A stretch of DNA of 64,000 nucleotides from Ruditapes philippinarum. Its lineage: Eukaryota. The position numbers and the translations under genes are program-made. Under the pieces are notes generated by a model. It was not told where the DNA came from, did no database searches, and saw only the letters and a program-made list of their open reading frames with translations. The stretch spans positions 248,001 through 312,000 of the forward strand of contig NW_026866967.1 of the NCBI RefSeq assembly GCF_026571515.1. The letters are read 5' to 3'. Positions 1 to 64,000 of this stretch are shown in pieces. How positions within the stretch are numbered: position 1 is the first letter of the stretch; every line of letters starts with the position of its first letter.

Positions 1-2139
1 CTCTATCACAAACTGTACTTAAAATATGATTCATTTGAAGTCATGTTATCTTAAAAAAAATTAAATAGATAAATGATAGATAGATAATTTATTGACGTAT
101 ACATTCAGTACATAGTCATTTCACACAAAATTGTATAGTACAATTTAACACAATATCATGGTACATCATAAATAAATTTGTTTACAAAATTTGTAAAACA
201 TTAAATATTTTTTTTATCTTTTGAAAACCGTTTGTTACTTATCATCAAAGAGTCCCTGTTTGGAGAGATAATAAAACTGTCATTTATAAAAAGGCTTTTA
301 GATCTACAGCCTTTGAAGTGGAAATCTAAAAATATGTATAAACTGTTAATTGTAATAATTCAAATTATCAATTAAGTGTACTTTATCACAATGAAGTGAT
401 GTTTTATAGCTTTGCTTCTTTTTATATCAAACATTGTTATATTAATTATATTGTTTAATTCTTCAAGATGATACCACTTGATATATATTACATAAATACA
501 CGGCAATACTTCTAGATTATATAAATACACGGCAATTCTTCTGTTTTTTCGACTCGATGTATAACTATGACATTAACGGTAATGTAGAAACAATTTAGAT
601 ACATTCTTCTTACTTGAAAAATTGTATTTTTAGTGTGTCATTATCATCCGATGGCAGGGTTATAGTTGTGAATTCAAAACAGATATATATCTATATTTAT
701 AAATAAAAGGAATATATCTTCATAGCAATGGCTAACAACAAGACATATCAGAAAAATATGCCATAAAATTCCGTACATTCGAACATTACATTTACAGTTA
801 CTAAAATTGATTTGATGTCTTTTTTTATGAACGACCATAATTATGACGATTTTTTGTTGAGGAAATACAGTAATGGCATTGTTACAAATGTCATTAGATT
901 ATAACAGACGTTGGCAAATTTTAATTAAACATGCATTTTTGCATTCTAATATAAACGTTTACATTTTCAAACACTTTGGTAATAACATAATTACGGTGCA
1001 GTTTTTTGTTTTTAAATTGATTAGAACATTCAAATGTTACAAGGAAATGCAAAAAATAATGCAAGAATTATCATTTGTAAGATTACTTAGAGCTGTATCT
1101 AGGACTTTGATGAAAAGGGAAAAACTTAAAAAATACTTTGAAAATACACATAGCATAACGCATCTTCTTGGAGTTATTAAAGGGAATCCACTAAGGTTTA
1201 AAAGCCTTAAAACATAACATTTAAATTTCTTACATGAATGAGCTTGGGCACTTTATACAGAAATGTAGGAAATAAACTTTGAAATAAATTGAAAATCGTA
1301 TTTTTATTTTTTTTTTCTTAACCCGATTTGAGTGAAAAACGTTTAAACGCTTTTCATTTGGGGTCATTTTTTTACAATTTAAATGATTATTCTGGAAAAA
1401 ACGAAGTGAGCGAATGATCTTTAAGAGTAATATTTTCATTCAGATATAAACTGATATAATTAACGCATATCTTATGAATGTCACTGTAGGTTTGATTTAC
1501 GTTTTATGTTCTCATTACTTATGAAACTATACAAACATTACTGTATACTTTATAATACTACATCTCGGTGTATCCCAGGGCATTCATCAGTCAAAGATCA
1601 ATAAGTCTGTCCATTCTTCAGACGCTATTTTACAGAAATAATCAACTGTCATAATTGGATAAAACTTATTTTTATTAGCAACCATTTCAGCTATTGTGCT
1701 ATTATTGAGGCATTTCCTTCCATATATAGGCGTGTGTGTGTCTCTATATGGAATATACGTCTTGGATTTTCTTAAAGTATACAAATTTGCACATATTTCA
1801 AAATGTTAATAACCCTTTTATTATTTTATTACAAACATTTTAAGGCTATTTAAAAAAAATCGCTGCTCTTTGGTGAAATGATGTTGGGTTTATGTTTAAG
1901 AAGATTGAGAACATTGGAAAGATTTAGGTCTGCTTGAACTACATGTATCTTCTGCATTGTGACGATCCAATAATCGAAATTCAAGTTCATTTAAAAACGT
2001 AAATATATTGGCATTGGATACATATGTTCATCAAAATACAGCATGTACATATGATTTCTCCTTTTATACTTATCTTTAACGGCCATTTTCAGTTAAAACA
2101 GATTAGATCGATTGTGTTTAAAAGTAAAAGCTTATTGAA

Positions 2140-2270
2140 ACACTTTCAAACCAAACAGTACTAAGCAATTATAATTAAGTTTCTTGCTCAGTGAAACAAT
2201 AACTTGCCCCTGATTTGGGATTAGGTTGGAACCAAAAAGCACGACGCTTAAACCACCTTGTTAGCCGCAT
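2140..2270 (-). mobile_element. Degenerate tRNA-derived CORE-type SINE fragment
   Basis: CAGTACTAAGCAATT…AAGTTTCTTGCTCAGTGAAACAA matches the better copy at 43231-43385. Confidence 0.55.
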
Positions 2271-2326
2271 CACGTATACATTTTATGGTATTAATAGTTA
2301 TCAAGTGATGTGTGCCCCGTACTTCA

Positions 2327-2490
2327 GTGTTGTTATATTTTTCTGGTCCTTGGGGATCATTGAGTCCAGCAGTTTTAAGTGTTGACAATTGAATATCGCT
2401 CAAGCCGGTGCTAGGGTGCTTGAGGGATATTTCACTTGTTCATTATCCCTCAGGTATAGACTCAATCAAAGTGAGTGTAATTTTGCTGTT
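2327..2490 (+). repeat. Dispersed ~170-bp repeat, copy 1 (core GCTCAAGCCGGTGCTAG at 2398-2414)
   Basis: Homologous to 32141-32315 (inverted) and 54133-54331. Confidence 0.75.
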
Positions 2491-3770
2491 TTAATGCTTT
2501 CGAGGAATAACTTTTCACCATTTAACTTTAAATATATGCATTTTACACACAGTAGTACTTTATGGCTTGTTGAAAAAACCAAGACAACGAGGGGAAAATC
2601 ATCGACAGAAATGTCACATTAGTGTCACAACTACAAACGTCACATTCTGTCACGTGATTACAGGCCTGTGTAAACAAATTGGTTGATGACTTCTCTTATC
2701 GGACATTCGCAAATTACTCCCTTAACTTAATTATATGCTTCTCGAGATACCAAAACGGTACACAAATAGTGCTTTCCTAATAATACGGAAACCTAAAGTG
2801 TGTTTTTAAAAAAGTCGCATGACAAATTACAAATTGCCATAGACAAAGTTTTTGTTTCTCGAGAAACTTAAGAATTATTTGTTTTGTATTTTGTCTTGGG
2901 CTTAAATGAAAGTGCAGCGTGTGTTGTTTAAATGAAATAATGAAGTGATGTCATTCACATTATCCATCGTTCGGTAAAATATTTCAAACGTGTATTGAAA
3001 CTTATTCAATATTTACTGTATATGTCCAATTGGATACGGGAAGCTGTATTTCATACTACTGGTCAATACAAGTGGACCTTCTCTTACAAACAACTGGCTG
3101 TTTTTTCCCTCTGTATTGCATAAAACATTCAGCTGTAACCTGGATTGCAAGAATGTTTCAACTTTCGAAAATCGAAAATGTTTTGTTTGCTGAAGTTTGA
3201 TCATGTTTGAAAATTTAAATTTTCTAATCTTAATTTTGTCGTATATATTCACATATGTGCAGGACATAAAAGTGTTACTAAAATCAACTCTTTAATGCAG
3301 TCTGGGCAAATCAATCAGTTCTTTTAATTCCTATACGCACGTACTAAGTGTTTTAGGATGCCTGTAAATTTCAAAAGATGCTATAAATCAAATCTGTAAA
3401 ATGCAAAAAAAAAAGATATTCAGTAACACTGATGTAATCATTTTAATTTGTTTATACGAGTCTTCTTAAAACCTAACTTTCACTGGAATTAGGAGAGAAA
3501 TAAGCAATCATTATACAAATCAAGGTCAATGTTTATTCTTGTCAGTATTGACAACATCATTTGGCATCCACATTCTTCACTTCAATCACACATGTTAATG
3601 AAATCATATTAAATTGAGAGAGTTTTGTAATTTCCCAGTATTTTCCAGGCGGATTCGTTTATTGTTTTATGTCTGAAGAACCGCGCGCAACATACTTACA
3701 AAAACTTAAACATACTCTTAAGCACGATAGAACGAATTGCTATGTTTTGATTGTACAAATGGCGATAATA

Positions 3771-3880
3771 GGAGTGCGTATGTAACGCCAACACATGTGT
3801 GATCGCTTAAGCGTCAACAATTGTTTCCAAGTATCAAACATTCGGGAAATTCCGCACTTCAAACGTAACAGTTGTAGACT
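3771..3880 (+). promoter_or_regulatory. Conserved upstream element 1, copy before exon A (TAACGCCAACACATGTGT core)
   Basis: Alignable with 10258-10295, 22832-22950 and 26357-26470. Lies 1.3-1.7 kb 5' of the ATG in each cassette. Regulatory role is inferred. Confidence 0.6.
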
Positions 3881-5443
3881 CTGTAGGAAATTGCTATTTT
3901 TTCTCTCTAAAAATCTATTTTAGTGCCACGGGATTATTGTTACTAAAATGACATTATAATTATCTTTTAATTAGATATAAAACATTGGATAGTGCATATA
4001 TGACAGATTGAGATTCTTACATAATGACACGGAATTGTGGGAGTTACTATTGACGGATTTACTTCTAAGAATTAGCTATTAAATGACAATACTATTAATT
4101 GCTTCTTACACAGAAGTTTGTTCTAATTAATTAAGTTATACCCAGTGACAGGCAGAGAGTACGGAATTAATAATTTACACAAAAGGCGTACTAAGCATGT
4201 CAAATAAAAGAAACAATTCGCTAAGAATTTGTTAAACTCTTCAAACATCAATCAATAACAATAGTGGTGTGTAGCACAATTCATATACTCTAAATTAGTT
4301 GCACTAACTGCTCAGTAGGGTATAATTTGCGCTACCACTGCTTAAGCAATTATTTGACTGACTGTATTTTTTATGCAGCAGTTTGAAAAACGGATAGGAA
4401 TAGCATATGGACTGTGAATCAAAAAGAGATTGCATTCAAACATATTGTGTAGGATATCATTATTGGCAATGTGAAAGTGTCTCTAAAATTGTTAAGTATA
4501 CTTACATATACATTTATTTTCGCCATACGAGTTAAGGGAAGTAAACAAAATAAAAATAGTAAAGTTGTTATTGGTAATCCTTCAATCGGATTTGCAGAGG
4601 GTTTAGTGACCAGAATGTTTTGAGTTATGTGAAGGAAACGAACGTGAAATATGATAAGACAAGAATTGATGTAATAACATTAGCATGGGTAAGGGAAGTA
4701 CACAAGCTTTTATACTGTTCACGATAGAGTGATAAGATATATAGAGAGATTGCTATTTTCACTTCCCAGGAATGAAGATTTTCTATTTAGATCGCTAGGT
4801 AATGAGCCATTATTGCGTGACAAATTAAGGCTCATTTCCTTACGAATATTTATTAATAAGAAAACGCGAGCAGTAGAAAATAGTTTATTATATTTATAAT
4901 AAAGGATACAACCTTCTTTAATGCACTATCAGTGGACATGAGTGGGTGGATGTTTTAAATAAATCGCTTGCTCGGGAGATCTTGTCTTAATCAGTTATTT
5001 CACGTGTCGTCATGTTGAAAGTGTGTTTATCTTTAAATTTCAAATTTGTAACACATAAATAGGACATTATGACATATATGGATTTATCAATGTCTCGATT
5101 ATAAGTTTAAAAAGTGATAGCTGGCAGCAATTGACAATTAACAGTTGTATTTATTTACAAAGTTGAAGGGAAATACGGTTGGGTATAATTCTTTTAATTG
5201 AAAATCGGTGGTTTTAATCGGGCTATTTTAGGTATGCAACTGTTTCTAATTTGAAATATGTTCAAGAATCTAATTATTTCAAAGTGGTTTTAAAAATACC
5301 TATTATCTACGGAACGTATCAGATCAAACACTTACTGGATTTAAAAGGTATTTCAAACCAATATAAAGGGATAGTTAGAGCAATTATTTTATTTTAACAA
5401 TAAAAAACTATAAATAGAACATTTCAGTGCGTGTGCAGAGAAT

Positions 5444-5948
5444 ATGGATTCCGGATTTATACTAGTCATTTTTAAACTGTTTCTAGTAACAGAAATTTGT
5501 AGTCAACATTACCATAGGGAACGGACTCAACTTTACCCCATGTCCGATAAGTGTGAAATAGATCGAACTCATTTAGGTGACCATAAGATTGATATGAGGG
5601 ACGGAACGGAGGTGCAAGGTATGAAGGTAAAGTTTAAACGTTCGTGTCATCTACGGGATGTAGATGAATACCGCGGACTGAAATATGCCGAGCTTAATCT
5701 TTCAGATAAAAAGGCAATACGATTCCTTCCGAACAGAGACCTTGTCAGGCCAAAACTTAAGAAAGATAATAAAGAAAGATTTGCAACTGAGTTTAAACCT
5801 GTTTGTCCTCAAAAACTTATTGACGAAGTTAGAAAGTCATGGAATGGAATACCTGAAATAATTCTCGAAAGGCTTGTAAAAATTGGAAAGTTTACTGCTA
5901 AACAGATAGAGGCATGCCTATGGCTGAACTTGTTTGTTCCATTTAAAG
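5444..5948 (+). CDS. Variable first coding exon A: signal peptide + N-terminal part of a neuroligin-like (type-B carboxylesterase/cholinesterase-fold) protein; partial CDS ending at a phase-1 splice donor
   Basis: Hydrophobic N-terminus MDSGFILVIFKLFLVTEICS. Family motifs V-QG…VDEYRGLKYA…RFLP…FATEFKPVCPQK…QIEACLWLNLFVP (cf. neuroligin GVPYA..RF..P, ATxxxPVCPQ, QSEDCLYLNIYVP). Similarity stops at AAAG|GTAAGA (donor at 5949). Length 505 nt = 168 codons + 1. Confidence 0.88.
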
Positions 5949-6850
5949 GTAAGACTATAAACCGTATTGTACCATTAAACCTAGAACAACATGTTTTAAT
6001 ATTTTCTATGGAGACTATTTTAGGAAAAACAACATCTTTAGTAGAGAATCCACGTATTCTGAATTTAAGACGTTTTGTCCAAGTTTTTTGGTGGTAATTT
6101 ATTCAGTGACGTAAGTTATTTGATTTACAACCAACCTCCTGTTTTCTAATCTTTAACATGTGTCATTCAATAGTGAGAGACATCTTTAAAGATCCTGTAT
6201 GTTTTGTGGTTGATATTGTTACTGTGTGTATACCACACTTGCAAAAAGTTATATATGTATATAATTATGCAAATAAAATAATTTTCAAACATCGAAGAAT
6301 ATGTAAAATGTGTACTAAAACCATGAAAAAATGTGTTACAGGATCTTTAAGAAAAGGTTTACCAGTATTTCAATGCTAACTTTATATTGAATTTTGCCAT
6401 AACCACAAACAATATACTTTTAAGAGATTTTCAAACATATTGCATAGATTTCAGGCGATTAATCAGCTAGCTATCAAGTTTGTGTAAGTTCGACGAGTTC
6501 TATTTATATCAGATAATTAGGAAAACGATTGAAACATACATTTTATACATTTTCTCTTAAACCGTCTTCAAGAAAAGGTACATTGAAGCAGCTGTCATTT
6601 ATATTTTGAGTTTTATTTTCGTTAAATGTTTTTGCATGATTGTGCAAATGTTTAGCATTGGTTTACATGAACTGTTAATTATCGGGTAACAATCAATTTA
6701 AAGATGATACAATAAGATATATATTCATCAGGCATATATAAGCTATTCAAACTGTTTTCTCTTTCACTTTTGGAAATAATAATATCTAATTAACTTCTTG
6801 TCTTGACTAGCACATCTACATCACATATTACTGAGATGTCGTTGTCAAAA

Positions 6851-7087
6851 TGAGCCACGTCACGACAAAACCAACAAAGTGCGTTTGCGACCAGCATGGA
6901 TCCGGACCAGCCTGCGCATCCGCACAGTCTGATCAGGAGCCATGCTGTTCGCTTACAAACGGTATAACAAGTAGAGAAACTGATAGCGAACAGCATGGAT
7001 CCTGATCAGTCTGCGCGGATGCGCAGTCTGGTCTGGATCCATGCTGGTCGCAAACCCACTATGTTGGTTTTGTCGTGACGCGGCTCA
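6851..7087. mobile_element. Palindromic MITE-like element (~237 bp, ~100-bp inverted arms)
   Basis: TGAGCCACGTCACGACAAAACCAACA…GCTGTTCGCT (6851-6953) is a near-perfect inverted repeat of AGCGAACAGC…TGTTGGTTTTGTCGTGACGCGGCTCA (6985-7087). GC-rich insert in AT-rich intron. Confidence 0.85.
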
Positions 7088-9733
7088 AATGTCGTTATTT
7101 TGTTAGCATACTCGTAGTTGCACGAAATATGTCTATAAAAGTTGACATAATGTCATGTTAAAGCTGCCAAATGAAACTGCCATAACCCAAATCCTGTATT
7201 TTATAGTTAATATTAAATTACATACACAAAGCTATAAACGTTTGGCATTTCTTAATTTCTATTCAGAATTGTATAGGGAATACCTGTGTCATTTGCATAA
7301 TTTTATTCTGGATCGAATGATGTATATGAATAACGAAGTATAAAATGCTTTAGTTTAATGAAAATTATCTATATCTTTTTAGTAATATGATGTTATAAAG
7401 GACTGAGCTGTTGTTGAGGTTTTAATTGCATAGCAAAATAGGACAATAAAGATTAAGCAATAACAATTAATGTTAGCGCATAGAATGGTATGCGTATAAT
7501 TCTTAATGTATTTTGCAAATATTTCTTTTTTTTTGTGCTTATGCTGATATATGTCAGAAATACAAATTTTATGATTTAGGCTTTTGGATCTCAGTTGAGT
7601 TCCTTTAACAAATAAAGTGCGATTGCCAGCATAAAGTTTTTGACTCAATAATAAGACGTTTTAGAATACAGAGCTGAATTCTGGATGCATGAAATATAAT
7701 GATATAATATTTGCTGTATATCTTAATACAATTCAAATTGAATTCATACCGGGCGATCTATATATGTTTTTAAAAAAAGCTAATAATTATATTTCATTTA
7801 ACTGGTATGCGCGTTCTCAAATGATACCTAAACCATATATTTCAAAATATTTAATTTTTGTTTTTCACTGTATTATCATTTTCTTTCTCCTATATCGCTC
7901 AAAAGTATATTAATTATGGAAACGCAACATTATAATTGTGGATTATTTTTAATAAAGAATAGCTTTTAACCCTTTAGCGATAATCGTAAAATAACTTGTA
8001 AAGAAGAGTGTAATATGTTTTTTTCCGTTTTAGAGGATAACTCCCTTAAGTATTTCTTTTTTTAATCTATAAATACAAATCGTGTTTCGTAAAAGCAATA
8101 TAAACATTTTTTTTTGAAGATCGGATCAATATGTAATTGGATTTACATGTCTAGCATATCACAAAAGAAGAGTGAATATTATCTAGCTTTTCCTGACTTT
8201 TAATCGGTTATCTATTCTCAAAATAATTGACTACACCGAATAAAGGTCTAGACACTGCAATCGTTTTACAAAATGAAACATACCCTGTTTGAATAGGTCT
8301 TATTAAACTGCTAAGAGTGTACTTCTTCAACGCCAAGTCTTATCATGTTGTCCGCATGATTAACGACCTGACGTCAGGCAAATGTATACCACATTTACAT
8401 CACTACGAGAGATTCAATTTATAGATGCATCTCCCACATTAATATCATCTGCTAGCTAAAGCTTCCAAACATCTTATAATTTACAAAGCATAATCTAATA
8501 CAAAATACAATTAATCATAATTATGTTTAATAGATTAGGGGAAAATTAAGATCTAAACGAGGAAGTGTAGGGTGATTATAATTTACTTTTAAATCAATTA
8601 ATTAAATGGATGGATTTAGTAAGATGTTTGTACACCAGCAATTAATATGTGATTAAAATCTTTGCCTGTATCAATTACTCTGCATCGACCGTCTATCAAC
8701 TAAATGAAATGATTCAAATTCTTCAAAACATTTACAATTCTTACAAATATATATAGGTAAAATAAACTTACATAAGCATGAACAACATGTTTGTTAAACA
8801 TGTAAGTGATTTACAATGATTATACACAATTACAGAATTACAGAAATGAATTAGATTGGAATAAAGCATTTTAGGAAATAAATAATTCAGCTATACAAGC
8901 AAGTATATGTTGGATTTTGAATTTATTCTGCTATAATTACGATGACCAATGATAATGGTATTTTAACGAAACGATTTCGTTACCGTAAACATTCGGATAT
9001 CCGAATAAAAGGTGGTATTCATTTTCCGTTTTATTTCTGTTACATGATTTACCAATACATTGATCACGTGGTGTAAAATCCTAACGACCCGCCTTTATAA
9101 ATAGTATATATTAACGTAATTAGCTTTCTATTTGAATAGAATATAATTATATAATAAAATTCCTTTTCTTACATGTTTCACATTTATCCAAATATGCTTT
9201 ATACAAGACACTGAAATGCGTTATAAAATCCAATTTAGTTTTAGTTATTTCTTTATACGTTATCATCCTCTAGATTTCTGTCAAAATATCTGAACTTTGA
9301 TTAGATATTTTGCTTTTCCCTTTTGTCTTAATTATTCATTAAATCTTACATATATAAAACATTTGTCAAAACTTGCGTAGGAAAGATCATTTTTACTTTA
9401 TGTCATATAAAATTCATATTTCAAGCAAAATTTGCCAGCTGCACAATTAAACGAAGTAAAACTGCCAATCAAAAACCAGTGTTCAGACAAATTAGTTTCT
9501 GATATATGTATTTATTGTCAGTTAAAATAGAAGTGTTTAGACAAAAAATTCATAACAATATCAAGGAATTTATTTGCACAAAAACACGGCTGGATAAACA
9601 AATAAATTCTGAAAAGTTATTGCAGGTACTCACCATTTTATAGGAAATATTAATGTATGGAATGTTAACATAATACTTAACTTTATTACCAAAACAAAAG
9701 AAGTGCAGTTGGCTTATTATTAATAGATGGAGA

Positions 9734-9734
<1 letters not shown>

Positions 9735-9766
<32 letters not shown>

Positions 9767-9780
9767 GTTGTTGTTGTTGT
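9735..9780. repeat. (TTA)n/(TTG)n compound microsatellite
   Basis: Direct reading. Confidence 0.9.
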
Positions 9781-9830
9781 AAGGATATTTCAAACTTAAT
9801 TTTTTTTAGTTCACCTGGTTTGTAAAAAAA

Positions 9831-9919
9831 TGCACTGTAACACCGCACTTTGGGGTCAAACGCACTTTGAGGTCGGACCCCATAGTGCGTTTGACCCCAA
9901 AGTGCGGTGTTACATTGCA
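9831..9919. mobile_element. Short fold-back (hairpin) element, MITE-like
   Basis: TGCACTGTAACACCGCACTTTGGGGTCAAACGCACT / AGTGCGTTTGACCCCAAAGTGCGGTGTTACATTGCA inverted arms of ~36 bp with 1 mismatch. Confidence 0.7.
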
Positions 9920-10257
9920 CTTCACATGCTCTAAGACAATCTGTTGTTTTTTTTTATTTTTAATGAAGTTTGGGTGACATCATTATCTAGAAATATATTA
10001 ATTTGGTTGATGTGTTAATGAATCTTCACATACTTTACAATATATGAGTGCCATCTATGTAAAAACTGTATCAACGTAACGGCCATTACAATTGTACTAC
10101 CTGAGATTTATTCACTTATTTTTTAAGCCTGTTTGATATAATGGATTATAGGTCAAACGTAAAAAAAGAGATTTACAAAAGTACAGCCAAATCCAACTTA
10201 ACAACCAATAAAATTCCTGTTTTTATTGTACGGATGGTGATAATCTTATTGCGGTGG

Positions 10258-10295
10258 TAACGCCAACACATGTGTTATCGCTTAACCCATCAACG
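10258..10295 (+). promoter_or_regulatory. Conserved upstream element 1, copy before exon B
   Basis: TAACGCCAACACATGTGTTATCGCTTAA vs TAACGCCAACACATGTGTGATCGCTTAA at 3783 (27/28 identical). Confidence 0.6.
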
Positions 10296-11545
10296 GTTGT
10301 TTTATATGTCTAACAATATGACCGAACATAAGTAATATCTTCAAGACAATGCCTTTATCTTGTAGGTATTGCTTTTCTAGTAGGGAAAAAATGTCAATAG
10401 TCTTAAGAGTCTCATTCGGGATGTTTCGGGATCTTCTAGCAGAAAAAAAGACCAACACACATTTCAACAGCTTAAAGCCTTTAATGCTAAGAAGATAGGA
10501 AGTACAAAACTTAGAAAAGCCAGGAGCGAGTTCGGGAAAATTACCATCGGAATAATACTGATATTTTTCCTCGTGACGTTTTTGTCTTCTTAATAAATCA
10601 AACTGTGCAATTACTCGGATAGATTAGTTTTATGTAATTAACCGAAAGCGAAATCTTTTTTAATGACTGGTAGAGCAAACGTGTCGACATACAATGATTC
10701 CTCTAAGCTGTTAGATATAACAGATAGACACATGCATATTGAATGAAATGGAAATTGCATTCAAATTCATTATAGGAAGTTCTATTGTATCGATTCGTAA
10801 GTTTATCTTTATAAGATCGTTGCACTAATAACGTAACATTTCCACGAAATAAAGAGAGTGATAAAATGAAGAACCATTCCATTATGAGGGATAATCTATC
10901 GGGCTAGTTTTTGCTCTCAAACACCGAGAAGTTTCGCAATTGTCAGGGTAATTAACGAGATATAAGATTGACCAAGAAGAGCTTTATCACAAATATTACT
11001 GCAAGAAATTCACTCGCGTTTACATCGTTACTGGCAGTAGGATTAGATTGAAGTGATAACGGCTACCATTACATGGATACTGGAATTTTGTATTAAAGCA
11101 GATATGCAATGAGGGAATATAGCGTGATAAAATTCGCTTAATTGTGTAAAGGAAATAGTAAAGCCGGAAAAGATAGGAAGATAAAAAATGGCTTACATCT
11201 TTTCCTAAATTGAGGTATCGAAATTTTGACGATCGTATAAAAAATAGTGAAAATGTGTTATTTCAGTGATATATTTCATTTTGGCATACTTTATATGAAA
11301 ATTATGATAGTATCTTTGTTTAAGATTAAATAACATGATACATTTAATCAATAAACTACATTCAAGAAAAAAAGTTTTAACGACTTTTGCCTTTAAAGGG
11401 AGAATTTTTTATTTGGTACGATACGGTTTGTTGATTTTTGAAAAAGCGGTGGCAAAATATAAGAAAAGTAATGTTTTCTCAAAGCTGATTGCTTGGTACA
11501 TTTTACAATATTCGCCATAAATTTTTCATATATTGGCGTGCAGAC

Positions 11546-12050
11546 ATGGGCACTCAATTTATTGTATCAATTGTATTTACTTTGATAATTGAAATACAGA
11601 GTCAATATTACAAAAATGGTCAAACGCAATTTTATTCCAAGCTTTCCGGTTATTGTAAATTAGACAGAACTTATTTAGGGGATCGGAAAATTGATATGCG
11701 AGATGGAACGGAAGTTCAAGGAATGAAAGTGAAATTCAAGCCTTCATGTGGGCTACGGGATGTTGACGAGTACCGTGGACTTAAATACGCAGAACTGAAT
11801 ATTGCTGATAAGCACAGTTTGCGATTTTTACCTAATAGAGACCGAGGGCGACCTACTTCAGACAAACATAGTAGAATACAATTTGCCACAGAATATAAAT
11901 CGGTCTGCCCACAAAAACCGATGGAAGACGTTTTAAAATCATTGAAAGGAATGCCTGAAAAAATATTGGAAAAAATGGTCGAAATTGGTAAATTTACCGG
12001 GAAACAAATTGAAGGATGTCTTTGGTTAAATTTGTTTGTACCTTATATAG
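11546..12050 (+). CDS. Variable first coding exon B, neuroligin-like N-terminus (partial CDS, phase-1 donor)
   Basis: ATG at 11546, in frame with the listed ORF 11489, which starts at TTG. Signal peptide MGTQFIVSIVFTLIIEIQS. Motifs VDEYRGLKYA, LRFLP, FATEYKSVCPQK, QIEGCLWLNLFVP. Ends ATAG|GTAAGG (donor at 12051). 505 nt, same length as exon A. Confidence 0.88.
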
Positions 12051-14769
12051 GTAAGGCTAAAAGTAATTTTATGTTTATCACCAACACCTCTTACATAATT
12101 AAATTCTTTCCCAATTAGGCTAATAGACGTGTATATACGTTTGTTAAGAGGTTATGACAAAATAAGTCTGAAATAGAGTGGTTTGTTGTGTACGTTCAAA
12201 TTCGTGATATTTAAATATATTACTCAACAAATACATTGCAATGCATATTTTACTTTTGACTATATCTTTTTTTATCTCGGCATTTGCTTCCCTTGTAATA
12301 AGTTGTTATAACCACCGTTATAGCTTTTTTGCTATGTAAAATCCGATCATTTATTTTGATTTGTATTTGTTTTATTTTGGTATAATATATAGGTGTAATT
12401 TATTATTATTTCTAGACTTTTGTTTACAATCTTTTGTACTGTAAAGCGGCGTTAAGCTTTCACTTAATAATGACTTTTTATCAATTTGACAGCCCTTGAT
12501 TACATTTTAAGTGGACATGTAAGTTCGAGGATGATACTCATTTTTTTCCTTTCCTATTTTCCAAATTTAAAGTTATAAGCCTTACTCGAGTACATACTAC
12601 ATACATGATTGTGATACGATTGTATTTCAAATGTTTCTTTCGTCCATTAATTAAATACCCTATTGGTTTTACATTGGCCATGATTACTCGCGAGAGCACA
12701 TTATTATTTATTTAGAACGACGAGGTTTTCTGCTTCATGTCTTTACTTAATTGGAAATGGGACAACGCATTAAGCTGCTAGATAATCATTGTGAACATAT
12801 ATTTAGATATATCAGTTGTATTTGTTGTTTGATTTAAATCTCAAAAGGACACACACTAGAAGAAGAAAGGTTACATGACTTTCATTGTACATCATAATTA
12901 ATTAGAAATATTCTGTCACATGTTAGGTTTGAATAAAACCTACATTTTTAATAAAATGAAACATTGGTTCAAATGGTTATTGAGGTATATATTAATTGTT
13001 TAGAAGTTACATGCAACCACGTTAATACGTTCAAATGGAGAAACAAAACTTAAACATTTAAAATTCATAAACCCACACGTTATCGTTTGGAATGTAATGA
13101 ACTGCACGATTTCGTTATAAATATAATGTGTATGACCTGAAAAAGAATGAATTGTGATATGTCGCAAAGTAAAATCGTATATTTAACTATTTATGTGTCG
13201 ACGTACTATAGCAAAAACTATAATAAAGGCCCATTATGCCACAGAAATGATTTTAGTTTTATTTTCTTAAAGCTTTTTATTTCCATTGTCCTTTCATAGT
13301 TTCCAAAATGATACTCATTGGTCAAGTACCTAAAACATGTTTTGCATTTGTTGCTTTTGTTTATTAATACAGTTATAATGATATGGAAGTCAAAATACTA
13401 ATTTTTACATATTGCTACTTTTATGACAAATATTTTCACATTCAGTGCTTCTTTCGTCTGGCGATAAGTATCTAATAACATGCTCTAAAACCATTTTTTA
13501 AATATTTTAAAATAAATGTGTGCCCTTTCTAAAGACGGAAAAAAATATTCATTTCTGAGGCATAATGTTCCTTCAATACATATAATACATACAAGAAAAC
13601 TCTTTGTATAATCATTTTCAGAATATGTTTCACATGTTTTTGCCTAATGTATTTGTTTTCATTGAAGGTCTTCTTTGGTCTCTAAAATTTTTTGTATAAA
13701 TGTAATATAGTTACTATAAGTCATATTGTTTCGACAGTTTGCAGTTGAATCACAATTATTCGAGAGGCGTATCTACAAGTTTGTACTTCTTTATGTTTTG
13801 ACAATAGATGACAAGGGGTTATCTTCTTTATTATTGTAATAGTGTAATAGAATTCTGTATCTGGCAATAACACAAGTTTACAGATTAATGCTATCATGGT
13901 ATCAGTTTTGTAAATGCTAGCGATAATATTGAGTTGCTTTTGCCACAAATCTAGAATAAGGTCAACAGAATGTACCTGTGGTACTACTAAGCACTAATCT
14001 GAAAACTTTGAATTATATAAATTCTTTATATGCCATTACAAGAGGGTGAAAAAGGGTAATTTTCATTAATATTTATGGTCCAGGAAAATGCTCATTAAAA
14101 GTAACATCAATTTATACTTATCCAAGGGTACATAGTGAGTGAACCGATGACAGTAAGAATAAATTTACATTCTGCCATATTTCATTTCAGTTTTAATATT
14201 TACTCCGACGAAATGATCAATAACTCATATGGCCAGAAAAAATTTCTGTAAACATCCATCGGAATTTACTTGTAACGTTCAAATTATAAAAATGGCGGGA
14301 CATTCATTGAACATTTTTGTCAGATCTTCATTTTCCTAATCATTTTCCAATATCAACCGTTGGTCAGTCATCACTATAACAGTCGGTCTTTATTCTGCTC
14401 AAACAACTTGACCCTGAAGAAAAGAGCACAATGTCACTTCATCAATTTAACGCTAAATCTTAACTGATTCAAAGCTGTTAGAACAGTCCGTTGAAAACTT
14501 GTCCGTTACAGAATAAAAGCGAAACAGTCAATATCGGACCATTAAAACACAAGTAAGAAGAACTAAACTTATCAAAGTTTTGTTTCTACACAGCAAGTCG
14601 TAGCTATGAAATTGTACATAAATGTCATTTGGAAAACAATCGTGATGAAAAAGAAAGCGTAATATTATAAACCACATATATATAATATCATGTTATTGAA
14701 TATAAATATCAGGCAAACTGTGTCCAAAGTCACACAACTTAAGATGATATTTCTATCTTATTATTTGTG

Positions 14770-15030
14770 TTTCAAAACCGATCCAGGAGAAAAACAAATT
14801 ATATGTCTGTAGGCGAATGGATGAGTGATTCAGTAGTCAAGTAAATCGCTTAGCTGCTTTTTATCGTGTAGATACGTTTAAACGCCAAACATATAGACAA
14901 AATTCATTTAGGAGTTATTGTCATTTCTTTGCGCTTAATGTTCATGAACTGTTGGAGGTTAAGGAATTCAGTCACGTCAAGAAGGCTACGTTTTCGGATT
15001 ATATTTTTTCAAATGTGTTTTGATAATGTC
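14770..15030 (+). repeat. Paralogous non-coding block shared by the C and E cassettes (copy before C)
   Basis: GTCTGTAGGCGAA…GTAGTCAAGTAAATCGC…TATCGTGTA…AAACGCC…TCACGTCAA..GGCTAC also occurs at 25650-25910. Confidence 0.7.
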
Positions 15031-16842
15031 TTTAGGAAACACTATTATGTGAGCGGTATATCTAAATATTTTGTATTACGGTGCCAAATTAACATAGACT
15101 TTCTATGTATTTGATTGACTGTATTATAACTTCGCTAAATGACTTAACAGTAAGGTATATTATTTGACAATGTAGCACTTTTATGTTAGAGTTCTATCAG
15201 TCATTTCGTAAATGAACACGTTGTATTTTGTATCGAAACAGACTTGTCGCACTTTTAATTAAAAACGTTTGAAAGACATTTTTACTGGAAAAAAATAAAA
15301 TCAAGTTAACTATGAGTCTTCAAAATTTACGTCTTTTGTCTCTGTTCCGTTTGTGTTTATTTGTTTATTAGTCTGTGCCTTCACAATCCATGTTCAGACC
15401 TTACTTTACAGTTCTCGTGGTGAACAAAACATGCTTATGTGCTTGGACTACTTCGAGATTAATAGGCGTTTGTCTCAAACATAAAGTTATTAGGAGGCAC
15501 AATTAATCTATTTCAAGCACTTAATCTGAAATCAAAATGTCCTTATGACGGGCGAAATACTCAGTAGGCTTTGTGTTGCTATAGTGAATTCCATAATTAG
15601 ACATTCTCTTACAAAAGACGTTTTCTTTAAGTCTTTTTGTGACAGTTTAGCAAATATTGGAAGTGGACGGAGACAAATCAAATTTTTGATTATCAATTGT
15701 TATTCTGTTACAGCAAATTACCGAACAGTATATTTCGAATTAAAACACAAATTTTGAATGACACAAATTACTTAACATTACCAATTATGCCTTTAAACCA
15801 TTTTAGTAATAAATAGAATAATTACGTATCGTATAACTAAATGCAGCAAAAGCTTAACAACCTGTATTTGTGCGGAAACTGGTTTTGTAATTATTTGACT
15901 GACTGTGCTGTTAATAGGCTCCTGTAAATTACTGAAACGTTTAAAAAGATAGGTATCTGTTGTATTTATGTGTGCTATTTGTAGACTATTCATTTCCTAA
16001 TTATTGGAATCGTCTACATTTATATCTGTTGTTAATCAAATCTACCTTGGATATAGCAGCGGATTTCAATCACTTAAGAAACAACCTATAATTACAATGA
16101 TAATAATTTATTCGTTTGGTCGTCTCGTTGCAAGTATTGCCTTATGTATTAAAATATTATAATAACACGGAGATATGTCTCAGAAGATAAAATGCAGATA
16201 AAGAATCACTATCTAGAAAATAAAATTGAAAAGGGAGCGTTTATGTTTGCATTTGAATGCAGAATGTCGTATTGAAGAAGTTATATAATGAGTTTTGTGA
16301 GAGTGACAATACTAACTTCGTGGCGTTAAGCAAATAATCTAGAGCAATTGATACTTGCTGGGGACGAAGATGTTAGTTGATACCTCAGATCGTATGTTAT
16401 TTGGATAATATCCATGTGTTTATACTGTGGTTTCATAGCGGCTTTCGAATACATATTCAAATGAATTGCATCCAATTGGAGGTTGTAAAGACAATTCGAA
16501 TGACATTTGGAAGGCATGTGGATATGAATATAAATGTGATGTTCTGTACTTGACATTTTATAGTTCATCATCTTGAAAAAGGAATCAATACGTCATAATC
16601 TGACTGCCATGGAATAACACATATTCAATTTGAAAAGATCTCGGTATGCAATGGTTTTCGTAATTAACGATATTGCATCAAGCGTGGCGAAAACATGAGA
16701 AGTGACTTTGATTATTCCATATACAAATGAATTCAATTGAACAGGATATGAGGTATTTTAAAGTTAGATTACGGTTAACACATGATTATATTTAACTTTA
16801 GAGATATTTCGCAGATACTTGTCATGGAATAAATACTAAACC

Positions 16843-17323
16843 ATGCATATGTCAAATGTTTTTGGTTTTACTGTCGGATTTCTAGTGCTGTTTGAATCAG
16901 AGTTTCTAAAGACATCATCAGAACCTTTCGGTAGGGTAGATGACAATGACAAGTGTAAGCTTAAAAGAAAACTATTAGGTGATCATAAGATAACAATGCT
17001 TGATGGAACCATCCTTAAAGGAATAAAGGTCGAGTTCAGGCCAATTTGTAGTCTAAAAAATGTTAATGAGTTTCGGGGTCTTCCATACGCAGAGATCGCC
17101 AAGTCAAGGTTCATTTCGCCAAGAGATCCAGGGAGATCTCATACGAAAGTAAGACATGCTATAAATCACAAAACAGTTTGCCCGCAGAAAACTTTGGCAG
17201 AATATTTGAACACGAAGAATGAGTTACCATTAGCAATTCGTGAAAAGTATTTTAAAATAGGAAAATATATCGGTGATCAAAGTGAAGAGTGCCTTTATCT
17301 TAACATATTCGTGCCCTACAAAG
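16843..17323 (+). CDS. Variable first coding exon C, neuroligin-like N-terminus (partial CDS, phase-1 donor)
   Basis: MHMSNVFGFTVGFLVLF hydrophobic leader (start could be the ATG at 16849). Motifs VNEFRGLPYA, SRFISP, VCPQK, QSEECLYLNIFVP, the closest match to the canonical QSEDCLYLNIYVP. Ends AAAG|GTAAGT (consensus donor at 17324). 481 nt. Confidence 0.9.
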
Positions 17324-20300
17324 GTAAGTTTATGAGTGATAAATGGATGTCATAACATAATAAAAGTTTATATGACAATTTACTTTAAGATGAAATGCTT
17401 TAAGTGCAACGCAACTGTTAAGTAATTAGTTCAAAATGGATCTACTTATTCGAATATTTGTTGTAAATTATAATGCATGCAAATTCAAAAAAGTATTTCC
17501 TTTATCGACATTTCTGTTAAATCGAAAATAGAAATACAAAACTCTCCTCCTTTTTGTAACTTATTTGCTGGTAAAACCTTTCAATGACGTAATGAGGAAC
17601 TCGTAGTTAACACATTATAATCGGTGTCATTATTATTCGCAATTCAGTTTTTTACAATGTTTTGCCAATCAAGTTTTCCCTATTAACATGTTACAGTAGA
17701 AATGAACGGACTGGAATTTTAAAGCAATGACAACATGTAAAAATACTTTAATGTTGGTTCATGGATATTAAAATAACTTCCTAGTTTGGTTAAAAATACG
17801 TTTTAGATATTTTGATAGCTATTGCATGTGAAAAACCCTTTCATTTAGTACATATATAAAATCTAAATTGTTTGGACTCTGATAATCAGGAAATGTTGTT
17901 TTCTTCAGTTGACAATAGGAATAACTCCATTGCTTGTCATTTAGAGGGTCAATATTTAGTCAATATTTAATCTCACCCTTTCTAGAGCAATTGTATTTCT
18001 GACAGATGGTAAAGAAATGTTTGGCATGTATATATGAACACATCTCTGAAATATCTAGCACGATATTCACCTGTTCGTTATTTAATAACTAGAACTTAGT
18101 TGAATTTTGGCTGATGTTGGCTGTATAATTTGCCTAGAAAAGCCCAATTAATCTTTTAGATCAAATAAAATTCATATAATTACGTAATTAACGTTGTGTA
18201 CGGTTAGATTCACTTGTTAGATAAAGTATTTGAGACAAGATACGATGTCTATTTGTTTTTTATAATAGAATTAACATCTTGGGGTAGGACAAAACAGTCA
18301 TTATCGATTATCTTACAAGACAGAAATCTTTTTTCGTCTAATTAGTTGAATTATCTGTCACGTTACGATTTGTGATTTGGTGCTTTATTATTAGAAATAT
18401 ATAACTTCAGTATAATTATATAAAATCGTACAGGTATTAAACTATACTTTTCATTCTCTTCATGTTCGTTCAATTTTGCCTATGTGGAATTGTTTCATTT
18501 CATTTTTTTTTCAAAATATTATAATGTTGTCTTAAAATGGTGGGATACATATAATTATTTTTATAATACTGCTAGTCTGTAACGTCGTTTGGACTTTTAA
18601 TACATATATGAACTATAAACACGAATGATGTACATACATTTTATTGACTTAAGAGTTATCTTAATACATAACTCTTGCCCACATAACCGGACAAGATTTA
18701 GACAGGAGTTACGTTTTTTTTTTGCGAAGGAAACTGTACATTTTCGAAATTTTGTAGGGATGAAACTATTTTAAAAAGAGCCATTCAGCAGATAGTTTAT
18801 GCATACTTTTATAAATATTCTTTCATTTTTGTTATTATTCTAATGTATCAATACACAATCCATTAAAACTTTAAAAAAAATGTTCTAAATAACATACATG
18901 TGCGGTTAAACAAGTAAAAGGCACCACACTATTATTTTGATAACATTTTTGTTAAATTATGCACACTTCTTAATCGAAGTGTAAAGTAAGATTAAATGTG
19001 AATAGATATAATTGACTTGTTCTGGTGTAAGATTTATGCAATCCAAGAAGTATATGTATCTTTTTGAACGGTTAAAGTATTTGAATTATATACGCATGGT
19101 TTAATAGGATACCGTTTTTATTCAAGTCTCAAACAATAAAATGCAAAGTCAGTACAAAATATACAAAATATACTTTGATCAGGTGCTTTTCTGAAACGAT
19201 TTTTTAAATAAAAAGATATATTTAACTTTTATATATTTTGCATTTTGTAATACCATATTACAATTTAAACGAAGTATTGCATTATGCTTACACTGACCCC
19301 TTCATTGTAATTTGTGTTGATGACAATAGTTGCTTCACAACAAATGACATGTTTGCAATTTTATGAAAGGATGTATGTAAAACAGTTTATAAATATTTCA
19401 TACTATATACATGCTCATGTGTATAACAATATTCTTCTAATTTTAACGTCATATTCTTAACTTGATTCATGTACGTTTTTCCAAGGCCTACGAATAACTT
19501 TTCAATGAATACAAAAACATAAGAGTTGCGTTTGGATGTCTACCAATAGCAATAATTAATACACAACATCGTTTTAATACCATTCATAATTGGAAACAGA
19601 TGCTGCATTTAGTATCTTAACAAAGCATGTCATTGTGATGTGCGATTTTTTCCTGATTTACATGCTTTTGCAATTAAGCTTACTCATCTAAGTCATTTCC
19701 AATTGAATTGATTATACATCACCTTACACAAGGAAAATGTATTGTGTATAGAATTTGAAATGAAAGAAAGAGTTCTAGATTGTTACATGCTTTTAGTTTT
19801 CCTTTCAATGAAATGAGTAATCCTTACATAAAATCTTCAATTGTTACAAATTAGCAAATCTCTTATCATTTGGACTCCGTAATTCTTGAGCAATGTCAAT
19901 TCAAACTACTTTAGGGTCTTTTATAACGTAATGCTTGTATAATGAATTCATAACTCGAACAATATGATATTTGTCCAAAATAATTAAATGTATACATATG
20001 TCATAAAATATCTTAAGAAATGTTAGGATAAACATTAAACGATATTTTATAGCTTAAAGTTGTGTGTCATTTCACTGTCCAAAAGATTAAAGATAAAAAT
20101 ATTTCTACATATAAGTTTTGTATAATTACATTACATTTCCTTTCTTTTGGCATTTACGTCAACACTGTTTTTAATCAATTTTATCACAATTTTAAGTGTC
20201 TTATTTTACGTATATATTTATACAGACCACATAAGGCATTTGTTTTAATACAATATGGTACACGTTATTACTAAATAGTGCAAACTATTGCAGCCACGGT

Positions 20301-22831
20301 GTACTGAAATGAACATTACTCTTCTTGATTTCTTGACGAATTAGATATATGAAATATATAATTAACTACAGTTGCATAATTATGTTAAAATAAATTATGT
20401 AGTGTCAATCAAGGCAAAAACGCATTCAACTGGCAATGACATTCATTTAAAAACCTAGTCAGAACACATCAATAACACGTGAGAAAAGAGAAACATTTGA
20501 GATAAATCGTCGTAAACGTCAAACTGTTTTTACAGAGGCATTAAGTGCATTTGTAACTTCTTCTTCGTAGACATAGACATATAGGAAAAACATGATGAAT
20601 GTCATATTTGACAAGGCAAGTATGCATTGCAAAATTCTAAGAAGCTCTATTATTCTGTAATGCTTATGTATTTGGGTCAAGATTTGTGCATATGTGCAGA
20701 TGAGTTTACAGATATCTCTCGAAATGTAACACTATTTAAGGTTTTTACTAAGTTTTGTTTAAAGATATACTATTAAGCTTAAATTTGTTTTTAGAAAATA
20801 TTGTTAATTACTACTCAGTGTCTTTGTAAAAATAAAATAATCAAGTTCTGACTTCATATAAAGAAGATACATTGTATGTTATGTTTAAAGTTCTAAACAC
20901 TATAGGTGGTCACATTTTGAATATATAGTGTCATTAAAAAAAGGAAATTCTTTAAGAAAAGAGCAACTTTACTTGGCTTGTAATAAGGATCGCAGCATCC
21001 AATAGATAGATTATACATTTGTTTATTTAAACTGGACATAATCATTAAGAACTTCATTGATTTCAATAAATTATTTTTTTCCTTAAGGATGAGCTTAGTA
21101 TATCTTTAGAATAATTACACTTTCAAATGTTTTAAACAAAAAAGGTTATTTGACAAATATTTGTGGTATATGTGTATTATAATTTCAAAACAAATAAAAA
21201 AACATAATCAACCATTTATCTAGTGTTTGTAAGGATTACATTCAGCTATTATACCAAATTAGCTAAAATAGTAATATAAATGTATAATAGTATGCTATTA
21301 AAGTTTATCAATATTTACAACTTTCTGAAAAGTTTGCATAGGATATTTTTTTATAGAATATTGCATTCAATATGAATGCCACCGAACATTTTTTGACAAA
21401 TAAAAGGAAAAAGGACACTGAAAATAAGATGTTGTTTTCCTTACATTGATGTCTTTATAACAAACAGCTGCTACATCAGGCTTTTGCATACTGAAAAAGC
21501 GAACGATTGCCCTTGCATAAATATTTATCCAAATATATGCCATTCTGACACAAGTCTTTTTCCCTGAACAATCAATAAAGCATTCAGTTGTATCACTTTT
21601 ATGAGAAAGAAACATTATTGCCTCAGCTTTGAAAAATCCCATCTAGATTCATTTGCGCTTTATATCATACATGCTACGTTTCATCGATGGTCTCCCAGGA
21701 CTTCTGTAACTTATTTTCGATCTTAAACAGCGATGAAAACCCGTCCTACAAACACATTATCAAGGAGATCATGGTCTATTCAGTGGTTTTCATACAGTTT
21801 TGATCAAATGACTTAAATATGCCGGTATATAAGATTGAAGCGATAAGTTTTCTAATTATTTATTTTTTATGTAAACTAAGTAAGAAGATTTGTAGCAACG
21901 ATCTAAAATGTTCAGAATCATTCAAAAGTATAAGTATACATATGACATACCGAGCTTTTAGTTAACCATAAGCATATTAGTCCGTCTTGTTTATGTCAAT
22001 AAAATTAATTAATCGGTTGATCAAAACTTTTGATATTGTGTATTTCATATAAATGTAACAATTCAAATTAAAATCGATTAGTTAATAAGTATGAACATAA
22101 AGCCGTAGACAATTATTATTTTGCCATTCAGATTTTGCAATGTTTAGATTTATTTTTTTTTTTTTTGATTTATCTGTACAAACTAACAACGGCAGACACA
22201 AAAGAGAAACAGAACAAGTGGGTAAAATAGGCAAAACGTTAAAAGTATTTACCTAAACTTAAGTTGAAATAGACATTAGTACAATGTGTGTGAAGAAAAA
22301 GTCAACTGCTTTAATAAGAGAGGAAAAACTTTCCTTGAACATCACAACGATGTGCCGTTCTTGGAAAATCGTGGTTTGCATGTGTCTGCCGCTCATCTCA
22401 AACACGGATATTTAAGACCAATTTAAATAACGACCATATATTATCTTACGAAACTGATTCATTCCTTGAGTTAGACCCGAGAGATGAAATCAAAAGACTT
22501 TTTGTGACATTCGTGCTGAAAAATCAATGCTTTGAAAAGTAAAATGAACGTAAAATGCAATTAGTTAATATATCTGCTTAATTGAAGCAGTCTTGGGTTA
22601 GTTTCATTCTTTTTTACTCCAAATAAAAGTAAAGTCCATCTCAATAATATTCACTGTTATAAAACAAAAACAAAAAAAAACGTATGCATATAATTATACT
22701 TTGCATGCTGCAAAATACTACAATCTAGGTCTAAATCGACATAGCAAAAACATAATGTAAAGCATATAATTTCACAAAATATAAACTGGAGCAATATATG
22801 TTCAGAGTTTAATGTTGCGATTGTTTTTATT

Positions 22832-22950
22832 GCGATAATAGGAATGTGAATATAACGCCAACTAACGTGTAATAACTTTAGCATCAACAACTATTTCCAA
22901 ATATCAAGGAGTTGGCAAACATCCCACTTTAGGAATAACAGTTGCAGATT
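22832..22950 (+). promoter_or_regulatory. Conserved upstream element 1, copy before exon D
   Basis: GCGATAATAGGAATGTGAATATAACGCCAAC…CATCAACAACTATTTCCAAATATCAA…TAACAGTTGCAGA aligns with 3771-3880. Confidence 0.55.
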
Positions 22951-24312
22951 TACCGGTCTGAACTAGGAATTATATTTGTTCTTGAGAAAATATGTTCTTT
23001 TATGTAACGTATATGTTGTATATGGATAACATTAGTGAAATCATGTTGGAATGATATACTTTCAAAATGTTATATGGCTATACTTTAATGCAAAATGTGA
23101 TTAAAAGTTACAAATGTGACACGTTCTTAATTTCATTAACTGTTCAGTTTAGGACAGAAAGCATAAAAGGTCATGCCTATGCGATCAAATTTCACTCTGA
23201 TTTCAAAGACTTGATTAAAAGGCGAAGGGAAGGAATCTTAAATCTATAATAAACTGTGAAACGCTTAAATGATGAATCAATAACATTCATGCCATGGAAA
23301 CGTTTATTACATCTCCAATCTTGTTGCACTTACCGACAGTTATTGTATGATACGCGCTACAACTGGTGAAGCAATTATTTGACTAATGGTGTCTAAAAAT
23401 AGCGGTTAGAATGGCGTATGCACTTCCGATAAAATATATGTAACATTTATATATCTTCAATGATTTTTGAGGATTTTCTGGAAACAGTATTGTAAAATCT
23501 ATACCATTCCACAGAATTGGAAACAATGCGTTGGATAACCAAATAAACGAACATATTCCAGATTGTCTTTCCGATTTACGTTGTATCTGATTCTAATAAT
23601 AGTTGACAAGAATAAGGTTTGTCATGGAATGTATTTGTGCTTATATTGCCATAAACATGGATTGATATTGTCGGTAGAGACCTGTTTCCTAAATTGTGTA
23701 ACCTGCTTTGAAAGAGAACCGATGCAAATTTACTTATTTCTTTACATGAATGACGTAGTTATTTGGTGTTCTGAGACGAGTAAGGACTGGAAAAAGTTAA
23801 AACACAAAAGGATCATACTGTGTTGCATATAAAGGAGAGATTATAAAGGGTAAATATTAACGGTGTTTCATTGGTTGATATCACCAATATATTTTGCAGC
23901 TTTGGAAATAACTTTGATGTGTATCATTTAACATTTCTTTCCAAATCTTTTGTATCAGTGAATTGAAATTGATTTTTGTGTGTATGTAATTTATCAGGAC
24001 CTTGTCTAGACATATAGGGTTGTAAAATACAAATAAAAGCAACAGATTAAAATATTTGACAACCAAAAGTGCTTCATTGATGTTATAACAGATAGCATGT
24101 TAGACTTTACAAACACTGTTATCAAGGTTATGTTTGTGCAATTTATAGAATGTTTAATAGCGACGCTAAGTAACGTATATGTCAGAAAAGTACCAGAGAC
24201 AATAGAAACCTAATAAACAGTCATATTTAGTTAGTAAACCTCTTATCATTTGTAGTATCTGATTATATGTATATAAATAAAGTAAGAGCACGTGACAGAC
24301 ATCTATATAAAC

Positions 24313-24820
24313 ATGGCTAACATATCTTTTATAGTTATACTCGTTATAATATCGATTTTCAAAACTCACAGTCATTATTACCAGGAAAGTCAAAATCAGT
24401 ATAAAGGGACAGAAATCGATGTTTGTGAATTGGATAGAACTTTTCTTAGTGGCAAAAAAGTTGCTATGATTGATGGTATTAAGGTTCAGGGGTTAAAGGT
24501 TAAGTTTAAACCTATTTGTGCCCTTAAAGAAGTGGATGAGTATCGAGGAATACAATACGCCGACCTTACTAGCTATCATATGAAGAGTCTACGATTTTTA
24601 CCAAACAGACAACGTGGAAAATCTGTAACAAATACTATAAACAATGAACGATTCGCCACACAACATAAACCAGTGTGTCCCCAAATGTTTATGGATGAGG
24701 TTATTAAGTTCCATAAAGGTCTGCCTGAAGAACTACGTGCCAAGTTGTCTAAACTTGGAAATTTTACGAAAAAGCAAACTGACGGGTGCCTTTGGCTAAA
24801 TCTTGTTGTTCCCGAAAAAG
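24313..24820 (+). CDS. Variable first coding exon D, neuroligin-like N-terminus (partial CDS, phase-1 donor)
   Basis: ATG at 24313. Signal peptide MANISFIVILVIISIFKTHS. Motifs VDEYRGIQYA, LRFLP, FATQHKPVCPQ, QTDGCLWLNLVVP. Ends AAAG|GTAAGG (donor at 24821). 508 nt. Confidence 0.88.
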
Positions 24821-25649
24821 GTAAGGATGGTCTTAAAATGTATTAAAATGATTATAAAATCCCTAGTGTGACATGTACTCTAAATGCGCTTGTAACTGTA
24901 AAGAGTACCAGACTACTAAATTTGGTTTTGCATAGAAATAAATAAATGCGCACATTTATCGGTAAAGAAACGCATTAACACATTGTCTTATACTAACTGT
25001 TTTCAAATAATTATGTTGTTATATGATCTTCTTTTTTCATCCATTTCTTTTCATTCAGCAACATCTTGCATTAAAATTTACATTTCATATAAACTGTCAT
25101 TGTCTTAGGTTCATGTGTTATGTCTAGACATAATAATTTAAAAGTCTCTGAATCAACGTGCTTTTACAAATTGAAGATGAACATCAAATATCCATAGAAA
25201 ATGTAAAGCATTTAATCCTACTTGGCCTACCTTTTCGTTTAATAAGAAGCTCTAAATTTGAACATGATTGAAAGTCAGATAAGCATAAAATGCCTTAATA
25301 TATAAATTTGTTCTAGCCATTGATTTAAACGTTGCGTCTATCTGGATAAACACTGTGCATTTCTACGACAAGTTTTACAATGTTAATTAAGTTAAACTGG
25401 AACTACTTGAAAACAAAAATAAACGTCTAAAACAGCTACAGCTAGAGCTGTTTAAATCGTTATTTTTTCTATCAAGGTATGCTTTTATCACTTTTGTAAG
25501 TTCATGTAAAGTGGTGTTCATTAGTATTTTACATTCTACTTTTTAAATTCATAGACTAGTTCTTATTTGATTTTTCTATCCATTTAATTAAAAATATAGG
25601 TATTAAGTAGCAAGCGGAGAAGAAAGCTTTATCTCATAAAACGGATTTT

Positions 25650-25910
25650 CAAGACAGATTCGGGAAAAAACAAATAATCTGTCTGTAGACGAACGAATCA
25701 GTGTTTCAGATAAACTCGTAGTCAAGTAAATCGCGAGCACTTCTTCTATCGTGTAACCACTTTTACAAACGCCGTAAATATAGATTTACTTCTTTAAGGA
25801 TATATAATAAGTTCTGTAGTTTATTGTCTGATGAATGTTAATGAAGTCTTTCACGTCAACTCGGCTACACATTTGGAATATAATTTTATGTTGTGCTTTG
25901 AAAAAGTTTA
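25650..25910 (+). repeat. Paralogous non-coding block shared by the C and E cassettes (copy before E)
   Basis: Same motif order as 14770-15030, including identical GTAGTCAAGTAAATCGC. Confidence 0.7.
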
Positions 25911-26356
25911 TGGTTTTAAATACATTTGGCTCGAAGAAGCGTCAAATGATGTAGAGACTTGTTGCTCTCTATAAATGAAACAATTAAGTCAAGCGCATAA
26001 TTTCTTGAAATATTAATCAAACATATTGGCTACACAGAGCAACTAAAAAACTATAAAATCGCTCCTATTTGGTCAATACGGATTTTAGATGCACAATAGA
26101 GGTAATAAACCCATTTCTAAAAAAAATAATCAAGACAGGGGTGTCGGCATTATTGTAATTAGTAATGTTCGTACTCAAACAATGGAAAGTTATGCTAAGG
26201 AATTTTCAACATAACGTTCTAGGTAATTTACAAGTATTTTGTATTGTCGATCCATTTGTTGTTTCATGTCGACGGAATAGCGAGTACTAAAATGTGAAAT
26301 GCTTTAACAAGTGTGCTTGAGGATTATAGTGTTTTGATTGTATTTATGGTGCTGTT

Positions 26357-26470
26357 TGGAGTACACATATAACGCAAACACATGTGTTATCACTTAAGTC
26401 TCTGACAATTGTTTCCAAATATCTTGCAGCTCGGAAGTAACTTTTAACTTACTTGTAACAGTTGCAGATA
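26357..26470 (+). promoter_or_regulatory. Conserved upstream element 1, copy before exon E
   Basis: TAACGCAAACACATGTGTTATCACTTAA…ACAATTGTTTCCAAATATC…GTAACAGTTGCAGA aligns with the A and D copies. Confidence 0.6.
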
Positions 26471-27940
26471 TGCCATTTTTTACTACGGTTAAGCAACGAT
26501 CGATACCTAGAGAACGGATAACACACAGAAAGGATTTAATGATTGCTTAAAAAAAATACTCATTCTAAATAAGTTTTATTGAGTTATTAAATATGATGTG
26601 TAAAAGGAAATAGTTAGTAGTGTGATAAAAATATCTGTTCATTTTGAATAAAACTTATATTTGCAGTGTCAAAAAATTTCAGTGAATTAAAGAAAATGTT
26701 AACAACACTAGGGCAATTGTAACTGGTGAAAACCTATAGTAAGAATTTATTTGTCATTTAAATAAATTGATCTATTGAATTGCTGTTCGCAAAATTTGAA
26801 GAAAAAAACTCTATATATCGCTACTTGATAGATTAGTATCAATATTGTTTATGGAAAAAATATCTGATATATCTTATATAAAATCGTTGCTGTAAACAAA
26901 ATAGAAACAAATTATTCTACTAAATGTACGAGTGGTACAGAAGAGAAAACGGCTTATAAATGATAATATATTGGAGTTACTAGTGGTTTCTTATAGACCG
27001 GGAATAGTTTTGTATTTGTGAGGATAATTAACGAGATGTATGATTGACCATGAGAAGCCTTATCCAGTAATTCATTGTAGCTCAAATCTGTAGGAGCAGA
27101 GGAATGAGATATAATGATAGAAGATAACCGTTTATCCGCGCTGCTTTTGAAAGTATAACTTAGTATTGAAGAACTCTGTAATGGGGCATGTTAGCGTGAC
27201 AAGAAATTCCTCTTTGTGTAGCACAAATAATTCACAGCATTTGATAAAGAGCAAAGAAAGAGAAAACGGATATTTCACGTAGTTTCACCGAAGGATTAAA
27301 GTGAATGTTTCAGATGTTTCATATATTCCTAGTGTTCGGATAGAACTATTTTCAAGAAAAAAGAAAATAATCTTAAGAAATTTCTTAATCATACATCAAC
27401 TTGACATAACGAATACATAATAGTGTTTACATGTCTGATGGATCGTCGACGAATATGTTTACATTTACCCAGCGCTTTGTTCACTTGTATTCTAAATATA
27501 GTCGTATGTCATCACTCTGAGGTAGGTCTAGACAAACCATTACACATACAATTTTGACTGTCACTTGTTCAATCAGTTCGATTCAATTCAACAATTTGAT
27601 AAAAAAATATACAAAAACATGGAAATATGAGTACTTATTATAACGTCGAAACAGTGGAGGAAGTGGAATTTGAGGTGTTATATAGAAGTAAAAACGAGTT
27701 TGAAATGGAGTAAAATAAATCAACAATGAAAACTATTCCGTTCACAATAATTGTATTTGTGCTATATGTCTGTTGTATCATTTACAAATGCTAAAGCTGC
27801 TCTTGCTTTATCTTATGTGAATTGTGTTCACATTTTGAAGAAGTATAAACATAAATAGAGCATTTTTAATAATAGAAATAAACGCTGGCTTGGTGCAATG
27901 CCAAATCATTCACACGTGAAAGTAATGTAACTTAACGATA

Positions 27941-28417
27941 ATGGATGCGCCGTTAATTTTAATCATAATACAACTTCTTTTTGTTATTGAAATCACAAGT
28001 CAATATTATAAAGAAACTTCAAACCAATATGGCCCTAAAACGTCTGTGTGTGAGCTGGAAAAAAAGCGTCTTGGTGACCGAAAAATTATCATGATTGACG
28101 GTACTGAGATTCAGGGAATTAAAATACAATTTAAACAAATTTGTAATCTTAGAGATGTTTATGAATTTCGAGGACTTCCGTATGCTGAGATAGGACTGTC
28201 AGGTTTTTGTCACCACGTGACCAAGGACGGTCTACGTCAAGTGTGAGACACGCTATAAATCATAAAGCAGTTTGTCCCCAAAAAGTCATGAAGGATTTCT
28301 TAAGAAGACTTGAAGGAATTCCAACTGAGCTACATGAGCGTTTATCTCGAATTGGCACATTTATAGGAGATCAAAACGAAGAATGTTTATTTATCAATAT
28401 TTTCGTACCCTATAAAG
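27941..28417 (+). CDS. Variable first coding exon E, neuroligin-like N-terminus, carrying a 1-nt frameshift at ~28201 (sequencing error or pseudo-exon)
   Basis: The two listed ORFs (27941-28246 and 28207-28467) join into a full paralog of exon C if one A is restored at 28201 (TCA GGT TTT TGT -> TCA AGG TTT TTG = S-R-F-L; exon C reads TCA AGG TTC ATT). Signal peptide, GLPYAEI, VCPQK and QNEECLFINIFVPYK are present. Donor AAAG|GTAGGT at 28418. Confidence 0.85.
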
Positions 28418-31400
28418 GTAGGTCCATAGCAGCTTATTACCCAAACAAACTTTCCGCTATCTGTTAATTTACTTTGTATCTCTTCTATTTCATATCAGTC
28501 TATTTAAAATTGTGTATCATGTTTAATAACATATAAAGTGTCTACGATTAAACAGAGTTGATGTCTTCAAGAAATTGCAAATCTATCTCTAAAACAATTC
28601 GTGTGTCAAACTTTCTTTTTATTTTTGTTTATTGAGCAAATCGTTATTGATCAGTAAAGTCTTATTTCTATACATTTCTGCATAGATTAATCGACTTGAT
28701 AATCTTTCTTTTAAAGAGTTTTGAATTTGAAGATGCACTTATTGCAATATTCCAAAAGTGTCGTATCGTAATCGATTCGTTGTTAAAACACGAGTTGGCA
28801 TTTAGAAGTATGAGGCTTGATTGTTATATAACAATCATCGTTAAATGTTTGCTTTTGTTTACGAGCATAATCGAATCCACAACTTCATGGAATTTTTAGG
28901 CTTTACATTAGGGAAATAGTCCATTACGATTTTAGAAAACTCTTCCACAATTTGTTTTGACATGTCTGTTATGATAACATCTAAAAGACAAAAGAGATTA
29001 TACTTTGTTATTGTATAGAGACGAAACCGGTAAGAACGAGCACTGCCAAGTATAATGTATATAACTATGTTATGTCTAAATCATGTAAATTTCGACATAG
29101 TTTGAAACAATGATGAGATATGTTTGACATATAGGTCGTATATTGACTTTAAGTACGAATATCACTAATAGACCGCCTTTGTTTTACTACTTTTTAGTCA
29201 AAGAACGTAACATAGAACATTGGAGAAAAATTTACAATATTTATATGGCAATATGTGTTTTTGTTTATGTCTCGGACCTTCTGGAAGGAAAAATGTCTGC
29301 CTATAGAAATCAACAATTACTCTTATTTAAATCATTAGTTATTGTATGTATATAAGTATCTGTACGTATGAAGAATGTAGAAACATTTACGGCAACTTAA
29401 AAGTTAAAAAGATTGACTTAAAAGTATTGTTGTGATATCATTCGTTGTTGCTTTTGAGTTATTTGTACATTTAAGTTAAAGTTTAATTAGAAAATTTGAA
29501 GTGAATAGCATTGTGTCTGTGAAAAATATTGATAAGGTATGTACATATACATTAAACGAAAGAAATACTTTTGAGTCATTATTAAAGATTGATATTGCTG
29601 TCCTGCATTTTGAACAGTATCTGTTTTAAAAGTGTTATATTGCATTGTTTATAGTTTTACAAAGTGATTTCATACCAAACCTTATCCAAAACGTCTGCAG
29701 TGGCAATATTTGATTGCAATTCGCTTCTTTTTTTTTAATTCCAAACTTCCGTTAATATTAATATACAGCCATGGATTCAAGTTAAATGCCTTACGAGATG
29801 TGTGTTCATAATTCTTAATGAAGTTTATTCAATGTGATGGGTGTATTTAAGTAGACGTGTAAATGTTTTCACTAATTGTACATCTAGCAAGGACTTCTAT
29901 ATGTAGACAAGACGCCTTGAAAAAAGAGCATTTAATGAGGAAAGAAGTGATGTTATTCCCTCAGTGTGAACGCCTTATCCGTGTTCCATTTATTTTTAAT
30001 TAAACGTAAATATCTAAATATCTAAAATGGGTGAGATAAAATTTATTCCACAAACATAAAAATGTATTTTAAAGCATAACATATCGAATAATGTGTTTTT
30101 ATGAGATGCTGTTTAACAAAAATTCTGATAAAAATAACATAAATAATAACATATCGACGATTAGTTCTATTTCTCTAAATATTTGATTTCACTTCAATGA
30201 AACTGTGAATAGTTTTATATTTATGACCATGTTCATCTTCATTTTACCTGTTTAATAACGCTTGTCAGTGTAAGTAACACATTTAAGCGTTTAAATTACG
30301 TTTAAACTTGCCACTTCAGTTGGTGCATAGTTGTAATAAGTTTCCAAGGTGTTCTGAGTTACTATAGCGAATCCCGCCATCAAATCAATGTACATTATTA
30401 CGACCTTATCCCAGAAAGTCGGAACAATGCTTTGATAATTATTCTATCTCGATACATTTTCTTTACAAAGTTTAATTAAAAGCAATGCGTTTATTTACAA
30501 GAGGTATTCATATAACTTTTAACGATTTGTTGTGAAATGTATGAAGAAAGAAAATCAAATAAAATTTTACAACAACAACAATAGTTATTTTTAAAAAATG
30601 GTGCTTTATCATATGTTTATAATAAAGCAATAAAATTACACAAATTATCATTTTGGAACTATGCCCTTTTTGAACTGTGCAAAATCTTTATTTCTATATA
30701 AATTTAATCAATTAATCTGTCGGTTAACAACTATAGCAAATGATTTTTCTAAAAAAATATCATTTAAAGACATAAGTTTTGGACAACATGATGAATCGCT
30801 ATCAATGTCATATTGTTAAACACTAGCAGTAAGTGCATATGAATAGCGGTACGGAAAGAAATAAGACATTAATGTTCTGAGAAACATGCTTACTGTCAGT
30901 TATTACAGGAAAAATATGCATAGTAGAAATTCCTTGAGGTCCTGAGCTTTTTTTTATATGAGTTTGATTGATGATGGTCATGAAACATAAAATGCACACT
31001 GTTGTATACTACATAGTGAAGTTAGTTTATCAGTACATAGTTCCACGAATATAATTGAATTTCTTTCCGAAATAAATAGTATTATTAGTATAAAAATTAT
31101 TAAAGACAATTATTTATTAAACAGATGAAAGCTTACAAAGAAGATAAAGTCAGGTGAAAAAAATAAGATTAAATTAAATATAAAAGGGAAACTGCCAACA
31201 CTGTTCAGTTGTGATTTATATATATATATTAAACTTTATTTCAATGGGTATAAATAAATTAAGTTTTTATCAACACAAATGTTAAAACATTTTTTCTGTT
31301 TGAAGTGATTAGAAGCCTTGTTGTGAATGGCGTTTTTACCAAAATAGCTCTATATGTTGAATTGATCCAAATCAACAAAATGAATGCTTGTCATAAAAGC

Positions 31401-32140
31401 AGTCATCCCTTACTGTAAACTAATAACTAAAAACAGTTTTCCTGTCTTAATGCGATATAGAAGATTACACATTTACTTAGCTAAAACAATCTCATGTGCT
31501 AAGTACTAAGTGTTATAAATAAAACCCTCAATACGATGCTTTATAACCAGTCATAGTACATTGTTTTAAAGGTAAATAAATCAACTAAAAAGACATTGAT
31601 TGCACACTATTGACTGATTCTGTCTACAAGGAAAATATCAGATTCTTTTCACTTGTAAGTGGCATTTCTCCTTTGTGTCTGGAAAATAAAAAATACATTC
31701 GACTTTAGATATTCCTAAAGGATTAAAACTCATGAAGTCGCCTTGTTCTTTTTTTTTTTTGAATATTCATGAGATGTCTTTTGTGCGTTGTAATATCCCC
31801 ATTGAAGAGATGATCAGTTTTTTCTGGATATCAAAGGGATATTCTTTCCAAGTCAATAAATGTTATTTAATTTGTACAAAACAACTTTTTTTGCAAAGCT
31901 ATGATATTGAATAAAACTATAAAACAATTTATGCAAAACATTTATATAAATAGTGCCGACTTCGATTTAAAAAAAACCCATTTGTGCAATATGCCCTCTA
32001 GTTTACTACGCGACGTGAACAGTGGGCGGAATGATTCTTTGGGTTATTGTGGACTTTAGGTTATTTAAATATTAAAAAAAAATATTATAAAGATGCGACA
32101 GCGTAAGAATATATAGATATAAATATAAATTGTGATTATT

Positions 32141-32315
32141 CGGAAGCATTAATGACAACAAAATTACATGAAAATTTCAGATTCGGTTCGATTGAGTCTG
32201 TAAAGAGCAACATTCCTTACGCCCACTAGCACCGGCTTGAGCGCTACTCAATTTTCAATACTTACAAGTGTTGGAATTTATGATTCCGAAGGACCAAATA
32301 AATGTAACAACACAG
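32141..32315 (-). repeat. Dispersed ~170-bp repeat, copy 2 (inverted)
   Basis: CTAGCACCGGCTTGAGC at 32226-32242 is the reverse complement of the core. Flanks (GGACCA, CTTACAAGTG, GAGTCTGTA) also align. Confidence 0.75.
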
Positions 32316-35300
32316 TCAACCTAGCGTGTAGAACATTGCACTTGCTCGTTGATTAGACAAAAATTGAGGCAGAACTTCCAAAGTCTTAAATAAATCAAAA
32401 CTAAATTGTAATGGTTCCATCGAAACGTCATTAAATTTGAAATTATATTTTATTGTAAGAATATTATGTATCAGATAATATTTATCTCGATAAAATTCAA
32501 AGCATACAGTCTATTATTTTAGAATTTATTGACTTAAGAAATTTATAATCAACATTTTTGACTCATTTATTATACTCAATCCTTCTTTTCATGAGTTATA
32601 CAATGAGGTTTCATAATTTGGTTTTACCTATCACTTTGTACAATTCCATATGTAAATATATGTGTATATTTCTTAGTTTGCAGCATACATGTTTCATATA
32701 ATTTTATTAAATAAAATATCATTTCACTCAGTGTTGATAAGTGTCATTAAGAAAAAGAAGGAACAAAAAACTTGAAAAATGCCCCGATGTATCCCCTTAA
32801 ATTTTCTTCAGTTAGATTTATTATTATAGTTAGAGTTTGCACGATAACTGTACTTGAACAATGACATGGGTCACTGTTTAGTCTTTAATTCTGCTTAACG
32901 ATCGTGAAAACTTATTATATAAGGTTCTTAGAAATATTTAGAATCGCAAAATCAATTTCGTTTTAATCTGATCAATTTTAAACAGGTTTGCTGAGAACAA
33001 TAAATCTGTTCCCAGTCGTCATCATTTGAAACAGTCTGCTATGACCCGAGGCAGTGGAATCTACTCTGTTGTTAAGGGAAATAGAATCTAGTTTTTATTC
33101 TATCTGATTCCGATGACGGTCTGCTATTTTATCCTAATAATTGCCATCATGGGAAATTGAGAAAGTTCGTTTTCGGCCTATGGGTATCTTCGCTTTGATG
33201 TTAAGTTTCAGAACTTGATAATTGGTCAATTCTTCAAAATGATGCATTTATTTAAATAAGGTTTCGTTAATGACGACTTCTTCGTTGCCAAAAGATCAAT
33301 TACTTGATCCATATTTTTTGTTATTATTGCTAGGGATTTGAATTGTCATGAAAAAGTACAAATCGCTCAATTTTTCATAGAAGAAACTAAGATTGTAGAT
33401 GTTCATTTGTCACGATAAAGAAAGTCAATCATTTTTTGGTCAGTTATCAATACACTATCATTTAAAACTAAACTTAACCATTTAGAAAACGGGAACTGGA
33501 TACGTTGTTTCCCCCTGATTTAAGCGGCTTCTTGTTATGTATAATTTGCATATAATTTTATATTGTACAAGCTTAAATAATATAGTGCATCTGAGATATT
33601 TAAAACAGTAAAAGCAAAGTATATCAAATGTTGCTTGTTTGTGCAAATTTCATAAATCCTTGTCGGATATATTCTTATTTAACAGACAGACTTCTTTTGC
33701 TGCTATACAACGTATTGATTTGTTGTCAATATGAATAACTCAATAAGAGATTATTATATCTACAAATTTTAATGTTTTCAGATAAATGTTCCGAATATTG
33801 TAGTGGTTTTGAGATAACAACAGCGTATTCAATTCGAAAACAAGCATAAATAGATAACATAATAACTAGTCTTCGTGATAAGTTAAAAGCAATAACTCTA
33901 TATAGATATCAATTTATGTTTTGAATAATAATATAGCGCAAGATGGTTTACAGTCTGTCTGTATCACGTGGGTGTAGTTATATAATTGATATGTGTAAGT
34001 TATGTGTGTTGTCATTTTCCAAATATGATACCATCTCATTTTTTCTTCTTTGATTCAACTGTCTCTTTTTGATACTGTTATTGCTTTCTCTTTTTCCTTC
34101 CCAAAACGCTTTAGCATTCTCTTGTTAGGAATATCTATAACATTAGCAGTAAAATTATAATTGTTGCCCGCACCATATGCTGTATCTGATTTTGAATCAC
34201 TATGAACTTAATGAAGTGACATGATATTGTATGAGTTGTCTTACAAGTATAATGTATATGGTGCCTTTCTCTAGGATATTATCGGCCAGTGCCTATGCAT
34301 TTAAATATTCTCGGGTAAACATGTTTGACTTTGGTCGTCATGGGCTCCTTGCCGCTGGCACTTGTTGCTGGATCGTGTGGGGGTTGCGTCCATTGAACGC
34401 TGCCTTTCCTTGTTGATATTGTTTATCATATTCTTTTACTACAAGGGAATGCATGTATATCAATGCATCATGTGCTTAAATAAGCTGTTGAAGTTTTCAA
34501 TATATGATAAAGAGATGATTTATAATGAAATATGTGACAACATTATATGTATATTTTGATTCTGATGTATAACAGTAAAAGAATAAAAGTTATCAGAAAT
34601 TACAAAATTACAGACAGACCTGCGTTGCCTATCAGATATGTTTTAGTCAATTTTGGATTCCTATATCTTTAGGTTTTATATCCTGACAAATATGCATTTG
34701 TAAAAAGGCATATGAGATAACGTAATGGCCATTTTTTTCCTGACCAGGCACAATAGAGCCGAGTATGTAATCTGCATATTATTATATTTGGTATTTGCTC
34801 TTTCCAAGAATATTTTATACGAATGCGCTCAGTTGCTTTTGAAATGTGGGACACGGCTTTCATTTACCTATCTTTCATTCTGACACACTAATTACACCAG
34901 CTGACCATTACTGTACTTAGGATTCTGCCATATAGCTTATAATCTGGAGTTTTAAACATTAAAATGGAAAACACCCTTGAGTATCACTAATCAACAAAGT
35001 AACAGACAAATTTGTAACCGTGGATCACTGAACCGTTATCTTGTTTCTTCAAGATCTATGAGAAATGAATGTTCTAAATCCCTTAAGGTACATTGATTGA
35101 TAACCTATCACTTCTGGAGGGTTTGGCTGCTTAAACTATCAAGTGTTCAATCATTCTAATTGCTAGTCTGTCCAGAACATTCGAATGTGTATTATTCATA
35201 TCATTATATGAATTTTCTTCTTCTCCGACGCTTGGAGTAATCCTGTTATTAAAATGAATTGAATGGATGTTTGTACGTTTTTGATTTCAACACAGCCATT

Positions 35301-36751
35301 CACAAATACATTCATTTATTCGTAGCTGTCAAATGATTCCGACATAATTGATTTTTTTCCGAATTCATCATCTCTTTTGTTTTGTTTTGTTTCTTTTTAC
35401 GTTTCGTTTCTACTAGGAACATTTAATTTGAGTGTGAAATGGTTTCACGTTTCTCAAATCTGTCGGCAGGATTTATAACCACAGAAGGAAAAGTCTCTTA
35501 ATATTTAAAGTTTATATTCCTTCCTCTGATCTTTCTTAATGCGATAAAGGGGAATCAAACAATAATTTTGAGACGACGAAAGTCAATTCAGTCATATAAA
35601 GGGTTGAAACAATGTGATTATTTCAAAGAACAAACATAGCCTCGTTACTTCATACATTTTGGCAATGTATTCAGTTGTTTGGTTGTAAACTATATATATA
35701 TAGTCTGACTGCAGAATCTGTAGGTGGCTAGGAGTAGCTGTTCATAAAAACGATAATTTGCCAGCCCTTATATACTTAAATAAATCTGTACAGAATACCA
35801 ACAAAATAGCAATGAAGGTAAACTTATGAGAGTGTTTCAATCTGTTGGAATTAGGCTAATGTGTTTTTTATAAAGGGTTCTTTGTATTTATTACTCCCGT
35901 TTACTTTTCCTAATAATTTGTGAAGTGAACAAGATAATGGTCTTTACAGTCATGCTCCATAACCAGCAAATGTGCTTTAGTACAAATAAATATGATGTAT
36001 TCAACAGATGGTTGATTATCATAAAGTCTAAGCTTTTTTTCATACCTTTAATTTTAATTTCTGCTATTTCATTACCTGTTCAAGTGTGTGTTAGATTTTC
36101 GTATCACTATATAATGCGAACAAATATACTAAAAGCCTAGATTTACCAACGTCGAATTTAAGAATTTAAGATATTCATTGCTATTCCGTCAGTTAATTTC
36201 TCTGAAGACGGTTAACCCAGAATCTTTGATTGAGCCAAATATATTTTTTACTTTTAATGAGACGAAACCGATATGATGGACTGAGTCCTTAGTAATGTTT
36301 TCAAGCATGATATAAAAATTTACAGGAAACCTATTGACCGTTTAATCGTACTTGCTAATCAATCCCATCCTTCATTTGAACTTGGCTGACTCCACATTAT
36401 CGTATGTTTTTCATCATGATACCTACTTGGTTTTTTAACATGTTTAGGACACTTAATGAGTTTGATTACTGGTTGTCACTAATACCCTGCAACAACACTA
36501 TTACTCGTCATTACTTTATAAATATTCTCAAGAGTAAGACTACATTATTTGCAATTGTACATTCCCTATGCGACAATTTCGTTATTTTAATTCTTTGTCA
36601 TTTGTTATACCTATAACCCATTTGCCAATAAAAAATGTCATTTTAAATCCGCCTGGAAGAATCATGTTTCCTTTTCTACGGAAGCTTATCAGGTCCTCCA
36701 CTTATCTAAAAGTTTCACGCCATGTCAACTTGTTTCTACTCGTTTTGACCA

Positions 36752-36834
36752 AAAACATTCCATGAAGACATTATGATTAATACGAAATACATAAAACATT
36801 CCATGAAGACGTTATGATAAATACGTATTACGTA
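36752..36834. repeat. Local tandem duplication (2 x ~41 bp)
   Basis: AAAACATTCCATGAAGAC(A/G)TTATGAT(T/A)AATACG repeated. Confidence 0.8.
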
Positions 36835-37859
36835 GAAGTTTTTAATTAATTCAATAAAACTTTGTTGAATTACGTGAGCTATTTGTCAATGCAAGTAACT
36901 TCCGTACTTTTCTTATTTTTAAAAAATAATTTGTGCATCTCAATAAGTTTAATTATTTGTAAACTGTTTATATCCTCTGTCCTACTAGGTTACGTGTCTG
37001 TGGTGTTGTGTTGCTGGACTTGTGGTGTTGTCGCTTGCTTTCGTTGAATGTCGTCCTCTCTTGTTAATTGCTGTTCTCTCATTTTGACATCGCTGTCTTC
37101 TTTCCGTGCAAAGTTGTATTAAAATAAATACAATATATGTCAAGTGCGGAGTTTGTTTTTATCATAATATTATGTTTTGTCTATTCTTTGGGCATGCTGT
37201 ATAGATTTGACCAAAAAAAATGTTACAATTCCTTTTGTTATGTATCTGACCTATTGTGTTCGAGACCTTGCTCCCTGAATTGTCTCGCAATCAAACCCAG
37301 TATGTTGTTGTTGTTTGTTCACGTGTAGGCATTTGATTCAATTGTTCTCGAGGTTTCTTACCTAACATAACCTAACCCATATTTCTTGATACGAAATTGA
37401 ATACTATCTACAATAATGAATCAAGAATTTCATTCATGTTCGTTTGTTTATTCACGCATCGAATTATCTATCAAGTCATGAAAATGGATATATGTTAGTT
37501 TGGTGAAAATGTATGATTGTTATCAGCCCAATTACTGTGCAATGCTGCCAAGAATAAACACAAAATAATTTGATTCAATTTGGCATGCTTCAAACAAAAA
37601 AGTATCAAGATTCGAAACATTTCCAAAACAAATATTTATCTTTGACATTTTTCAAACGTATTGTAAAAGAAAACTTAATGTAGTTCAATACACTTATTTA
37701 GAAATAGAAGAGAACTTTTCAAATTGTAATAATATATTGTGGACAATGTTAACAAATACTTGCTAAGTTTCTGGCATGTTCTATTAAAATAAATCTATTG
37801 CTGGATCAATTAATAAATAATGCCATGTTTTAATCAAATATCTAAATATTCATCAATCA

Positions 37860-38230
37860 AGACTTTTTATTGCTTCCATTCGTAATTAAGTCGTTATTTT
37901 TCTTCAATCGACAAATATCCTGTTATCATTGATTGGATTTAAAAGAAGTAGATAACGAGTGTGATTAAGGTTTTTATATTGGTTGTACAGATTCGTCAAT
38001 TGATAACGATTCACATTATTGCTAAAATAAAGGTAATTGTCCTTAATGGAAACTAGTTTTGAGGATATTGAACAAAAAAGAACATGATGTAGCTTAGAAA
38101 TTAATAATCATTCCAGGAAATCATTGGGCGCATTTGTCATTTCCAAAGCGATGTTGTATAAACAACGTTTAATGAATTATGTCCTATTATTTTAAATCAG
38201 CATAACTGTGACTTAAGTATGAGGCTGTAT
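37860..38230 (+). repeat. Downstream-array block Y, copy 1
   Basis: ATCGACAAATATCCTGTTATCATTGATTGGATTT…TAACGAGTG also at 47690-47890 and, more diverged, at 51470-51820. Confidence 0.7.
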
Positions 38231-38804
38231 CTCACGAATATTGCTAAAGTCATGTTGACTATGTACAATTAAATGTAAGATTGTAAAACTTAATTGTCCT
38301 TACCTTTTTTCTATGATAAATCTTTTATTGTTTGAATTTATTCCCTAATCAATCATTATTGTATGTACGATGTTGGTCATACGTGAATACATATAAATGA
38401 CTTTTGAAAAACCAGTGTAAATAAGTTTTGTTTTAGAAAAATCTATTTTATTTTATTTATTAACTTAATGTTTTCAATTATTTATTACCATAACAAAACA
38501 TTAAGATGCCATTGACATTTAAACAACATTGTTTCAGAAAATAAAATCAGTGTTTATCTAGTTCACAAGACAAACTGTTCTATATATCTTGACGAGAAAA
38601 TTTGGTAAATATACACATTTCTCATTAAATCTTTCTTGTTAACACTTTAAGAACAGAATTGATACAATGCATTCGGCGTTAAAATTTTAAAGTACATTAT
38701 TTTGAATTGTCCTTATGTTTGTGTTCCCGTTAGAATATTCTTTTCATTACAAAACATCGCTGTCGTGGTAATAAATTATTGTAGACTAAGTGAAGATATG
38801 TCGA

Positions 38805-38990
38805 CGATTACCCGTTAACAAACAAATTGTCCCTGTAGTCTTTTTTGAGTGCCAAAGCTATCTGTTACTTCATCGGAACCTGGTTATTTTCAGCTTTTGT
38901 ACCGGGAATTAGGTTTTACAGTTGAGTGATAAATGAATCAAAATGTCCGCAATGTAGATTCCTTCACACGCATAGGCAGTATTTCTGCCA
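38805..38990 (+). repeat. Downstream-array block Z, copy 1
   Basis: CCCGTTAACAAAC…GTCCCTGTAGTC…GAGTGCCAAAGCTATCTGTTACTTC…GGAACCTGGTTATTTTCA…ATGAATCAAAATGTCCGC. Copies at 42632, 48692, 53362 and weakly 61690. Confidence 0.8.
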
Positions 38991-41764
38991 GAGTGTTATG
39001 TCTTGACTGTTGTCTGGTATTTTTATTTATTATTTTTATTATTTCTACAAACGCCGTTTCCGTTGACTTATTTTTAAGTAAACTGATTTCATTAAGTCAT
39101 CAAGTCGGTATTGAAACTGTGTTTTCGTTGCTTAAAAAAGATGTCAGTAATTAATTTACTTTTATTCAGTCTTTTCTCCAGCATCGTTATCTAATGTAGC
39201 CACAAGCTTAGAGCTGTCAACTAATATTGGTCGTTTATTCGACCACCTGTCGGGCGTATCGTAAATTCTCTTACAGACATTCCAGTTTTTAAGCTCTCTT
39301 CTTTTGTTATCATTTATGTCTGGAATCTTTGTTTTAAAGCTGTATTTAAAATCGCAGTATATACCTTTCTATTGTGAACGTAATGGATTGTGCATTAACC
39401 TTCTTGATGTGATGTTTTATTTAGACAAAATGAGTAGGCCAATATAATCAGATTAGTTCAACATTATTTTTTTCAACTAACGGTAGAAAGTTTATTATCA
39501 GAATGTGTTCGTTATAGATTTAACACGAAAAAGTTAATATTTCCGTCATATACCTGTAGTTTGCTTACCTCTAATATGTATTTTATTTACCGACATCCAA
39601 ATCTAGAAAATGATGATAATATATTTTCATAAAATCTGATTAATGCTTAGTATGGGCCCGTTTCATTTCACAATCATCGTTCTTTCAAATGTATACATAG
39701 CTAAAATATCTTTGGACTTGAATTCTAATGCTCCCTTGTTGAAAAGGGATAGCAAGGGGTAGAACAAAAAAAAATGAAATAAAAGATGAAATTCGCAGAC
39801 TTTATTTCATGGAGTTTTTCATCATGTGCAAAAACCAATAGTGCATCATGTATTATGTCATTTTGTACTGTGTTAAAAACAGTCCTAAATTTCCAGGACT
39901 CAATGTCCCAGAATCCGTTTTTTCTTTTGAAGAATTGTTTTAATTATCAATTGAGATATCCTTAAGCAGTAGCATGAATCATTGGAAAGACGCCTGATTA
40001 CGTAATAATTTATGAATAATATATTAGCATTCTGAAAAGTCCATAGTACGTCTATCTAGTAAACGATTATCACCCCGAAGCTATAATAATGTCAAAAAGG
40101 AACATCAAATGATTTGTAATAAAAACAAATATCACAGTACTGGTTTAATTAAAACGTCATTCTTTAAATATTCTTGTGTAGTTTTTTTTACTTCTTAGCT
40201 GGAACAAAACTAAAAGTGATAGTATTTTGATAGGATTTCGGTATAATAATTCCAAATAATGTAGTGTTAGTATGTTATTTTCTTTTTCTAATTAAGTCAA
40301 GTGCTGAGCAGGCGCCCATCTAAATAGGTGTTTCATTTGAAGGACGTGAAAATGTATCAACGAGATTTGTGAATGAGAATTTGATATATGTAAATTCTGT
40401 AACATACTGCAAAGGTTATTATGCTGTTGGTTATGAACAAATGCTAGATTCCTACCTGGAATTTATATAATTTTGATATGCTCGATCTACATGCTATAGC
40501 TTTGTATAATTTGTTCAACTGTTCACTTTGTTCGTAGAAGTGATACATGTTTACATTGATTAGTGCATACATACAACTACATGTATATAAAAATTGTCTG
40601 AAAAACAAGGTATACAAAAAGCAACAAACAAAAAACCGTTGAAATCGTGTCTCTGCTGTAAACAATTTGATTGCGTCATAAAATAACATAAAACTGTAGT
40701 AAACTAAGATCATATCAAATAGTCTACTTTCAAAATGTAGAACGTTTCGACAGTGCATGTAAACTATTTCATTTAAATGAACGAGTAAAAAATTTATGAA
40801 TATTTTTTTAATAAATAAACTTGCTATTGGTTCGGTTAAGGAACATTTTAATGTAGTAGCTAATAATAAAATGATTGTAAAAGCATAATAATTGATACGA
40901 TTTAAAACGTTTGGAACAGTTTAAATAATGAAATAATTAATTGGAATAACATTTACGCACGTAACATAATTCGCCATTAAGATTCTATGTGCTAAAATGA
41001 ATGTCAGTTAAGTTTCTTTTTTGTTAATTACATTTTGATCACGTTCCGAAGCCAGTCCAAAATATTTGCTAAGATGCGATGATTACTTGTCCTGTTTCAA
41101 TAAATTATTTAGAAGACGACGACTTTTTTGTCCGCGTTTTTCATGCCAATTTCATGTCTTTAAACGTCCATCTTTGAGAACTTAAGACGAGCTGAAACGC
41201 ATCACAATTCTTGTTACCATTAAGGTACGTTTTGTTTGCAATACAATTGTTCGAAGTGAAACCCGAATGCTACCGAAGCCGTAAAATCAATCGTGGAACC
41301 CCGTCAGAAGCATTATGTTAACAATCGTTCAAGTTTTCTGATTTCATGATAAATGAATCTCTTGAAATGTTGTCTTGCAAGTTGACTTCGTCAGCTGAAA
41401 TAAAAAAATATAGTTTTAACTTATTCAATAGTAAGTGCACCCCGCCCTTATTCAACCCCCAACTTGAATCAAAGATCACGAATGACAAGAAATATTATAA
41501 TACAAACCAAAACGCAGCACTTGTCATTACAAAACAGTACCTTCTGTATTGTATAAAATCATTGCTTGAATGAATGTAATAACTATACAAAATTTGATGA
41601 TTATATAACCAAGTCAATTGAAACGGCAAAAATTAAAGTAAAATTCATTAATCATATATTTTTGCGCGAGTAAATCTAGGGCAATCCCAGTTGTTGAACA
41701 AGATCTTTAAATAAGGAATGTGCAATCTACTTTTCATTTTATTGTTAATATTGTTTCAGTCTAT

Positions 41765-41950
41765 GCTGATTGTAGAGAGTATTATCTGATGTATATGAAA
41801 TTCGAATTTAACGAATTTCCCACGATTCTTATGGGAAATACATAACAATTGAATTGTTTTAATGCGAAATACTTCTCTCGTTCTCTTGCAAAACTACCAT
41901 TAATAAAGGAAAAGTGATAAAATAGTTCCCGTGATTACATATGGATTATA
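41765..41950 (+). repeat. Downstream-array block V, copy 1
   Basis: ATTTAACGAATTTCCCACGATTCTTATGGGAAAT…AATTGAAT…TCTCTTGCAAAA aligns with 61215-61420. Confidence 0.65.
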
Positions 41951-42631
41951 CATGGCTTTTCTTTCTGTGTAAATTGTATTTCATTTATACAATTACCTTG
42001 TGTTATTTTGCATTGTAAACAAATGGTTAAATGAGATGAACGAAAAAAATGTTTCTAAATAATGGTATTTTCGCGGGAAGATTTAATTTCATCGCACAAT
42101 TACGTGTATTAAAAGGTAGTTAAAATGATCTCTTGAGTTTGAATATATTACTGACATTAAATTGCTTTTCTAAAGTGATTTTATTACTATTTAATTATTT
42201 CAATCATTTTTTTAATCTATTTTTGTCTAATTTAAGGTGAACCATTTTCTAACAATGCGGAAGAATACGAGATAAATTTGAAAACCTTGCAATGCATGCG
42301 TGCGTGCTTTGGGAAACTAATATTATATGTAATGATAATTATGGCTGATTGTTTGTCAGTGTAATTTAATCGTTTTTGTTTACTATCTTTGATACATTAT
42401 CATTAAGCATCGATGAATTTAAAAATGAAGATAAATTGGAATCATTTGTTGTAAGGTCTGAAGTTGGCTGCATTGATTTGTAAATGGATTATCAAAAACG
42501 TTGCACTGTTATAAATCAAGGAACTTAAGTACTGTGAACAATAGTTTAATTTCGTTTTTATGTTGAAATAAGCAACAATGATTTCTTTGAATATTGCTTA
42601 AAAAAAAAGTCAGTATTCACTCCGTGTACAT

Positions 42632-42810
42632 CGTTACAAACAACACAACCCCTGTAGTCTGATTCTAGTGCCAAAGCTATCTATTACATAAGTTGTACCT
42701 GGTTATTTTCAGCGTTTGCTCCGAGTCAAATGACAAGCAATTATACTGATAGATGAATCAAAATATTCAATTATGTGACTTTCTTCGCACGGAAATCCTG
42801 TGAATCTGCC
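42632..42810 (+). repeat. Downstream-array block Z, copy 2
   Basis: CCCTGTAGTCT…AGTGCCAAAGCTATCT…ACCTGGTTATTTTCAGC…GATGAATCAAAAT. Confidence 0.8.
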
Positions 42811-43230
42811 CCCAGAGAAATCGCTTTTAACATCTCTTGAGTTGGTGAGAGAAAGTTCAAAATTTATTGCCATACGTTAAGATTTTAAATCAAGGACATT
42901 TTGCTGCACAGGCAACTGTTTTATTTTCGGGTTTGAACGATATTACAAATTATGTTTTCACGCGTCCTTTTTTCACTGTCATTGCCAGCCTGTAAACCTA
43001 GGAAACCAATAATAAAACGCTGTCAAAGTCACTGTCGTTGTAATTATGTGAACTAAAAGTACGAATTTACATGAATATGCATTACATTACTAGCAATGTG
43101 TGTGATTATTCGTTTAATTTCTATAAGAAATAAAATCATGTATACTTCATTATGATAAATTCATACTTAATTGGTTTATACAGACTTTAGTTTAGTTCGA
43201 TTGTGTAGAAAGCTATAAGCTTATATAAAG

Positions 43231-43385
43231 ACACACTTTCGAATCTGTTCCTGGAACAAACCAGTACTAAGCATTGAGTGTAAAGTTTCTTGCTCAAGGA
43301 AACAACGGCTGGTCCCTGACGGGGTTTGAACTGATGCGGCTAGCGATCATGAGATTAACGCGGTAACCACTCGGCCTTGCCGCCA
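43231..43385 (-). mobile_element. tRNA-derived CORE-type SINE
   Basis: Minus strand reads GGCCGAGTGGTTA (A-box-like), GTTCAAACCCC (B-box), then GTTGTTTCCTTGAGCAAGAAACTTTAC (CORE-domain-like) and TGCTTAGTACTGGTT. Confidence 0.7.
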
Positions 43386-44407
43386 CTCGACACATTGGTT
43401 AACACAACATATTATTGGTAAGTGCAATATATTGATCTAGCAAAATACGGTAATGACAATAATTCATGTTATCTACTTAATTAGAACATTGCGATACAAA
43501 TTAAGAAAACATTAATGTCTTTGAAATTGTGGTATAAACAGCAATTACGAACAATTTTATATTTGCAGGGAACTGTGAATTTTCTCTGAAAAAAGTATTA
43601 ATCTGTACTGTATTTTTTCTCGGCAGAAAAAACAACGGGGCAAAAACAAAATTGTTTATTTATAAACATTTTATATCAAGCGTAAAATGTTTATCTTCTT
43701 GTCTCACTACGACGACCGCGGATAGGCACTGTTTCTTTAATGGCTCCTTTTGATTGATAAGTACATATAATTATCCTCAGAGATAAGTGAATTAAAATTC
43801 GATTATAAATAGAACCAGTTGTTGAGCACGCAGTAATTACCTATTGTTATAGTTATTGAGATTTTCCTTCAGCTAAATATCAGGCTTTTGAGGAAAATAT
43901 AAAGATTGCGATAATATCTTAAAATGTCAAAATAAGATTAAAAAACTCTCTTACATCGTTAAAAGACATGGGAATCGCCTATCTTTGCCGAGAATCATCT
44001 AAATGGATTGTAGATGCCATTAGATATTATACTCAACAGATTGTTATTGCTCTTGTTTTAAGATTGAATTATATCAAATCTTGGGGGAAATGTTGAAATC
44101 ACTTATAAGTTTTATTTTAAATGATCTAATAAAAAAGATAATTTTACATCAAGGAGGCAAGCGTTTATTCTTGCATATCAGACTGGCGTTTCCGTTACTT
44201 TTACCCATGCCGGAAATTTCATCTGGCATGGGGGGGGTTCCAGATGAGTCGCGTGCTGTACAATGGCACGATAAAGATGACGTCATTTTACCGTTATGAA
44301 TGATTTTGTAATTCATACGCTGTTGAATGAAAGTAGTTACGGTTGTAATGGTATAAATTTTCATTGAAAATAAAGATAAAGAATTTAAAATATAATGGAA
44401 TATGGTA

Positions 44408-44583
44408 GAATATGCAAGAAAAAATATCTGACATATGTTTGCGGTTCGGAATCGGAATATCCGTCTCTCGGTCACCCGCCCATGGGCAGTAACTCGGCAA
44501 GCTTCGTTACCGCCCAATGGGCGGGTCACCTCGGGACGGATATTCCGATCCGAACCGCAAAATATAAAAGATATTATTATTCT
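44408..44583. mobile_element. GC-rich palindromic MITE-like element
   Basis: TTTGCGGTTCGGAATCGGAATATCCGTC…CCCGCCCATGGGCAGTAAC / GTTACCGCCCAATGGGCGGG…GACGGATATTCCGATCCGAACCGCAAA inverted arms. This explains the overlapping spurious ORFs at 44081-44620. Confidence 0.75.
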
Positions 44584-44774
44584 AAGTATTTACTTTTTAA
44601 TAATTAGAAAAAATTTGTAAATAATGTATGTAAAGTGTGTGTCTTGAGTCGTATTGTACTTGCCAGTTTTCAATATTCTTGCAGAACACCTAAGAAAAAT
44701 AAGGAACTTATACCTTTCTATTCATATATATGATTAATATAAAATAACATTACAATTGTCGTCAAAGGTTTTAT

Positions 44775-44900
44775 TTTCTTTTGATTTGACAATGTACAAG
44801 TCATATGGCGATTTCCCAGCTTTAGTGGTGGAATAATACATAAGGTACCTTTCCGTGCATTATTTATACCACGAACGGGCACTTGAGTAGAACCACTGAG
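44775..44900 (-). mobile_element. SINE fragment (central domain + 3' end)
   Basis: Minus strand GTGGTTCTACTCAAGTGCCCGTTCGTGG…TAATGCACGGA…AAAGCTGGGAAATCGCCATATGAC. From memory this resembles the Meta-type central domain of molluscan SINEs; family call unverified. Confidence 0.55.
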
Positions 44901-46625
44901 GCCCTTTTATTTGACGAACTACTGAAATACCGACTACATGAACGAAGTCTTTACACCACGAGAGGTAATCATGGACGGATACGATGCTAATCACTTCCAT
45001 TCAAAAGAAAATTGACGGAAGTCATTATGAAAAGGTAGACTTACACAAAGTTTTCACGAAATTGTATTTTCTGTGGAATGAACTGTCCCAGTATATAAAA
45101 TGATTTTTCTTTCCTGTGTGTGCGAAATGAAATATTCATTAACCAATTAGTATGACTTATATTCCATTGTTACGAAGAACGTTTGCAATGTTAAACCACG
45201 TCTAATTCTAAAACCTTTCCACTACTGGGAAGTTTTGCGTATGTGTATCATATCAGTAAATATGCAGCATTGCCAATTTGATCTTTCTATTTATTCTGCA
45301 TTTTGCTAATCTAAATTTTCTGGCATTTGCATTTAAGGGAATTTCTCACTGCACTCTTGTCGTTCTTTCTATGAAAATGTTTGTTTGAAGATTTTATGGG
45401 CAATAATGCTTTTAAAACAAAACAAAATTGACATTTTAAACATCAATATTTGCACGCACGGTCTAACGAAACAAAAATACAAGGCCAATTGCAACGTTGT
45501 TAACAGTTTTGTTTTCTTTTTATTTCAGAAATTCAAATAATTATGCTTTGCACTTTGTAGCAGTCATTTTCTTCGTAACGATAAAAGTAAGCATTGAAAA
45601 TTATAGGTGCATCATGCTCAAGAAATGTTTTTTGCTATTTCTTAAAGCCACGGACCTCCAGATGGTAAAATAAAAAAAAATGAAATAAAATAATGGTAAA
45701 TACTGATCTAGTTAGGTTAATTGTATAAATTTACCATTACTGACAACTTAATTCAAGAAGGAATGTTGACAAAAGCGTTTTATATATCGGGTTTTCTTTT
45801 CCATAATCTACTACGTTACTGACGCAGTAGGCAATATTAATAGATTTAATGCGGTCACGTGTCACAACAGTGATCCGGAAAAAGCCCAGTATCCGGTATG
45901 CCCGTGATCGTTTATCAATTTTCGTCATTAAGTAGGCCCCTATCACATTTTAAGCCAAAGGTTAAATCGATAAATTGGTCATCATATACATGAAATAATT
46001 ATTCAATTATAATTCTTAGTGCCACGAATTACTACAAAAATAAAAACAAAAGCAGTTATTTTTATCCCAATATGTTTGATAAAATCCCGGATTCCGTGCG
46101 TTCCGGAGCACAGGTCGCGATATTGTCCTGTACGATCACGTAATACTAGAAAAAAACCCGGATGAAAGAATTCCGTGGTTTAATAAAAGAAGGTATTTCC
46201 CGTTGGTGGAAAAGCGAACTGTTTGTTTTCAGAGCAATAATGTTAAAATATGAACATTTTGAAGCGTAATTTCGATTTCTTCCAACTATATTATGTTTTT
46301 GAGGGGGAATTTGAAATATAAGCAACACGGCGGTTTTTCTACTATCTTCTGGAGGACAGCTGCTTTAAAAGTTCGATGCAACTCATCGGAAGAAACTATA
46401 ACATTACAAGTGCCATATAGTCACTTTCAAAAAAGCAGAGATGAAAACAATAATGATAATGCATCGTAACTTTATAATCATTGTCAAATTATCTAGTTTT
46501 CGCAACTTTTCCGGTCGGAGAAGCCACATTTAATCTTAATTTTATATGAGTTTCAAATTAATTACCCGCATTCATTTCATAAAAAGCGTCACAATTGATA
46601 CATGTACTTATTAATTACGACTAAT

Positions 46626-46840
46626 GAAGTGTTAATAAATTAAAACACATTTATCAGGTTTAATTGAATGGATGATAACCCAATTTCACATTCAAAGAGA
46701 TAACAGTTAATTTAGAACCGCACACCCGCATAAAGTTTAAAAAAAAGGCAATATTGTTGGAGAAAAAGTTTAATTATTCGATTAAAATTGTGGCAGGCAG
46801 GCAGAACACTGACGTTAAAAGGGTCATTAAGCCAACAATG
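46626..46840 (+). repeat. Downstream-array block X, copy 1
   Basis: GAAGTGT..A.AAATTAAAACAC…AGGTTTAATT…CCCAATTTCACATTC…GATAACAGT…CCCGCATAAA also at 58950-59160. Confidence 0.75.
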
Positions 46841-47689
46841 AAAAAATATTAATTAACAGATAATGAAATTTATTTTATTTTGCCTGGGTCGCATAGCTCG
46901 TCAGTACCTTTTAAATGCCTTTGTAGAATGATATTATTGCAGTGATGTGATGCGTATATGACAAACAAACCGGTTTATAATGGAAACCTCTATCAGTACT
47001 TTAGCGGCAGCGTCATTGCACATCGCAAATAGTTATGTAATCATTTCTTGTAAAAAAAGAAAAACATATTTTCAAAAAACTATTGAAAGAAAAATATTGC
47101 AGTGCAAATGTAATTGTATTTATTAATCAGAAAGTTATTTTGCAGGCTCTATCAAGCCCCATATCCCCCACCCCGACCTCGGCTAAAGCGGAATTTAGGT
47201 TTATCAGCAACAAGGCAAAATTTATTAATGAATAAATGTAACCTCTATGATGAAGTGTGCCGGCTAGTAGAATTCCACGAATCACTGAACACCTTGAACA
47301 CCTGATTGTAGGAGTGAAAACTGAAAGGCTATGCATGAGTACTTAACACTAAAAATTGCAACTTGGTTGTCTTGGATATTACATCCAGTTAAGGGAAACA
47401 TTTTGAATAACAGCATTGTAATTTGATTGTATGAATATGACTGTCACATATATATCATGTAACATAAGTACCATGTTTAAACATGTATACTCGTACATGC
47501 ATGTGGAAACCTCTCCTTGATGTAATGCTTGTTAATGCTACTTGCTGGCATAGAGACGTATGATTTTTGAACTCTGCATTGCCATATTTCAAATTGGACA
47601 CAATGACTTAAACAAACCAGTTATTTGCGCATACAACCATGCTCTTTTCTTAGTATAGCATCAATGTTTGTCTCAATCACTCGTGATTA

Positions 47690-47890
47690 TTGCTCTCTAG
47701 GCAGCGAAATTAAGTCATTAACTGCTTCCATCGACAAATATCCTTTTATCTTTGATTGGATTTGAAAATAGTAACGAGTGATATTCAAGTTTTTGTGCTA
47801 TTCGTACTGAATAGAGGTAATTTTACTTCTTGCAAAATGAGAACAGGATTTTGTATTAATGATGTAGCGGTTGTTTAGATATTGAATACA
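47690..47890 (+). repeat. Downstream-array block Y, copy 2
   Basis: AATTAAGTC…ATCGACAAATATCCTTTTATCTTTGATTGGATTTGAAA…TAACGAGTG. Confidence 0.7.
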
Positions 47891-48691
47891 AATGAATTGA
47901 GATTTTTGTCAGTAATTGTAATAATAGTGTTTGTAATTGAATGTGCTCTGCACATAATGTTTATTTTCTATGAAATGAAAAGTTAAATGAAAGAAGATTT
48001 CGTACGTTAGCGTCAAAATAATTGAAACTGGTTTTAAAAATGATAAATTTTAAATTGTCATGTATTTTATAAAGTTAAATCACAAATAGTTCGATGATAT
48101 AAAAGAAAGACGATTCGTTCATATAAAAGTTGGTCCTTTTATAATTTCAGACTCACTTTCAGAATTTATTGAAATTGAAATTTATTTCTGACATAACATA
48201 ACGTCTGAAAGAAAATTAATGTACATCCTGTGTATTGCCCTTTTCGTACTATGCATTACTGCAATGCTTGTTTATCGCAAATCTGTGTTTTAAGAAGGAA
48301 ATGATTTGTTATCATACACAGTAAATGCTGATACATTTATGCCCTAAGGAAACTTACATTTTTTTACAAATTGCTATGTTAATACAGTGGACTATACAAC
48401 AATCATTATTTCACCTCCATAAATACATGTACAAGAAATTTACAATTTGAAAATTCATTAAGCAGACATTAAAATATGGCTTTGAACCGAATGAAATGTA
48501 ACCGACGCGGTCAAAATTAAGCTGAACCATATATTAGCTGACGTAGTCATTTATTTGTAGATATGAATCTTTCTTAAATATTCTGCACGTTCAGTTTCAC
48601 TCGTGCATAGACAACAACAATAACATTTCTTGACACATTGACATAATCATAAATCAATATGGTTTTCGTTTGGAGCTTTTTGTATGCACAT

Positions 48692-48830
48692 CTGTCCCAA
48701 ATGAGGTTTCCTAGTGCCAAAGTTGCCTGCTTCTCCTATGAAAACTTGTTGATTTAATGTTTTATACTGGAAAACAATATTGGCCTAACGAAAAATGCAT
48801 TGAAATCAAAATATTCATAATGTACATTCT
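48692..48830 (+). repeat. Downstream-array block Z, copy 3 (diverged)
   Basis: TGTCCC…CTAGTGCCAAAGTTGCCTG…TGAAATCAAAATATTCA. Confidence 0.6.
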
Positions 48831-49416
48831 TTAAAGAACTTACTATGTCTGCAAATCTGACGTTATATTGATCTAGGTGTATAAATATCTCACCAGATAT
48901 TATTCTGAAGGTTGTTTTGTAAACAAATGATATATACTCTTTAATAAAACGTGTATGGATCGTTCTTTTCAAAAACCGACAACAGTTGTTATAATTGTCA
49001 TTATATTAATCTGGTATTTCGGGTTAACTCTTTCGGGGTAATTGATTTAAAATTATCAAGGCCTGTTTAAAAACGGCTTCACTCGGTGATAGTGGTCGTT
49101 AAGACATTTTGAAGGTAAAATAAGTTATACATCATCCTCCAAAACATGTCTGCGAATGGTTATGCTGGTGTGTTGCCTCTTAAATCCGAATCGTTTGCTC
49201 TTTAGTTAAATTACCTTGGTAACCTTGCATTAAGTGTTTATCTTTGATGGCTCAATTCAGCAGTTGCTGCTAGGGAGACTAATTCTCTGATGGTTTCGTT
49301 TGGAGGAACGATTATAATACAAATATTTGTCGTTGTAAGTCAATTAATGTTATACAATCAACATTGGGAACACAGGGATGGAATTCATTAACTAAGATAT
49401 AACAGTCAAGTACAAA

Positions 49417-49550
49417 TTCAAATAGTTTATTTCGTGTCATTTTAAATAAGTAAAAAATTCAAATGGTTTGATTCTTGTAACAGTCATTTTAAATAAGTTC
49501 ATGTATCAATTCAAATGATTTAATATTTGTTACATTCATTTTTAATAAGT
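49417..49550. repeat. Degenerate tandem repeat (3 x ~40-50 bp)
   Basis: ATTCAAAT..TTT…TCATTTT.AATAAGT occurs three times. Confidence 0.6.
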
Positions 49551-50303
49551 GCAACTGAAATGGTTTACAACGCTTTCAGGCGTGAGTTAGTTTTCGAAAA
49601 GCAACTGAGAGTGCGTTTATTGGGATACCGTGACAATAAAGTCGTTTGCAATGTCCGTATCTCATCCGAAGTGATTTATAACAATTCAGTTCATTGTTTG
49701 ATATGAAGGTATTACATTTATAAACAACACATTTAAGAATTATTTTATTATTATTAATGCAATTATAATCTCTAATATTATTATTATTATGTGGTAATTG
49801 AATTGCTCTTTATTTTCCCTTTTAACAATCCGTTTGTTGCACATAATACCGCAGTGTATAAAGAACTACAGCTGCGAAAGGACTTCCCCCTTTTCTATGT
49901 TCAGTTATGTAACAGTGTGATGATAAATGTTTGAGTATTTTGTATCTTTTTAAAACGTATGAGTTAATATGGTCGCTACTTATGTCTATCATCTACAACT
50001 AGTCATTTTAATAACAGAAAATTGCACTACCGGCTGGGATGGAAATGGTTGGATAAACAGGTAAATACTTTCAGTTGCTAGGCGCAATAAACGGAAAACA
50101 TTCATTAATGTAAAAGTCATACTCGCGACTAAACACAGGTCTATTGAAAACAAACTGATGTTGCATTTTTCACAAATAAATGTTCGCAAAGAAACTACAT
50201 ACCGTCGACGTTACAACATCTATTTAATGCTTTAAAAGAATGTATTTAATTCCTTTATCAAGGTTCACAACTGCTCACTATTGAGGGAAGAAGACATGAA
50301 AAC

Positions 50304-50380
50304 GGCCGGATAGCTTGGTCGGTAGTGCCGCGAAATGGTATTCCGATGGTCGCGCGTTTGAGTCCCAGGCGGGCTGCATA
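50304..50380 (+). mobile_element. tRNA-like SINE head / tRNA pseudogene
   Basis: GGCCGGATAGCTTGGTCGGTAG (A-box-like) and GTTTGAGTCCC (degenerate B-box). No clean cloverleaf, so not called a functional tRNA. Confidence 0.5.
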
Positions 50381-50584
50381 CCTTTTAAAACAATAAAAAT
50401 ACGTCGGGTGGTAGACACATGGTAAAGACATATATTTACCGATTCGTATATGTAGTTAAAAATGCTGTTATGTGTGCATATTATGAGTATGTTCTAAGAT
50501 AAGTATATTTGCTTAAGGAAATGAAGGCAACAGGAAGTTAAGGTATTTTCATTTGGTCTAGACTAATTGTCTGGAATGGAAGAT

Positions 50585-50770
50585 AATTGATAGGCCTTTT
50601 ACGTATTCACTTGCTTAATTCTTCGTTTTATTAACTATGGCACATCCTTTGGTTTTTCGGTTATGTGTTAATTAAGCAAACATTAACGACGATTTAGTAT
50701 GCATGGACTTTTATACGAAATCCGCAGGGGACTGTTAATGAATAATAGATAAACTTTGAACGTGTCTTTT
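50585..50770 (+). repeat. Downstream-array block W, copy
   Basis: TAATTGA.AG.CCTTTTACGTATTC…CATCCTTTGG.TTTTCGGTTAT…AGCAAA.ATTA also at 58028-58210, and weakly at 36333. Confidence 0.75.
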
Positions 50771-51469
50771 CTTTGTTGAGATAAAATTTATTTAGATCGC
50801 AATAAGGAAGCAAAAATATTTGAAGTAAAAAACTGAAATTGGATTCTTAACTTTCATAATATTTAAATTCTGATTTTTTTGTTATTACCCTTTTTAAGAA
50901 TACGGTAAAGAAAAAATAGTTAGAATATACTTTTAACAAAACGGTAAAGAAAATGAAATAGTTAGATTACATTTTTAAAGGCTCATTATGGCTCTGAAAT
51001 GCTATCATTTTAATTTCTAAAAAACCTTCTATTTTTTGTATCATGTTACATTTTCCGATAAAATACCAATTTGCAACATATTTAATGAACTAATTTTTGC
51101 ACTTTTTGCTGTAATGCAATAGGTATAATCACAGTGAATGAGTATTTTGTTTGAAAGTCAAAATCCTACTTTGTTTACATTTTGCTCCCTGTACGACACA
51201 TTACTGCACATTCAGCGCAACTTTCGTCAGTTGTTAAACATCTTATATACTCTTAACACATATTTGACATTTCTAAAGAATTATAAAATGTATATTTATG
51301 AAGCATAATGTGCCTTAAATAATGTACAGAATAACAGATTGAAGTTAAACTGATATTTAAATACATGTATGTAATACAAATGGACTTTAATTAAGAAATA
51401 GAAACATTAATATTTTTTAAATGTGCAAACGAATCAAAAGTACAAGTTGAGCACGATATTGAATTCCAT

Positions 51470-51820
51470 GGACAATTTTATGTCCTTTTATCAATAACAG
51501 CAATCTCCTTTTCATTAATTGGATTTCAAAATAAGATTACCATGTGATTTAAGTTCTTAATACCGGCTTTACCAACTTGTCATTGAACAGATAATGAATT
51601 CACTTTGTTGCTAGAATAAGGACTATTGTTTTCAAGTAAAAACTTAAGAGCGTTTATATTAACTAGATGGTTGTTACCTAGATATTGAAATCCGTTTAAT
51701 AGAAATATTTAGCAGTGATTGTGCTGCAAAGCTGGGCTTAATGAAAGATTAACTATCAAATAGTCCCTGTTATTTTAAATGAACATAATAGTTTGAAGAT
51801 GAAAGAACGAGGCTTTGTAC
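51470..51820 (+). repeat. Downstream-array block Y, copy 3 (diverged)
   Basis: TCATTAATTGGATTTCAAAA…GATAATGAATTCAC…TGCTAGAATAAG…TATTTTAAAT..ACATAA…GAGGCT align with 37860-38230. Confidence 0.55.
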
Positions 51821-53361
51821 GTTTGTGGAGATAACTGAATAAATGGAAGCTTATTAACGTTTTGTAATGCACATTTAACATTTTGATAGGAATATGTAAT
51901 TAGTAGTATATAGAGAATACAACTGTTTAAAATTACTTTCAACTAGTTTTTGTTCCATTTATGAATGCATTCGTATTTGATGTTGAAATTAATGTTGATC
52001 CTTATTATGTAACCTTCGGAATTAAATCTGTTTTATAATACTTCATCATTGTACAATCACTTCCGGCATTTACATTATCTATATACATGGCTGCATTATA
52101 TAATCATACAAATAATATTTCATAAGTCACTTTTTATGTTTATCAATGAAATCAAGTCGGAAGTATTATGTATTCGTAATAAGGGGTTTAAACGGGTAAT
52201 TCGATTTTATATGATCAACTTAGGTAATACAAGATTTCAACTTAATGCTGAATCATCCAACCTACCAAAAGTATTAATATATAAAATAGTATTCATGTAT
52301 TGACTATGGCATTCCTATATCTCTTTTATAAAACAATTTCATAAATCTTACTTACCACTATTTCCCTATGATCTCCTTTATATGATGTTAGTACGCTATT
52401 TCAAGACATTCAATCCCCATAATAGTTTATCTTTCAACCATCACCATAAATTCTTGTTTGTTATGAATTCATGAATCTTTTCTTTATTATAAGACCGCAC
52501 ATCAAAACAATTAAGCCTGCCTTAAGGCAAAAACTATCCGCCACATTGTTTAAGGAAATTGAATCAGGTTTTCTATCTGATTCGGAGGGCAGTACGTTAT
52601 CCTATCGGTATAATTATCAACTTGGGAAATCCAGACAATTCTCAGTCAGCCTTGGGCATTACCATTTGATGTATGGCTTCGAACAAGACAGTCGGTGATA
52701 TTTTTCTGAATATTTCCCCCAAACAAGCAACATTTATCATTAAAGCAATATAAAATAATATACACACTGTTGTATTAATATTAGTACAACCTTTGATCAA
52801 TATAATATTTTATACTGTAATGATAAAATAGATAGAAAAACAGAATGAAAAAACACAAGCGTTAAAAAATAATATTTTATCTACATTGTACGAGTACATA
52901 AGTATCTTCTTAGTCTTAAAAAAGCACAGGTATAGCTGTCGTAGGTATCACCTCTTCACCGATCAAAAAATCTGAAACTGTTATGAAATAATGAAACATA
53001 AAGTCGAATGGTCATCCGCGAGATGATTGGGTCCTTTGAGAACATATGTATTAAATTGATGTCTGAACTAAATGGAATTGTTGTTAATTTATAAGTCATT
53101 GCCAACGTGATTTTGCAGTGATTTACAAAAGTTTCACTGAGCACGTACAAGTATTAAACTCCATAAAATTAAAGGCAAATATATATCAAAATATAATCTG
53201 TAGCATATGTCTATATTTGTATGACTTACATGATTTGATATTGGCCTTAATCATCATTTCTTTGCATATTTGGCGTACATTATTCATTGAAAGTAATGAT
53301 AAATTTCCCTGAATCATATGGACGTAGTAATAAATCAACGCAGACTGTTTCGATTTACAGA

Positions 53362-53540
53362 CGAATTCCCGTTAACAAACACAATTGTCCCTGAAGTCTT
53401 ATCTGAGTGCCAAAGCTATCTGTTACTTCTTTGGAACCTGGTTATTTTCAACTTTTTTTACCGGGAAGTAGACTAGGCACTTGACTGATGGATGAATCAA
53501 AATGTCCGCTATGCTGCTTTCCATGCACACAATGTCCATA
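53362..53540 (+). repeat. Downstream-array block Z, copy 4
   Basis: Closest to copy 1: GAGTGCCAAAGCTATCTGTTACTTC and GGAACCTGGTTATTTTCA are identical. Confidence 0.8.
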
Positions 53541-54132
53541 AATCTTCTAGTATAACATTATATTGCTCTTACTCAAACTCCAGTCTTTTAAGTGCTTTTT
53601 TGGAACCTAATTTTTGCAATATTATTGCACTCATTTGTCATATTAAAGATGACAATAATTGGATTACCTCTCATCCGTCCTTTGTCCTCGTTTTATCTAA
53701 TATATATTTATGTCCCAAATGGGTAAGTGTTGTCAACCGTAATTGACCATTTACTCTACCATCCGTCTGCTTCTTCATAAATTGTTTTAAAGTCAGACTT
53801 TTTGTCTACGGTTGATTTCGATATTATTCATTTATGACTAAAGGTGCAATATATGTTAAACTATAAATCAAGAGCAATAAGTAAATGCGTTAATTTTTTT
53901 TATTCTTTTTTTTTCTTTCATCGCAATGTTTCAACATCTGCTCTTATTGAAATATTTTGGTTTCTGCTAAATACAGTAAAGTTGTTGGCAATGATCGTCG
54001 CTATGGTTAAAAATCCCGGCGATATACCCATATACATTTTGCAATGTCTCTTTAATTTCATCAGAGAAGATTTGCAGATAATGTATCTAGCTTCATTTTA
54101 TGCATTCCTTAAAATCTTTCCTCCTGATCATA

Positions 54133-54331
54133 CGTGTTCTAGATTTTTCTGGTCCTTTTGGATCATTAATGGCAGCACTTGTAAGTGTTGGAAATTGAGA
54201 CTTGATCATACGGCTCAAGCCGGTGCTAGGAGGCTTGAGGGATGTTGGACCTTTTCGTTATCCCCAATGTACAGACTCAAACAAACCGGGTCTGCAATTA
54301 TCATGTATTTTTGTTGTGATAAATGTTTTCG
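54133..54331 (+). repeat. Dispersed ~170-200-bp repeat, copy 3 (core at 54213-54229)
   Basis: TTTTTCTGGTCCTT..GGATCATT…GCTCAAGCCGGTGCTAGG..GCTTGAGGGAT…TTATCCC…AGACTCAA, as at 2327-2490. Confidence 0.75.
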
Positions 54332-56059
54332 TTGGATCACTTTTCCTCCTGATTTTTCAAGAGATCACATGGAAATTGACCATTTTCGTGTTTATCAGTA
54401 ATCATATGTTTAAAAACAATACCATGAAAAAAATACATGTTATGAAAAAAACGCAATGATTCATGTTGCTTGATAAACCGATTAGGGTAAGACTCCACTA
54501 AATTTGAAGAGATATTTGAATGTGAATTACTGCTAAATGATATTTATAATGTATAAAGGTTACAAGAAGTCATTGATACATTTTAACATTAAACAACTGT
54601 TGTGTGGTTATTTATTAAATTTTATTATAAATCAGCTTAATGTATTTCATGATCACTGCAAACACATTTGTAAATGTTTCGAGTACTGGGGAAGCTCAAA
54701 GAAAGCAAGCACTTATAAGTTTAATATGAAATGTCTTAGCTAGTAATTTGTCTTAAAATGTTGATCTTTTGAAGTCTCAATAAAACAACTGTTGCTAGGT
54801 AGACCTGATTCTTAAGCAGTTCCTTTGATGGTTTGTTACCTTTGATGTACGGATGTGCTTGTTGTCTTTGAAAAAATCTATTAAAGAATATCGTCGTTGA
54901 GTATACTGTTGATAAGTTGGCAAACGCAAATTTTATGCGTTAGTTATTATTATTATTACAAAAAAGATATTAGCATTTATCTTTAGATATAGTATTGTGA
55001 TAAAAAATAAACAATTATACAACTATAGTGCAAGTATGGGTAAGCTGCATGTTATTGCATCTACATGTATATTAACATGTATTGTGTATATAATACCTAT
55101 ATGTAAAAAATATTTGCATCAAGGGGCTATGCATAATATATATTTAATTTTGATATCATATTATTAATAGGTAGTTCTCGAGATTGTAAATATTTACTTC
55201 CCTTGTCAAAAGTGGCAGCCATTATTTTTTGTTGGGGGGGGGGGAGCACTATTCTATATTTATATATTTATACAAGTATACAAGTAAGAAAATATGAAGA
55301 AGAAAAAAGTAAAAAGCTGATTTAATTGAATTGTCAAAACAGTATTAAAGCACCGATATGTAACGAGTTTTATCGCTTTAAATTAAAAGTAATAGAATTA
55401 TAAGATTCTTTTATGTTATCTCAAGTATATGATATAATAAGAATGACCTCAACTTTGGCGGAGGGGTAATAATTGATATGTGAAAAAGCATCTACACATA
55501 CTTGTAAAATAGCAGTCTATGTAAATTATGATTATTTAAAAAATCAAACAATAAAACAAACGTTATGATTGTATTTGGTATGTATATATGTAATAGGAAC
55601 ACGTAAACTTTATAATTTCTTGTGAACAATTTATTTTCATTATCAAGGGATAAAAGAAAACGTTAATTACTTTACCAGCAAACCTGCTAATGATCGGGAA
55701 TGTAGTTTACTACTTCCATTTGCTGGGGAATAATTATCAATATTAAGTACTCTGTAGAAATAAAATCAATCGATAATCGTTGCTATTACGTTATTTCGCT
55801 ATGAATTTATGTTCATAATCTATGAAATATAATGATTTATTAATCCAACTTTTATTGCAATAAATCATTTCGAAAATGTGTTCCTTGTCGGCAATTTAAT
55901 GACAAGAAAGTTTAAAAGAAAAAAAAAACAATTTTCCGTTTAAGATTGCATATAATGGTTTCCATATCTGCCTTTAACTTTTTAAAACTTGTTCTTTCTT
56001 CTACAGTTAGCTCTTCATACGATAATGAAAGATTTAAAAACATTTTCAGTATTTTGAAC

Positions 56060-56220
56060 TTGTTTTGTTTGTTTTGACACAATTTAGGACATATGGCGCC
56101 GAAACAGGACTATTGATTTAGGCTAACCACGGTTTTTTTACAACCTTAAAGCAACATCAGATGTCAAAACCAACTCACTTGCTAGAGCCACGAGATGCAT
56201 AAAGCCACGCAGGGTTAAAC
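56060..56220 (-). mobile_element. SINE-like repeat fragment (family of 59490-59690)
   Basis: GTCAAAACCAACTCACTTGCTAGAGCCACGAGATGCATAAA is the reverse complement of TTTATGCATCTCTTGGCTCCAGCAGGTGAGGTGTTTTGAC with few mismatches. Confidence 0.6.
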
Positions 56221-57177
56221 AATGGCTGCACGTCTGATGCCTGAACCTTTTAACATTTATTTGCATCTTCCCGCAAGTCAGGAAATAAAGTTTAGATTTT
56301 ATGTTACTTACGACTAATTTGGTTTACGAATACATTCTAAAACAGTAAGTAAAATATAAGTTATTTCACAATATGAGTTTGAACATAATCATGACTTTAA
56401 CAATAATCTGTATGAGTATATTGAAACCCAAAATAATAAGAATTTGGCTTATATACAATTATACTTTACAAAATACATTTAACGTTCAAAGCATCGTATA
56501 AATTATCTAACAGCATGGCAATTTTTATTCAAGCTTTGGTAAAAAACGAGCAAGCATAAAATGATGATGGTGGGCTATGTTGAATATGTGTTGTTCAAAG
56601 GGAAAAGATACACTGATAACCAAACTAACATGAAAATATGTTGTGTTAACATAAGTAGATTTGCTTTGATATTCCTGTTATTTTAATAAATTTGCTGCAG
56701 CAAAAGTGAGCTGTTTTCTAAATAATTATTCAAGGTTTTTGTAGTGTTGAGGATTAAAAGAAAAGTCAATTCCATCAATAAGAATTATACATACAATACC
56801 CCTTGTGATGCTGAGGGTTACCCGTTTAACCTTGCGTGATAGTAAGAAGCGACTTTATCGTCCAGAATTTATTGTACCATAGTTTGGGGACTTTTCTGTT
56901 GAAAATGTGTGAGAGTTAGAATTTGTGTCCAGAGTCTAAACATGCACAGTACGTTAACTGGAGTGCAGGTATTAGTTACCCGAACTCCAGAGCATGCCCA
57001 TTGATTGGCTCATTTTTGCTGGGGTTTACTTGTGACGGCAGAGAAAAGGTAAGCGACTAGTTATCATATATCGATGCTCGTTTATTGGTTCTTCTTTTAT
57101 GGGGTTTCATATTTTGACAACAGAACAGGGAACGTGTTTTTATGTTTGACAATGATACAAAAGAGAAATAACACCAA

Positions 57178-57243
57178 AACACTCGGCAATCTGATTAATA
57201 CTCGGGGGCTACGCCCCTCGTACAAATCAGATAGCCTCGTGTT
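57178..57243. repeat. Imperfect palindrome (MITE-like centre), followed by a 30-bp fragment of the 59490 repeat at 57262-57290
   Basis: AACACTCGGCAATCTGATT…CTCGGGGGCTACGCCCCTCG…AATCAGATAGCCTCGTGTT. Confidence 0.5.
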
Positions 57244-58027
57244 TCAATGCTCTTTCTATTACTTAGCTCCAGCAGGTGAGGTGATTTTGAAAATACCATT
57301 GAGGTCATGAGATTTATGGGCATCTCCTTGCCTTTTTTTAAGAGACAGACAAAAAGCTAGCTTGTGGTTAAATTGGCCTTTCTTTTTGAAAATCATATAG
57401 TCTAAGAAACGACAGCGGTCAACTTCTGTGTTGTGACATCTAACATCACCCTTTATAGCATGTCATTGCTATCTTTTCTTATCAGTTTTAAGGTCAAAAT
57501 TGTTAGTACTGAATAATAATCTGGGGCGGTGCTAGAGGGTGTAAATGTCATCGCACCTTTCAAATTTTCTAATCTCATTGGTCCAAGAAAAGTTAGCGAA
57601 GCATTTGTTAACATAGCTCATATGTCTGTCCGTTTGGCATTTTTGTTTAAAGAAAAAAGAAAAGAAAAAAGGGATAGAACGTTGCGTTTTATTTCGAAAT
57701 CATCAACGGTTTGCACTTTGGTAATTTGATTTCTGAGATTGTTTTGCATTATATTTATGATGTAAGACTATATTTAAATTAATCTAGTTATCCTTTTACA
57801 TGAATAATACTTTAACTTTTTGGCGATTGGTTATTATAATTATAAAAATGGCAAGGATTCTCTGTCATTATCATCATTATACATGCGCGTAATAGAATGT
57901 TGTAAAACATCACCCTTGCTTTTAATTTGGATAATTTCGTACTGTATTTTCAGGACAAAAATAAAAATGAAAAAATATGAAGGATTTACGTTTATAATTT
58001 TCTAGACTAATTGACTACTATAGTATG

Positions 58028-58210
58028 TAATTGACAGACCTTTTACGTATTCGCTAATTCAATTTTTCGGTATATTGAATTAGACGCATCCTTTGGCTTT
58101 TCGGTTATTTGTTAATTTAGCAAATATTAGCGGCATTTTAGCGTGCATAGTCTTATATTAATATCTCTAGGGAGTAGATTTAGATAAATAAATTAACTTT
58201 TAGGGTGTCT
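58028..58210 (+). repeat. Downstream-array block W, copy
   Basis: Aligns with 50585-50770. Confidence 0.75.
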
Positions 58211-58617
58211 CCTCTCTCTGGAAATGTAATTTTGATGGAAATAACGAGGCACAAGACGAAAGTAAAAAACTGTGCCCATGTTTCTTCATTTCCGTTAAAA
58301 AGTTTGTTATTCGTACGTAAATTGACATCTTTGTGTTTTTTTTTCTTATGTTTTTCAATACACAATCAAAATTGAACAAAGTGTTTAACATTGCTTAAGG
58401 AATAGAGCTTTCAAAAACAGCAACAAAAATATTGCTGCTAAAGGAATCGAAATTTTCAAGAAACAAAGAAAAAAAAAGAAAGAGAAAAAACGAAAATAAA
58501 ACGTGAAAATCGTGCATAATTGAGTTATTTTCGCAAATTAACTGTACGGGTAAGGGATACCGAACTTTTAATGTGTACAGATAAATTTACATACCAGGCT
58601 CTTTTTCATTATTGAAC

Positions 58618-58833
58618 GTCACCGTGGTCGAGGTGTTAGAACCGATGACTTCTAATCCAGTTACCTCTCTGGCGTTGGTTCGAACCCCGGGAGATGCTTT
58701 GGTAGTTTAGCACGGAGGAAGGTAGTCTAGTACTGGTGTAACTCTCCAGGAACGATGGTTGGGAAACTACCCGCCTATATGACTGAAATACTGTTGGGAA
58801 AAGGCGTAAAATGAAACAAACAAACAAACAAAA
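58618..58833 (+). mobile_element. tRNA-derived SINE with (CAAA)n tail
   Basis: A-box-like TGGTCGAGGTG, B-box GGTTCGAACCC, 3' ATGACTGAAATACTGTTG…GGCGTAAA and AAACAAACAAACAAAC tail. Confidence 0.75.
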
Positions 58834-58949
58834 TTAAAACTATTAAACTTTAAATTGTGTATGAGTTTCAACTTTTTTTCCCGCATCCGTTTCGTACACA
58901 GCATTATTTTCAAACAGCTCAAATCAAACACTTGAAACACACGCCTTAG

Positions 58950-59160
58950 GAAGTGTAAACAAATTAAAACACTTGAAAAGGTTTAATTAACCGGATAATA
59001 CCCAATTTCACATTCGTATAGATAACAGTCAGTTTAAACCCGCATAAATTGACAACAAAAAAGCAGTATTATTGCAGAAATTGTGACGCTTAATTATTCA
59101 ATTCAATAAAAGAGTGCCCCTGGGCAGATCATTCGCATTATATGGTTCATTAAACCAACT
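58950..59160 (+). repeat. Downstream-array block X, copy 2
   Basis: Aligns with 46626-46840. Confidence 0.75.
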
Positions 59161-59489
59161 ATGTAGATTCTAATTTGTATTTAATGGAAATTGTGCTTAA
59201 CAAAGCTGAAATACGGAAAAAGCTTTTAACAGTATCATCCATCATAAGAGTGGAGATTCTAAACATTTGAAATTTAAAATAAAAAGTGTTTATATTGTTA
59301 AACTTTTAAATTTCGCTTAGTTTTAGGTCCTTTACTTATTTAGATTGACCTTTTTTAAATATTAAATGAGAGTATATGCATTTTCTTATGTTTGCGTATT
59401 CTTTACGCATTACACTATATATAAAATAGTCATGGTGACTTAATGCTCCTTGTAGCTGAGGAGTTGCCTTTACGGGTCGAGGCATAAAT

Positions 59490-59690
59490 TTTGCCCCTGC
59501 GTGTTCTTTAGAGGCGACTTAATGAGTCCGAATAACTGTAGTTTATGCATCTCTTGGCTCCAGCAGGTGAGGTGTTTTGACCATTTGTGTTGACACCCGA
59601 GGTCTACCAAAATATAATAGTTACAGTATCGGCAATATATGACCTTAAATATATGTTGGTGCGCCGTTAAACTAAACAAACTAAAAAGCT
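59490..59690 (+). mobile_element. SINE/retroposon-like repeat with A-rich tail
   Basis: CCCTGCGTG…AGAGGCGACT, GGCTCCAGCAGGTGAGGTG…ATATGACCTTAA…GGTGCGCCGTTAAACTAAACAAAC. Related pieces at 56060, 56830 and 57262. Confidence 0.6.
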
Positions 59691-59869
59691 AAACACAATT
59701 TATTTATACATTTAAATTTAAAAAAAAATATGTATCATGTATCACCGTTTTCGTTTGATTTACTTTATAAACGTTTCTTTACAGTCATGTCAAACATGTT
59801 TAATTAACGTTTATATACATGTTTATTTAATAAGGAAGATTTTGCGTTCAAACTATGTCCAGAGGGCGT

Positions 59870-59912
59870 GGAGAGTAGCTTGCACTTTCCACTAAAGTGC
59901 AAGCTACTGTCC
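59870..59912. repeat. Perfect hairpin (15-bp arms, 5-nt loop)
   Basis: AGTAGCTTGCACTTT-CCACT-AAAGTGCAAGCTACT (59874-59908). Confidence 0.85.
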
Positions 59913-61214
59913 GTGATCAGGCTCAACCAACCCGAACTTGTATAACTTTCAGTTCTGTTGTTTTAGACTATCTTAAAGTATTCTTTTTCTCTCAATTTCA
60001 ACACTGCAATAGATCTCTTCAGATCGCATTTCATTTCGTGAAGTAAATATTTTCAAATCATCTCAGTTCAATTTGTCAGATTGTGTAATATAAATCGGAT
60101 AATATTGCCTTAACAGTATTTGTGAAAAGAGATGGGATGGATTTAAAACATCTTGAATTCTCCCGGAATCATATCGTTACAATCCAGCGTCCAGAAGAAC
60201 CTACCCAGAAATCGATTAACCATAAATAATCTTCTTTTTCTAGTTTTAAATCTTTCTGTGGCAAATTATTTATTGAAACATGTCAAATAATCATGTAATC
60301 TTAGCGAACAATCTTGGACTGCCTCCAGAACGAGATCAAACCGCAATTTACAGGAATGAATTTGACGGACATTCGAATTAGCATACATACTGCGATTAAG
60401 GTAGAATCACGTGCTTGGATTTCATGTTATTTTCGAGAGGTTGATTTATTTGTTATTTTTGTTTTTTTACATGTATTTACAAAACCTATATGTCTCTAAA
60501 TATGTTACGTTTGGCGTTCTATATGTTTTAAGTGAATTTGAATGCTTGCACAAATTAAAAGGCATCATCTTTTAGATCTATTATCCAACTCTATAGCTAG
60601 ATTTTGATACAAGGCTATATATTAGATTAATAATATTTTATTGTATATTTTGTACATGATAAATTTACACAATCTAACATCATTATCTCCAGCATAAATA
60701 TAATGGTTGGACCAAAAGTTATACCAACATTATCTAGGGTCCTCACCGAAAGGACTGACTATCTTGTTGGCTTATTAATGGTAACATAGTTAGTAAGTAA
60801 GGCAATATACGAGTATTTCAACAGTTCGTGTTGATTGGTAATAACAATTTATCGGAACAGCTTGCATTTCCTTTCAGCCTTGTAAGATGCGCCTTTTATG
60901 TCATAAATACGTAAATGTCGATGAGTAAGAAGCATTTTCTGCTTACACTTCAATTCAAAGGAATGCATTAGCTTATCTAATTTGCATTATTTCTGAAACA
61001 CGGCTTGCATGCATAATAATCTAGAGTACATAGACGGTGATTAAAAATTCAATAACAATTGTTTGACTTTCTACTTTGGGCTATGACAATATACAAATGT
61101 TTCACTAGCAGTAATAAAATTCGACGGGTCTTTTATTTAATTTCTTTCAAGTTTTATTTTACTATATTTGATACTCACTGTAAAAAAATAAAAACAGTTT
61201 TAACTTACCATGTC

Positions 61215-61420
61215 TGTGAAGAATCAATTTCAACACTGATTTGTATAAAATTGGGATTTAACAAGTTTCTCACGGTTCGTGTGGGAAATTTAGATAAATT
61301 GAATCGTTAAATGTGAAATTCAATTTTCTGTATTTTATCCTGTCGCCCTCTTCTTTTTTACTCTCTTGCAAAAATATGATCAATAAAAAAGTTATGTTAC
61401 ACGGTTATAAGGATTATTTA
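61215..61420 (+). repeat. Downstream-array block V, copy 2
   Basis: Aligns with 41765-41950. Confidence 0.65.
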
Positions 61421-63516
61421 TCAGGACCTATTCAAATATTTGCTGAAAAAGATACAATTTCGATTTGAAAGGGTGCTATCATGTATTGTATTTAAAATAA
61501 GACTGCAATTTCAAAGATATTGTTTAGCGTAACTTTAATTACACCTGTCTCGTTTATTTGTAAAGCATTGACTTTAGACAATGACTGGGATGTTTCTTAA
61601 ATGTCAGGTGTTTGTGTTCCGTCTGTAAGGAATAATTTTTAAAGCAATGATCATCATAGAAAATGCCGGATGCAACGAACGGTTTGCCTCGTCCCTAAGT
61701 CTTATACTATCCAAATGCGGCATTTATTTTAAATGGACTTTTTGCAATGGAGTTGCATAATATGTCATAATAGTTATATATCTGCCAAAAGAATTGAATT
61801 TAGAAATAGATCGAGTTTACCAAGAACCTTTTAGTTTAGTAAGAAATTGATTTAGTTTTGTACTCGCTTGTTACCAACGGTGGAGGTTTTTAATATAATT
61901 GCGATGGTTACAAATAACTAGCATTTACATTTACTTTGAATTTTACACAAAAATGGTAGTTATAAGATGGATTAAGCCTAGGAGATAGTAATGCCCCGAA
62001 TATATTCAGTTACAATTTTGAAATAGAGACACCCAGAAATAATTTATGCAGACCAAATAAAACAGAAAAATATACTGAAACTGAAGGCGGATAGCCCTTG
62101 ATGTCAATATAAAGCCAGGCCAGCTTTCATATATATATATATATATAAACGTGTAGCCTTTCCAGGCTATAAACCGTTGTAAGTCTTGTAATTTGATACT
62201 GAAATCAACTCAGAATTTTCTGTTTCAAATTCAAATCAGGGCAAATCCATTAACACAAATTAATCAGGTTTTAAGAATTAAACCTCGTGGAAGAGTGTTT
62301 CTAAAAGTATATATAAAATCAAAATTACATTCTTTAAAACATTGAAATTGACAAAAAATGTATAAACTATTAGATGAGGTAACGGATTGTCTGTCATGAG
62401 TTTGTTTTGATAGTTTGATGCATTTCTGTGATATACCATTATGATCGAACTTTGTTTTGCACGTACTGTTTTGAATCAACTATTTTAGATTTTTAACTTA
62501 CAGTAATGTTTATTAAACGTTGGTAAGGGCGAACTTTTCATTCTGAATTTTGGGAAACAAAGCTATGCTCTATCAGTTACAAAAAAGAGAAAAAATAAAT
62601 GTATTTTTGAAACCATTTAGTTGCTGTAAAATCTCTTTTCACGGGTTGTAGATGTCAATTAGTAAGCCCGTTCATCTTTTGTACAATCTATTCCCGGAAA
62701 CCGTCCAAATTAGAACGGCTTTTACACTAATGTATATCCCTCATTTCTTCCAACAAGATAAGTCTATGTTGCATTAATATGTTTTAACAAAAGCGATAGG
62801 ATTGTGGCAAAGCCTTATCATTTAGAAGACTAGGAGAACAAATGGTGAATCCACCATTTAATTGTTAGAGCGTACAACTCTTGATGATAGTTATTTGAAT
62901 TACGTCCAGTGAAAGCGGTATAAATCACTGCGCAAGAAATATTTACTAACAATAAAAACAACAATTACTCTGTAAAAAAGATGATGTTGGGGGAATTTAT
63001 TAAAGTGTTCCGCAGGTCTGGCTTGTGCACGAACTAGTGATATGATATTTTATACCCAGCCAAAATTTGTAAGTGACAAATTAACAACAACAGACAAAAA
63101 TGTCTGTACTTTTAACAGATTAAAAAACATCGTTTATCAACTTTACAAATAAAGTTTTAACATTACTTACAGGTAAAGATAAAACCATGTATTAATATGT
63201 TAACTGTTTAACTATTCTTGTAAATATGATCATTTGTTGTCCTTTATGCATAGACAGTATTTACATATATTTGTAAATAGATTTATGAGAATCAAATTCA
63301 CATTTTATAAACATTTTGTTTTCTTTAGGTTTCACTGATATTCTCTTTTTGTGAAATGTCTTTTTGATTTTTAACAAATTATGTGGTCCAAAATATTTCT
63401 ATTATTTTATTTTCATAATTGTGCAGGTATATCTTGTGCGCAACTTGTGCAGTTTTGGCTTGATTTTGAAATTCAATATAAAAAACATAAAGAAGCTATA
63501 CTGCCAGTGTACACAT

Positions 63517-63518
<2 letters not shown>

Positions 63519-63549
<31 letters not shown>
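63519..63549. repeat. (TA)n microsatellite
   Basis: Direct reading. It produces the YIYIYI ORFs. Confidence 0.9.
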
Positions 63550-63552
<3 letters not shown>

Positions 63553-64000
63553 TTGCTACGTAATTTGTTCAAATCAGCTGTGCATATTTCGTGTCGACTA
63601 CTAAAATGATAGATCACGAACAGTTGGCATTGTTTGACACTGCTTATCACTTATAGGACTGAATTGATAACTAAAAGATATCAGCTTGGTAGAATTAATG
63701 TGTCTGGAGGTTTTGCTAGATCTAGCTCTGATTCTGCCGAATTCTAGAGATGATGTATGCTCCATAAAACTGGAATAATTGTGTATTTTACAACACCTTC
63801 ATATTGATTGGAGTGTTTCTTTTCAGTGATTTGAGAGAATTTTGTCTGATACTTCAATTTAATTTCGGAACACACGAAAACAAAAACATGCATATCAAGT
63901 CAGAATATGAATTTCGTCAGTAAAAACTAAGTGTTTTCATCGAATGTTTAACTGTGAACAGGTCTTATATATAGTGCACCCTTTCAAGCAAATCAATATA

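What the first reader, a model, noticed from the sequence alone, without database searches (positions are those of the whole stretch)
3783..26397. Conserved sequence element with a palindromic ACACATGTGT core upstream of the cassettes
TAACGC(C/A)AACACATGTGT(T/G)ATC(G/A)CTTAA lies at 3783 (A, -1661 from ATG), 10258 (B, -1288) and 26370 (E, -1571). A diverged copy lies at 22853 (D, -1460), and a weak but positionally congruent remnant at ~15417-15446 (C, about -1420). A and B are 27/28 identical here while the surrounding intergenic DNA is barely alignable. The core is a perfect palindrome containing the E-box CACATG. By analogy (inference), it plays the role of the conserved sequence element found in each clustered-protocadherin promoter.
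Basis: partly seen in the sequence, partly recalled or inferred. Interest (0 to 1): 0.75.

Follow-up and report, generated by a model that had tools for sequence, protein, structure and literature searches.

The report
Clam neuroligin alternative-promoter conserved element
A clam gene for the synapse-adhesion protein neuroligin has five tandem first exons that likely splice to one shared body, and four of them carry the same 28-base sequence near the likely start of their transcripts, probably a transcription-factor site that switches these alternative starts on; the layout resembles vertebrate protocadherin clusters, but the sequence does not match the CTCF site those use.

Summary
The motif is real in 4 of 5 cassettes. 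A, B and E match exactly and D is a diverged copy (21/28). The claimed remnant in C is not above background. A and B are 27/28 identical while their four-fold sites are saturated (12 of 35), so this is not leftover similarity. The 28-mer is the peak of a ~140-bp paralogous block.

The cassettes are neuroligin first exons. A related clam (Mercenaria) has four RefSeq isoforms with different N-termini on an identical 758-residue body. RNA contig overhangs at the A and B donors (26 and 28 nt) equal what a shared exon 2 predicts. RNA contigs cover the leader continuously, up to the motif in A, so it lies at or near the transcript start.

Best reading: a promoter-proximal factor site shared by alternative first exons (0.6). 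The E-box and palindrome are lost in D, whereas a T-box-type half-site survives in all four. The motif does not match CTCF. No paper on this locus turned up in six searches. The scan noted a similar layout before in shark ROBO2, but not this gene.

The parts
3783..3810 (+). 28-bp element, cassette A (10-bp palindrome at 3791-3800)
3742..3878 (+). wider paralogous block around element A
3781..5948 (+). likely first exon A: long leader seen in RNA contigs (from 3781 in run X19, from 4178 in X17), coding part from ATG 5444, phase-1 donor after 5948
10258..10285 (+). 28-bp element, cassette B (12-bp palindrome)
10215..10357 (+). wider block around element B
10506..12050 (+). transcribed part of first exon B; ATG 11546, donor after 12050
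15470..15500 (+). place in cassette C orthologous to the element by anchored alignment; no significant copy left
16849..17323 (+). coding part of first exon C (long branch in the tree; an in-frame ATG also lies at 16843)
22853..22880 (+). diverged element, cassette D; palindrome and E-box lost, both ends kept
22809..22948 (+). wider block around element D
24313..24820 (+). coding part of first exon D
26370..26397 (+). 28-bp element, cassette E (12-bp palindrome)
26327..26468 (+). wider block around element E
27941..28417 (+). coding part of first exon E, frameshifted near 28200 in this sequence
   Evidence: unbroken orthologue P0003

Best explanation
The 28-mer is the most conserved part of a ~140-bp block that lies at or near the likely transcription start of four of five tandem neuroligin first exons, and it probably works as a DNA site for a sequence-specific transcription factor that turns on each alternative promoter, the chosen exon then likely splicing to one shared set of downstream exons.

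Shown: the four copies, their spacing and their excess conservation; the exon anatomy; continuous RNA over the leaders of A and B; the variable-front, constant-body isoforms of Mercenaria.

Inferred: a shared exon 2 in this species; the transcription start near the motif; factor binding. The likeliest binder is a T-box-type protein, because the right half reads as TNNCAC on the minus strand in 4 of 4 copies. A bHLH dimer on the two overlapping E-boxes (3 of 4 copies) comes second. A shared activator would give the isoforms a common cell-type programme, and loss of the site in C and erosion in D would let those promoters diverge.
For: Selection: four-fold sites are saturated (A/B 12 of 35; range 0.19-0.50 over 10 pairs), yet the motif is 27/28, 25/28 and 26/28 for A/B, A/E and B/E. 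In those three pairs it is the best ungapped non-coding 28-mer, above shuffles (max 20-22 in 8 shuffles per pair) and above the best coding window (22-24).

Age: A, B, D and E each pair with a separate database protein at strong support, and E sits in a different clade from A/B/D, so the motif predates those splits.

Position: only 4 copies in 64 kb, same strand, all 1288-1661 nt before a cassette ATG (rough chance 5e-8). In run X17, contigs cover 4178-5948 and, in the listed pieces, 10506-11523 and 11749-12050; depth is 0 in the bin holding motif A and in the bin after donor B. In run X19, listed contigs cover 3781-5916 with two gaps, and the first ends at 3781.

Architecture: no esterase exon beyond residue ~169 anywhere in the window. 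Four Mercenaria RefSeq isoforms share 758 identical C-terminal residues behind 147-176 different ones. The X17 contigs overhang donors A and B by 26 and 28 nt, equal to 30 minus the shared exon-end suffix (4 for A with C or D, 2 for B with any).
Against: No cap, chromatin or reporter data. The 5' edge at 3781 rests on one contig of depth 2.1, contigs cannot show a true start or strand, and runs X17 and X19 are RNA only by guess. If that contig is sense mRNA, the motif is inside the transcript.

C lacks the motif yet keeps an intact frame. No TATA box lies 45-15 nt upstream of any copy. Two distant bivalve-like loci with 6 kb and 2.2 kb of upstream DNA show no copy (best E 5.1).

The T-box idea was chosen after seeing the four copies. 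The right halves match AGGTGTGA at only 6-7 of 8, which 413 window sites also do. The left half is TNNCGC, a change that PMC3812116 counts as a disrupted site. The letters of exon 2 were not seen, RNA cover of D and E was not obtained, and orthologous upstream DNA of close relatives was not available.
Confidence: 0.6

Rival explanations
1. The element is a true functional analogue of the protocadherin CSE: an anchor for an architectural protein other than CTCF that loops one promoter at a time to a distant enhancer, giving cell-by-cell choice of first exon.
For: Same orientation and similar spacing in every copy; tandem first exons of a synaptic adhesion gene with a distant shared body; A and B contain CGCT, the four letters named for the CSE box in PMC7811963. 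Some protocadherin promoters also lack the CSE, as C lacks this motif.
Against: No CTCF-like match; CGCT is absent in D and E. No second conserved site was looked for inside the exons, and no enhancer or single-cell data exist here. Only five cassettes in the window, with most of the ectodomain constant.
Confidence: 0.13
2. The element acts in the RNA, at the 5' end of a long leader with 24-38 upstream ATGs, as a protein-binding or translation-control signal.
For: One X19 contig includes the motif. Other conserved blocks lie inside the transcribed leader. Leaders hold 24-38 ATGs.
Against: No shared structure: consensus energy -4.5 kcal/mol with an unfavourable covariation term; single-strand z-scores -0.63, -1.44, 0.46 and 0.17. 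No Rfam match in 1-30000 at E up to 1. X17 has no depth over motif A. Dyad symmetry suits double-stranded DNA (inference).
Confidence: 0.15
3. The similarity is non-functional: a short gene-conversion tract among paralogues, or a piece of an old repeat copied along with the cassettes.
For: A, B and E are more alike here than the exon tree predicts, since E groups with C. Against the 67% coding identity, one 27/28 window among ~2000 is not improbable (0.4). No genome-wide count was possible.
Against: Against neutral identity (0.34) or aligned-leader identity (0.55), the chance is 8e-9 or 3e-3. Three copies up to 22 kb apart share it, with a graded ~140-bp block around each. RNA-run depth in the bins holding motifs A and B is at most 3.8, against tens to over 100,000 at the window's repeats. 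No look-alike in the scan's index.
Confidence: 0.12

Closest known systems
Clustered protocadherin CSE (PMC3333863, passages read; PMC7811963, passages read)
   Same: A short (~22 bp there, 28 bp here) element repeated at a similar distance upstream of the start codon of tandem variable first exons that splice to common exons; missing from some members; neural adhesion gene.
   Different: The CSE has a CGCT box and binds CTCF; this motif is AT-richer, dyad-symmetric and does not match CTCF. It lies 1.3-1.7 kb from the ATG behind a long leader. The variable exon here encodes a signal peptide and ~150 residues, not the whole ectodomain. Five exons in the window against dozens.
Chelicerate sDscam 5' cassettes (PMC4835542, passages read)
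   Same: Invertebrate adhesion gene with tandem 5' cassettes, each with its own promoter, spliced to common exons.
   Different: Ig-superfamily protein with cassettes of two or four exons. The main text reports predicted promoter elements, and the words 'motif' and 'conserved sequence' occur 0 times (supplements not opened).
Mercenaria mercenaria neuroligin-4-like isoforms X1-X4 (XP_045200612.2 to XP_045200615.2)
   Same: Same family and same junction position; X2 groups with A and B, X3 with C and E. The architecture is therefore already implicit in an automated annotation.
   Different: Counterparts of X1 and X4 are not in this window.
UGT1 and GCNT2 multiple-variable-first-exon clusters (PMC1885805, search listing and start of abstract only)
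   Same: Tandem variable first exons changing the N-terminal part of one folded domain.
   Different: Vertebrate enzymes; no shared motif was checked.
T-box half-site (PMC4010391, PMC3485041, PMC3812116; passages read)
   Same: The right half of all four copies reads TNNCAC on the minus strand and matches AGGTGTGA at 6-7 of 8.
   Different: The AGG flank is imperfect, the left half is TNNCGC, and binding is untested.

Membership tests
Protocadherin-type CSE | Repeated at a similar distance upstream of each variable first exon | tested here: met
   4 of 5 cassettes, 1288-1661 nt before the ATG, same strand
Protocadherin-type CSE | More conserved between paralogues than neutral background | tested here: met
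Protocadherin-type CSE | CGCT box and CTCF-site sequence | tested here: not met
   CGCT in 2 of 4 copies; best 8-10 of 14 to a recalled CTCF core, which 145-763 window sites reach at 10 and 9
Protocadherin-type CSE | Required for promoter activity and bound in vivo | not testable with these tools
   needs reporter, ChIP or EMSA
Protocadherin-type CSE | Serves stochastic, enhancer-loop promoter choice | not testable with these tools
   needs single-cell and conformation data
Variable-first-exon locus | Tandem first exons, each with signal peptide and same-phase donor, no downstream exons between them | tested here: met
   signal peptides judged by eye from the hydrophobic N-termini
Variable-first-exon locus | Different first exons joined to the same constant exons | tested here: inconclusive
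   Met in Mercenaria RefSeq models; in this species inferred from 26- and 28-nt contig overhangs, letters not seen
Variable-first-exon locus | Separate transcription start for each exon | tested here: inconclusive
   RNA-contig depth rises near the blocks of A and B with no upstream joint listed; contigs cannot show starts
bHLH E-box element | CACATG conserved in all copies | tested here: not met
   3 of 4; absent in D
T-box site | TNNCAC core | tested here: met
   right half, minus strand, 4 of 4; a weak, common pattern picked after the fact
T-box site | Full AGGTGT half-site or canonical pair | tested here: not met
   6-7 of 8; left half deviates
Dispersed transposon | Many copies unrelated to host exons | tested here: inconclusive
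   0 unlinked full copies in 64 kb and low RNA depth; no genome held
Structured RNA element | Shared fold with covariation | tested here: not met
Neuroligin | Closest solved relatives are neuroligins | tested here: met
   14 of 15 PDB hits for exon C are neuroligins; full-length P0166 E 4e-107 to neuroligin against 1e-57 to acetylcholinesterase

The most novel reading that the evidence does not exclude
Clams independently evolved a protocadherin-like promoter-choice system on neuroligin. A CTCF-independent dyad element at each alternative promoter selects, cell by cell, which N-terminal lobe (including the Cys loop) is fused to a constant neuroligin body, giving neurons distinct synaptic tags.
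Probability: 0.15. Interest if true: 0.88.

Novelty: new variant of a known kind. Interest (0 to 1): 0.6.

Why it matters
Variable-first-exon arrays are known for protocadherins, chelicerate sDscam and some enzymes. Six searches of the open library listed no paper on such an array in neuroligin or in a mollusc neuroligin locus; subscription journals were not searched and supplements were not opened.

The variable exon likely carries the Cys loop, which PMC5563082 places in the MDGA-binding Site II, while the neurexin-binding residues it names (291-394) would lie in the constant part (mapping inferred). Promoter choice could therefore tune partner binding without touching the neurexin site.

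The motif gives a 28-base handle for finding the factor, with natural controls in D (eroded) and C (lost). If it is only a shared activator site, the result is a tidy example of promoter conservation in a newly described locus.

Tried and rejected
No genome is held for this window, so no genome-wide count was made. No run on record as RNA was listed as a holder. The raw-read run X24 gave depth near 1 in exons and introns alike and no start sites, and X15 has contigs in introns, so neither was used for boundaries. RNA cover of cassettes D and E was not obtained.

A single-protein search for longer relatives found none. The first metagenome scan found nothing. The second gave 5 loci, of which 2 are bivalve-like and 3 are GC-rich and unrelated; none holds the motif, and their source records could not be searched further.

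Global alignments with cheap gaps inflated window identities and were replaced by an ungapped test. A weak profile hit at 56229-56294 (E 0.0066) lacks the core and was rejected. RNA structure and Rfam were negative, and CTCF was negative.

The inverted pair TNNCRC-N8-GYGNNA hits all 4 copies among 6 window sites, but it was built from those copies and is not counted as a test. The scan's index had no look-alike of the block or the protein.
Full report
Observation. The 10-bp palindrome occurs only at these three places. The copy at 22853 shares 21 of 28 letters with each of the others and is recovered by a matrix built without it (23.0 against background 11.7). Twenty of 28 columns are invariant in the four copies. 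The palindrome is 10 bp in A, 12 bp in B and E, and absent in D. A palindrome alone means little here: the window has 195 perfect ones of 10 bp or more and 29 CACATG sites. The remnant claimed for C is not supported. It reaches at most 13 of 28, no matrix or profile signal is present, and an alignment anchored on blocks shared by C and E places the orthologous spot near 15470-15500, where the match is not significant.

The motif is the peak of a larger block. BLAST aligns 3742-3878 with 22812-22948 at 73%, A with E at 79% over 94 bp and A with B at 80% over 85 bp. A profile of the block finds these four places and no other full copy in 64 kb. Homology continues weakly through the leaders, with further blocks about 550 (A, C, D), 650-690 (B, E) and 800-1010 nt after the motif. 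Still, in the pairs A/B, A/E and B/E the motif is the best ungapped non-coding 28-mer (27, 25, 26), above shuffles (20-22) and above the best coding window (22-24). In pairs with D it does not stand out from the rest of the block. Four-fold degenerate sites of the exons are saturated, 12 of 35 identical for A/B, so neutral residue cannot explain 27 of 28.

What the cassettes are. Each encodes a hydrophobic N-terminus and about 150 residues of a carboxylesterase-family domain, with neuroligins as 14 of 15 solved-structure hits. Each ends in a phase-1 GT donor at 5948, 12050, 17323, 24820 and 28417. E is frameshifted near 28200. No later part of the domain is encoded anywhere in the window. Named close relatives come from the clams Dreissena, Mactra and Mercenaria; earlier unchecked scan notes call this genome Manila clam. 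In Mercenaria, four RefSeq isoforms have 147-176 different N-terminal residues followed by 758 identical ones, joined at the point where the window's exons end. In a tree of 27 first-exon proteins, X2 groups with A and B and X3 with C and E. A, B, D and E each pair with a separate unnamed protein at starred support. The duplications are thus old, and a motif shared by A, B and E spans the deepest split among the five.

RNA evidence (region 2800-22700, four runs; three are RNA by guess only). In X17, contigs run without a skip from 4178 to 5948; for B the listed pieces cover 10506-11523 and 11749-12050. Depth is 0 in the bin holding motif A and in the bin after donor B. In X19, listed contigs cover 3781-5916 with two gaps, and the first, of depth 2.1, ends at 3781, two bases before the motif. 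The leaders are therefore long and exonic, and the motif lies at or near the 5' edge of the transcribed region, not in a distant intergenic position. Whether it is just upstream of or just inside the transcript is open. The X17 contigs at donors A and B carry 26 and 28 letters that do not fit the window. Neighbouring contigs overlap by 30 letters, so if exons converge on one acceptor the overhang should be 30 minus their common end: 26 for A with C or D, 28 for B with any. Both match. This is inference, since the letters were not shown. B alone could also be explained by an unspliced acceptor. C has no depth in X17, so the partner of A would be D or an exon outside the window. D and E were not covered by RNA data.

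Mechanism. The most likely reading (0.6) is a promoter-proximal DNA site for a sequence-specific factor, copied with each cassette and kept by selection, that activates alternative promoters whose exons splice to a shared body. What survives in all four is the left end, the right-hand GTGTNA and a few bases beyond. Read on the minus strand, the right-hand part is the TNNCAC core used for Brachyury sites in PMC3812116 (passages), and it matches the half-site AGGTGTGA of PMC4010391 (passages) at 6-7 of 8. This is a lead only: it was chosen after the fact, 413 window sites score as well, and the left half is a variant that PMC3812116 counts as disrupted. A recalled CTCF consensus matches no better than background. 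An RNA-level role (0.15) lacks structural support. A loop-anchor role in stochastic choice (0.13) is untested. Conversion or an old repeat fragment (0.12) is disfavoured but cannot be excluded without a genome count or orthologous upstream DNA. Two distant bivalve-like loci lack the motif.

Comparison. The protocadherin CSE is a ~22-bp element in each variable-exon promoter that is needed for transcription and binds CTCF (PMC3333863, passages). It has a CGCT box, lies at a similar distance from each start codon and is missing from a few members (PMC7811963, passages). The clam element probably works like it in the broad sense, but it is not a member: the CTCF sequence test failed. Chelicerate sDscam has tandem 5' cassettes with their own promoters (PMC4835542, passages). 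A review of wiring receptors (PMC10084454, passages) showed no such neuroligin layout in the passages seen and does not mention molluscs. Six searches (listings only) showed no paper on this locus; subscription papers and supplements were not seen. The architecture is implicit in the automated Mercenaria annotation.

Verdict. A real, old, selected element at the likely promoters of a variable-first-exon neuroligin gene; four copies rather than five; factor unknown. New variant of a known kind, interest 0.6. Most of the interest comes from the locus, and the motif is the practical way into its regulation.

Noticed in passing
window 14736-15031 and 25612-25909: C and E share a ~300-bp non-coding block (E 4e-22) 460-760 nt upstream of E's motif, absent from A, B and D; a candidate clade-specific enhancer or C's own promoter element.
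   Followed up: partly
window ~28200: Cassette E has a one-base frameshift against its unbroken orthologue P0003 although its motif is well kept; assembly error or null allele.
   Followed up: partly
window 4329-4365, 15872-15905, 23354-23385: Second conserved block in the leaders of A, C and D (24-25 of 28 for pairs with A).
   Followed up: partly
window 10945-10972 and 27021-27048: Third leader block shared by B and E (25 of 28).
   Followed up: no
window 3783-5443 and the other leaders: Leaders of 1.3-1.7 kb hold 24-38 ATGs each, with upstream frames up to 39-67 residues; strong translational damping is possible.
   Followed up: no
window 16849-17323: Cassette C, the one without the motif, also has the longest branch among the five (0.73 against 0.09-0.20).
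   Followed up: no
window 28420-64000: More than 35 kb without any neuroligin exon; likely the start of a very long intron before the shared exons.
   Followed up: partly
window 6185-6330, 6850-7093, ~9870, 13224-13550, ~14340, 20800-21100: High-copy repeats between the cassettes, by read depth; further dispersed repeats in 32-61 kb by self-BLAST.
   Followed up: no
P0002 and P0003: D-like and E-like proteins each lie on an ENA contig of length 11,842, probably the same contig, suggesting the tandem order is kept in another clam.
   Followed up: no

Follow-up and report, generated by a model that had tools for sequence, protein, structure and literature searches.

Tandem conserved coding cassettes ahead of one neuroligin body in the clam Ruditapes philippinarum

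A translated search of a 64,000-nucleotide stretch of the Ruditapes philippinarum genome (G000:C15454:248,001-312,000, referred to as the window) finds five copies of one coding cassette, A to E, and the locus raises the question of whether such exons are dead gene fragments or working parts of a gene and, if the latter, to what they are joined. The original prediction, made from the letters alone, was that the cassettes are maintained by strong purifying selection and that, as orphan first exons, they would have to be translated and spliced to something shared. The reading favored here, at a probability of roughly 0.88, is that one clam gene for neuroligin, a synapse-adhesion protein, contains A to E as conserved coding exons that arose by tandem duplication and that the isoform models join singly to a shared body, each exon likely being a first exon with its own promoter. 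Purifying selection on working exons is ordinary, and the interest lies in the gene layout to which it points.

The cassettes and the neuroligin body downstream

Each of the five exons (Table 1) starts with an ATG and a hydrophobic leader, judged by eye to be a putative signal peptide, then encodes ~150 residues from the start of a cholinesterase-like domain and ends at a phase-1 GT donor. The open frames and intact G/GTAAG donors (slash, splice point) originally ascribed to A-D are present, and the fifth exon, E, departs from the pattern with a G/GTAGG donor and a one-base frameshift. The Pfam COesterase match in the cassettes covers only about positions 11-94 of 515 and lies below the curated cut-off except in C, with the 5′ piece of E unmatched; it is the only domain matched consistently, and neither cadherin nor Ig domains were found in the cassettes. 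Cassettes A-D have an extra cysteine pair within an N-terminal extension (37 and 68 in A).

Table 1. Features of the cassette array, in window positions except for exon F
Feature	Position	Strand	Basis and remarks
Conserved non-coding element before A	3743..3835	+	Cross-cassette comparison; ~1.6 kb upstream; candidate promoter element
Variable first coding exon A	5444..5948	+	168 codons + 1 base, encoding a putative signal peptide and an N-terminal cholinesterase-like segment; donor GTAAGA; head of isoform record P0128; RNA-like contig end
38-codon block in A	5585..5698	+	Translation checked
Conserved upstream element of B	10218..10310	+	Cross-cassette comparison
Variable first coding exon B	11546..12050	+	Donor GTAAGG; head of P0134; Mercenaria orthologue P0003 75% identical, full-length isoform
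38-codon block in B	11687..11800	+	Translation checked
Variable first coding exon C	16843..17323	+	Donor GTAAGT; shorter hydrophobic leader; head of P0131
Conserved upstream element of D	22813..22905	+	Cross-cassette comparison
Variable first coding exon D	24313..24820	+	Donor GTAAGG; head of P0009; contig ends from two studies
Conserved upstream element of E	26330..26423	+	Cross-cassette comparison
Variable first exon E	27941..28417	+	Donor GTAGGT; one-base frameshift near 28200; truncated isoform record P0133; open orthologue P0277
Intron running out of the window	28418..64000	+	Sixth first exon F and body lie downstream on the contig
Sixth first exon F	Contig C15454, ~359.2-359.8 kb		Outside the window; genome search

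A neuroligin body lies on the same contig at 374,890-382,624, its start corresponding to window-relative position 126,890, 63 kb past the end of the window and 98-121 kb from the cassette donors (E to A). The first body acceptor, TTTTCAG/AA, completes the G left by the donor to the E of EWNETEKLPV, and the phases match. In a genome search with the largest body exon, the only close match among 61 is the exon itself, at 100%; the other 60 are weak, the best of them at ~30%, and they resemble ordinary carboxylesterases. Neither a second body nor an additional head is present at 168-432 kb of the contig, and the layout is one of tandem homologous 5′ cassettes ahead of a single set of constant exons. 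Beyond F, the genome search finds two further heads on contig C10569, giving eight heads in total in the assembly, and isoforms of Mercenaria and Mya suggest that C10569 adjoins C15454.

By the features checked, the product of this gene would be a neuroligin and not an active esterase. All 14 matches of the full A isoform to solved structures at E<=1e-60 are neuroligins, and neuroligins rank above acetylcholinesterase in a fold search with a rough model (mean pLDDT 67, below 50 at residues 186-202, rmsd ~12 to neuroligins). Of the Ser-Glu-His triad of active type-B carboxylesterases, the serine is a glycine in the shared body: GHGHGAA at position 262 aligns with GSGAGAS of neuroligin, and the catalytic serine is absent from the GxSxG motif, presumably the nucleophile position of active esterases. 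The body also encodes a proline-rich stalk and one membrane span, with model helix 728-767 aligning to the neuroligin span, and the tail ends in NNAITIV, presumably a C-terminal PDZ-type end.

The joint between variable and constant parts falls at splice site A of vertebrate neuroligins, as VPFK/EWNE aligns with VPTED/DIRD and the insert that neuroligin-3 carries at site A interrupts the alignment precisely there (query 170-175). Along the aligned neurexin-binding stretch, the clam protein keeps only part of the residues. The residues that contact neurexin and MDGA are described as extending from H291 to R450, in sites I and II (PMC5563082), and would lie past site A, hence in the constant body.

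Joining of the cassettes to the body is represented in annotated isoform records. With cassette B as the query among longer proteins, the one match is a 927-residue neuroligin isoform of Mercenaria (75% identical), whose cluster comprises four isoforms that share one body and each have a head of their own. The corresponding Ruditapes philippinarum cluster contains seven isoform records with six distinct heads and one identical body; two of the seven use F, and each of the other five begins with a head identical to the translation of D, A, B, C or the 3′ part of E. The records are automatic gene models, of a kind whose alternative forms would normally rest on transcript reads. The records and the phase match together support the joining of single cassettes to the first constant exon. 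The inference that the exons are maintained, translated and spliced to a shared part is thereby supported, since the records join A-D and part of E to one neuroligin body, and the label of orphan is lost, the exons having a body after all. As the isoforms are already in the automatic annotation, the novelty lies in recognizing the layout and not in the sequences.

Contigs from public sequencing runs offer an indirect view of the same junctions. Four runs were compared with window positions 5300-25000; three are putatively RNA, and the fourth, which covers the stretch evenly, is of unknown type. Of the 65,650 pieces, 32 are listed, and among these one contig ends at the A donor with 25 unplaced letters, two contigs from different studies end at the D donor with 26 extra letters, and one ends at the B donor with 0 extra letters; the even-cover run passes the donors of A, B and C and ends short of that of D. 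With 31-letter words, a merging path keeps 31 minus (shared suffix + 1) letters, and as A shares TAAAG with E and with the second donor of F, and D shares AAAG, overhangs of 25 and 26 letters, respectively, are expected. The overhangs would thus fit several exons merging on one downstream sequence, a match that is exact and indirect. The RNA-guessed runs also cover the intron at a depth of 1-9, and the 24 loose ends listed, of 1,843, are all repeats.

Sequence upstream of the cassettes and the choice of head

Within the 3 kb upstream of each ATG, the strongest homology is a ~93-bp block located 1.2-1.7 kb before A, B, D and E, with E-values to 2e-17. The upstream homology between cassettes is collinear out to 1.3-2.3 kb, whereas the downstream introns share only short chance matches. 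The four copies of the element are 60-79% identical (56/93 to 74/94), compared with 19-36% (4/21 to 12/35) at the four-fold sites of the exons, a contrast that is biased upward by the choice of the element as best match. A profile search finds no copy before C, F or the two heads on C10569; C and E share another upstream block (14770-15008 and 25647-25887). In two genome searches, which give lower bounds, copies of the element occur only in this array, and a dispersed repeat is an unlikely source. RNA-like cover before D starts at 23,034, just 3′ of the element, which is a hint, as contigs cannot fix a start.

The element before four of the five window cassettes and the unspliced cover upstream are consistent with a separate promoter for each cassette. 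In the proposed mechanism, promoter choice would select the head, and the cap-proximal donor would be spliced across the long intron to the first constant exon. The product would be a catalytically dead type-I membrane neuroligin in which the first ~150 mature residues vary, with the predicted neurexin-binding face, dimer helices, membrane span and tail held constant.

Three other readings of the locus are all weak. The one that survives best, although improbable, takes the cassettes as internal mutually exclusive exons, as in Dscam1, behind one shared promoter and a non-coding leader exon. Untranslated 5′ exons would be invisible in protein records, and the element, being absent before C and F, could act on splicing in place of transcription. 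The arrangement fits poorly with the ATG and leader that each cassette has of its own and with RNA-like contigs that extend 0.7-1.3 kb upstream of the B and D ATGs along the genome (unbroken up to 1.3 kb before D, in two abutting pieces), and homology that lies upstream and not in the downstream introns is as expected for a duplicated unit of promoter plus exon.

It is much less probable that the cassettes mainly produce short secreted proteins by reading through the donor, or that they are the first exons of genes whose bodies are missing from the assembly. The frames do continue for 8-49 codons beyond the donor before a stop, one RNA-like contig runs through the C donor, and the assembly is fragmented into 15,874 contigs. 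However, conservation among orthologues ends at the donor, the head makes up only part of one fold as judged from the Pfam match, no copy of the body lies between the cassettes on what is a continuous stretch, and related species have records of many heads on one body.

Purifying selection, orthologues and the frameshift in E

The original prediction of strong purifying selection rested on 38 aligned codons of A and B (Table 1). Both 114-nt blocks translate to the peptides given there, and the codon count is exact, with 15 codons identical, 21 synonymous and two non-synonymous, namely CGT/CCT (R/P) and CAT/GGG (H/G). The blocks differ at 26 nucleotides, for a pS of 0.87 and a pN of 0.04 by the Nei-Gojobori method, and when 26 changes are placed randomly on the block, the mean is 17.4 amino-acid changes and the minimum 10, with two or fewer in 0 of 20,000 trials. 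Gene conversion between A and B is rejected as the source of their likeness, given the pS of 0.87 in the block.

Over the whole exon, the 167 aligned codons of A and B give a pS of 0.74, a pN of 0.21 (95% interval of pN/pS, 0.21-0.38) and a dN/dS of ~0.07, a value well below 1, as expected at the outset. Outside the block the ratio is 0.15; for the remaining A-D pairs it is 0.17-0.29, A-C being saturated. All of these ratios are computed between paralogues, whose dS is at or near saturation, and are rough. The direction of selection is nonetheless firm, because the whole exons differ at 60 amino acids, whereas 5,000 random trials average 100 and never fall below 84, and because 99.8% of the randomized versions gain a stop. 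Purifying selection is thus confirmed in the block and across the exon, although the block is the best-conserved part and overstates its strength. The elevation expected in the loops does not appear, as pN exceeds pS in none of 13 sliding windows, a comparison with little power at saturation.

A search with the alignment of A-E returns 11 proteins, to which a profile search adds more, and the prediction's concern that orthologous cassettes might be commonly disrupted is not borne out, as all five have orthologues that are open through the donor. These are P0269 for A (76% identical), P0268 for B (71%), P0271 for C (78%, without a leader), P0270 for D (65%) and P0277 for E (77% and 86% identical to two pieces of E). 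The five records may come from more than one species. In a tree that leaves out E, cassettes A, B, C and D pair with their orthologues at supports of 100/100, 89/95, 100/100 and 100/100. Between the B head and its Mercenaria orthologue, identity is 76%, compared with 88% for the body of the ectodomain.

In this assembly, the first frame of E meets a stop at 28244. As P0277 reads straight past the breakpoint, the frameshift in E would reflect a null allele or a mistake in the assembly, and no other alleles of E turned up in two scans of metagenome contigs. In other individuals, exons A and B show six synonymous differences, two missense and no stop (eight among 41 of 531 listed). That the array consists of decaying duplicates, with selection in the past or gene conversion keeping the copies alike and some of them dying, is very unlikely: the frameshift in E and the long past over which a paralogue dN/dS averages would favor it, whereas the saturated synonymous sites exclude recent conversion, and the one-to-one open orthologues and the differences in other individuals speak for exons still in use.

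Known cassette systems and distribution among molluscs

The clam gene resembles the known neuroligins (vertebrate NLGN1-4, insect Nlg1-4 and the single Aplysia neuroligin) in its cholinesterase-like ectodomain without the catalytic serine, its proline-rich stalk, its one span and its hydrophobic tail-end residue. The neuroligin diversity described so far comes from separate paralogues and from small insertions at sites A and B (PMC3229692, PMC5563082), whereas in the clam gene everything from the signal peptide up to site A is exchanged, and the heads of A-E add the N-terminal extension with its extra cysteine pair. Literature searches, with supplements and most subscription journals outside their scope, found no published description of this layout in a neuroligin.

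The layout resembles that of clustered protocadherins, in which tandem homologous first exons are likewise spliced singly to common constant exons and most cassettes are preceded by a conserved sequence. The protein family is unrelated, the protocadherin cassettes number ~50 compared with eight in the clam, and the protocadherin variable exon is described as spanning the whole ectodomain and the membrane span (PMC10084454), unlike the clam variable exon, which covers about a quarter of one folded domain and cuts through it. Lineage-specific birth and death of cassettes has been described for variable-first-exon clusters including protocadherin, UGT1 and GCNT2 (PMC1885805), and it is a point of likeness with the clam array. 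The chelicerate sDscam genes are a further likeness as invertebrate cell-surface molecules with tandem 5′ cassettes, one of several of which is reported to supply the N-terminus by alternative promoters that were duplicated with the cassettes (PMC4835542); sDscam cassettes comprise two or four exons encoding whole Ig domains, whereas those of the clam are single exons, cholinesterase-like and in a mollusc. By analogy, the clam locus would work like the protocadherin, UGT1A and sDscam clusters and would belong to none of those protein families.

The same layout of one gene with many front ends appears to be present in many other bivalves. With records grouped by identical body start in 21 chosen clusters of at most 15 listed members each, the counts of distinct heads are lower bounds. 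Among clams, Ruditapes has at least six, Mercenaria at least four (four isoforms) and Mya at least four (five isoforms), and among scallops, Argopecten has at least two and Mizuhopecten at least three. In oysters, two Crassostrea virginica genes have at least four and at least five, Saccostrea at least four, four and five, and Ostrea at least five. Four Mytilus species have at least three to five, Sinanodonta, Haliotis and Patella at least two each, and Octopus, Biomphalaria and Lingula one head in two records each; Potamilus heads, with differing locus tags, are left out of these per-gene counts.

A quick tree of 82 heads, with heads of 100 residues or fewer omitted and the deep forks unresolved, groups A-D with two heads from Mercenaria and one from Mya in a single clade (SH-aLRT 100). 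F and one of the heads on C10569 each group with Mercenaria and Mya orthologues, and the other C10569 head groups loosely with the single heads of octopus, snails and other phyla. Because of these groupings, the A-E set is probably a clam-lineage expansion inside an older array. Clams, oysters, mussels and scallops would all have retained, and expanded anew, a neuroligin gene with the architecture of a protocadherin or UGT1A cluster. A review describes a single neuroligin in Aplysia, with insects and vertebrates owing their diversity to paralogues (PMC3229692); the single Aplysia gene suggests little diversity in molluscs, and the bivalve arrays show that diversity has been hidden there.

For the function of the heads, the most speculative step in the argument, the chances are about even that they tune synapse type or an extra partner per isoform, one gene thereby doing the work of four to five vertebrate or insect paralogues. 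In rat, transplanting NLGN2 residues 52-180 to NLGN3 is reported to confer inhibitory-synapse function, for which site A alone is insufficient, and the partner of this segment is described as unknown (PMC5098909). As the variable unit of the clam gene matches this mammalian segment, the natural variants of the head, dozens in number and carried on constant bodies, could be of use in finding what that surface binds. More tentatively, and with the odds against it, the arrays may represent a third clustered 5′-cassette system for neuronal surface codes, after protocadherins and sDscam, in molluscs and above all in bivalves; neurons would then choose among four to eight heads by promoter, the swapped segment would be the one that sets inhibitory-synapse function in mammalian neuroligin-2, and the array would amount to a natural domain-swap experiment on synapse specificity. 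A basic insert at site A is reported to raise heparan-sulphate binding (PMC7486126), and the clam heads are net basic, with 32 K+R compared with 22 D+E in A.

Neuroligin heads on a second contig and in other bivalves

Two further neuroligin heads, or variable first coding exons, lie on another contig of the clam genome, C10569, and a close neuroligin body (the shared downstream exons) was sought beside them on that contig and not found. As the counterparts of these heads in Mercenaria and Mya isoforms are joined to the same body as the other heads, the neuroligin gene may be more than 600 kb long and extend across a contig break. By protein records P0021-P0046, P0152-P0155 and P0216-P0219, oysters have two neuroligin genes with 4-5 heads arrayed in each, and there seem to be several tandem neuroligin genes in unionid mussels too.

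Variation in cassette E and exon F

Cassette E (window 27941-28417) carries a frameshift of one base. In the public record of its isoform, the protein begins with a methionine further downstream and is without a signal peptide; the orthologue of E in another record is an open frame. Exon F, the sixth head, has two donors six bases apart (L009:1821-1830, a stretch of contig C15454 at ~359.76 kb) that yield isoforms ending in VPKR or VPKRGK, a micro-variation located where vertebrates have splice site A.

Other genes and repeats

A genome-wide search revealed carboxylesterase genes by the dozen with the entire domain within one long exon, many of them in tandem pairs or clusters. Past the neuroligin body, at a distance of 37 kb (C15454 ~419.4-422.0 kb, L020-L021), there is an open frame of 857 codons, probably a retroelement. 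Tables of mapped reads are dominated by the MITE-like repeat following cassette A.

Locations of the additional heads and of repeats in the window
Feature	Location	Remarks
Two neuroligin heads	G000:C10569:63,276-63,719; 230,553-231,000	minus strand
MITE-like palindromic repeat	window 6860-7090	inverted ends; very high-copy; intron after cassette A
Dispersed repeat	window 2350-2470; 54140-54290	two related copies
Families similar to dispersed repeat	window 38810-38960; 42640-42770; 53370-53500	
Further similar families	window 37860-37950; 47720-47790	
Inverted-repeat element	window 44440-44570	arms ~44443-44480 and ~44530-44560
Other short palindromes	window 9830-9915; 56160-56220

What the first reader, a model, noticed from the sequence alone, without database searches (positions are those of the whole stretch)
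5444..28423. Protocadherin-style cluster of five variable first exons for a neuroligin-like gene
Seen: five same-strand paralogous exons, 3.6-7.5 kb apart. Each starts with its own ATG and signal peptide and ends at the identical codon position in a phase-1 GT donor (5949 GTAAGA, 12051 GTAAGG, 17324 GTAAGT, 24821 GTAAGG, 28418 GTAGGT). I found no other part of the ~550-aa esterase-like domain between them or downstream in the window, so they are not five complete tandem genes. Established: the motifs GxxYA…RF..P…PVCPQ…QxExCLxLNxxVP are the N-terminal part of the cholinesterase-like domain. The long insert between VCPQ and ExCL is typical of neuroligins, and the first coding exon of vertebrate neuroligins ends just after LNIYVP, where splice-site A inserts. 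Tandem variable first exons spliced to shared constant exons are known for clustered protocadherins, UGT1A and chelicerate sDscam. Inference: one gene makes at least 4-5 ectodomain isoforms by alternative promoter/first-exon choice, a possible neuronal cell-recognition code built on neuroligin. I know of no such architecture described for this family. More cassettes may lie outside the window.
Basis: partly seen in the sequence, partly recalled or inferred. Interest (0 to 1): 0.95.

Follow-up and report, generated by a model that had tools for sequence, protein, structure and literature searches.

The report
Clam neuroligin with alternative first exons
One Manila clam neuroligin gene has five tandem alternative first exons in this window and a sixth 83 kb downstream, all modelled onto the same constant exons to give six versions of the extracellular domain's N-terminal part; RefSeq already models these isoforms here and in other molluscs, but I found no paper describing them.

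Summary
There are five paralogous exons on the + strand, V1 to V5, at 5444-28417. Each has its own ATG and hydrophobic leader and ends at a GT donor after the LN..VP motif. The window holds no other esterase-domain exon.

V1-V4 are 100% identical to the N-termini of Ruditapes philippinarum RefSeq neuroligin isoforms X4, X5, X6 and X3. V5 gives X7. A sixth first exon, 83 kb downstream of V5, gives X1 and X2. All seven isoforms share an identical 760-residue constant part.

An independent RNA-derived contig joins the V5 donor to 25 letters that occur once in the genome. That site is on the same contig and strand, 98.5 kb downstream, and the join continues the neuroligin reading frame.

As assembled, V5 has a 1-nt deletion. 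It is intact in that RNA contig and in another individual's DNA.

RefSeq models the same layout in Mercenaria, Mya, Mytilus, oysters and a scallop. Patella and Haliotis have two first exons each.

The proposed protocadherin-like recognition code is untested. I found no paper describing the arrangement. I class it as a new member of a known kind, of moderate interest.

The parts
5444..5948 (+). V1: alternative first coding exon. It has an ATG, a leader and 168 codons plus 1 nt; the GT donor is at 5949. It equals the N-terminus of RefSeq isoform X4.
   Evidence: 100% over 168 aa to XP_060577078
11546..12050 (+). V2: alternative first coding exon, with the donor at 12051. It equals the N-terminus of isoform X5.
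   Evidence: 100% to XP_060577079
16843..17323 (+). V3: alternative first coding exon, with the donor at 17324. It equals the N-terminus of isoform X6.
   Evidence: 100% to XP_060577080
24313..24820 (+). V4: alternative first coding exon, with the donor at 24821. It equals the N-terminus of isoform X3. RNA-like contigs cover 23063-24779 in patches, which suggests a 5' UTR of at least 1.2 kb.
   Evidence: 100% to XP_060577077
27941..28417 (+). V5: alternative first coding exon, with the donor at 28418. The assembly lacks 1 nt at 28199/28200. RefSeq isoform X7 therefore starts at an internal Met. RNA-like contigs cover 26861-28417 and then splice.
3698..3882 (+). Conserved non-coding element, about 1.6-1.7 kb upstream of the V1 ATG. 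Candidate promoter or regulatory block.
10175..10347 (+). The same conserved element, upstream of V2.
22774..22953 (+). The same conserved element, upstream of V4. It lies about 110 nt before the first RNA-like contig (23063).
26287..26475 (+). The same conserved element, upstream of V5.
14770..15008 (+). A second conserved upstream block, about 1.8-2.1 kb before V3. It is 69% identical to 25647-25887, which lies before V5.
28418..64000 (+). First part of the roughly 98.5-kb intron that runs from the V5 donor to the shared acceptor at C15454:374889 (window-equivalent 126889). No esterase-domain exon lies here.

Best explanation
The window holds the distal part of one neuroligin gene of the Manila clam, Ruditapes philippinarum. 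The gene spans about 130 kb.

It has six alternative first coding exons: V1-V5 in the window and V6 83 kb further on. Each encodes its own start codon, its own signal peptide and the first 120-150 mature residues of the cholinesterase-like domain. That stretch covers the N-terminal strands and the disulfide-bonded Cys-loop.

I found no sign of splicing into V4 or V5 from upstream. If the V exons have no acceptor, a transcript that starts at one of them can only join its phase-1 donor to the first acceptor downstream. That acceptor is constant exon 2, at C15454:374889. The V exons lying between are removed as intron. This would make usage mutually exclusive, as in clustered protocadherins and UGT1A.

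The result is six proteins. They differ in about a quarter of the globular ectodomain. They share the rest of that domain, the stalk, the membrane anchor and the PDZ-ligand tail.

Shown:
- the exon array;
- the identical constant part in the RefSeq models;
- the V5-to-exon-2 junction in RNA-derived sequence;
- RNA-like contigs over V4 and V5;
- intact one-to-one counterparts of all five V exons in a related species, with synonymous sites saturated between the paralogues.

Inferred:
- one promoter per V exon;
- functional differences between isoforms, probably in partners other than the canonical neurexin face.
For: - Array and donors.
- V1-V4 are 100% identical to the N-termini of XP_060577078, XP_060577079, XP_060577080 and XP_060577077. 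V5 gives XP_060577081 and V6 gives XP_060577075 and XP_060577076.
- The constant 760 residues are identical in all seven isoforms.
- A 501-nt contig of run X11 covers 27943-28417 and then carries 25 letters unlike the intron. Those letters occur exactly once in the 1.4-Gb genome, at C15454:374889 on the + strand. Joined in phase 1 they read ..VPYK-EWNETEKLP.
- The remaining exons lie at 378735-379556 and 381590-382624.
- In runs X11 and X13, from two studies, contigs cover 23063-24779 and 26861-28417. Neither run covers 24900-26860. This fits separate transcription units.
- A conserved upstream element, 71-80% identical between copies, lies before V1, V2, V4 and V5.
- One-to-one counterparts of all five cassettes, all intact, exist in a related species. 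The V4 and V5 counterparts have the same longest-contig length, 11,842 bp, so they are probably on one contig.
- Between paralogues dN is 0.25-0.60, and dS is saturated or undefined.
- RefSeq models the same layout in at least 10 other molluscs.
Against: - I saw direct junction evidence only for V5, and in one contig of one run whose RNA label is a guess.
- For V1-V4 and V6 the junctions rest on RefSeq Gnomon models. I could not inspect their supporting reads.
- The contigs over V4 stop 41-92 nt short of its donor.
- No transcription start site was mapped.
- Raw RNA reads (X22) were sparse. They also cover the stretch between V4 and V5 at low depth.
- V3 lacks the upstream element.
- Nothing was learned about tissue or cell-type usage.
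Confidence: 0.9

Rival explanations
1. There is one promoter upstream of V1. An untranslated leader exon is spliced to one of the V exons in a mutually exclusive way, as in Dscam1-type internal cassettes. The V exons would then not be first exons with their own promoters.
For: - No start site was mapped.
- RNA-like contigs extend more than 1 kb upstream of the V4 and V5 ATGs, so the true 5' ends are unknown.
- X22 raw reads give low coverage between the cassettes.
Against: - No joint into a V exon was seen.
- The single loose end before V4, at 23896, turned out to be a 9-nt length polymorphism and not a splice.
- Coverage upstream of V5 runs from 26861 to the ATG in two runs, broken only by short gaps between contigs. 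Their start points differ, so there is no sharp acceptor.
- A conserved block lies in the same position upstream of four of the five cassettes.
- Each RefSeq protein starts at the V exon's own ATG.
Confidence: 0.06
2. The distal cassettes are decaying partial duplicates of exon 1. Only V6 makes functional protein, and the V1-V5 transcripts are noise.
For: - V5 carries a frameshift in this assembly.
- The distal cassettes evolve faster than V6 and faster than the constant part. Between R. philippinarum and the related species they are 66-79% identical, against 91% for the C-terminal exon.
Against: - Four open frames of 160-169 codons survive although synonymous sites are saturated.
- All five counterparts are intact in a related species, and V5 is intact in two other sources from this species.
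- All 18 members of the distal clade keep four cysteines and the fold motifs.
- V4 and V5 are covered by RNA-like contigs, and V5 is correctly spliced.
Confidence: 0.03
3. Each cassette belongs to a separate gene with its own downstream exons, nested or interleaved.
For: Dreissena and Mactra annotations list single cassettes as small stand-alone genes.
Against: - Neither the window nor the contig shows any other esterase-domain exon apart from one constant set.
- The acceptor sequence is unique in the genome.
- The seven RefSeq isoforms share one constant part.
- The stand-alone models simply read through the donor into the intron.
Confidence: 0.01

Closest known systems
UGT1A locus (vertebrates)
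   Same: It has a tandem row of paralogous first exons, each thought to have its own promoter, all joined to shared downstream exons. As here, the variable exon encodes the N-terminal part of the protein and the shared exons encode the rest, including the membrane anchor.
   Different: It is a different protein family (glycosyltransferase). In UGT1A the variable exon encodes a whole separate domain. Here it encodes about a quarter of a single alpha/beta-hydrolase fold, which must pack against the constant core. Usage there is tissue-specific; usage here is unknown.
Clustered protocadherins (vertebrates)
   Same: Variable first exons in tandem, each with its own ATG and signal peptide, spliced to constant exons. 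Each protocadherin variable-exon promoter carries a conserved sequence element. Here an element of about 180 nt recurs upstream of four of the five cassettes.
   Different: A protocadherin variable exon encodes the whole ectodomain, the membrane span and part of the tail. There are 50-60 of them, chosen stochastically with CTCF and enhancer looping. Here there are six exons, each encodes only part of the ectodomain, and there is no evidence on how one is chosen.
Chelicerate sDscam 5' cassette clusters
   Same: An invertebrate cell-adhesion gene with tandem 5' variable cassettes and alternative promoters.
   Different: It belongs to the immunoglobulin superfamily, has many more cassettes, and its isoforms show homophilic specificity. 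Neuroligins are heterophilic, binding neurexin.
Vertebrate neuroligin splice site A, and neurexin alternative promoters
   Same: The boundary between variable and constant parts falls exactly where vertebrate neuroligins insert splice site A, just after LNIYVPTE(D) (alignment; isoform pairs). The partner family, the neurexins, is itself diversified by alternative promoters.
   Different: Vertebrate neuroligins vary by small inserted cassettes (A and B). They do not swap the whole first coding exon.

Membership tests
Neuroligin | The extracellular cholinesterase-like domain is closest to neuroligins, not to active esterases. | tested here: met
   In the PDB search the top 14 distinct sequences are all neuroligins 1-4 (E 4e-106 to 2e-97). 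The best acetylcholinesterase scores 2e-58. The constant exon is 56% identical to a Babylonia neuroligin-4-like protein.
Neuroligin | The catalytic serine of the GxSxG elbow is replaced, so the protein is non-enzymatic. | tested here: met
   The constant part reads TLFGHGHGAALV. It aligns to NL4 TIFGSGAGASCV, with Gly in the nucleophile position.
Neuroligin | Type I membrane protein: one membrane span after a Pro-rich stalk, followed by a cytoplasmic tail. | tested here: met
   By inspection only; no predictor was run. The stalk contains PSPPPPPLTPP. A hydrophobic run (LSIVIAVGAGILFINILISAVTYF) is followed by QRKRIAKLR and a tail of about 210 residues.
Neuroligin | C-terminal PDZ-binding motif. 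| tested here: met
   The protein ends in ...NNAITIV, a class I type (T-x-V) as in vertebrate -TTRV. Binding itself was not tested.
Neuroligin | Binds neurexin. | not testable with these tools
   The loop that aligns to the neurexin-contacting NQGEGLKF of NL4 reads TRKEAYSYL in the clam. It lies in the constant part. That this NL4 loop contacts neurexin is recalled from memory, not tested here.
Variable-first-exon cluster (protocadherin / UGT1A type) | Tandem paralogous 5' exons on the same strand, each with its own start codon. | tested here: met
Variable-first-exon cluster (protocadherin / UGT1A type) | All variable exons splice to the same constant exon. | tested here: met
   For V5, an RNA-derived contig and a unique acceptor. 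For V1-V4 and V6, seven RefSeq isoforms with an identical constant part. I could not see the reads that support those models.
Variable-first-exon cluster (protocadherin / UGT1A type) | Each variable exon has its own promoter. | tested here: inconclusive
   Separate covered blocks upstream of V4 and V5, with an uncovered gap between them, in two runs. A conserved element upstream of four of the five cassettes. No start site was mapped.
Clustered protocadherins specifically | The variable exon encodes the whole ectodomain plus the membrane span, and choice is stochastic in single neurons. | tested here: not met
   The first half is not met: the variable exon encodes only Pfam COesterase positions 11-94 of 515. 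The second half cannot be tested here.

The most novel reading that the evidence does not exclude
The array is a true protocadherin-like system. Each cassette would have its own promoter, marked by the conserved upstream element of about 180 nt. Individual neurons, or other cells, would choose among the promoters stochastically or combinatorially. Neuroligin dimers would then carry a cell-specific surface signature. The distal clade's extra disulfide and N-terminal extension would create new partner specificities. This would be a cell-identity code evolved independently in molluscs on a synaptic organiser.
Probability: 0.1. Interest if true: 0.85.

Novelty: new member of a known kind. Interest (0 to 1): 0.55.

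Why it matters
Neuroligins are central synaptic organisers. Their known diversity comes from gene copies and two small splice inserts. Here a different route is used: the whole first coding exon is swapped. That changes about a quarter of the extracellular domain, including the Cys-loop, and it is also the likely way to put each isoform under its own regulation.

The layout is old and widespread in bivalves, and gastropods show two-exon versions. It therefore appears to be a general molluscan way of diversifying this receptor. It currently sits unremarked in automatic annotations.

It also gives a natural experiment on how far one part of an alpha/beta-hydrolase fold can vary against a fixed core. 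Finally, several genome annotations (Dreissena, Mactra, some spiders) list single cassettes as tiny stand-alone genes, which is an error worth correcting.

Tried and rejected
- **Reading the DNA downstream and upstream of the window:** V6 and the constant exons are therefore known only by coordinates and through RefSeq proteins.
- **The look-up of encoding contigs:** The ENA, JGI and Logan contigs that carry the cassette counterparts could not be read. I could compute no dN/dS between orthologues and could not inspect the counterpart array.
- **Whole-genome Pfam COesterase scan:** it did not list the window's cassettes. About 80 mostly intronless carboxylesterase genes filled the scored candidates.
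- **Metagenome scan for the start of exon 2:** no match.
- **Protein searches with cassette queries:** they returned only genomic read-through ORFs and no spliced fragments.
- **Loose end before 23896 in X11:** I considered it as a splice into V4 and rejected it. It is a 9-nt length difference from the reference.
- **Loose ends of X22** at 26554, 26772, 27436, 28369 and 28372: not interpretable, with only 3-4 reads each.
- **A numeric dN/dS:** not obtainable, because synonymous sites are saturated.
- **Rfam and tandem-repeat scans of the window:** nothing relevant.
- **Pfam on the longest ORFs elsewhere in the window:** nothing relevant.
- **Joined models:** I built and searched no joined exon model of my own. 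The only spliced sequences I used are public RefSeq proteins that the tools returned. In the local dN/dS script the two in-frame pieces of V5 were used with the broken codon left out.
- **Structure and complex prediction:** not run. Sequence similarity to solved neuroligins was already decisive, and the tools give no model coordinates for surface mapping.
Full report
**1. What is in the sequence**

ORF listing and direct reading confirm five paralogous open exons on the + strand. They are V1 5444-5948, V2 11546-12050, V3 16843-17323, V4 24313-24820 and V5 27941-28417.

Each starts with an ATG followed by a hydrophobic leader. Each ends two residues after the C(L)xLNxxVP motif, directly before GTAAGA, GTAAGG, GTAAGT, GTAAGG or GTAGGT. 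V1-V4 have lengths of 1 modulo 3, so their donors are phase 1.

The exons are 36-64% identical to each other in protein, with tblastn E-values of 1e-28 to 1e-68. Each matches positions 11-94 of the 515-position Pfam COesterase model. Two full-length mollusc neuroligins searched against the window find only these five places. No other part of the domain and no further cassette lies in 1-64000.

V5 as assembled lacks one base in a Ser codon at 28199/28200. Its length is 0 modulo 3, and the ATG frame stops at 28245-28247.

**2. Where the window lies and what follows it**

The window is contig C15454:248001-312000 of a 1.4-Gb genome.

A genome-wide search with V2 finds the five cassettes. It also finds one more divergent copy at C15454:359447-359752 on the same strand, and two copies on another contig that belong to other neuroligin genes.

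A COesterase match covering positions 206-486 lies at C15454:378735-379589. It is 56% identical to residues 283-551 of a Babylonia neuroligin-4-like protein.

I could not read this DNA.

**3. Direct splicing evidence**

I laid four public runs on 22700-28699.

- In run X11 a 501-nt contig matches 27943-28417. It then continues with 25 letters (AATGGAATGAGACTGAAAAACTTCC) that are unlike the intron.
- That string occurs exactly once in the genome, at C15454:374889-374913 on the + strand. This is 98.5 kb downstream of the V5 donor, beyond the sixth cassette, and 3.8 kb before the 378735 exon.
- Joined in phase 1 it reads ...VPYK-EWNETEKLP, which is the neuroligin continuation.
- The same contig carries an extra C after 28199, which restores the V5 frame.
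- X11 and X13 come from two different studies. Their contigs cover 23063-24779 (V4 and more than 1 kb upstream of it, in patches) and 26861-28417 (V5 and about 1.1 kb upstream). Neither covers 24900-26860. This pattern is expected for RNA from two separate units, not for genomic DNA.
- These runs are only guessed to be RNA. The spliced contig shows that X11 at least contains RNA-derived sequence.
- True RNA-seq reads (X22, 4% of the run sampled) touch both exons at low depth.

**4. Public gene models**

A profile search seeded with a full-length neuroligin plus the cassettes returned P0079. Its first 169 residues are 100% identical to V4. It is XP_060577077, 'neuroligin-4, Y-linked-like isoform X3' of Ruditapes philippinarum, and this identifies the organism.

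Its 90% cluster holds isoforms X1-X7 on one 651-kb contig. The assignment is:

| Isoform | First exon |
|---|---|
| X4 | V1 |
| X5 | V2 |
| X6 | V3 |
| X3 | V4 |
| X7 | V5, starting at an internal Met because of the assembly frameshift |
| X1, X2 | sixth exon (V6), C15454:359231-359764 |

X1 and X2 differ by two residues (GK) at the junction. This fits a second donor 6 nt further on.

All seven share an identical 760-residue constant part that starts with EWNETEKLPVMIFIHGE. Mapping X1 back onto the genome gives exons at 359231-359764, 378735-379556 and 381590-382624.

For V1-V4 and V6 the junctions rest on Gnomon models whose supporting reads I could not see.

**5. What the protein is**

- The top 14 distinct sequences in the PDB search are neuroligins 1-4 (E down to 4e-106). 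The best acetylcholinesterase scores 2e-58.
- The nucleophile elbow reads GHGHGA, aligned to NL4 GSGAGA, so there is no catalytic serine.
- A Pro-rich stalk, one hydrophobic span followed by QRKRIAK, a tail of about 210 residues and a -TIV end complete the neuroligin layout. I judged these by inspection.
- The variable/constant boundary coincides with the vertebrate splice-site-A position.
- The loop that aligns to the neurexin-contacting loop of NL4 lies in the constant part. That this loop contacts neurexin is from my memory of the published complexes.
- The cassettes therefore probably do not change the canonical neurexin face directly. This step is inference.

**6. Age, conservation and spread**

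Counterparts of all five cassettes, each intact, exist in an unnamed related species in ENA contigs. The V4 and V5 counterparts have the same longest-contig length, 11,842 bp, so they are probably on one contig. V5 is also intact in a JGI genomic contig of R. philippinarum itself (P0058).

A maximum-likelihood tree of 43 first-exon peptides gives five one-to-one pairs with 98-100% support. It also shows:

- V6 groups with the corresponding exons of Mercenaria and Mya (100/99). These sit in a weakly supported (92/81) group with the usual first exons of gastropods, octopus and Lingula.
- V1-V5 fall in a separate clade with 100/100 support. It also contains Mercenaria, Dreissena and Mactra sequences and some unnamed ones.
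- V1 and V2 split after the Mercenaria lineage separated.

All 18 members of this distal clade share an extra pair of cysteines 29-40 residues apart (31 in most). They are C37 and C68 in V1. The ten from Ruditapes, Mercenaria and the related ENA species also carry an N-terminal QYY-type extension. V6-type exons lack both features.

Between paralogues dN is 0.25-0.60, and synonymous sites are saturated. Third codon positions differ at 56-64% of sites. Open frames of 160 or more codons would not survive that much divergence by chance.

The distal cassettes change faster than the rest of the protein:

| Comparison | Part | Protein identity |
|---|---|---|
| R. philippinarum vs the ENA species | V1-V5 | 66-79% |
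| R. philippinarum vs the ENA species | C-terminal exon | 91% |
| R. philippinarum vs Mercenaria | V2 | 76% |
| R. philippinarum vs Mercenaria | V6 | 85% |
| R. philippinarum vs Mercenaria | constant esterase part | 88% |

RefSeq isoforms with different N-termini and an otherwise identical remainder occur in many other molluscs:

| Species | Distinct first exons |
|---|---|
| Mercenaria mercenaria | 4 |
| Mya arenaria | at least 4 |
| Mytilus, across four species | at least 6 |
| Crassostrea virginica | two genes, 4 and 5 |
| Ostrea edulis | 5 |
| Saccostrea echinata | 4 |
| Mizuhopecten | 3 |
| Patella | 2 |
| Haliotis | 2 |
| Octopus | 1 |

**7. Candidate regulatory elements**

An element of about 180 nt recurs 1.3-1.7 kb upstream of the ATGs of V1, V2, V4 and V5. 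The copies lie at 3698-3882, 10175-10347, 22774-22953 and 26287-26475.

Its core is 71-80% identical between copies. That is more conserved than the coding exons, which are 51-67% identical at the nucleotide level. It is not a high-copy repeat by the genome DNA search, although that search is insensitive. V3 lacks it, but shares another upstream block with V5 (14770-15008 and 25647-25887).

For V4 the element ends about 110 nt before the first RNA-like contig. Calling it a promoter element is inference.

**8. Literature**

Five full-text searches and one review on wiring receptors gave no description of alternative first exons in any neuroligin. The library does not hold most subscription papers.

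**9. Verdict**

Novelty is limited, because automatic annotation already models these isoforms and the mechanism is a known kind. It appears undescribed for this family, is widespread in molluscs, and its biological use is open. My saturation and counterpart results agree with it.

Noticed in passing
window 28199-28200: The assembly lacks one base in a Ser codon of V5. An RNA-derived contig (extra C after 28199, plus A>C at 28201) and a JGI genomic contig of the same species are intact. RefSeq isoform X7 is truncated to an internal Met as a result. This is probably an assembly error or a rare allele.
   Followed up: partly
window 3698-3882, 10175-10347, 22774-22953, 26287-26475: A non-coding element of about 180 nt is conserved upstream of four of the five cassettes. 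It is more conserved than the coding sequence. It contains CACATGTG and the palindrome AACAATTGTT. V3 has no copy.
   Followed up: partly
V1 residues C37 and C68, and the equivalent positions in V2-V5: All 18 distal-clade cassettes, across several bivalves, carry an extra conserved cysteine pair. The ten from Ruditapes, Mercenaria and the related ENA species also carry a QYY-type N-terminal extension. Canonical first exons have neither. The pair probably forms an extra disulfide.
   Followed up: partly
outside the window: C15454:359231-359764 (V6): Isoforms X1 and X2 differ only by Gly-Lys at the exon junction. This fits two donors 6 nt apart. The GK also matches what read-through of a G|GTAAG donor would encode.
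   Followed up: no
other genomes (Dreissena KAH3813460, Mactra KAL4220131, spider entries): Single first-exon cassettes are annotated as small stand-alone proteins of about 150-190 residues that read through the donor into the intron. These are likely mis-annotations of neuroligin first exons.
   Followed up: partly
whole genome: There are more than 80 COesterase matches. Most are single open frames of about 520 residues, apparently intronless, and they often lie in tandem clusters (for example C4782, C13019, C3990, C1688). This is a large carboxylesterase expansion unrelated to the neuroligin gene.
   Followed up: no
window 54140-54330, 2334-2470, 32141-32306 (-): A short interspersed repeat of about 150-190 nt, 70-76% identical between copies. 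It explains the similar short ORFs at 2389-2622 and 54202-54459.
   Followed up: partly
window 6851-7087 and 9828-9922: Two near-perfect palindromes (241 nt at 85% and 95 nt at 91% self-complementarity) lie in the spacers after V1 and before V2. They look like MITE hairpins.
   Followed up: no
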